Shown one piece after another: positions 1 through 64,000 of a DNA stretch of 64,000 nt. Below the pieces are notes generated by a model. The model was not told where the DNA came from. It did no database searches and saw only the letters and a list, made by a program, of their open reading frames with translations. Source of the stretch: Lachnospiraceae bacterium (GTDB lineage: Bacteria; Bacillota; Clostridia; Lachnospirales; Lachnospiraceae); contig SVEG01000008.1 of NCBI GenBank assembly GCA_015057505.1, positions 8,682-72,681 on the forward strand, in the 5' to 3' direction. Positions within the stretch are counted from its first letter, which is position 1, and the number at the start of each line of letters is the position of its first letter. Both the position numbers and the translations under genes were made by a program.

Positions 1-18074: not shown

Positions 18075-19133
18075 TCAACCGATTGACGACATAATGCTTG
18101 CAAGCGGCAACATAATCGAAATAAGTATACCTCCGATAATTACAGACAAAAAGGCTACCATTGTCGGTTCAATAAATGATACAACCTTTGCTATCTCATC
18201 ATTCACTTCATCCTCGTAAAGCTTGGAAAGACGCTTCATAACCCCATCAAGTTGCCCTGCTTTAAAGCCCACATTAATCATTCTGGTATGTAATGCCGGG
18301 AAAACCTTTATCTTGGTAATTGCCTCTACAAAGGATGTTCCCTCCTGCACCATCACAGAACAATCCTTAAGCTTTTGTTTTGTAAGTCTGTCACTTACAA
18401 CGCCCGGTGCAAGTTCAAGTGCTTTTTCAAGTTCCAAACCACTTGAAAGCATCATTGCAAGCACAGATGAAAGTCTGGCTGATGTTATCGTCTTATTAAG
18501 CTTTTTTAAAAACGGAAGTTTCTGTACCACCTCTCGAACCTTATGTCCATTTCCCGTAAAAGCAACTATAAGATAGATTAAAAGCGCTATAACAAGAACC
18601 GCCACAATAACTATCAGAGTTATTTTTCCAAAATTAATTCCAAAACCCATAATCATCTTGCCTGTTCCCGACATCTCTGTTCCGAGATTCTTAAATATCT
18701 CCTCAAACAAGGGCATAACTCTTGTAATAAGCACTGTAAGAACCACCGCCATCATACATACAAGAAGTATTGGATACGAAATCGCCGTATATATTGACTT
18801 CTTAATAGTATTCTCGTTTTCATAATAAAGCGACAACGACTCCATTACTTCTTCAAGCTTACCGGCCTCTTCTCCGATGAGTACCATATTAACCATGTAC
18901 TCCGGAAAAATCCCCACGGTCTCAAGTCCTTTATGTAACGAACCGGTCTCTGATACAACCTCACTTACCTCTGAAAAAATCTTCTTTGCCTTCTCATCTT
19001 CTATTCCTTCGCAAAGTGTATCCATCCCATCATGTAACTGAATTCCTGATTTTAAGATTAAAGCAACCTGCTCGCAAAACATTGAAATCTCATCCGGCGG
19101 CAGTGTCTTTTTAAGTTTGAAAAAATTAGCCAT
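18075..19133 (-). CDS. Type II secretion / type IV pilus platform protein (GspF/PilC/ComGB family)
   Basis: 352 aa with two GspF-type repeats (..LKSGIQLHDGMDTL..FPEYMVNMVLIGEEAGKLEEV.. and ..LSSGLELEKALELA..FPALHTRMINVGFKAGQLDGV..) and three TM segments. Confidence 0.85.
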   Translation of the reverse strand: MANFFKLKKTLPPDEISMFCEQVALILKSGIQLHDGMDTLCEGIEDEKAKKIFSEVSEVVSETGSLHKGLETVGIFPEYMVNMVLIGEEAGKLEEVMESLSLYYENENTIKKSIYTAISYPILLVCMMAVVLTVLITRVMPLFEEIFKNLGTEMSGTGKMIMGFGINFGKITLIVIVAVLVIALLIYLIVAFTGNGHKVREVVQKLPFLKKLNKTITSARLSSVLAMMLSSGLELEKALELAPGVVSDRLTKQKLKDCSVMVQEGTSFVEAITKIKVFPALHTRMINVGFKAGQLDGVMKRLSKLYEDEVNDEIAKVVSFIEPTMVAFLSVIIGGILISIMLPLASIMSSIG

Positions 19134-19157
19134 AATATATTCCCTCCACTTTACAGG

Positions 19158-20462
19158 TTAGTATCGTTTCACTTCAACATAATTCTGTCCGGTCGCTCCT
19201 CCCGCTGCGAATGTAGCGTCAAAAAGAGTCCATTTACCATTATAATATACCTTGTTCCATGCATGCCATGATGCACCTTTTGCCGAACCATATATTACCT
19301 GCGTCGGTATACCCTGTGCCCTAAGCATCGCAGCCATAAGTACCGCATAATCAAGACATATACCTTTTTTCGTACTGAGAGTAACATCCGGCGACGAAAC
19401 ATAATTGGTGCCCACATTGGCAGCTTTATCGTAATCATACTTTACATTTGCCACAATAAATTCGTAAACTGCATTTACCTTCTGCTCGTCGGTTGTCTTT
19501 CCTGAACACAACTCAAATGACTTCTTAACAGCGTCCGATTCCTTTGTATATTCAACTCGCTGAGTCGGTATCAAATATGGATTATTCTCGTTCGTCATTG
19601 ATGCTTTTATCGTTGTAGCATGTACCTGAAAATATCTGCCCTGACCGTTATTCTGATAAACCCCGACAGTATATGAACCACTACCCGATTGAAGCGAATA
19701 CACCTCATATGTACCATTCATATTCAAATTATAGTCGTAAGTTGTTCCGTCCTGATATATTATACGAATCTTAAGATTAGAATTGGCACCTTCCATCTTA
19801 ATCATAATATATCCGTCATTTGCATTACTATAATCTATCGTAGCACCATTCTGTGAGCTTACCTTTATCCCCGATGCTTTCGCTTCCTTTATATCTCCCA
19901 CAATCACCTTAGGCGGTTCCGGCTCAACCACGGGTGGATTTGTGCTCGTTGTCGGCTCCTCAGTAGTAGTCGGCTCCGGAGTACTCGTCGGCTCCGGGGT
20001 ACTTGTCGGCTCCGGAGTACTCGTCGGCTCCGGGGTACTTGTCGGCTCCGGGGTACTCGTCGGTTCCGGGGTACTTGTCGGTTCCGGGGTACTTGTCGGT
20101 TCCGGAGTACTCGTCGGCTCCGGGGTACTCGTCGGTTCCGGAGTACTCGTCGGCTCCGGGGTACTCGTCGGTTCCGGGGTACTTGTCGGTTCCTCTGTAC
20201 TTGTCTGTTTCTCAGTACTTGTCGACTCCTCCACATTTGTTGAAAAATCTGAAGAAGTTTCCGTTGTCGATTCTGATGCAGTTGTATTATCCGGGCTACT
20301 GCTTTGTTTTTCACCACTTCCATCTTCCGTCTCATATGTAGAGGCTGTAGAAGTGTCTGTATCACCACTGTCAGGCGTTTTACTACACGCCACAGGAAAG
20401 TTCAGTAGCAGAATTCCCGCTATGCACAAAGCGGCAAAGCGGCGTAATATTCTACTATTCAA
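19158..20462 (-). CDS. Transglutaminase-like lipoprotein with EPTSTP repeat linker
   Basis: Lipobox FPVACS. Cys-His-Asp core (KGICLDYA, SWHAWN, LFDATF). The ORF track start is 20480 (TTG). The TTG at 20462 is 6 nt after GGAGGG. Confidence 0.8.
   Translation of the reverse strand: MNSRILRRFAALCIAGILLLNFPVACSKTPDSGDTDTSTASTYETEDGSGEKQSSSPDNTTASESTTETSSDFSTNVEESTSTEKQTSTEEPTSTPEPTSTPEPTSTPEPTSTPEPTSTPEPTSTPEPTSTPEPTSTPEPTSTPEPTSTPEPTSTPEPTSTPEPTTTEEPTTSTNPPVVEPEPPKVIVGDIKEAKASGIKVSSQNGATIDYSNANDGYIMIKMEGANSNLKIRIIYQDGTTYDYNLNMNGTYEVYSLQSGSGSYTVGVYQNNGQGRYFQVHATTIKASMTNENNPYLIPTQRVEYTKESDAVKKSFELCSGKTTDEQKVNAVYEFIVANVKYDYDKAANVGTNYVSSPDVTLSTKKGICLDYAVLMAAMLRAQGIPTQVIYGSAKGASWHAWNKVYYNGKWTLFDATFAAGGATGQNYVEVKRY
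19971..20204 (-). repeat. About 13 x 18-nt in-frame tandem repeat (EPTSTP)
   Basis: cggYtccggRgtactYgt units run head to tail with only synonymous-type variation. Confidence 0.95.
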
Positions 20463-20476
20463 AAAAGTCCCTCCAT

Positions 20477-21691
20477 TCAAATTTCTACAGGTTCAATCGC
20501 CTGTAATCTGGATACGAGTTTTATTTTGAAATTTTTATTTTTACTTCTAAACCGTTCTTCAATCCTCGCGCAAACCTTTTGACCGTTTTCATATGATGTA
20601 TACGGCAAAAGCGCGACAAGCTGAAGCGTACTGTATTTTGAAACAACATCACTCATACGCAGACTGTCAACCATAATATTCTTAAGAAGCATTATTGAAC
20701 GCTTGATTACTTCCTTATCAGGCATTCCTCCACCGATATCAGAAATCGTAAACAACGCAAAATACACTGATGCACCATTTCTCTGTAGCATTCTTGACTG
20801 CAACCTGTATATATTCTTGAATATGTCATAATCACAGAAAAATGCTCCTCGTCCCAAAACAGCTTCAATCAAATCTGTCTGTATATTACGAATATCATAT
20901 TCAACATTATGTACACTCTTTGTAAGTTCACGGTAAAACTTTACCGTTTCCTCTGAAAGCCCTACACCAAATTCCTCAAAAAACAGCTCCTCAATATGCT
21001 GATAATGTTCTGTCACCTTCTGCAAACGCGATGTTTTAGCATATGCCTCAAGAAGCATTACATGTACATCTTCGTCATAAGCATAAAAACAATTATATTT
21101 CTCGCATACCGTAACTATATCTCCGAATCTGCCGTCCTCACGCAGCATTTTAAGCAAAAGCTTCGTATTTTTGGTATAAAGCGAGTGATAATATGCATTT
21201 AAATGTATTACCCACTCATAAAAAGAGGATTTAGGCAAAAATTCACCCTTATACAGATTAAATATTTTGTTTAATTTCTCTATTTTATCTGACCGCTCAA
21301 TCTGCCCGTGCTCTACTTCTTCTGACAAAAGCTCCATTTCTTCTGTATCAACAACGCATTCCACAGCATTATTCCAGACATATGTATTACCTTCATACTT
21401 TATCAGATCTACTGATTGCTCATCATCTGCCCATAAACTCTTAAGTACATTCCTTGCTCTGTATGCCATATTCTTAAGCGTATTGAGCGGATTGTCAAAC
21501 TCCTCTCCATCCCAGACCGACTCAACAAGTTTCTCCTGTGAAACCGTAACATTGCGATTGGCGACAAGAAATTCTATCAAATTCATAACCTTCTTGGAAC
21601 GGCTGGACTCACCATTAAGAGTTCTGTCTCCTCTTCGGATAGAGAACTCTCCAAGCATCTGTATATAAAGCCGATTATTATCATTCTCCAT
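20477..21691 (-). CDS. Winged-helix/BTAD (SARP-like) transcriptional regulator with C-terminal degenerate GGDEF domain
   Basis: N-terminus LYIQMLGEFSIRRGD...LIEFLVANRN..VSQEKLVESVW is SARP/OmpR-like. C-terminus aligns by eye to GGDEF, with RMSD-VVSKY-STLQL in place of RxxD-xxxRx-GGDEF. Confidence 0.7.
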   Translation of the reverse strand: MENDNNRLYIQMLGEFSIRRGDRTLNGESSRSKKVMNLIEFLVANRNVTVSQEKLVESVWDGEEFDNPLNTLKNMAYRARNVLKSLWADDEQSVDLIKYEGNTYVWNNAVECVVDTEEMELLSEEVEHGQIERSDKIEKLNKIFNLYKGEFLPKSSFYEWVIHLNAYYHSLYTKNTKLLLKMLREDGRFGDIVTVCEKYNCFYAYDEDVHVMLLEAYAKTSRLQKVTEHYQHIEELFFEEFGVGLSEETVKFYRELTKSVHNVEYDIRNIQTDLIEAVLGRGAFFCDYDIFKNIYRLQSRMLQRNGASVYFALFTISDIGGGMPDKEVIKRSIMLLKNIMVDSLRMSDVVSKYSTLQLVALLPYTSYENGQKVCARIEERFRSKNKNFKIKLVSRLQAIEPVEI

Positions 21692-21774
21692 ACACTAAAT
21701 CCCCCTTGTAATTTTTCAACCTTATAATTACCCTATTATATTAAACATAATACCACATTTTTTTACATCTAACA

Positions 21775-21804
21775 ACAAAAAAAGAGTGCCATAAAAGGCA
21801 CTCT
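21775..21804 (-). terminator. Intrinsic terminator after xerD
   Basis: AGAGTGCC ttttat GGCACTCT followed by TTTTTTT on the minus strand. Confidence 0.8.
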
Positions 21805-21806
21805 AA

Positions 21807-22682
21807 TTATTTTCTGGGATGTGCTTTAACATAAACATCTCTCAATCTGCTGTTCATATTAAGGTATATCTGTGTAGTTGATATGTCCGAATGCCCCATC
21901 ATCTCCTGCACTGCACGTAAATCTGCTCCATTCTCAACCATATGCGCTGCAAATGAATGTCGAAGTGTATGCGGTGTAAGCTCTGATTTAATCCCTGCTT
22001 TTTCTCCATAGTATTTTATAAGTTTCCAAAAACCCTGACGACTCATCTCTTTACCTGAACAATTAGTGAACATAAATTCACTCTCATTATCATGTAAAAG
22101 TTCCGCTCTTGCCGTCTTAAGATATGCCGTCAATGCCGATTTAGCTTTAGTTCCAAAAGGAATTACCCTCTCTTTATCTCCAGCACTGCAAACAATATAC
22201 CCGAGTTTGACATTCACATCGGAAATCTTCAAGCCGATAAGCTCCGAAACCCTTATTCCCGTGGCATATAAAAGTTCAAGCATCGCTTTATCACGAAGGC
22301 CCTTGGCAGTCTTGGAATCAGGCTGTTCCAAGAGTGTATCTGTCTCCTGTATTGTCAAAATCTCCGGAAACTTCTTCTCTATCTTGGGTGCCTTAAGTCT
22401 GAGTGCCGGATTGTCATTTATAAGTCTGCTCTGAAAAAGGTATCCGAAAAAGGCTTTTATTGACGCAATATTTCTCGAAATAGAAGACGGCGCACTACCG
22501 TTCTTCTCTAAGAACAACATATACGAATTAAGCGTGGTATCAGTAACCCTTACCGCATCTGTTATACCCTGCTTTTCAAGGTATTCACAAAGTTTCTGCA
22601 AATCCCTTTTATAAGACAATATTGTATTTTTAGAAGCTCCTTTTTCCTCTTCCAGATATGTAATAAATGACTGTACTTCCAT
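21807..22682 (-). CDS. xerD: Tyrosine site-specific recombinase XerD-type
   Basis: HTLRHSFAAHMVENGADLRAVQEMMGHSDISTTQIYLN catalytic region. Conserved nudix-spoIIM-xerD context. The ORF track start at 22736 is probably too long. Confidence 0.85.
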   Translation of the reverse strand: MEVQSFITYLEEEKGASKNTILSYKRDLQKLCEYLEKQGITDAVRVTDTTLNSYMLFLEKNGSAPSSISRNIASIKAFFGYLFQSRLINDNPALRLKAPKIEKKFPEILTIQETDTLLEQPDSKTAKGLRDKAMLELLYATGIRVSELIGLKISDVNVKLGYIVCSAGDKERVIPFGTKAKSALTAYLKTARAELLHDNESEFMFTNCSGKEMSRQGFWKLIKYYGEKAGIKSELTPHTLRHSFAAHMVENGADLRAVQEMMGHSDISTTQIYLNMNSRLRDVYVKAHPRK

Positions 22683-22873
22683 TTCCGTATCCACCCCAAT
22701 AATTCCACGAAATTTTATCATTATGTTAACGTCCAAGAACCATTATATATGTATTTTTCAATAAAATCAAATGCTTTTTTCTTGATTTTTCGGCCTTTTC
22801 TGCTTGTTTACATAAAAAAATACAAGATGTCGATTATAGGCCAAATGTACCATACAACATCTTGTGAAAATTT

Positions 22874-23437
22874 TTATAAAAATTTTTTTAATATCCAAAC
22901 ATTAAATACACTTTCACATATAATACCAATAAATAAAAGCATCAATGCCATTAATAAAATCCTTACGATATCCAACATTGTCTCTTTGTTTAAGTTCCCT
23001 TGCGAATTTTTTGCACTACACATTTTGAACCATGCCAAAACATAAAAAATATAGTGCGGTGTTAGCGTAGCAAAAAAAAACACAAGACCTTTAAGTGCAT
23101 ACTCCTGTACATAAAATGCTTCAAGAACAGCACATGAAAAACCACACACTCCACAATATATGTACGCAATAACACGTCTAAGAACAGTTATCTGTGTTAA
23201 AAATAATATTCCAAATTGTTTAAACCGTTCCCCTGCAACATACTTTAACAGACTTGCCGAAACAATATCATTTCTTCTAAGCTTGTCCGTCCTAAGTTCC
23301 TGATAAAGACACATTACCGGATAAATCATATCGTTTTTTAGCTGAAAAAATGTTACACCAAGTATTACTCCTATAACAAATGCTATCAGATAAATCTGCG
23401 CATCTGTTATCGTAAACTTCGCCATACGTCTGTGCAT
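22874..23437 (-). CDS. SpoIIM-like membrane protein
   Basis: 187 aa, multi-TM. Its position between the nudix gene and xerD matches Clostridia synteny. Sequence evidence is weak (TLTPHYIFYV). Confidence 0.5.
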   Translation of the reverse strand: MHRRMAKFTITDAQIYLIAFVIGVILGVTFFQLKNDMIYPVMCLYQELRTDKLRRNDIVSASLLKYVAGERFKQFGILFLTQITVLRRVIAYIYCGVCGFSCAVLEAFYVQEYALKGLVFFFATLTPHYIFYVLAWFKMCSAKNSQGNLNKETMLDIVRILLMALMLLFIGIICESVFNVWILKKFL

Positions 23438-23495
23438 ATATTATCCTCTTTTCATTCTGATAAAACAATATATGCTTTTTAGAAATTAATATGAC

Positions 23496-24035
23496 TTATT
23501 TGTCCAAGTACTTCTCTTTATACGCAAAGATTCCCGCAATCGTCTTGGAATCGGTAATCTCACCGCTGTATATCATAGAAAGCAATTCTTCAACCGAATA
23601 TGTCTCCACTTCAACAAATTCGTCCTCGTCAAGGTTCTGTTTTGAAGGTTTTAAATCCTTCGCAATAAAAACCTCTATCTTTTCATTACAAAACGCAACT
23701 GTAGTATTAAGTGTCAGCAAGTGTTCAAGGTTATCCGAGAAAAATCCCGTCTCCTCTTCCAGTTCTCTTGCTGCACAGACAATCCCTTCCTCTTCCGCCG
23801 TATCCTTGGCACCCGCAGGAAGCTCCACGGTAAATCTGTCAAGTGCATTGCGGTACTGTCTGACCATAAGAAGCTTTCCCTCATCCGTAACCGCAACAAC
23901 TGCTGCTGCACCCTTATGTCCGAGGAAATCATAATATACTACCTTACCGTCCTGTGTCTCAATCTTGTCTTCATAAAAATTCAGAATCCTGCCTGTAAAA
24001 ACAAGCTTTCTGTCAAGTCTGTTTTGCGGTTTCAT
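23496..24035 (-). CDS. NUDIX hydrolase (ADP-ribose pyrophosphatase type)
   Basis: Nudix box GAKDTAEEEGIVCAARELEEETGF. The ATG at 24035 follows GAGG. The track start is 24047. Confidence 0.85.
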   Translation of the reverse strand: MKPQNRLDRKLVFTGRILNFYEDKIETQDGKVVYYDFLGHKGAAAVVAVTDEGKLLMVRQYRNALDRFTVELPAGAKDTAEEEGIVCAARELEEETGFFSDNLEHLLTLNTTVAFCNEKIEVFIAKDLKPSKQNLDEDEFVEVETYSVEELLSMIYSGEITDSKTIAGIFAYKEKYLDK

Positions 24036-24076
24036 TTTTAACCTCATTTCTACGATATAATTTGCATGTCTTACGC

Positions 24077-24868
24077 TTACTTAAGCTCTTCTGCTCTTGC
24101 ATAGCATTTGTCCGTTGCCTTAAATATTGCATTTCTAAAACCGTATTCTTCAAGTGCTGCAACTGCCGCTATTGTTGTGCCGCCGGGTGAACAAACCCTA
24201 TCTTTAAGTACCGATGGATTCTCTCCTGTTTCAAGCACCATCTTTGCCGCACCGAGTACTGTCTGTGCCGCCATCTCATATGCCGCATCTCTGGGAATAC
24301 CGTATTTTACAACGCTGTCGGCAAGTGCCTCAATAAACATGTACACATATGCGGGAGAACTTCCACTTGCGCAGGTAACCGCACTCATCATGGCCTCTGT
24401 AACAATCTTCACTCTTCCGCATGCTTCAAGAATTCCAAGCACGGTATTTTTCTCTTCTGCAGTATATTCAGACGCATCAAAACATACACCGCTCATTCCA
24501 GCCTCGACAAGCGCCGGAGTGTTTGGCATGACTCTTATCACTCTTGCATTTCCGCCAAGAGACTCATTAATGGTATCAATTGTCAATCCCGCCATAATAG
24601 AAACGATAACCTTGTCCTTAGTTACATAAGCTTTAATCTCATCCGCTACTTCTTTAAAATACTGTGGTTTTACAGCGAGAAAAATATACTTTGCAGTCTT
24701 CACACAGGAAATGTTATCATCCGCTCTTTCTACACCTATGGACTGAGCCACTTCATCAGTAACATATTTATCAGAAAAAACAAAATTGTCTGCACTGTTA
24801 CTTTTAAGCGCTCCTTTAAGAAGAGCTTTCCCCATATTACCCATTCCGATAAAACCTATCTTATTCAT
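24077..24868 (-). CDS. proC: Pyrroline-5-carboxylate reductase
   Basis: IGFIGMGNMGKAL Rossmann motif. C-terminal SPGGTT motif. 263 aa. Confidence 0.9.
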   Translation of the reverse strand: MNKIGFIGMGNMGKALLKGALKSNSADNFVFSDKYVTDEVAQSIGVERADDNISCVKTAKYIFLAVKPQYFKEVADEIKAYVTKDKVIVSIMAGLTIDTINESLGGNARVIRVMPNTPALVEAGMSGVCFDASEYTAEEKNTVLGILEACGRVKIVTEAMMSAVTCASGSSPAYVYMFIEALADSVVKYGIPRDAAYEMAAQTVLGAAKMVLETGENPSVLKDRVCSPGGTTIAAVAALEEYGFRNAIFKATDKCYARAEELK

Positions 24869-25085
24869 ACTTTATTCCTCCACATTCTGCTTTATAGAAT
24901 TTCATTCCGTCAATTACGTATATTATACATTTTATCACTAAATTGTACAATGTACATCTGTTATTTTACAAAAACTTATTAATCTTTTTATATAGAATTT
25001 CATAAAAAAACTGCTGTGCCTAATTCATAAATTAATGTGTCCGGGATTCCGGATACATATCATAATAGCACAACAGCTTTTATTT

Positions 25086-26369
25086 TTATTTATTCGCAAT
25101 TAACTTATCAACACTTACAAGCTTAACGGCAAGCACAAACACTTCTGCCGCCTGCTCAAGGTCGCTCATCGTCGGGAACGAAGGCGCAATACGTATATTG
25201 CTGTCCTTGGGGTCGTTACCATAGGGATATGTTGCACCTGCTCCCGTAAGAACAACTCCAAGTTCCTTACACTTTGCAACAATGGCCTTTGCACAACCTT
25301 CAAGTGCATCAAAGGAAATAAAGTATCCGCCAAGAGGTCTTGACCATGTAGCAATTCCAAGTCCGTCAAGCTCTTTATCAAGAATCTCAAGCACCTTATC
25401 AAACTTAGGTCGCATAATAGCTGCATGCTTCTCCATATGTCTGTTCATACCGTCAATATCTTTAAAATAAAGAACATGTCTAAGCTGATTAACCTTGTCA
25501 TGACTGATTGTCTGAATTGTCATCTGCTTCTTAATTGCCGCAATATTGGCAGGTGAAGCCGCCATAGCCGCTACACCGCTTCCCGCAAAACTTACCTTCG
25601 AAGTTGAACCGAAGATATAATAAATATCTTCATTGCCCGCTTTCTCACACTCTTTTGCAAGATTTAAAAGTGTATCCTTCTTTTCATATAAATGATGGAT
25701 GCAGTATGCATTATCCCAAAAGATTCTAAAATCCTTGGCAGCAGGTTTAAGTGCCGCAAATCTTCTTACAACCTCATCTGAGAAAGTAATTCCTGTCGGA
25801 TTTGAATACATCGGAACACACCAGATACCCTTAACAGAATCATCGTTATTAACATAGTTCTCCACAATATCCATATCCGGACCATCTGCATTCATGGGAA
25901 TGGTAATCATTTCAATGCCGAAATATTCAGTAATGGCAAAATGTCTGTCATACCCCGGAGCCGGACATAAAAATTTAACCTTATCAAGCTTACACCAAGG
26001 TGTACTTCCAAGCACACCATGTGTGTATGATCTTGAAACTGTATCATACATTATATTAAGACTGGAGTTACCATATACGATTACATTCTCAGGCTCAGCA
26101 CCGAGCATATCTCCCATAAGCTTCTTAGCGGCACCGATTCCATCCATAATACCGTAATTTCTGCAATCCATTCCACCATCAGCCTTCATATTGGTATCGG
26201 CATTGATAACCCCAAGCATATCCATAGCAATATCAAGCTGTGCTGTCTCAGGCTTGCCTCTTGACATATCTAATGACAAATTCTTAAGCTTTGCTGACTT
26301 CTCCTGCTCAAGTAAACTTTTTCTCTCTTCAATTAACTGCTCTTTAGTCATTGCCTCATATAACCGCAT
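25086..26369 (-). CDS. PLP-dependent aminotransferase (fold type I)
   Basis: About 427 aa from the ATG at 26369 (GGAGGA RBS). Contains STSKVSFAGSG, a PLP-lysine type motif. Confidence 0.8.
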   Translation of the reverse strand: MRLYEAMTKEQLIEERKSLLEQEKSAKLKNLSLDMSRGKPETAQLDIAMDMLGVINADTNMKADGGMDCRNYGIMDGIGAAKKLMGDMLGAEPENVIVYGNSSLNIMYDTVSRSYTHGVLGSTPWCKLDKVKFLCPAPGYDRHFAITEYFGIEMITIPMNADGPDMDIVENYVNNDDSVKGIWCVPMYSNPTGITFSDEVVRRFAALKPAAKDFRIFWDNAYCIHHLYEKKDTLLNLAKECEKAGNEDIYYIFGSTSKVSFAGSGVAAMAASPANIAAIKKQMTIQTISHDKVNQLRHVLYFKDIDGMNRHMEKHAAIMRPKFDKVLEILDKELDGLGIATWSRPLGGYFISFDALEGCAKAIVAKCKELGVVLTGAGATYPYGNDPKDSNIRIAPSFPTMSDLEQAAEVFVLAVKLVSVDKLIANK

Positions 26370-26532
26370 TGTATCCTCCAAAATATATAAAATGAATTTT
26401 TCTTTTCCAAAACTTGCAAATTCCTTGCACACATTTCTATATTTTATATAAAACATCTTTTCTTGTCAATATAAGATTTCATAAAAAGATTTTGGTATGC
26501 AAATGCTTTTAGAATCAAAATTTCCGCAAAAT

Positions 26533-26567
26533 AAAAAAAACGGTTGAAGTCATAAGACTTCAACCGT
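26533..26567 (-). terminator. Intrinsic terminator after rny
   Basis: ACGGTTGAAGTC ttat GACTTCAACCGT followed by TTTTTTTT on the minus strand. Confidence 0.85.
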
Positions 26568-26596
26568 AATTTTCAAATAGTTATCGGTAAAGCAAA

Positions 26597-46672: not shown

Positions 46673-49348
46673 TTACTTTGTACTGTAATATGATATTCCT
46701 ATAGATTCTATGCCCGAATTGCATGCGCTTGTAAAAGAAGCCTTTTGCATAATGACTCTCTCAAATGGAATACACTTCAGAACCTCTTCCTTTATCCATT
46801 CCTGCTGTTTTACACTACAGCCTACATGAGTAATAACGACAACATCAGCACTTATTTTTCGTTTATCTTTAAGATGCCAGTGTATTCCCTGTCTCCATGC
46901 GTGCTCTACACTTCCTCCGAGAAGTCCCACACAGACTGCTCTTCCCTGTTTCATTCTTACCATGGGATGCAACTTAAATATACTGCATGCCTTGGCCACA
47001 ACACCTCTCATACGACCACCGCGACTGAATATTTCCGCGCCCGGCAAAACAAATCTTGTCTGAATCCTTTTTTTGATTTTTTCAATAGAAGCAATAATTT
47101 CATCCGCATCCTTGCCCTCTGATGCAAGTCTTGCCGCATATAATGCAATAAGTCCCTGTCCGCATGATATTTGTCCCGAATCCACTATACGCACATGATC
47201 AAAGCCTTTCGCTGCAGCAACAGCCGTATTGTAACTGACCCCCGCATTGGCAGACAATGATATATGTATAACGCTTTCCGCCTGTATAAGTGTCTCAGCA
47301 AAGAAATCCTCATATTCTTCTATTGTAACGCCATCGGCATATGCCTTACTGCTTACAGAAGAAATATACTGTCCCAAACTATCAGAATCAATCTCTTTAG
47401 TATCGGCAAATCTACCATGCGGTGTTTTAACATACAAATACATAAGTCGCATATCATATTTATCAATCAGTTCAGCCGGAAGATCGCAGGTACAATCTGT
47501 AGTAATATATATCTTCCGGCGTTTTTTGCCGGAACGCTCCTGCATTCTGCCAAGCTCTGTTGTTTCCGTATATTCCGACTCCCTGTATTCCACAAGTTCC
47601 TCGGGCATAAATTTTAAAACCTCTGCCTCAAGTACCCTTCCCTTGATAGGCTTTTCAACGTATCCATCAAAACCGTGCTTAAAGAATTCTTCTCTTGCTT
47701 CTACCATCGCATTGGCAGTAACAACAATTACCGGTGTCTCCCTGCAAAGGCCGTTTTCCTGTACGCGAAGCTCCTTAAGAGTATCCACACCACTCATACC
47801 GGGCATAAGGTAATCCATTAAAATGACGTTATAGTACTTTTTCTTTGTCATTTCCAGACACTTACTGCCACTATTGGCAATATCCACCTGAACCTTGGTT
47901 CCCTGCAAAAGCCTGCTAAGCAAAAGTGAATTCATTGTATTGTCGTCAACAACAAGCACTCTGGCCTCAGGTGCTTCAAATAACGGCTTGTATTGTTCAC
48001 CGTCAAGTGCCTTCCTGTTGAAAAGATTAACTTCTCCTATCGGTGTTCTATCAACAATCTCCTGCTTAAACCTTACTGTAAATGTACTTCCCTTAGTATA
48101 TATACTATCTACTGTAATCTCTCCGTCAATCAAATCAACAAGGTGTTTGGTAATAGCAAGACCCAAGCCACTTCCGCCGATTCTTCTGTGCGCACTCTCG
48201 TCAGCTCTGTTGAAATAATCATAAATATGGCCTACATCTTCTTTACGAATTCCTATTCCCGTATCAGTAACCATAACGCTTAACATGATTTCATTTCCGC
48301 TACACTTTTCGCCATGCACGGACAAGGTAACAGAACCCTCCTCAGTGTATTTTACGGCATTATCAAGAATATTTAAAAATATCTGTTTTAAGCGTTTTTC
48401 ATCACCCAGCAATGAAGTAGGAAGATTTTTATCTATGTCAAGATAAAGCATAAGCTTTTTCTTTTCCATCCTTGCACGAATCATTTCCACTAAATCACCG
48501 AACAAATCCACCATCTTATATTCCAGCGGAAGAATTCGCATCATCTTCATCTCCATCTGCGACAAATCAAGGATATCATTAACCTGATTAAGAAGCATCG
48601 TACTTGCAAGCTGGATATCATGAGCGCATTCCTTAGTCTGTGCATCTGCATCTGAACGAAGAATCATCTCGTTAAGACCTATAATCGTATTAATGGGTGT
48701 TCTGATTTCGTGACTCATATTTGCAAAAAAAATGTTTTTTGCATTACTTGTCTGCTCAAGTTCTTCCTTTTGGCTGATATTAAGCTTGTGCTCTTCCTCA
48801 AAAGCAAGCAAATGTAACTTCAATATGATTCCGCCAACGAGCCCCGCAACAACAAGTGAAAAATACGAATCTATATAGATAGCCTTCTGCGACGGCATGG
48901 TTGCAACAGTCTCAGGAAAAACATAAGCCAAAATATACGTTGCCGCATAAGACAAAAGGCATATAGCCAGATAAAACCAAAGCTTTTTACCGGAAAACAT
49001 TACAAAAATATACATTATTCCCAAAGTCAACCATATCGAAGCTCCACTTACAGCTCCACCTTTTGCGTAGAATAATTCCGGGAACACTATAACAATAACA
49101 ACAATCCCCAAAAGTCCCGCAGCCAAATCATACTTATGATATTTAAATGCCGCAAACTGACATACTATCATCGTAATAAGCATCAGAATAATAAACGGAA
49201 GTATATCCTTTGCCGCATGCATAACCACAAATATCTCTACAATACCGACAATCGCTGCCAGACCGCCCACAAGAACAATCGTTCTAAGCATTCTTTCGCG
49301 AAGATCGCAATCCTCTCCGCGCACCAATCGGACTATTTTTTTCCACAT
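46673..49348 (-). CDS. Membrane hybrid histidine kinase - receiver - DegV domain fusion
   Basis: About six TM segments. HisKA (SHEIRTPINTIIG), HATPase (DTGIGI, GGSGLGLAI), REC (VLVVDDN...MDYLMPGMSG...VTANA...KP). The C-terminal 280 aa is colinear with the DegV family (YITTDCTCDLP..., HISLSANAGVSYNTA, IVDSGQISCGQG, SRGGRM). Confidence 0.85.
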   Translation of the reverse strand: MWKKIVRLVRGEDCDLRERMLRTIVLVGGLAAIVGIVEIFVVMHAAKDILPFIILMLITMIVCQFAAFKYHKYDLAAGLLGIVVIVIVFPELFYAKGGAVSGASIWLTLGIMYIFVMFSGKKLWFYLAICLLSYAATYILAYVFPETVATMPSQKAIYIDSYFSLVVAGLVGGIILKLHLLAFEEEHKLNISQKEELEQTSNAKNIFFANMSHEIRTPINTIIGLNEMILRSDADAQTKECAHDIQLASTMLLNQVNDILDLSQMEMKMMRILPLEYKMVDLFGDLVEMIRARMEKKKLMLYLDIDKNLPTSLLGDEKRLKQIFLNILDNAVKYTEEGSVTLSVHGEKCSGNEIMLSVMVTDTGIGIRKEDVGHIYDYFNRADESAHRRIGGSGLGLAITKHLVDLIDGEITVDSIYTKGSTFTVRFKQEIVDRTPIGEVNLFNRKALDGEQYKPLFEAPEARVLVVDDNTMNSLLLSRLLQGTKVQVDIANSGSKCLEMTKKKYYNVILMDYLMPGMSGVDTLKELRVQENGLCRETPVIVVTANAMVEAREEFFKHGFDGYVEKPIKGRVLEAEVLKFMPEELVEYRESEYTETTELGRMQERSGKKRRKIYITTDCTCDLPAELIDKYDMRLMYLYVKTPHGRFADTKEIDSDSLGQYISSVSSKAYADGVTIEEYEDFFAETLIQAESVIHISLSANAGVSYNTAVAAAKGFDHVRIVDSGQISCGQGLIALYAARLASEGKDADEIIASIEKIKKRIQTRFVLPGAEIFSRGGRMRGVVAKACSIFKLHPMVRMKQGRAVCVGLLGGSVEHAWRQGIHWHLKDKRKISADVVVITHVGCSVKQQEWIKEEVLKCIPFERVIMQKASFTSACNSGIESIGISYYSTK

Positions 49349-49351
49349 ACA

Positions 49352-52108
49352 CTATCTCTCCCTGCCTGACAGTTTATTCTTAATCCGTACCACATTCTCA
49401 ACCGCCGAAATATAATCCGACATTTCTATCTTCCTATATATCGGCTCAAGCAATTCCTTAAGTTCTTTTCCTCCGTACTGATACTTTTGGAGTTCCTTAA
49501 TATAGCCGGCAAGCTTTTCACCGTCCAACAAATACATTACCTGTTCCATCTCTGAAACAATTCTTTCAAATTCACTTTCCTCAAGCACAGGCAGCTTAGA
49601 CATTTCCTCCCGTCTGTCGCAGGTACTTTCTGCATTCGGATTTATGATTTTACTCTCACGAAGTTTCTCGAAGAAATCGTTATAAGCTTTCATAAAAGCT
49701 TCATGATTTTCCAAAATATATTCGATGAGTTCTTTTTTACCTGCCTGCTCAAGAAGTGCCGCGCGTTCCGATATTACATCAGCACCGATGCTTCTCATTG
49801 CCCCCTTTATTCCATGAACTGCTATCGTATAATTCTTCCAATCCTGTTTTTCAAAAGACTGCTCGGCAAATTTACCTATTTCATCACCATCTGCACAATA
49901 GCCCTTCAATACGTTAAAAAAGTTCTCTTCACCGTTACAATAAAAAATTCCCTTTGAGACATCTATTCCGAGTGCAGCAAACGATTCATCCTCCTTTGCG
50001 ACATTACCATCTTCTTTCTTACTGTCATCAATTTTATCCTCACCGCAAATAATTCTCTCCGGTATAATATGCCTTTTTAAAACTCTTTCAAGAACCGATC
50101 TTTCTATGGGCTTCTCCAAGAAATCATCAAAACCCTCGTTAATCATCATCTCTCTGGTTCCTGCAACTGCATTGGCCGTAAGTGCAATAATCGGCACTCT
50201 CTGATAATATGTGCCCGGTATTCTTCTGATACGGTGCATCGTCTCCACACCGTCCATTTCCGGCATCATATGATCCATAAATACAAAATCATAATCTGTC
50301 GCCATAATCTTCTCAAGAGCCTCTGCCCCACTCATTGCAGAAGTCACATTTATCTTATAATTAGAAAGAAGTCCCTCTATTACTCTGAGATTCATCCTAT
50401 TATCATCTACAACAAGAACATGCACACCTTTTGTTACAAATCGTCCTGACTTTTCATTTTTCATCTTACCCGGTGTGTCATAAAGACCGTTAAGTACTCT
50501 TACAATTGTCTGGATATAAAAAGGCTTAACAATCTTTAATATATTCTTGTTATCTACATCTTTTTCCTCAAAACGGTCAAGTATAACTACAAGCTTTGTC
50601 CTGTCGGACAACTCATCAAAATACTGTTTTTCAGCGCTGTATTCTGCCATACTGATGAAAACATGTGAAAAATCGTCAATCTTTTCTCTTCGCTGTAATT
50701 CTGCAAAATTCTTGCATATATGGCACTTTCCTCTAAGCTGGTCAACCATATTCATAATACTGTTGGAATATTCATCCCTGATTGCCACCATATCAAACTG
50801 TTCCATATCGATATATACGGCAACATTAACTTCTGCCTTATTATCAATTGCCGCTATGGGAGTTTCATCAAGTACCTTCTGCGGTACTACAAATTTGATT
50901 GTGGTTCCTCGTCCCGTTCTGCTCTTAACAGTTATAACACCACCCATTTTATGTACAAGAGCATGCGAAATTGCAAGTCCGAGTCCAAGACCACCCTCCT
51001 GGCGTTTTCTGCTGGCATCAACCTGATTGAAGCTTACAAACAACTGCTCAAGTCCGCTTTCATCCATACCGATTCCTGAATCCTTAACAGAAACCATAAG
51101 GTTTATTCCATAAGCTTCTTTTCTGTAACCTACTGAAATACTTACAAAACCAGAATCTGTAAACTTGATGGCATTGTCCACAAAATTCATTATTACTCTT
51201 CTGATTTTCTTCTCATCACCTTGCAATACGCTCGGAAGAGTTGCATCACAGTCTACAATAAGTTCTAGCTGCTTATCATTTTTTCTTGCGGTAGCCATAT
51301 TAATAACATCATTTATGGTTGAAGTAATGTTATACGCCTCTTCCTCAAGTGCAATATTCCCCGACTGCAATTCGGAAAAGTCCAAAATATCACTTACCGC
51401 CGTCGTAAGATTACGTCCCGCAAGCTGAATATTTACTATATCTTCTCTTATATGAGCCGGCAAATCTTCCTTCAAAATTATCTCACTGATTCCGCATATA
51501 GTATTAATCGGCGTTCTGATTTCATGATTTACATTCGCAAGAAAATCATCTTTCCTGTTTTCTACTTCTTTTAATTCTTCAATTGCTCTCAAAAGACTTT
51601 TACTACCGTCACTGTTTCTTTTTACCCATACATACATTACATATTCAAGCAAAAACAAATTACCGATTTGTGATAAAAACAACAAAATATCATCCGTCGT
51701 AGCAAGCGGTACGTCCTTAAGAATAAAACCATGTACAAAAAAAATTATCACAGTTGAAAATACAGTGTAATAGATAACCGTACTTTCTCCATACAATCCT
51801 ACAAACACAACAAATGCCGCAAATACAGGAAGTACCAATGAAATCCCATCCGAACAAAGAGTATATACTACGACTCCCATCTGCATAATCGCAACAGATA
51901 CCTTGACTCTGAACAAATAATCTCTGCATTTGCTTACACATATAAGCCATGCAAAAAAAAGACCTGCTATCAACACATACTGAACCCAGCTGTCCCAGCC
52001 ACGTCTTACGGCTGCCATAATCATATAAATCGCATATATCGAATATATGAACATCAGGAAAACCTCTGTTTTTCTTCTGTTGTCATTATCGTAAATAAGT
52101 TTTTCCAT
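49352..52108 (-). CDS. Membrane hybrid histidine kinase with pseudo-receiver, receiver and Hpt domains
   Basis: Multi-TM N-terminus. NHEIRTPINTICG, DSGIGM, GGLGLGLAI. REC (VLVVDDNRMN..MDHMMPEMDG..LTANA). Hpt (IAVHGIKGAMRSIG). ATG at 52108 after GGAGG. Confidence 0.88.
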   Translation of the reverse strand: MEKLIYDNDNRRKTEVFLMFIYSIYAIYMIMAAVRRGWDSWVQYVLIAGLFFAWLICVSKCRDYLFRVKVSVAIMQMGVVVYTLCSDGISLVLPVFAAFVVFVGLYGESTVIYYTVFSTVIIFFVHGFILKDVPLATTDDILLFLSQIGNLFLLEYVMYVWVKRNSDGSKSLLRAIEELKEVENRKDDFLANVNHEIRTPINTICGISEIILKEDLPAHIREDIVNIQLAGRNLTTAVSDILDFSELQSGNIALEEEAYNITSTINDVINMATARKNDKQLELIVDCDATLPSVLQGDEKKIRRVIMNFVDNAIKFTDSGFVSISVGYRKEAYGINLMVSVKDSGIGMDESGLEQLFVSFNQVDASRKRQEGGLGLGLAISHALVHKMGGVITVKSRTGRGTTIKFVVPQKVLDETPIAAIDNKAEVNVAVYIDMEQFDMVAIRDEYSNSIMNMVDQLRGKCHICKNFAELQRREKIDDFSHVFISMAEYSAEKQYFDELSDRTKLVVILDRFEEKDVDNKNILKIVKPFYIQTIVRVLNGLYDTPGKMKNEKSGRFVTKGVHVLVVDDNRMNLRVIEGLLSNYKINVTSAMSGAEALEKIMATDYDFVFMDHMMPEMDGVETMHRIRRIPGTYYQRVPIIALTANAVAGTREMMINEGFDDFLEKPIERSVLERVLKRHIIPERIICGEDKIDDSKKEDGNVAKEDESFAALGIDVSKGIFYCNGEENFFNVLKGYCADGDEIGKFAEQSFEKQDWKNYTIAVHGIKGAMRSIGADVISERAALLEQAGKKELIEYILENHEAFMKAYNDFFEKLRESKIINPNAESTCDRREEMSKLPVLEESEFERIVSEMEQVMYLLDGEKLAGYIKELQKYQYGGKELKELLEPIYRKIEMSDYISAVENVVRIKNKLSGRER

Positions 52109-52133
52109 ACAAAAAACCTCCTGCCATTTGCAT

Positions 52134-52167
52134 AAAAAGCATACCGGGGGCAAACCGGTATGCTTTT
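52134..52167 (-). terminator. Intrinsic (bidirectional) terminator after the MCP gene
   Basis: GCATACCGG tttgcc CCCGGTATGC flanked by A and T runs. Confidence 0.75.
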
Positions 52168-52179
52168 TGTTTATATCCC

Positions 52180-53448
52180 TTAAAGAGTTTCTTCTTTCTC
52201 AAGCTTAAACATTGAAATAAGATTACTTACTCTTGCTGCCTGATTTGTAAGTTCAACGCTTGCTGCCGCACACTCTTCACTTGTTGCTGAGTTAGTCTGT
52301 ACAACCTGTGACACCTGCTCAACAGCCTGATCAATCTGTGCTATTGCACTTGCCTGATAATTTGATGCCTCAGCAATTTCCGTAATGAGTTTTTCACTCT
52401 GTTCAACAGCCTTTGTAATCTCTTCCAGAGCCTTTGCAGTTTCGCCTGCAATTATACCGCCGGAAACAACCTTACGAATAGAATCCTCTATCATCTCTTC
52501 TGTCTCAGATGCAGCCGAAGCACTCTTTGCCGCAAGATTTCTTACTTCATCAGCTACAACCGCAAAACCTTTACCTGCTTCTCCCGCTCTTGCCGCTTCA
52601 ACTGCAGCGTTAAGTGCAAGAATATTAGTCTGGAATGCAATATCATCAATAACTTTTATAATCTTGGAAATTCTCTCGGATGAATTATTGATATCATCCA
52701 TCGCAACGATCATCTCCTGCATTTCCTTATTACCTTCTTTTACTGTTTCAATTGCTTTGCCAACCAAATCAGCGGCCGCATTAGCCTGTATGGCGTTATT
52801 TCTTGTTTTCTCTGCAACATCCACAATAGATGCCGTAATCTGCTGAATTGCACTTGCCTGCTCTGTAGAGCCTTCTGCCAAAGCTTCGCTGGCATTGGAA
52901 ACCTGACTTGCACCTACAGAAACCTGATGTGCAGCATCTTTTACATTACTAATAGCATTGCTGTTACGCTCCACCAATAATTTAAGAGCATTACCTAATG
53001 TATCATCCTCTGACTTAGGCTCAACAACCACTGTCATATCACCGTCTGCAACTTCCTGTACAACCTTTGCCTGTTCATCAATATTATCAACGATTGCCTG
53101 AATATCATTGATAAGCTTTCCAAATTCATTGCTACCCATTTTCTTAAGAGTAATATCTGTTTTACCCAACGCCAATGCACTTGATGCCTTATTAATCTCA
53201 GCAAAAGCTTTTTTGATTGTACCGAGTAGTGTAATTGCAATTCCGCTTGTACAAATTATCATAAGAATAAAGAAAAGTGCCGTTGTATATGCATATTTAC
53301 TTAAATAAGCTTCCGGATCTGCCACTATAAGCATTTTACTTGCCGACTTATAGCCAACATACAAAGACATAATCATTACTATATCAATTACAATAAAGCC
53401 AATTAACAACTGCGTTGTTATTTTCATACTTTTTGAAACAATTTTCAT
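52180..53448 (-). CDS. Methyl-accepting chemotaxis protein with minimal extracytoplasmic loop
   Basis: Two TM segments about 25 aa apart, HAMP, and the conserved signalling hairpin ([37 protein letters not shown]). Confidence 0.92.
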
Positions 53449-53454
53449 AACCTT

Positions 53455-53955
53455 TTATTCTCCTTCTTCTGCATTCTCTTCATTTGTCTGCTCTGCAACG
53501 GATAAATCTTCATCCTTAAGCAATTTGTCCGGATCAAGTAACAATTTGACACTGTCTCCGACCTTACCGATACCATACACATATCTGCTCTGTGTCTTAT
53601 CTTCGTTGCCGAGTGTCGGAGGGTCTAAAATATCCTCCTGAGTAATCTTTACAACCTCAGCCACTTTGTCAACTATAAGTCCCGCTACCGTTCCCTTTAC
53701 ATTAACAATAACAATGCAAGTTCTGTCCGTATATTCCTTTGGCTCCTGCTTGAAGCGGATTCTTACATCCATTACCGGTATAATTTTACCTCTAAGGTTA
53801 ATCAAACCTTTTATGTAATCTTCGCTCTCGGGGATCTGAGTTATTTCCTGATATACAATAATCTCATTCACATATTTAATCTCAAGTGCAAAACACTCAT
53901 TTCCCGAATAAAAGGTTACATATGTATCCTGCTGTGTTTCTGCCTGCACGCTCAT
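53455..53955 (-). CDS. cheW: Chemotaxis coupling protein CheW
   Basis: 166 aa with CheW-like pattern (GLINLRGKIIPVMDVR). Confidence 0.9.
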   Translation of the reverse strand: MSVQAETQQDTYVTFYSGNECFALEIKYVNEIIVYQEITQIPESEDYIKGLINLRGKIIPVMDVRIRFKQEPKEYTDRTCIVIVNVKGTVAGLIVDKVAEVVKITQEDILDPPTLGNEDKTQSRYVYGIGKVGDSVKLLLDPDKLLKDEDLSVAEQTNEENAEEGE

Positions 53956-53976
53956 ATATACCTTTTCCTTTCTGTT

Positions 53977-56130
53977 TTATGATTTGTATTCCACAAGTCC
54001 GTTTGCATCCAAAATAAGAGCAATGCTTCCGTCTCCAAGCTGCGTACAGCCTGATAGACCTTTTATCTTCTTGATATATTCGGGAATCGGTTTTACAACG
54101 ATTTCCTGCTTGCCCACAAGTTCATCCACAAAAAGACATAATTTCTTATCTTCCACGCTAACTACAATCAACATGCCTTCCTCGGCTTCCGGATTATATC
54201 CGTCAATCTGATAAAGCTCTCCGACACGAACTACCGGATATGCTTCCCCTCGTATCATAACGAACTCTTCTCCGCCCGGATTCTTAATAAAGACATCCTC
54301 TTTAACTCCGATAAACTCCTGCACTGCATTTGTCTCAATAACAAATGAGGATTTACCGACAGACATTACAATTCCGTCAATTATCGCAAGCGTAAGCGGT
54401 ATCTTCATAATCATGGCACTTCCCTGACCGGGAGTACTTTCTATCTCAAGTGTTCCGCCGATTGCTTTGATATTGGACACTACAACATCCATGCCTACGC
54501 CACGTCCCGAATATTCCGTAACCTGTTCTTTGGTAGAAAAACCGGGAAGCGTAATAAACTGGTATACTTCCTTATCCGTATACGCACTGTCAGGCTTGTA
54601 ATAATCAAGAAGTCCCTGCTTTCTTGCCTTGGCAATAATAGCATCCCGATTAAGACCTTTGCCGTTATCCTGCACACTAATCCAAACCTTACCGGACTCT
54701 GTCTTGGCCTTTAATGTAACCTTACCCTTCTCGGTCTTACCCTTTGCCGCACGTTCATCAGGCATCTCTATTCCGTGGTCAACAGAATTCCTTACAAGAT
54801 GCATAAGCGGGTCTGCTATATGCTCTATTACATTCTTATCAACCTCGGTCGTGTCTCCAATCATCTCAAATTCAATATCCTTACCAAGCTTTCTTGATAC
54901 ATCAAACACAATACGATTCATCTTCTGGAACGTATTCGTGAGTGCCATCATTCGCATACTCATGATTGCATTCTGAAGCTCCGTGGATATCTTTGACATC
55001 TGTCTTGCTGACTTATTAAAATTCTCAAGTGAAAGTCCCGGGACCTTAAGATCCGAGCTCTGAAGCACCATGGATTCCGCTATAACAAGCTCTCCGATCA
55101 AATCCATAAGTACATCCATCTTTTGAACATCAACACTGATAAATGTAGCTTTTTCCTGCTTTTTAGGCTTATCCTTTGCAAGCTTCTTGCCCTTACCGAC
55201 TTCCTTAGACTCAATGACAAAATCACCGGGAGCCATAGGTTTTTGCGCCTGTTTTTGGATAATCGCCTGTTCTTCCGGTGTTTTTTCAGTCTGATTACCT
55301 TCCGGCTGTTCGCCTGCAATTCTTATCTCCGTACCAAAACTGTCAAATCCCTTCTGGAACTCACTTGCGCTACACTCGTAAATATCAACCTTTTGAAGTT
55401 CATAACCTACTTGGATGAGCTCATGAAGCTTGTCCTCACTGCATTGAGCCTGTAATAAAATCTTAAAACCGTTGTCTAAGATTTCTTTCTCACTGTTCAC
55501 ATCCGAAACAATGTCTTCCGGATAATGAAGCAAATCCTCGGCAATTTCCTTAAGTGAATATACAATCTTATATGCATGTATATTCGCAAGCTGAACATCA
55601 GGATTAAAAGTCAGATAAATCTTAAAGAAATGACTTGCACTTGTTGCCATTGGCGCAATATAAAATTGCTGCGGTGCAACATACACATTCTCCTTGATAT
55701 TCTTTTCCTGCTCACCGTCACCGCTCTTTATCTTTGTCAGGAATGCATCAACTGCTGCAACAATCTCACCCGCATCACCATCAGGTGTTCCGCCGTCCTG
55801 AATCTTCATCATCTCAGACGTAATAAAATCAGCTACCTGCAAAACATGCTCAACAAGTTCAAGATGAGGCACATTTGTTGGTTTAGACTCCCTGAGATAA
55901 TAAAATACATCTTCAAGCTTATGTGATGCCTTTGTGATTTCGTCAAACATCATAACTCCCGAAGAGCCCTTTATCGTATGCATCGTACGGAATATCTCGT
56001 TAATAGCATCCTCATCAAAACACTCTTCGTCCTTCTGTTCCAGCACAATGTCCTGAAGCCTTTCAAGCAGCTGACTGTTTTCAAACAGGTATACGTCAAG
56101 CATTCCCTGCATATCAAAATCTCCTGCCAT
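53977..56130 (-). CDS. cheA: Chemotaxis histidine kinase CheA
   Basis: P1 Hpt (FRTMHTIKGSSG), HATPase (HLVRNSVDHGIE, GRGVGMDVV), C-terminal CheW-like P5 domain. Confidence 0.93.
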   Translation of the reverse strand: MAGDFDMQGMLDVYLFENSQLLERLQDIVLEQKDEECFDEDAINEIFRTMHTIKGSSGVMMFDEITKASHKLEDVFYYLRESKPTNVPHLELVEHVLQVADFITSEMMKIQDGGTPDGDAGEIVAAVDAFLTKIKSGDGEQEKNIKENVYVAPQQFYIAPMATSASHFFKIYLTFNPDVQLANIHAYKIVYSLKEIAEDLLHYPEDIVSDVNSEKEILDNGFKILLQAQCSEDKLHELIQVGYELQKVDIYECSASEFQKGFDSFGTEIRIAGEQPEGNQTEKTPEEQAIIQKQAQKPMAPGDFVIESKEVGKGKKLAKDKPKKQEKATFISVDVQKMDVLMDLIGELVIAESMVLQSSDLKVPGLSLENFNKSARQMSKISTELQNAIMSMRMMALTNTFQKMNRIVFDVSRKLGKDIEFEMIGDTTEVDKNVIEHIADPLMHLVRNSVDHGIEMPDERAAKGKTEKGKVTLKAKTESGKVWISVQDNGKGLNRDAIIAKARKQGLLDYYKPDSAYTDKEVYQFITLPGFSTKEQVTEYSGRGVGMDVVVSNIKAIGGTLEIESTPGQGSAMIMKIPLTLAIIDGIVMSVGKSSFVIETNAVQEFIGVKEDVFIKNPGGEEFVMIRGEAYPVVRVGELYQIDGYNPEAEEGMLIVVSVEDKKLCLFVDELVGKQEIVVKPIPEYIKKIKGLSGCTQLGDGSIALILDANGLVEYKS

Positions 56131-56145
56131 TTATTGCTCCTTTCT

Positions 56146-56538
56146 CTATACCAGACCGAATTTTTTTAATGCCTGTTCAAATCTTTCCTGGTCAATAGGC
56201 TTGCCCGAATAAACCGTACATCCGAGTTCAAATGCCATCTTGACATTTTGTTCATCATTAAGTGCTGTGGTCATAATCACCTTGACCGCTTTCTCCTGCG
56301 GAATATTACGTTCCTTCTCCAAATTACGAATACCCACAAGTGCCTGATATCCGTCCATAACCGGCATCATGATATCAAGACATACAAGGTCATACGGCTC
56401 GTCATCCTCAAGTGCCATCATAAACGCATCCACTGCTTCCATTCCGTCCACAGTGACATCACACTCACCATATTTTGATAAAAACCCCGCCATAAATTTT
56501 CTCGTTACAAAATCATCTTCTGCTAATAAAATCTTCAT
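56146..56538 (-). CDS. cheY: CheY-like single-domain response regulator
   Basis: 130 aa REC (ILLAEDD...CLDIMMPVMDG...TTA...KP). Confidence 0.85.
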   Translation of the reverse strand: MKILLAEDDFVTRKFMAGFLSKYGECDVTVDGMEAVDAFMMALEDDEPYDLVCLDIMMPVMDGYQALVGIRNLEKERNIPQEKAVKVIMTTALNDEQNVKMAFELGCTVYSGKPIDQERFEQALKKFGLV

Positions 56539-56558
56539 AAGTCTTTCCTCTCCACCAT

Positions 56559-57587
56559 CTACATTTTACTTAATATCGCATATGTCCGTTTAGCAACATC
56601 GGACAATTTTTCCTGGAACTCCACTGCACCGGCATCATATGCCACCTTCGGCATACCGTATACAACACAAGTCGATTCATCCTGTCCGATAGTCCTTGCT
56701 CCTGCCTTCTTCATGGTCAGAAGCCCTTTGGCTCCATCTCCTCCCATACCTGTTAATATAATACCTATTGCTTTATCTTTAGCTACTTCAGCAACCGAAG
56801 TAAATAAAACATCTACTGACGGTATATGCCCGCTGACTCTTTCACCTTTTTTAATAACAACCTGCATAACACCATTCACATTAACAAGTTGCATGTGAGC
56901 ATCACCTGCAGGAGCAAGAAGTGCCTGTCCCGGTATCACAATATCACCGTTTTTTGCCTCTTTTACCCTGATTTTACAACGCTTATCGAGTCTCTGAGCA
57001 TACATATCCGTAAATCCGGGAGGCATGTGCTGAACCATGACAATTCCAGGAATCTCCGTCCCAAATTCATTAAGTACCGCCGCAATCGCTTCCGGACCTC
57101 CTGTGGAAGCTCCAATGGCAATTACGACTTCTTTTGCCTTACCTGTAAGCGACTGCTTTGCAAACTCTATAACATTACGCTTAATTCTGCCTACTTTTGC
57201 AACAGAAGCAATTTTAATCTTTATCGGAAGTTCATTTTTAACAAATGCTTCAAGCTGTGCTACCCCTACACCAACGGGTTTCGCCACAAAATCAACAGCA
57301 CCCGCATTAAGTGCATCAAATACCCTGTTACTTAAAGTACTTATAACTATTACGGGAAGCGGATGCTGTGGCATAAGCATTTTCAAAAACTCAATACCAT
57401 CCATCTTTGGCAATTCTATATCTAAAGTCATGACATCCGGCTGATATTTTAGAATTGCATCCCTTGCTTCAAAAGGATCCTTTGCCAGAGCCACTACCTC
57501 AATCAATGGATCCTCACTCAAGCCCTGCACCAAAAGCTTCCCAAATACCATTGAATCTTCAACAACCAAAACTTTTATTCGTCGCAT
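56559..57587 (-). CDS. cheB: Protein-glutamate methylesterase CheB
   Basis: REC plus methylesterase domain (IAIGASTGGPEA, VQHMPPGFT, GMGGDGA). The ATG at 57587 is preferred over the track start at 57605. Confidence 0.9.
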   Translation of the reverse strand: MRRIKVLVVEDSMVFGKLLVQGLSEDPLIEVVALAKDPFEARDAILKYQPDVMTLDIELPKMDGIEFLKMLMPQHPLPVIVISTLSNRVFDALNAGAVDFVAKPVGVGVAQLEAFVKNELPIKIKIASVAKVGRIKRNVIEFAKQSLTGKAKEVVIAIGASTGGPEAIAAVLNEFGTEIPGIVMVQHMPPGFTDMYAQRLDKRCKIRVKEAKNGDIVIPGQALLAPAGDAHMQLVNVNGVMQVVIKKGERVSGHIPSVDVLFTSVAEVAKDKAIGIILTGMGGDGAKGLLTMKKAGARTIGQDESTCVVYGMPKVAYDAGAVEFQEKLSDVAKRTYAILSKM

Positions 57588-57620
57588 GTACTTTCGTCCT
57601 TCCATCTTAAAAGTTGTTGT

Positions 57621-58694
57621 TTAACGAAGCTGTTTTACTATCTTTTTCATAATTGAAAATATATCCGGATTAAATTTTTTACCGGAATCCATCTCCATAA
57701 TCTTCATTGCATCTTCCATACCAAACGCGGCTCTGTACGTTCTGTCCGAAGTCAACGCACAATACGCACCTGCCACGGCAACAATCTGCGCCGAAATAGG
57801 AATCTCATCTGCTTTTTTGCCTTCCGGATAACCGCTTCCGTCCCAGTTCTCATGATGATAATTGGCTATTTCCATAGACATATTAACGAAACTGTTGTAA
57901 TTGCCGAGTTCCGCAACATCCTTCATTATTCTCGCACCTATAACAGTATGCTTCTGCATAGCAGCACTTTCTTCTTCTGTTAAACTACCTTTTTTCTGCA
58001 ATATATCCGTAGGAACTGCAAGGTTTCCCAAATCACAAAGCGGTGCGGCAAGTTCTATCATATCAATATAGTTGTCAGAAATTACCGAACCGTACTTGGA
58101 CGACAGTTGCATCGCCTCTGCCAACATCCTACTGTTATAGCAAAGTCTCTCCATATATTCTTCATCATAATTGGCATTCTCTCTGGCGACACGAATAAGT
58201 GCATACAAAACACTTTTTCTTACCGCCTCCATCTGCTTCATCTGCTCACTGATTGATATCTGAAGCTGGCGGTTTGATTCAGCCATACTTCTGTTAGACT
58301 CATATAAGCGAAGATGCATCCCGACTCTTGCCTTTACAACCTCCGGAATAAAAGGTTTGGTAACATAATCGGCACCTCCGAATTCAAAGCCCTTTACAAT
58401 ATCTTCAGCATCATCATATGCCGAAATAAAAATAATCGGGATATCTCTAAGTTCTGCATCCTCCTTTATCTTCTTACACACTTCATAACCGTCCATTTCA
58501 GGCATCGCTATATCAAGAATTATCAGGTGTGGTTTTATATACTGCATCATCTTTAAGGCCTGCATACCATTCTCGGTAAGCACAGGCTGATAACCCATGT
58601 CCTCTATTATACCGCGCAAAACAAATCTGTTTGCTTCCACATCATCTACAATTAAAATACGAGAGACATCCTTGTAAGCACTGCTGTCTGCCAT
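57621..58694 (-). CDS. Response regulator with HD-GYP domain (c-di-GMP phosphodiesterase type)
   Basis: REC (ILIVDDVEANR..ILDIAMPEMDG) followed by HD-GYP (HHENWDGSGYPEG). Confidence 0.9.
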   Translation of the reverse strand: MADSSAYKDVSRILIVDDVEANRFVLRGIIEDMGYQPVLTENGMQALKMMQYIKPHLIILDIAMPEMDGYEVCKKIKEDAELRDIPIIFISAYDDAEDIVKGFEFGGADYVTKPFIPEVVKARVGMHLRLYESNRSMAESNRQLQISISEQMKQMEAVRKSVLYALIRVARENANYDEEYMERLCYNSRMLAEAMQLSSKYGSVISDNYIDMIELAAPLCDLGNLAVPTDILQKKGSLTEEESAAMQKHTVIGARIMKDVAELGNYNSFVNMSMEIANYHHENWDGSGYPEGKKADEIPISAQIVAVAGAYCALTSDRTYRAAFGMEDAMKIMEMDSGKKFNPDIFSIMKKIVKQLR

Positions 58695-58705
58695 ATGTAC
58701 CTCCA

Positions 58706-60160
58706 CTATATCTGTTGCAACGAGTTTTTAAATAATTCAAAAGCTGCAACCGCTTTCTCATAGTCCCCTTTTTGCACTGCCATCTTAAGTCTTAATGCAG
58801 CACTTTTTATCTCCCTCGGTGCTTCCTCTGCCAGCTCTTTTATTGATTCAGCAAACATTTCAGCTTTTTCCCAGTTGTCCATCTCCATACTAAGAATAAG
58901 CTTTGTCAGCTTCTTTTCCAATTCTTCAAGATTTGCCGGCTCCCCAAATATCTTTATCCCGTCCCCCGAATCATTGTTCATCAGGTTTTGTAATTTATTA
59001 ATAATGGTCTGACGTTCATCCGGTTCCGTGACATATTCCTTTAATCCGTCATGTAATTCCCTTCCTTGTATCAGATAATCTTCTTCAGGGATCTCAACCC
59101 AAATATTAAAAGAAAATACCGTCCCTTTACCGACTTCGCTGTTGACATGAATTCCTCCACCCATAAGTTCAACAAGTTCCTTGCAAATACTAAGCCCCAG
59201 TCCCGTACCTCCGTACTTTCTGGATATGGATGCATCCACCTGTGAAAAACTTTTAAAAAGCTTATCCTGATCAGCCTTGGCTATGCCAATTCCGGTATCT
59301 ATTACAACAAAAAACAGTTCTGTCTTGGCGTCCATCTGCGCCGTCTTTACAATTTCAACATGTATCTCTCCCACCGAAGTAAATTTATATGCATTGGATA
59401 TCATATTATTCAGTATCTGAACAATTCTAAGCTCATCTCCAACAACAAACTTCGGTACTTCGGGCGAAACCGTTATCGAAAACTCCAACCCTTTTTCCGT
59501 AATTCTGTTAATATGATTACTCTTAACATAATCAATCATATTACGAAATTCAAATTTGCGTTCCTCCAAAATAAACTTGCCCGCTTCCAATTTGGAAAAA
59601 TCAAGGATATTGTTAATAATTGCATTCATATCCCTACAGCCACGCTCCACAAGTGCCAGTAGTTTTAATTTATCTTCATCTGATTCACGACTTATAAGTT
59701 CTCTAGTATTACCGAGTATTCCGTTAACGGGTGTTCTAAGTTCATGCGTTACATTAGCAACAAATTCCGACTTAACCTTAAGGGCTTCCTTAGCTTCCTG
59801 TTCCGCCAAAACGAGTTTCTTCTCCAGCGAAATTCTTTTTGAGGTATCACGCGCAACACATATATATTGCATATCATACTCAAGAACCTTCACTCTCGTC
59901 TGAAAACACGTCTTATTCTTACGGTAAGCCATGCTATCATATATTTCACCAAGTGTAACATCTGAATCTTTAATGCGGACACCTTTGGAGAAAAGTCCGG
60001 GATAAACATCCGAAACCAAAGTTCCGCACAAATCTTCCTCGAATTCCGTAAGTTCCTTAGCCCTTTTATTGGCATAAACAATCATCCCGAAATCATTAAA
60101 AACCATTATCATCTCCAGAGAATTGTCTGCAGCAAATTGAAACAAATTAGCTAGTTCCAT
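58706..60160 (-). CDS. Cytoplasmic PAS histidine kinase with C-terminal His-less Hpt-like bundle
   Basis: PAS-like N-terminus. HisKA (THELRTPVNGILG). HATPase (DTGIGI, GGTGLGLSI). The C-terminal 90 aa aligns to the Hpt domains of neighbouring kinases. Confidence 0.88.
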   Translation of the reverse strand: MELANLFQFAADNSLEMIMVFNDFGMIVYANKRAKELTEFEEDLCGTLVSDVYPGLFSKGVRIKDSDVTLGEIYDSMAYRKNKTCFQTRVKVLEYDMQYICVARDTSKRISLEKKLVLAEQEAKEALKVKSEFVANVTHELRTPVNGILGNTRELISRESDEDKLKLLALVERGCRDMNAIINNILDFSKLEAGKFILEERKFEFRNMIDYVKSNHINRITEKGLEFSITVSPEVPKFVVGDELRIVQILNNMISNAYKFTSVGEIHVEIVKTAQMDAKTELFFVVIDTGIGIAKADQDKLFKSFSQVDASISRKYGGTGLGLSICKELVELMGGGIHVNSEVGKGTVFSFNIWVEIPEEDYLIQGRELHDGLKEYVTEPDERQTIINKLQNLMNNDSGDGIKIFGEPANLEELEKKLTKLILSMEMDNWEKAEMFAESIKELAEEAPREIKSAALRLKMAVQKGDYEKAVAAFELFKNSLQQI

Positions 60161-60293
60161 GTTTTTCCCTCCAAAACACCCATGTTAAAATTATATAAAA
60201 TTTACCGCGAATTTACAAGATGTTTTTAATAAAATAGTAGTATTTTCTTATTTTTACTCATTTTTCGTAACATTTTGCAAATATTTAGAATAG

Positions 60294-60356
60294 CAAAAAA
60301 AAAGATGTTTTTTTTCGTGCTACAAATAGATTGCGACGCAAAAAAACATCTTTTTT
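60294..60356 (-). terminator. A/T-rich hairpin terminator after the 919-aa kinase gene
   Basis: AAAGATGTTTTTTT...AAAAAAACATCTTT with flanking T and A runs. Confidence 0.55.
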
Positions 60357-60365
60357 TAATTATTC

Positions 60366-63125
60366 CTATAATTTTTCTATTTTATCCACCAGTTTATCAA
60401 GCACTTCTATATAAACCGGATATTCTTTTAAAATAAATTCCTTATTACACTCTTTACCGGCAAACTCGTGTTTCTTGGACAGAGCCGAGAACTCAACTGC
60501 TCCTATATTAAGTGCATTTCCTTTAAGCGCATGTGCAACAATTGCATATTGCTCCCAATCTTCTTTTTCAAAAAACATTTCAAGCTGTGGCATATATTCT
60601 CTTACCTGCTCACAAAAAGCCTGCAACATATCTTTATATAGGTCTTCTGATTCCATGCAATATGAAAGACCTGTTTCCCTGTTAATGTCAAGAAGTTCTT
60701 TAGGCCATGCCAAAGCAAACTCATCCTTTCTATTTTGTTCTCCATCCATATGCACAAGATTTCTCGGAAGATACTGTAAAAGCAGTGCATCCAACTTGTC
60801 AGCCTGAATGGGCTTAGAAACATAATCATTAAATCCAAATCCGAGGTACATCTCCTTGCAACCTGCAATTGCATTGGCAGTCAGGGCAATAACCTTCGTT
60901 TCCTTATTCGGATTATCCGAATCCGAACGCAACATATTAAGTGTCTCGATACCATCAAGTTCAGGCATCATATGATCCATTAAGATAATGTTATAAAGTT
61001 TGGTTCTCGTCAATTCCAAACATTCTCTTCCACTTGATGCAAGATCTACATTAATCTGCGTACGTTTTAATAGATTTTTCATCAACGAGAGATTCATCGA
61101 ATTATCATCGACAACAAGTATATTGGCATTCGGTGCCGTAAACAATTTATCTAAAGACTTCATCGCCTTTCTTCTCTGCTTAAGAGATGTCTCAAAATTA
61201 CCTATAGGCTCTTCGTCAACAACTTTCTGCGGAATCGACACAGTAAAAGTACTTCCCTTACCATATTCACTGTCAACGGCAACATCTCCTCCCATCAAAT
61301 CTGTCAGTTTCTTTACTATATTAAGCCCAAGTCCCGTACCTTCGACATTTCGGTTTCTTTCAACTTCAAGACGCATAAAACTGTCGAACAGCCTTGACAA
61401 ATCCTCTTTCTTAATACCCATACCTGTATCAATTATCGAAAAACATAATGCTATTTTTTCGTCATCAATCCAGTTGTAAAATACTCTTATTGTAATATTT
61501 CCTTCTTTTGTGTATTTAACAGCGTTGGAAATAAGGTTGGTAAGAATCTGTTTAATACGAAGCTCATCTCCGTAAAGTCTTACAGGAATTCCCGGATCCA
61601 CAACCATTTTAGTCGCAATGGTTTTACCCTTCGCTCTTGCATTAAGCATAAGCATCTCATCTTTAAGAAGCGACGCAAGATCGTATGTATCCTCTACAAG
61701 TTCCAACTGTCCCGACTCGATTTTGGAAAAATCAAGAACATCATTTACAAGTCCGAGAAGCATATTACTTGCATTCTGAATGTTATGCGCATAATCCTTA
61801 ATGGACTCCTTCTCTGCCTCTCTTAAAATCATCTCATTCATACCCACAACAACATTGATAGGAGTACGAATCTCATGTGACATATTGGCAAGGAATTGTG
61901 CCTGCGCCTCCTTAGCCATAACGGCCTTCTGCTTAGCACGTTCCGTTCTCGCCAAATCCTGTCCCGTCTTAATAATAGCCATAACAAGCAGGAACAACAA
62001 ACCGATTGCCAGCACTGTACCTAGAGACAGGCTTGTTCCGATATAATACAAAATAATTTCAAGAATGGCCGTAAACAATAATCCGTAAATACCGATACCT
62101 ACCGCCACATAATCTTTAATCCTTTTTTTAAAGACGTCAACAGTTATCGTTCCTATAAGGACAGCAAGCGAAACAAATGTACTCGCATGAATAAACGGAA
62201 GTTGTGTTACAAATTGTACCACATCAAACACCTGTAATATCGTACCAACAACAAAAATCCCCATAGAATAAGCCATAGGAATACTGTACAGCTTAGCATA
62301 ACGGCCGTCCTGTATTTCATTCATATAAGACAGCAACGGTATGGAAATTATCATCAATGACCAATATGTGTAGTTGGTCAACACTGATACGTTCCTAAAC
62401 AGAATCTGTCTGAATTCAATCTCTGACAACATCCATAATGCACAGAAAAATATCGTCCATGCAAGATATCTGAGCGGCAGGTTCTTCTTATAAACATACT
62501 TAAGAATTGCACACACAACAATACAAAACAAACTCATCAACATAAGGAATACAGCTATTCCGGTTCTGAGTCCTGCTTCTCTTACAAGATTAATCAATAT
62601 CGCGGTTCTGTTTCCCCGTCTTACCATTCGCGTTGCACCGGCATATTTTGAATCACTTGAAAACTTATATGTAAGTTCCTTACCTGCATCGGACTCATCA
62701 AGTTCAAGAAAAATATAACGAAAAGCACTATTCGTACCATATAATCTTGAATCCTTAGTGTTATAGCTCTCTCTCAAAACACCGTCAATATATATATCAA
62801 CATCCTGCCAAACCGAACGGAAACACAGGCACTCTCCAGAATACACGTCTGCCGGCAATACAGTCACAAAGGTAACAACTTCTCCTCTCTCAGCTTCAAC
62901 CTTACCCGGGACTTCAACAGGAACCTTCTCACCGTTATCCTTAAGCTGATACCACTGCGCATCAAACTCCATATAATCCGAAGAAACCGCATCACGCTCA
63001 TCCGGCAACAGGTATTGTCCGCCTATAAAAAATACAAACATTAAAAAGGCAATAACGCAAAAATACGTCCAACTGCCCTTCATATATTTTGAAAGTATAT
63101 GGTTCTTTTTTTCTTCAGTCATCAT
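60366..63125 (-). CDS. 7TM-receptor-type hybrid histidine kinase (extracellular domain, 7TM, HisKA-HATPase-REC-Hpt)
   Basis: N-terminal TM plus about 170-aa extracytoplasmic domain plus about 7 TM. SHEIRTPINVVVG, DTGMGI, GTGLGLNI. REC (ILVVDDNSMN..MDHMMPELDG..LTANA). Hpt (IVAHALKGNALNIG). Confidence 0.9.
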   Translation of the reverse strand: MMTEEKKNHILSKYMKGSWTYFCVIAFLMFVFFIGGQYLLPDERDAVSSDYMEFDAQWYQLKDNGEKVPVEVPGKVEAERGEVVTFVTVLPADVYSGECLCFRSVWQDVDIYIDGVLRESYNTKDSRLYGTNSAFRYIFLELDESDAGKELTYKFSSDSKYAGATRMVRRGNRTAILINLVREAGLRTGIAVFLMLMSLFCIVVCAILKYVYKKNLPLRYLAWTIFFCALWMLSEIEFRQILFRNVSVLTNYTYWSLMIISIPLLSYMNEIQDGRYAKLYSIPMAYSMGIFVVGTILQVFDVVQFVTQLPFIHASTFVSLAVLIGTITVDVFKKRIKDYVAVGIGIYGLLFTAILEIILYYIGTSLSLGTVLAIGLLFLLVMAIIKTGQDLARTERAKQKAVMAKEAQAQFLANMSHEIRTPINVVVGMNEMILREAEKESIKDYAHNIQNASNMLLGLVNDVLDFSKIESGQLELVEDTYDLASLLKDEMLMLNARAKGKTIATKMVVDPGIPVRLYGDELRIKQILTNLISNAVKYTKEGNITIRVFYNWIDDEKIALCFSIIDTGMGIKKEDLSRLFDSFMRLEVERNRNVEGTGLGLNIVKKLTDLMGGDVAVDSEYGKGSTFTVSIPQKVVDEEPIGNFETSLKQRRKAMKSLDKLFTAPNANILVVDDNSMNLSLMKNLLKRTQINVDLASSGRECLELTRTKLYNIILMDHMMPELDGIETLNMLRSDSDNPNKETKVIALTANAIAGCKEMYLGFGFNDYVSKPIQADKLDALLLQYLPRNLVHMDGEQNRKDEFALAWPKELLDINRETGLSYCMESEDLYKDMLQAFCEQVREYMPQLEMFFEKEDWEQYAIVAHALKGNALNIGAVEFSALSKKHEFAGKECNKEFILKEYPVYIEVLDKLVDKIEKL

Positions 63126-63292
63126 TATGCCTCCGCTTTAGTAGCTGTATGTACAAAAGTCTTACCCATATTTTATATTACCATCAAAAATTATAACACA
63201 CACAAAATTTACTTGCAACTCTATTGCAAATTGCTTTTTTGTTATTTTTTTTGTATAATATAGAATATTACTTATTTTTAGGAGGTACACAT

Positions 63293-64000
63293 ATGGCGTG
63301 GTATGACGAAGCCGTATTTTATCATATTTATCCGCTCGGACTCACGGACGCTCCGAAAGAGAATTCTTACAGTGAACCTGTACACCGATTGAACACTTTA
63401 GTTCCGTGGATTTCACACATTAAAGGTATCGGATGTAACGCAATTTACATCGGACCGCTTTTTGAATCGGTCGGACACGGTTATGAAACCACCAATTACA
63501 AGAAGCTTGACAGTCGTCTCGGAACAAACGATGACCTTACTAATTTTGTAAAAGAGTGTCATGCTCAAGGAATCAGGGTTATTTTAGACGGTGTATTTAA
63601 TCATGTAGGCCGTGACTTCTTCGCTTTTAAGGATGTAAAACAGAACCGCGAGCAGTCACGATACACCGGTTGGTTCTGCAATGTGAATTTTTGGGGTAAC
63701 AATGAATATAACGACGGTTTTTCATATAATAATTGGGGTGGCTATAATTTGCTTGTTAAGCTGAACCAGAAAAATCCCGAAGTTCGTGATTATATCTGTG
63801 ATGTAATCCGTTTTTGGGTAAAAGAATTTGACATAGACGGCATTCGTCTTGATGCTGCAGATGTGCTTGATTTTGATTATATGAAGTCACTTCGCCACGT
63901 TGCCAATGAAGTAAAGTCTGATTTTTGGCTTATGGGCGAAGTAATTCACGGCGACTATATACGTTGGGCAAACGAGAATACTTTGCACTCCGTAACCAAC
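63293..64000 (+). CDS. GH13 alpha-amylase family glycosidase (N-terminal part; continues beyond window)
   Basis: AVFYHIYPLG, VILDGVFNHVG, DGIRLDAADVL conserved GH13 regions. AGGAGG RBS. Confidence 0.88.
   Translation, partial: MAWYDEAVFYHIYPLGLTDAPKENSYSEPVHRLNTLVPWISHIKGIGCNAIYIGPLFESVGHGYETTNYKKLDSRLGTNDDLTNFVKECHAQGIRVILDGVFNHVGRDFFAFKDVKQNREQSRYTGWFCNVNFWGNNEYNDGFSYNNWGGYNLLVKLNQKNPEVRDYICDVIRFWVKEFDIDGIRLDAADVLDFDYMKSLRHVANEVKSDFWLMGEVIHGDYIRWANENTLHSVTN

Follow-up and report, generated by a model that had tools for sequence, protein, structure and literature searches.

A second chemosensory-type gene cluster of gut Lachnospiraceae, found here without cheR and with a degenerate HD-GYP regulator

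What does a chemotaxis-type gene set do when it has no cheR and no flagellar genes beside it, and when its operon also encodes a PAS kinase and a REC-HD-GYP regulator? The question is raised by a 64,000-nt stretch of DNA from a Lachnospiraceae bacterium (GCA_015057505.1 SVEG01000008.1:8682-72681; the window, with positions counted from its first nucleotide), for which a preliminary description had proposed a chemosensory-like pathway with an output other than motility. The explanation that we favour, with moderate confidence, is a cheR-less second chemosensory cluster in which a 36-heptad (36H) core would operate alongside a degenerate HD-GYP protein serving as a phosphorylation-controlled adaptor.

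Layout of the locus and its conservation

Pfam searches confirmed ten minus-strand genes and their domains, followed by a 90-aa open reading frame (ORF) and argS. The minus-strand order is HK1, PAS-HK, REC-HD-GYP, CheB, a small receiver ('CheY'), CheA, CheW, MCP, HK2, HK-REC-DegV, the 90-aa ORF and argS, with the following features.

60366..63122, minus: HK1, membrane hybrid kinase (Pfam HisKA-HATPase-REC-Hpt), served by a promoter-like site and a terminator of its own
60295..60357, minus: terminator-like hairpin after HK1 (18-bp A/U-rich stem, U-run; fold -26.2 kcal/mol, z = -4.75, 0/200 shuffles equally stable)
60190..60218, minus: promoter-like site before the PAS-HK operon (TTGTAA-17-TATAAT; 10/12 in a consensus scan, a consensus match only)
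58706..60160, minus: PAS-HK (Pfam PAS_8, HisKA, HATPase), without a transmembrane (TM) segment and hence predicted to be cytoplasmic
57621..58694, minus: REC-HD-GYP regulator (Pfam Response_reg and HD_5/HD), with an intact REC and a degenerate HD-GYP ('CD-GYP')
57588..57620, minus: cheR deletion junction, a 33-nt spacer (cheR in relatives is about 825 nt)
56559..57587, minus: CheB methylesterase/deamidase (Pfam REC and CheB_methylest; NCBIfam CheB above cutoff)
56146..56538, minus: small receiver ('CheY'), a single domain (Pfam REC only)
53977..56130, minus: CheA (Pfam P1 Hpt, P2, P3 dimerisation, P4 HATPase and P5 CheW domains)
53455..53955, minus: CheW (Pfam; E. coli CheW 98 bits versus T. 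maritima CheW 47 bits)
52180..53448, minus: MCP (Pfam MCPsignal; 2 TM, ~24-aa outer loop, HAMP, Tsr-like 36-heptad signalling domain)
52130..52168, minus: intrinsic terminator after mcp (14-bp stem, 7-nt loop, UUUUU; fold -23.3 kcal/mol, z = -2.5)
49352..52108, minus: HK2, membrane kinase (Pfam HisKA-HATPase-REC-Hpt, the Hpt being C-terminal)
46673..49348, minus: HK-REC-DegV (Pfam), membrane hybrid kinase with a C-terminal DegV domain (FakB-like, fatty-acid-binding) and no Hpt, 3 nt after HK2

The Che genes are spaced by 6–21 nt, and the longest ORF of the REC-HD-GYP gene begins at GTG 58706, overlapping the PAS-HK stop by 1 nt. The called HK1 gene begins one codon after its longest-ORF start; for HK2, ATG 52108 was taken as the start because the longest-ORF TTG, which was rejected, would run through the terminator. 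Folding analysis revealed terminators that delimit three transcription units, and both terminators were recognised by sequence reading and folding (a consensus scan had picked up neither). The gene order, domains, short gaps, stop overlap and terminators of the preliminary description are real on the basis of Pfam, sequence and folding. PAS-HK, REC-HD-GYP, CheB, the small receiver, CheA, CheW and one dedicated receptor form a single terminator-bounded operon, bearing out the proposed unit of Che core, PAS kinase and REC-HD-GYP, and this linkage is kept across about 75 species. Column counts over orthologs showed that phospho-acceptor motifs are conserved throughout the cluster proteins, including the phospho-His motif of PAS-HK (FVANVTHELRTPVN; at least 90% per column over 70 orthologs). 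PAS-HK ends in a conserved helical extension of ~120 aa; relaxed Pfam scans of this C-terminus and of the 90-aa ORF yielded nothing above noise.

We compared the locus with about 80 Lachnospiraceae genomes (Acetatifactor, Roseburia and Agathobacter). The order PAS-HK, REC-HD-GYP, (cheR), cheB, cheY, cheA, cheW, mcp is shared by about 75 species-level loci, among which CheA identity drops as low as 67%; PAS-HK is always directly upstream of the REC-HD-GYP gene, and the pair is never parted from the che genes. The locus is the local copy of a second chemosensory-type cluster conserved across gut Lachnospiraceae. No flagellar genes were found among the Pfam-annotated gene calls of the window (~2993–64000) and the 10 kb upstream, where cheR is likewise missing, and neither CheC nor CheD occurs among the Pfam-annotated gene calls nearby. 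In Roseburia and E. rectale, the flagellar locus holds cheBAWCD and a cheY-like gene (PMC3720852); a genome labelled R. hominis (L054) also has the present cluster, in non-flagellar surroundings. The Firmicute flagellar (F1-type, fla/che) system is characterized by a site in the flagellar locus, CheC/CheD and 44-heptad receptors, none of which is found here. With no cheR or flagellar gene nearby, a separate flagellar cheBAWCD in relatives and a 36H-like core, this is not the ordinary motility locus, in line with the preliminary description. A search of the literature on this cluster, on HD-GYP outputs of Che systems and on Acetatifactor motility found nothing directly relevant.

The 36-heptad core and the absence of cheR

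The MCP, CheA and CheW core of a Che system is present, as revealed by Pfam and strong matches to solved structures of CheA, CheW and Tsr, and the P1 His motif of CheA is conserved in orthologs. We typed the core by relative similarity to E. coli and T. maritima proteins, with the receptor also aligned to Tsr. CheA matched E. coli CheA at 336 bits (T. maritima CheA, 288 bits), CheW was likewise nearest to E. coli, and the MCP matched Tsr at 175 bits (E = 2e-50) as against 77 bits (1e-20) for a T. maritima MCP. The MCP–Tsr alignment is gapless from about residue 145 (Tsr residues about 246–521), and the best NCBIfam matches of the MCP were Aer2, Tcp, Tap, Tar and Tsr. By these similarities, the receptor/CheW/CheA core, left unclassified in the preliminary description, is of the E. 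coli-like 36-heptad type and not of the Firmicute 44-heptad (44H) flagellar type. The gapless Tsr alignment of the receptor, its best family match (Aer2) and the E. coli-nearest CheW and CheA are what the present system shares with the 36-heptad F7 systems, which include P. aeruginosa Che2 and S. oneidensis Che1; unlike these, the present system has a Firmicute host, no CheZ or CheD and a kinase/REC-HD-GYP pair inside the operon. Beyond enterobacteria, the output of several F7 systems is either something other than chemotaxis or unknown (PMC9855816).

CheR is absent from the whole window (tblastn with a relative's CheR) and from the 10 kb upstream (Pfam gene calls), so that the Che adaptation pair of CheR and CheB is incomplete here, with CheB alone present. 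In 66 of 74 related loci, the HD-GYP gene and cheB flank a Pfam-confirmed cheR, and identity-based clustering revealed at least six separate lineages that miss cheR and whose nearest neighbours are cheR+. The junction sequences of the cheR-less lineages are unlike one another, and one pair of loci (L061/L051) displays a clean recent excision. On this comparison, the absence of cheR is a lineage-specific deletion from an ancestral cheR-bearing cluster, at least six lineages, the window's included, having deleted the gene independently. The reported lack of CheR is correct for this locus but not inherent to the system, given the cheR of most relatives.

CheB retains intact catalytic Ser/His/Asp motifs and has a substitution, T165P, adjoining the GASTGG nucleophile motif. 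The receptor has almost no external domain and no ligand-binding domain (Pfam, TM scan); its predicted modification sites are E196, Q203 and E392 (site columns). A screen for parallel changes, defined as columns with 97% conservation or more among cheR+ loci and altered in at least three cheR-less lineages, revealed two columns in CheB (T165P/V and N252S) and two in the MCP (Q192E and T367S/V), Q192 being one helical turn ahead of methylation site 1. Random groups gave at most one such column, and the observed count was reached in 0 of 300; the same screen found no parallel columns in PAS-HK, REC-HD-GYP, CheY, CheA or CheW. The confinement of parallel change to CheB and the MCP suggests that cheR loss is functional rather than made up for elsewhere.

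The degenerate REC-HD-GYP regulator

We aligned the regulator with PmGH (4MCW) and PA4781 (4R8Z) and counted columns over 75 orthologs. C220-D221 takes the place of HD, N224 that of Lys, and G309 and C312 those of two Asp (relative to PmGH, H189->Y, H221->C, D305->G and K225->N); the full metal-binding set, H189, H221-D222, H250, H276-H277 and D305 in PmGH numbering, is not found here. The regulator keeps H249, H280-H281-E282 and DGSGYP (HHENWDGSGYP aligned with the PmGH motif), the RxYR nucleotide-binding motif and a REC phospho-site conserved in orthologs. The HD His position is Cys in 66/75 orthologs and His in 0/75, the D305 position is Asp in 3/75, and D-G-x-G-Y-P is conserved in 74–75/75; in essentially all 75, substitutions have removed three metal ligands and the Lys that follows HD. 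In the A. muris group, canonical REC-HD-GYP paralogs from adjacent genes retain every motif, which argues that the changes represent a fixed functional shift. At 50% clustering, the ortholog group corresponds to about one full-length cluster plus fragments, with YN- and CN-GYP variants among the nearest clusters, and a homolog search with the regulator returned close orthologs only, annotated 'response regulator'.

Given the loss of the HD His and two further ligands with HHE and GYP kept, an active c-di-GMP phosphodiesterase is a less likely role for the regulator than that of an adaptor or sensor controlled by phosphorylation. With comparable changes, HnoD and ECA3548 (10.1101/2021.11.05.467447) and PA2572 (PMC3411652) are reported inactive, and inactive RpfG-family proteins are known to work by protein–protein interaction (10.1101/2021.11.05.467447; PMC3411652). 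The rival model, which builds on the phosphodiesterase-type output of the preliminary description, takes the regulator for a phosphorylation-activated phosphodiesterase through which the Che core would directly lower c-di-GMP, Wsp-like with the opposite sign. The REC-HD-GYP architecture, HHE, DGSGYP and RxYR are indeed kept, the best NCBIfam match is a c-di-GMP phosphodiesterase regulator family (although its 134 bits fall well short of the cutoff, 400), and A. muris has a PocR-GGDEF-HD-GYP protein and a canonical REC-HD-GYP nearby. Moreover, Cys can ligate iron or zinc, and together with the four ligands left (D221, H249, H280 and H281) this may permit residual or altered catalysis. Lysobacter RpfG without its 'key' His is still active, and some HD-GYP proteins one ligand short hydrolyse c-di-GMP (10.1101/2021.11.05.467447). 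Nevertheless, a phosphodiesterase output is doubtful when three ligands, the eponymous His among them, and the Lys are gone in essentially every ortholog, same-locus paralogs keep the full set and comparably changed proteins are reported inactive.

Four other known systems resemble parts of the cluster. The P. aeruginosa locus PA2571-PA2572-PA2573 also encodes a kinase, a degenerate HD-GYP regulator and an orphan methyl-accepting receptor together, PA2572 being catalytically inactive and signalling by interaction, with its REC needed for MCP binding (PMC3411652); unlike the present cluster, that locus encodes none of CheA, CheW, CheB and CheY, and its regulator has YN rather than CD, the likeness being at the level of domain families. 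In the HnoK/HnoB/HnoD network of Shewanella and Vibrio, HnoD is phosphorylated by a kinase, does not hydrolyse c-di-GMP and modulates an active phosphodiesterase regulator (10.1101/2021.11.05.467447). HnoD shares the REC-degenerate-HD-GYP architecture, and loci of the A. muris group similarly pair the degenerate protein with a neighbouring canonical REC-HD-GYP; the present cluster, by contrast, lacks an H-NOX sensor and its partner enzyme is putative, and among the Pfam gene calls nearby in the window neither a canonical HD-GYP nor an EAL or GGDEF gene appears. The likeness to RpfC/RpfG that had been noted holds for architecture (membrane sensor, HisKA, HATPase, REC and Hpt in HK1 and HK2; REC-HD-GYP in the regulator) and fails for the pairing: HK1 occurs in only a few relatives' loci, and the invariably adjacent kinase is a soluble non-hybrid PAS kinase, with the regulator inside a che operon. 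Xanthomonas RpfG also misses the key His, has low activity and acts via partners (10.1101/2021.11.05.467447); no rpfF-like or enoyl-CoA-hydratase-type gene is among the Pfam-annotated gene calls. Wsp of Pseudomonas (ACF class) pairs a Che-type core with a dedicated receptor that can do without its external domain, and it is c-di-GMP-linked and outside flagellar genes (PMC8846402), as the present core and dedicated receptor are tied to a c-di-GMP-type protein away from flagellar genes. Wsp, however, features a REC-GGDEF cyclase output, a CheA-REC hybrid, two CheW-like proteins and CheR, whereas the present cluster has a CheA without REC, one CheW, a degenerate HD-GYP-like protein and a Tsr-like 36H receptor; both of the features that define Wsp in the earlier comparison, the REC-GGDEF output and the CheA-REC hybrid, are thus absent (Pfam gene calls).

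Small receiver, hybrid kinases and proposed signalling

The small receiver is the best-conserved cluster protein (83–95% identity across most other-species loci). Its top solved-structure matches are SLN1 and hybrid-kinase receivers, ahead of CheY, and it reaches no cutoff of the NCBIfam CheY families. It is ~25–31% identical to every other cluster receiver, those of the hybrid kinases being no closer (the three are mutually 40–47% identical), so the idea of a relay through Hpt rests on gene neighbourhood and solved-structure matches. As the cluster is found in the motile genera Roseburia and Agathobacter, the Che core is conceivable as an extra flagellar-motor input, with the small receiver binding FliM and the PAS-kinase/REC-HD-GYP pair independent and merely co-transcribed. 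In enterobacteria, it is indeed E. coli-type 36H systems that control the flagella, CheA here has a P2 domain, and strong conservation of the receiver would be expected when docking on a conserved machine. We nonetheless regard a motor input as unlikely, as the receiver reaches no CheY family cutoff and matches SLN1 and hybrid-kinase receivers better, no CheZ, CheC or CheX phosphatase is present, the one dedicated receptor has no ligand-binding domain, the relatives' flagellar locus already has a complete cheBAWCD and the kinase/regulator pair is never split from the che genes.

Orthologs of HK1 occur in only four of the relatives' loci (L005, L012, L016 and L057), and HK1 is a lineage-specific accessory outside the conserved core. 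Its hydropathy (1 TM, a ~150-aa loop and about 6–7 TM) agrees with the '7TM' label of the preliminary description as an estimate, whereas no Pfam match assigns a sensor family; relaxed Pfam scans of the kinase N-termini and the HK2 linker gave nothing above noise, and 7TMR-DISM was not confirmed. HK2, with phospho-sites and Hpt His conserved in 57 orthologs, is the gene after mcp in most loci, the A. muris group excepted. Together with HK-REC-DegV, whose DegV domain exceeds the NCBIfam DegV cutoff and matches solved structures of DegV/FakB proteins, it follows the core in 54 loci; both are absent from the A. muris group, and the flanks of loci without them hold an Hpt protein or further REC-HD-GYP/kinase genes. 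A stand-alone Hpt adjoins the cluster in L050, L063, L065, L072, L074, L078, L081, L082 and L084, and every locus inspected has an Hpt with the cluster, either stand-alone or within a hybrid kinase, which hints that the cluster may work with a phosphorelay. The stand-alone Hpt of A. muris has no significant similarity to HK2, so this link is one of domain presence, not orthology.

A fuller relay reading, which we hold as tentative and rather improbable, takes the locus for a second E. coli-type array whose output would be a His-Asp-His-Asp relay, not a flagellar switch, running from CheA to the small receiver, Hpt and the REC-'CD-GYP' protein. The last would be a Cys-substituted, non-hydrolytic adaptor acting on c-di-GMP enzymes and gated by phosphorylation and possibly redox state or metal; the DegV-fused, fatty-acid-sensing kinase and the remaining hybrid kinases would be further inputs to this relay, and the methylation arm would have been repeatedly discarded, with CheB and receptor convergently retuned. 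That chance alone brought unrelated signalling genes with no joint function together in the 16-kb 'supercluster' is very improbable and, for the eight-gene core, largely refuted: the rarity of HK1, the A. muris group without HK2 and HK-REC-DegV and the three terminator-separated transcription units would fit it, but synteny of the core extends over about 75 species, HK2 and HK-REC-DegV follow it in 54 loci, and flanks elsewhere carry an Hpt protein or more REC-HD-GYP/kinase genes.

In the favoured explanation, of a cheR-less second cluster with an adaptor-type regulator, the receptor probably responds to the state of the membrane or cytoplasm, not to a ligand in the periplasm, and would control CheA, which would phosphorylate the small receiver and CheB. 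PAS-HK, and possibly also the Che branch via an Hpt (candidates being that of HK2 or HK1 here and the stand-alone Hpt in relatives), would phosphorylate the receiver of the HD-GYP-like protein. This protein would most likely be an adaptor or nucleotide sensor under phosphorylation control that tunes the c-di-GMP enzymes it partners with, on the model of inactive members of the RpfG family (HnoD, Xanthomonas RpfG and PA2572); hydrolysis of c-di-GMP by the protein itself is less likely. In the absence of CheR, CheB may be limited to deamidation or to a role as phosphate sink, and adaptation would therefore be one-way or lost, with receptor and CheB altered in parallel where cheR was lost.

Roseburia, Agathobacter and their kin are abundant flagellated gut butyrate producers, and to our knowledge almost nothing is known of how they sense their environment. 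The cluster represents an uncharacterised hub that brings together an E. coli-like Che core, a degenerate HD-GYP, Hpt proteins and, for many of the species, a kinase fused to a fatty-acid-binding domain; switching between swimming and attachment may be under the control of this hub. Given its 36-heptad type, the receptor may be directly testable in E. coli arrays. The repeated clean excision of cheR, together with the recurrent residue changes in CheB and the receptor, would offer a view of arrays once methylation is removed, and singles out the Thr after GASTGG in CheB and Q192 of the MCP.

A conserved operon around a 36-heptad-type Che core

Every gene named in the preliminary description was confirmed by ORF listing and Pfam scans (coordinates count from the start of the window).

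Genes of the cluster, with Pfam domains
63122-60366, minus strand: hybrid kinase HK1 (HisKA-HATPase-REC-Hpt)
60160-58706, minus strand: PAS kinase (PAS, HisKA, HATPase)
58694-57621, minus strand: REC-HD-GYP regulator (REC, HD_5/HD)
57587-56559, minus strand: CheB (REC, methylesterase)
56538-56146, minus strand: single-domain receiver, 'CheY' (REC)
56130-53977, minus strand: CheA (Hpt, P2, dimerisation, HATPase, CheW)
53955-53455, minus strand: CheW (CheW)
53448-52180, minus strand: MCP (HAMP, weak; MCPsignal)
52108-49352, minus strand: hybrid kinase HK2 (HisKA-HATPase-REC-Hpt)
49348-46673, minus strand: hybrid kinase HK-REC-DegV (HisKA-HATPase-REC-DegV)
46608-46336, minus strand: 90-aa ORF (no domain)
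46339-44561, minus strand: argS (arginyl-tRNA synthetase)

From the PAS kinase gene to mcp, intergenic gaps are 6–21 nt, as described, and the HD-GYP gene, taken at its longest ORF, overlaps the PAS kinase stop by 1 nt. Both described terminators are borne out, being plain in the sequence and folding well (−23.3 kcal/mol after mcp; −26.2 kcal/mol, z = −4.75, after HK1); a consensus terminator scan detected neither of these intergenic terminators. Because the longest HK2 ORF encloses the terminator after mcp, we take the ATG at 52108, which follows a GGAGG site, as the HK2 start.

Pfam-annotated gene calls taken from the same metagenomic contig (ENA ERZ27248446 k141_509798, 142 kb) include no cheR or flagellar genes across window positions ~2993–64000 plus 10 kb upstream, and the CheR of a relative, used as a tblastn query, had no match anywhere in the window. 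The claim that neither lies nearby thus holds over this range, and the case of cheR and flagellar genes just outside the window, which the preliminary description had weighed against its own reading, is not what the upstream 10 kb contain. The upstream neighbours encode an alpha-amylase, a LytTR protein, a deacetylase, a serpin, an ECF sigma factor and sugar-acid enzymes. At 7–9 kb upstream of the window end (3369–5352 of L002, the upstream stretch on the same contig), the ECF-type sigma factor gene precedes that of the 477-aa serpin; serpins are uncommon in bacteria. A Tad/type IV pilus-like locus (15232–21691, minus strand), separated from the che cluster by ~30 kb, may represent a non-flagellar surface organelle of this organism.

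Annotated genes of the Tad/type IV pilus-like locus
15232-16293, minus strand: T2SSE ATPase
18075-19133, minus strand: T2SSF platform protein
20477-21691, minus strand: BTAD/Trans_reg_C regulator

This locus also holds a DUF4860 protein and several small unannotated ORFs, and is adjoined by a tyrosine integrase gene (~21807–22736). Offset gene coordinates on both sides of window ~20354–20480 indicate an apparent difference of ~108 nt from the matching metagenomic contig (L004), near the 5′ end of the gene for a 398-aa protein, which lies upstream of the T2SSF gene.

A CheA scan with one genome per species returned 384 relatives, and the best 80 of the 384 were compared. These are almost all labelled Lachnospiraceae (Acetatifactor, Roseburia, Agathobacter and Butyribacter, including A. 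muris DSM 23669 and a genome labelled R. hominis); a few are binned under other names, for instance Clostridia, Alistipes or Muribaculum. Mapping of the window proteins revealed the order PAS kinase, REC-HD-GYP, CheB, CheY, CheA, CheW and MCP in essentially all compared loci. HK2 and HK-REC-DegV lie downstream of this core in 54 loci, and HK1 was found in the loci of only four relatives. In one metagenome-assembled genome (L076, 10001–18800), cheA-cheW-mcp appears to occur twice in tandem, the two copies separated by a cheY copy; this may be genuine or a product of the assembly. No paper describing the cluster was found in the literature searched.

The Che core is of the E. coli type. Over the signalling domain the MCP gives a gapless alignment with E. 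coli Tsr (E = 2e-50, 175 bits); it scores far lower against Thermotoga maritima receptors (77 bits), and its best NCBIfam matches are Aer2 and E. coli receptors; likewise, CheW (98 versus 47 bits) and CheA (336 versus 288 bits) score higher against the E. coli than the Thermotoga proteins. The receptor has two membrane helices ~24 residues apart, and no ligand-binding domain was found in it. According to Neville et al. (PMC3720852), the main flagellar locus of Roseburia, E. rectale and E. eligens contains cheBAWCD plus a cheY-like gene, adjoined by pilZ and fliA, whereas in the genome labelled R. hominis the present cluster lies elsewhere, between class II aminoacyl-tRNA synthetase/amino-acid transporter genes and purine genes. 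Judged from these sequences, the cluster therefore appears to be a second chemosensory system, of the 36-heptad kind, and it lacks defining features of the Firmicute flagellar che set. The small receiver, conserved at 83–95% identity in most loci of other species, falls below the cutoff of every CheY family in NCBIfam and resembles SLN1 and other hybrid-kinase receivers more than any CheY.

A degenerate HD-GYP domain among phosphorelay proteins

We aligned the window HD-GYP domain to PmGH (4MCW) and PA4781 (4R8Z); the metal ligands of the family are listed in the survey of Galperin and Chou (10.1101/2021.11.05.467447).

PmGH positions and their counterparts in the window protein
H189: Y180
H221, the His of HD: C220
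K225: N224
KPG: KKG
HHER: HHEN
D305: G309
D308: C312
D222, H250, H276/H277, Glu, DGxGYP and RxY[K/R]: kept

These replacements are fixtures of the family: of 75 orthologs, 66 have Cys at the HD position and none has His, N224 and C312 recur in 70 and 69, respectively, and Ser or Gly stands at the D305 position except for Asp in 3. On 50% clustering, the ortholog group corresponds to approximately one full-length cluster plus fragments, the nearest neighbours of which include YN-GYP and CN-GYP variants and then canonical proteins. Loci of the A. muris group additionally carry, directly upstream of the PAS kinase gene, a canonical REC-HD-GYP gene with all motifs intact (ETGEH, HDIGK, KPG, HHERWDGxGYP and ADVYDAL), and in A. 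muris a divergent PocR-GGDEF-HD-GYP gene also lies upstream of the cluster (2150–5073 of the L082 region for this upstream flank with both genes). Inactive RpfG-family proteins such as HnoD and Xanthomonas RpfG act through protein–protein contacts (Galperin and Chou, 10.1101/2021.11.05.467447), and PA2572, a REC-YN-GYP protein encoded between kinase and MCP genes, binds that MCP (PMC3411652). Given the ligand substitutions across orthologs, the intact paralogs and these precedents, the window protein (REC-CD-GYP, with Cys-Asp replacing HD) is read here as a fixed, non-canonical and probably non-hydrolytic variant; with conserved Cys at two positions once held by ligands, it may carry an altered metal or redox site. 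Of the c-di-GMP phosphodiesterase-type output first proposed for this gene, its co-linearity with the Che core stands, but defining features of catalytic HD-GYP enzymes are missing.

HK1 and HK2 each carry an Hpt domain that keeps the conserved His, HK-REC-DegV has no Hpt, and the phospho-acceptor motifs are all conserved. Among the three hybrid kinases, pairwise receiver identity is 40–47%, which marks the kinases as paralogs; a receiver comparison detected no special similarity of the small receiver to these hybrid-kinase receivers. Loci without HK2 encode a stand-alone Hpt protein (AH[A/S/T][L/I]KG) directly after mcp or just upstream—in A. muris DSM 23669, a 120-aa protein after mcp (L082, 14111–14473) replaces HK2 and HK-REC-DegV—and some have a further canonical REC-HD-GYP gene and kinase gene downstream. 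This recurrence of Hpt in the gene neighbourhood suggests a multi-step relay ending on HD-GYP-type regulators.

HK-REC-DegV, a membrane hybrid kinase encoded behind HK2 in the 54 related loci, ends in a C-terminal DegV domain that matches FakB-type fatty-acid-binding proteins; no description of this fusion architecture was found in the literature searched. The PAS kinase ends in a conserved helical extension of ~120 aa past the ATPase domain (58706–59080) with no Pfam family match, in which the motif LRLKMAVQK, devoid of a conserved His, occupies the place of Hpt H-x-x-K-G; this extension is possibly a degenerate Hpt-like domain.

Recurrent cheR loss with parallel change in CheB and MCP

In most loci the HD-GYP gene and cheB are ~850 nt further apart than in the window, and the extra gene encodes a 273–274-aa protein identified as CheR by Pfam (E = 1e-55). 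Among the 74 loci spanning this junction, cheR is present in 66 and absent, as in the window, from seven. Loci without cheR make up at least six separate groups (the window with L005, L018, L032, L034, L050 with L072, and L061). Each group has cheR-bearing loci as its nearest CheA neighbours, and deletion junction sequences vary from group to group. The absence of cheR from the window is thus real, but it reflects recurrent secondary loss rather than a design feature of the system. In the Agathobacter locus L061, CheA is 95% identical to that of the cheR-bearing L051, and cheR was excised cleanly, its ribosome-binding region being joined to the cheB start codon, which indicates very recent loss. 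The one remaining locus of the 74 is a reciprocal case: in an uncultured Lachnobacterium sp. (L069, ~7504–9600), cheR follows the HD-GYP gene and the cluster has no cheB.

We scanned every alignment column for residues rare in cheR-bearing loci yet present in at least three cheR-less lineages. Columns at least 97% conserved in the former but altered in at least three of the latter occur only in CheB and MCP; the same scan found none in the PAS kinase, REC-HD-GYP, CheY, CheA or CheW. In CheB, with catalytic motifs unbroken, the Thr after GASTGG (66/66 cheR-bearing loci) is Pro in three cheR-less lineages and Val in one, and N252 becomes Ser in three. In MCP, Q192 (64/64) becomes Glu in four, and T367 becomes Ser or Val in three. 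Two such columns in either protein arose in 0 of 300 random groups of six cheR-bearing sequences (mean 0.01–0.03). The parallel changes land exactly on the two functional partners of CheR, and this confinement argues that the adaptation module is self-contained and that a cheR in another part of the genome probably does not simply make up for the loss.

Methylation sites are predicted at MCP E196, Q203 and E392 (aligned to Tsr Q297, E304 and E493), the first of them four residues after Q192. At the second (residues 202–203, ~52840–52845), the window and L005 alone have QQ, in contrast to EE or EQ in the 73 other orthologs. Glutamine mimics methyl-glutamate, so QQ may compensate for cheR loss in this lineage.

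A candidate signalling route and its relatives

The receptor would sense membrane or cytoplasmic state and control CheA, which would phosphorylate the small receiver and CheB. The CD-GYP regulator would be phosphorylated by the PAS kinase, possibly also by the Che branch through Hpt, and would modulate partner c-di-GMP enzymes or bind nucleotide rather than hydrolyse it; adaptation in the window lineage would be cut down to the action of CheB alone. Of the two systems first invoked as analogues, RpfC/RpfG shares domain architectures only, defining features of the DSF system being absent, and Wsp shares only the general idea, with defining features of that system likewise absent. Closest in working are the kinase/degenerate-HD-GYP modules PA2571-73 and HnoK/B/D, although here such a module is joined to a 36-heptad Che core. 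Found widely within an important gut family, the cluster carries a tidy evolutionary signal around the loss of cheR.

Follow-up and report, generated by a model that had tools for sequence, protein, structure and literature searches.

The gene at 46673..49348 on the minus strand of the 64-kb window (the window being the whole stretch of DNA analyzed, 64,000 nucleotides from a gut Lachnospiraceae bacterium) encodes an 891-aa hybrid histidine kinase that ends in a full-length DegV-like domain. From the sequence comparisons described below, we propose, with a probability of roughly 0.5, that this domain is a signaling-dedicated DegV module, distinct from FakB, which modulates an Hpt-dependent phosphorelay controlling c-di-GMP. 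We favor a signaling role because the domain is a full-length DegV under purifying selection with a conserved, remodeled site, and because its branch has been recruited at many positions of two-component proteins. Further reasons are that DegV follows an HK-mid-REC-Hpt gene both when fused (65/65) and when unfused (12 loci), that kinase and receiver both keep their catalytic residues without exception, and that both operon types end in c-di-GMP enzymes. So far, the one role known for DegV proteins is that of FakB, which carries fatty acids for the Gram-positive fatty acid kinase; the proposal would assign a specific and testable function to DegV proteins of a second kind.

Domain architecture of the kinase

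The gene and its parts are as follows.

46673..49348 (-): whole gene, an 891-aa hybrid histidine kinase with a C-terminal DegV-like domain (ORF, domain matches, at least 120 full-length homolog clusters)
48779..49348 (-): N-terminal membrane region, aa 1-190, with about 5-6 predicted TM helices (hydropathy and AF2 helices)
48551..48739 (-): HisKA dimerization and phosphoacceptor domain, aa 204-266, with H213 within MSHEIRTP (Pfam, 1.3e-15)
48059..48406 (-): HATPase_c catalytic domain, aa 315-430, with N, G1, and G2 boxes intact (Pfam, 2.2e-25)
47621..47959 (-): receiver (REC, Response_reg), aa 464-576, with D468, D469, D512, and K566 (Pfam, 1e-23)
47516..47620 (-): REC-DegV linker, aa 577-611, with a basic KKRRK directly before DegV (conservation and pLDDT)
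46682..47515 (-): DegV-like (EDD-fold) domain, aa 612-889, of a putative Asn-type signaling branch (Pfam, NCBIfam, AF2, Foldseek, and key-residue mapping)

The order TM-HisKA-HATPase-REC-DegV, as described in an earlier note on this DNA, is borne out by the Pfam domains and by its recurrence among homologs. Hydropathy segments within the membrane region span residues 19-51, 53-71, 73-101, 114-132, and 156-177, and a Pfam search with aa 1-190 gave no significant family match. The phosphoacceptor H213 and the receiver residues D468, D469, D512, and K566 are each present in 120/120 aligned orthologs, and the HATPase_c residues N326, N330, D362, G364, G366, G392, G394, and G396 are invariant in the same alignment. 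The protein carries the H box, the N/G1/G2 boxes, and the receiver pocket of a hybrid sensor histidine kinase of the HisKA class, and Pfam detects no Hpt domain of its own. ShkA, GacS, and RetS are the best structural matches found by Foldseek for the N-terminal two-thirds. With the kinase core and receiver complete, the protein is predicted to autophosphorylate H213 and to pass the phosphoryl group to D512.

A separate hybrid kinase gene and a stand-alone DegV gene could have been joined by a frameshift or by misassembly, and nt 47520-47560 had been singled out beforehand as the suspect junction. This stretch corresponds to aa 597-610 and lies, in frame, within a low-confidence linker that is poorly conserved in sequence (column mean 0.54; AF2 pLDDT below 50 at aa 592-610) but conserved in length, with neither a stop nor a start codon at the junction. 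In distant relatives, an unfused DegV gene does immediately follow a hybrid kinase gene, and in one locus (L056) the fused gene is split into two ORFs. However, at least 120 independent protein clusters formed at 90% identity match this fusion protein at 100% coverage (55-93% identity; NCBI, ENA, JGI, and Logan assemblies), and the fusion recurs in 67 genome loci that stem from different MAG projects. Because of this recurrence across assemblies, we rejected an artifact, the probability of which we consider negligible, and the fusion is upheld.

The DegV domain and its head-group site

The HMM search that the earlier note had recommended matched aa 612-889 to DegV (PF02645) over nearly the whole profile (4e-38; 131.8 bits against a cutoff of 27; profile positions 1-279 of 280), and NCBIfam TIGR00762 scored 136 bits against a cutoff of 99.7. 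The peptide strings quoted in the earlier note, YITTDCTCDLP, HISLSANAGVSYNTA, IVDSGQISCGQG, SRGGRM, ACNSGIESIGISYY, and ADGVT, are all present in the translation. In the AF2 model, pLDDT is about 85-92 across aa 611-889, and Foldseek superimposes this part on 2dt8 (TM 0.88, rmsd 2.9 Å) and on the FakB1/FakB2 structures (TM 0.83-0.87); the pTM of the 891-aa model is 0.39, and its inter-domain geometry is not reliable. By profile and by predicted fold, the C-terminal domain is a full-length DegV. Its mean column conservation over 120 orthologs, 0.73 versus 0.76 for REC, indicates that the domain is under purifying selection.

DegV/FakB proteins are fatty-acid carriers, and in FakB2 the carboxylate is held by a hydrogen-bond network of Thr61, Ser93, and His266 (T62, S95, and H270 in FakB1) (PMC8892158, PMC10848957). 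The three positions are T, S, and H in all five PDB references and correspond to A671, G703, and N877 in the 891-aa protein. Among the 120 orthologs, the T61 position is A in 71, G in 29, V in 9, and P in 5; the S93 position is G in 112; and the H266 position is N in 99 and S in 14. The FakA-docking, membrane-orienting Arg (R202/R205) is replaced by G811 (G in 73, A in 20, and S in 11 orthologs), and across the whole DegV branch this position is hydrophobic or small, never Arg. Lys occupies the position of W180, the hydrophobic residue that FakB1 inserts into the membrane, which is K or R among the relatives compared. Within the set of FakB functional residues compared (T61, S93, H266, R202, R170), only the Arg latch (R170/R173), which lies over a bound fatty acid, is kept, as R779; it is Arg in 105 of the 120 orthologs, and the wider branch has 55 R and 26 K among 144 sequences.

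We rejected FakB membership given these replacements at the T61, S93, H266, and R202 positions, which are conserved in the 120 orthologs. For the same reason, fatty-acid binding, which the earlier note had carried over from the family, cannot be assumed; its observation that the TSQPS region is altered and reads ADGVT is correct. At the head-group site, the motifs A-D-x-V, G-x-S, N-G-R, and C-N-x-G replace T-S-Q-P, S-G-T, G-G-R, and H-x-G. The remodeled site is itself conserved in the 120 orthologs: D672 (105), V674 (112), G703 (112), S705 (105), R779 (105), C876 (119), N877 (99), and G879 (120). With the site so remodeled, a free fatty-acid carboxylate for presentation to FakA is unlikely as the putative ligand. 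Neither FakA nor PlsX was found among the ORFs surveyed by Pfam in the 64-kb window, and no second DegV gene lies within it. The head-group site of unfused and Hpt-linked relatives still has S/T, S, and R/K, which makes an ancestral ligand-binding capacity of the branch probable. In the ~890-aa HK-REC-DegV lineage, a comparison between 50%-identity clusters shows the T61 position varying over A/V/P/T/S and the R170 position over Y/R/F/Q/K; such drift could mean that the domain no longer binds a ligand and is just a docking module.

A DegV branch tied to phosphorelays

The architecture survey covered the 150 closest representatives of 50%-identity clusters, about 90 of which combine DegV with HK, REC, or Hpt modules in one polypeptide, in varying order. 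HK-REC-DegV is found in 61 representatives, HK-REC-DegV-Hpt and REC-DegV-Hpt in 6 each, and DegV-Hpt and DegV-5/6TM-HK-REC-Hpt in 3 each; DegV-HK and dCache-HK-REC-DegV occur as well. The characterization of DegV proteins as normally single-domain is thus true of FakB but not of this branch. Where DegV is N-terminal to the kinase core, it occupies the position in which input domains sit.

Farther out, 12 loci have a separate DegV gene (283-319 aa), not fused to a kinase, directly 3' of an HK-mid-REC-Hpt gene. Downstream sequence is available for 11 of these, and in 10 the next gene encodes a REC protein (452-502 aa, or a cut-off 266 aa); the four tested were all REC-GGDEF. At one locus (L073), an upstream pair of HK-mid-REC-Hpt and unfused DegV is followed by a second kinase gene. 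An unfused DegV without a receiver cannot be a phosphorylation-controlled output there, which favors a role as an accessory input or modulator.

Taken by sequence, these proteins form a large, coherent DegV branch that lacks the FakB/FakA-specific residues and is tied to HK-REC-Hpt phosphorelays by fusion or gene order. Its hosts are Lachnospiraceae, Oscillospiraceae, and Ruminiclostridium. Public annotation calls the ~890-aa kinases just "DegV family protein," a label that conceals both their kinase nature and their non-FakB branch. The earlier claim that the architecture is undescribed agrees with our full-text literature search (DegV/FakB in two-component or c-di-GMP contexts; Roseburia chemotaxis), which found no description of it and no DegV in a phosphorelay.

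Gene neighborhood

The genes upstream of the DegV kinase are listed from the head of the cluster.

60366-63125 (-): third hybrid HK-REC-Hpt, head of cluster
58706-60160 (-): PAS histidine kinase, head of cluster
57621..58706 (-): REC-HD-GYP response regulator, with CDLGN where canonical proteins have HDxGK
56559-57605 (-): CheB
56146-56538 (-): CheY-like REC
53977-56130 (-): CheA
53455-53955 (-): CheW
52180-53448 (-): MCP
49352..52153 (-): partner gene, a 933-aa TM-HisKA-HATPase-"mid"-REC-Hpt hybrid kinase (Pfam), 3 nt upstream of the DegV kinase

Judged by sequence, the 933-aa partner is a paralog of the DegV kinase and is translationally coupled to it. A partner HK-mid-REC-Hpt gene is the immediate upstream neighbor in 65/65 loci, with gaps of -28 to +15 nt. 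The Hpt domain of the partner spans aa 750-814 and contains AVHGIKG. Its "mid" region (aa 430-575) is conserved, has no Pfam match, and gave a probability of 0.1 when aligned with a REC profile by hhalign; a single-sequence AF2 model of the region (pLDDT 31) is too low in confidence to use. The K-P of an invariant YKPFY in this region recalls a receiver, which we note as a lead only.

The chemosensory genes (52180..57605, minus strand) share their strand with the DegV kinase and include CheA, CheW, MCP, CheY, and CheB; the same gene order is repeated in L001, L002, and 55/65 loci. CheR lies between REC-HD-GYP and CheB in L001 and L002, and no CheR homolog was found anywhere in the 64-kb window. 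Gene order suggests that the DegV-kinase gene usually closes a CheB-CheA-CheW-MCP operon that also has a REC-HD-GYP regulator, and at 8 loci a PAS-HK and a REC-HD-GYP gene are directly upstream of the kinase pair. The REC-HD-GYP regulator is likely the output of the relay, and its CDLGN in place of HDxGK makes a c-di-GMP hydrolase output uncertain. Both operon types carry c-di-GMP enzymes at their end, either HD-GYP or GGDEF (GGDEF in 4/4 tested). A simple scan detected no terminator after the DegV-kinase gene, and that the operon ends there is suggested only by divergent downstream genes in other genomes. The downstream 103-aa ORF (46336-46647) has no Pfam family, shows conservation in no genome but the closest one (L003), and was judged to be outside the system.

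Proposed role and alternatives

The DegV kinase has no Hpt of its own, and the upstream HK-REC-Hpt paralog would supply one, such that two membrane kinases may converge on a single Hpt and from there on an HD-GYP (c-di-GMP) output. Phosphotransfer from the receiver of the DegV kinase to the Hpt of its neighbor is proposed solely from gene order. The DegV-like domain appears tethered to the receiver exactly where related proteins have DegV and then Hpt, and it could serve as a regulatory module in the cytoplasm, tuning transfer from receiver to Hpt. Such tuning would most likely be set by the occupancy of the putative DegV pocket by a hydrophobic ligand.

A DegV fold could also contribute a protein-protein interface and bind no ligand at all, for example by holding the receiver beside the partner Hpt or "mid" region or by dimerizing the cytoplasmic part. 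Loss of the FakB carboxylate triad and of the FakA-docking Arg, together with the drift of site residues across the 50%-identity clusters of the ~890-aa lineage, would be in keeping with such a scaffold, and an obligate protein partner would be consistent with the invariable pairing with the HK-REC-Hpt gene (65/65). In addition, triad mutants of FakB are reported to be unstable (PMC8892158), implying that a stable, triad-less domain must have adapted to a different state. We nonetheless regard a ligand-independent scaffold as rather unlikely. Within the ortholog group, few parts of the DegV domain are better conserved than the remodeled site, which would be unexpected of a dead pocket; the S/T, S, and R/K kept by unfused and Hpt-linked relatives point to ancestral ligand binding; and the full-length fold is retained with high model confidence.

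The earlier note suggested that lipid status may be sensed by, or controlled through, the phosphorelay. With DegV as a receiver-controlled output, phosphorylation of D512 would switch DegV to bind or release a fatty acid or to hand it to FakA or the membrane, and the relay would control lipid uptake. A place C-terminal to REC is indeed the usual position of an output domain, the Arg latch R779 persists in 105/120 orthologs, and DegV/FakB proteins carry fatty acids (PMC8892158, PMC10848957). Control of this kind is nevertheless improbable, as the FakA-docking position is G/A/S in the orthologs and never Arg branch-wide, T61, S93, and H266 have become A, G, and N, and the W180 position of FakB1 is K/R. 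Moreover, DegV in relatives precedes the kinase, separates REC from Hpt, or stands alone with no REC, arrangements that do not suit an output, and the 64-kb window has no fakA, plsX, or other DegV gene among the surveyed ORFs. We give very little credence to a further reading, in which DegV binds the product of Fak, a fatty acyl-phosphate, whose phosphoryl group is exchanged directly between DegV and the neighboring receiver or Hpt, thereby reporting the activation state of exogenous fatty acids. Its sole basis is chemistry and proximity: receivers are known to accept phosphoryl groups from acyl phosphates as small-molecule donors, a fatty acyl-phosphate chemically resembles acetyl-phosphate and aspartyl-phosphate, and DegV repeatedly lies between REC and Hpt. 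Against it, the ortholog group has lost the residues that hold the carboxylate or phosphate, the FakA-docking residue is absent, and we know of no experimental precedent for such an exchange between DegV and a receiver or Hpt.

Extending our preferred reading, a signaling module acting on the relay, to the whole branch is more tentative. Asn-type DegV proteins (His266 to Asn, no FakA-docking Arg) might constitute an unrecognized class of cytoplasmic sensors of lipids or other hydrophobic ligands that gate Hpt-dependent phosphotransfer to HD-GYP/GGDEF enzymes in motile gut Clostridia, with the 891-aa protein as the fused, kinase-tethered form. If so, decisions on motility and biofilm formation would be tied through these sensors to the status of dietary, host, or membrane lipids. 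The proposal also suggests a candidate cytoplasmic input to chemosensory and c-di-GMP signaling in abundant flagellated gut commensals (Roseburia, Agathobacter, Acetatifactor).

Comparison with known systems

The DegV domain belongs to the same Pfam/TIGRFAM family, and adopts over its full length the same predicted two-lobed fold, as S. aureus FakB1/FakB2, S. pneumoniae FakB1-3, the T. thermophilus protein 2dt8, and B. subtilis DegV (3fys). With these it shares the family-wide motifs T-D-x-x-x-D-L and D-S...S-x-G-x-G and the Arg latch (R170/R173, here R779). Unlike these soluble proteins of ~280 aa, it is fused to a membrane hybrid kinase, and it differs from FakB in having A, G, and N at T61/S93/H266, G at R202/R205, K at W180 of FakB1, and no FakA nearby. 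SaeS signaling in S. aureus is affected by both fatty acids and FakA, which to our knowledge is the only described functional link between Fak/DegV and a two-component system; in contrast to the DegV kinase, that link is indirect, involves no physical fusion, and operates via canonical FakB proteins.

Hybrid histidine kinases that feed a shared Hpt include Vibrio LuxN/LuxQ/CqsS acting on LuxU, Pseudomonas GacS/RetS/LadS/PA1611 with HptB, and Caulobacter ShkA. The present system resembles them in its HisKA/HATPase core and receiver, in the several kinases encoded together, and in the Hpt available to an Hpt-less kinase. It differs in that the Hpt-less kinase is strictly paired, and by sequence translationally coupled, with an Hpt-bearing paralog, and we know of no DegV domain in any of the kinases named. 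In the H-NOX/HnoK and NosP/NahK systems, a cytoplasmic ligand-binding protein adjoins or is fused to a (hybrid) kinase that controls c-di-GMP enzymes via Hpt. A similar arrangement is seen here from the genes alone, with a DegV fold unfused beside an HK-REC-Hpt gene or fused within two-component proteins and with putative REC-HD-GYP or REC-GGDEF outputs, although the DegV/EDD fold is unrelated to the heme proteins H-NOX and NosP. EDD-fold or Dak proteins serve as co-regulators in DhaK/DhaL-DhaR of E. coli and DhaQ-DhaS of Lactococcus, providing a precedent for a small-molecule-binding protein of the EDD superfamily as a signaling input and not just an enzyme subunit. Unlike the DegV kinase, the Dha co-regulators belong to the DhaK branch and act on transcription factors rather than on a His-Asp phosphorelay.

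Architecture and fold of the DegV kinase

The DegV kinase combines a DegV-family domain with a HisKA-class hybrid kinase and is not a FakB, the fatty-acid-binding subunit of fatty acid kinase. It is encoded on the minus strand, with the following domains assigned by Pfam.

46673..49348, minus: DegV kinase gene, single uninterrupted ORF, 891 aa
aa 204-266, minus: HisKA
aa 315-430, minus: HATPase_c
aa 464-576, minus: Response_reg
aa 612-889, minus: DegV (E 4e-38, profile positions 1-279 of 280)

An earlier note had proposed this fusion from sequence, and the peptides it quoted are all present in the translated ORF. The fusion is borne out by the Pfam profile PF02645 that the note recommended (131.8 bits versus a gathering score of 27), by TIGR00762 (DegV, NCBIfam; 136 bits versus 99.7), by structural modeling, and by recurrence. 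An AlphaFold2 model based on 53 homologs gave a pLDDT of about 85-92 over aa 611-889. Using Foldseek, the modeled DegV part was superimposed on the solved DegV/FakB structures 2dt8 (TM 0.88, rmsd 2.9 Å) and FakB1/FakB2 entries (TM 0.83-0.87), in each case along the full length of the solved structure. The N-terminal two-thirds of the protein matched the kinases ShkA, GacS, and RetS; aa 1-190 contain five or six hydrophobic helices and have no Pfam family. The phosphoacceptor H213, receiver residues D468, D469, D512, and K566, and the residues of the N, G1, and G2 boxes are invariant in 120 orthologs, and judged by these residues the kinase and receiver are competent. Pfam detected no Hpt domain within the 891 aa.

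The junction queried in the note (nt 47520-47560, aa 597-610) is in frame and lies in a low-confidence, poorly conserved linker. At least 120 protein clusters (55-93% identity; NCBI, ENA, JGI, Logan) contain the same fusion with coverage of 100%, as do 67 genome loci from MAG projects unrelated to one another; this recurrence excludes an assembly or frameshift join to near certainty. At locus L056, in one Roseburia MAG, two ORFs stand in place of the fused gene, TM-HK (399 aa) and HK-REC-DegV (485 aa), probably reflecting a frameshift or a pseudogene in this assembly.

Remodeling of the fatty acid site

In FakB1, Thr62, Ser95, and His270 (T61, S93, and H266 of FakB2) hold the fatty acid carboxylate, Arg173/170 (FakB1/FakB2) forms a latch above the ligand, and Arg205/202, with Leu185/181, serves docking of the kinase partner FakA and orientation on the membrane; mutating these residues yields unstable or inactive protein (PMC8892158, PMC10848957). 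The positions were mapped by phmmer alignment to 4x9x, by comparing a clade profile with the PDB (end-to-end alignment with 2dt8, 1.7e-43, and SaFakB2 4x9x, 2.4e-40), and by a MAFFT alignment including five PDB reference sequences. The references carry T/S/R/L/R/H at six columns, except that R202 of SaFakB2 (4x9x) falls two columns off in a gapped stretch. All three mappings agree.

Table. FakB2 positions, their DegV kinase counterparts, and residue counts in 120 orthologs.
T61: A671; A71 / G29 / V9 / P5
S93: G703; G112
R170: R779; R105
R202: G811; G73 / A20 / S11
H266: N877; N99 / S14

The DegV fold is thus retained in a true family member while the FakB-specific residues are replaced; only the Arg latch survives, and identity as a FakB was rejected. 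Additionally, K786 occupies the position of W180 in FakB1, which is hydrophobic and belongs to the dynamic region that inserts into the membrane. Because D672, V674, G703, S705, G778, R779, C876, N877, and G879 are each kept by 99 or more of the 120 orthologs, the head-group site reads as remodeled rather than decayed. The whole DegV domain is as conserved as the receiver (0.73 versus 0.76). The core observation of the earlier note stands; its proposal that lipid status is sensed or controlled through this phosphorelay is weakened by the replaced FakB residues.

Genomic context

The DegV kinase gene is the last in a run of co-directional signaling genes.

60366-63125, minus: hybrid HK-REC-Hpt
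58706-60160, minus: PAS-HK
57621-58706, minus: REC-HD-GYP
52180-57605, minus: CheB, CheY-like REC, CheA, CheW, MCP
49352-52153, minus: partner kinase, 933-aa TM-HK-'mid'-REC-Hpt; the DegV kinase begins 3 nt later

The two kinases are paralogs (40% identity in the core, 41% in the receiver), and an Hpt (motif AVHGIKG) is supplied in the coupled partner. Scanning genomes with the DegV part of the orthologs gave 80 loci, nearly all from Lachnospiraceae MAGs of animal guts (Roseburia, Acetatifactor, Agathobacter, Butyribacter, Lachnobacterium, Jutongia), with a few from Oscillospiraceae or Ruminiclostridium. An HK-mid-REC-Hpt gene lies immediately 5' of the fused gene in 65/65 loci with enough upstream sequence, at a gap of -28 to +15 nt (mode +3). 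Upstream, the MCP/CheW/CheA/CheB set is found in 55 of these 65; REC-HD-GYP is directly upstream in eight, six of which have PAS-HK ahead of it. Two database contigs (L001, L002) share the gene order of the window, followed by unrelated genes downstream. Their CheR gene sits between REC-HD-GYP and CheB; no CheR methyltransferase was found anywhere in the 64-kb window, though CheB is present.

Nucleotide 58706 (minus) belongs both to the PAS-HK stop and to the GTG annotated as the start of REC-HD-GYP, and this gene pair adjoins the kinase pair at loci where Che genes are absent (L033, L034, L037, L039, L054, L056). The REC-HD-GYP regulator (57621-58706, minus) reads CDLGN where canonical HD-GYP has HDxGK and keeps HHENWDGSGYP. 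The substitution, conserved in Lachnospiraceae orthologs but replaced by HDIGK in L078 and HDVGK in L067, may denote a catalytically altered or degenerate c-di-GMP phosphodiesterase. The conserved 'mid' region of the partner kinase (~145 aa between HATPase and REC; aa 430-575, window 50429-50866, minus) recurs in all HK-REC-Hpt kinases that partner a DegV, fused or unfused. Pfam assigns it to no family, and its profile does not resemble that of REC; it contains an invariant K-P (YKPFY), an AlphaFold2 model built without an alignment gave pLDDT 31, and it may be a pseudo-receiver.

A signaling branch of DegV

With aa 600-891 as the query, an exhaustive HMMER search of 1.84 billion cluster representatives gave 5703 matches at E < 1e-3 and 183 at E < 1e-30. 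Architectures of the best 150 of the 5703 were assigned by Pfam on 20 examples and by HMMs built from the loci.

Table. Architectures among the best 150 matches.
HK-REC-DegV: 61
DegV only: 59 (39 clearly full-length)
REC-DegV: 8
HK-REC-DegV-Hpt: 6
REC-DegV-Hpt: 6
DegV-Hpt: 3 (P0226, P0216, P0261)
DegV-(5-6 TM)-HK-REC-Hpt: 3 (P0233, P0249, P0251; TM segments predicted)
DegV-HK: 1
HK-DegV-Hpt: 1
dCache-HK-REC-DegV: 1 (P0215, Pfam)

Therefore, ~60% of the nearest relatives are part of two-component proteins, in all possible orders, with DegV recurrently placed directly ahead of Hpt. P0233, P0249, and P0251 are circularly permuted, with DegV ahead of the membrane region and kinase core. Asn occupies the His266 column in 67/93 fused, 32/39 unfused, and 12/12 operon-linked unfused members, and the R202 column is never Arg across the branch, unfused members included. 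At the other head-group positions, S/T, S, and R/K are mostly retained in unfused and Hpt-linked members; they are lost in the lineage of ~890-aa HK-REC-DegV proteins nearest the query, where the residues at these positions vary from cluster to cluster. The DegV domain of the DegV kinase belongs to this branch.

In the 12 most distant scan loci, DegV is unfused (283-319 aa, 32-35% identical), and the 3' end of an HK-mid-REC-Hpt gene overlaps its gene or directly adjoins it. A REC protein gene follows directly wherever downstream sequence is present, except in the upstream pair of L073, a contig with two tandem kinase-DegV pairs, where the second kinase gene comes next. All four REC proteins tested are REC-GGDEF. 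HK-mid-REC-Hpt, unfused Asn-type DegV, and REC-GGDEF form a three-gene unit in L070-L082 (e.g., L070:225-5237, L073:2541-11713); its REC-GGDEF has a ~150-aa C-terminal extension, and a REC-HD-GYP gene also adjoins the unit in L078. The MAG JAZQLH01 carries both a fused pair (L015) and an unfused trio (L072), so the two systems are not redundant. The association of this branch with an HK-REC-Hpt relay and c-di-GMP output is thus conserved, fused or not, and its association with the relay is strict.

Proposed role

We favor the DegV-like module as an input or modulator of the Hpt phosphorelay (probability roughly 0.5). Phosphate would pass from H213 to D512 and then exchange with the Hpt of the partner kinase, which would serve the REC-HD-GYP regulator and perhaps also the receivers of the Che set. 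Placed where relatives have DegV-Hpt, the module would tune receiver-Hpt exchange through its ligand state or by docking alone. A role in docking independent of any ligand is conceivable, if rather unlikely. Fatty acid output controlled by the receiver is improbable, and input or modulation is preferred to it, because unfused members lack any receiver that could act on them, the domain lies N-terminal to the kinase in some relatives, and the residues for handing fatty acid to FakA are missing. Acyl-phosphate acting as phosphodonor seems very remote.

The input or modulator reading would find its closest likeness in H-NOX/HnoK and NosP/NahK, in which a hybrid kinase has a cytoplasmic ligand-binding protein beside it or fused to it, and c-di-GMP enzymes are reached through an Hpt relay. 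The DegV kinase may also resemble the multi-kinase networks of LuxU and HptB, where one Hpt is common to several kinases. Full-text searches turned up no paper that places DegV in two-component proteins or connects it with c-di-GMP, in line with the earlier note, which knew of no such architecture; public records label such proteins simply "DegV family (EDD domain-containing) protein". The HK-REC-DegV architecture is genuine, conserved, and so far undescribed: a hybrid kinase carrying an unusual accessory domain. The finding broadens from one fusion to a signaling-dedicated DegV branch.

Neighboring genes

Directly 3' of the DegV kinase lies a 103-aa acidic ORF (46336-46647, minus) whose own 3' end overlaps the annotated ArgRS start. 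Neither Pfam nor NCBIfam assigns it a family, and its conservation is limited to the closest genome (L003); nearby, at 46666-46638, is a promoter-like site. On the upstream side of the focus region, nt 34374-37629 and 39198-40641 hold sortase, FG-GAP repeat protein, and AraC-family regulator genes, the FG-GAP protein (418 aa) having a weak, sub-threshold dockerin-like match. An ECF-type sigma factor gene (40048-40641) overlaps a 289-aa ORF without a family, which may encode an anti-sigma factor.
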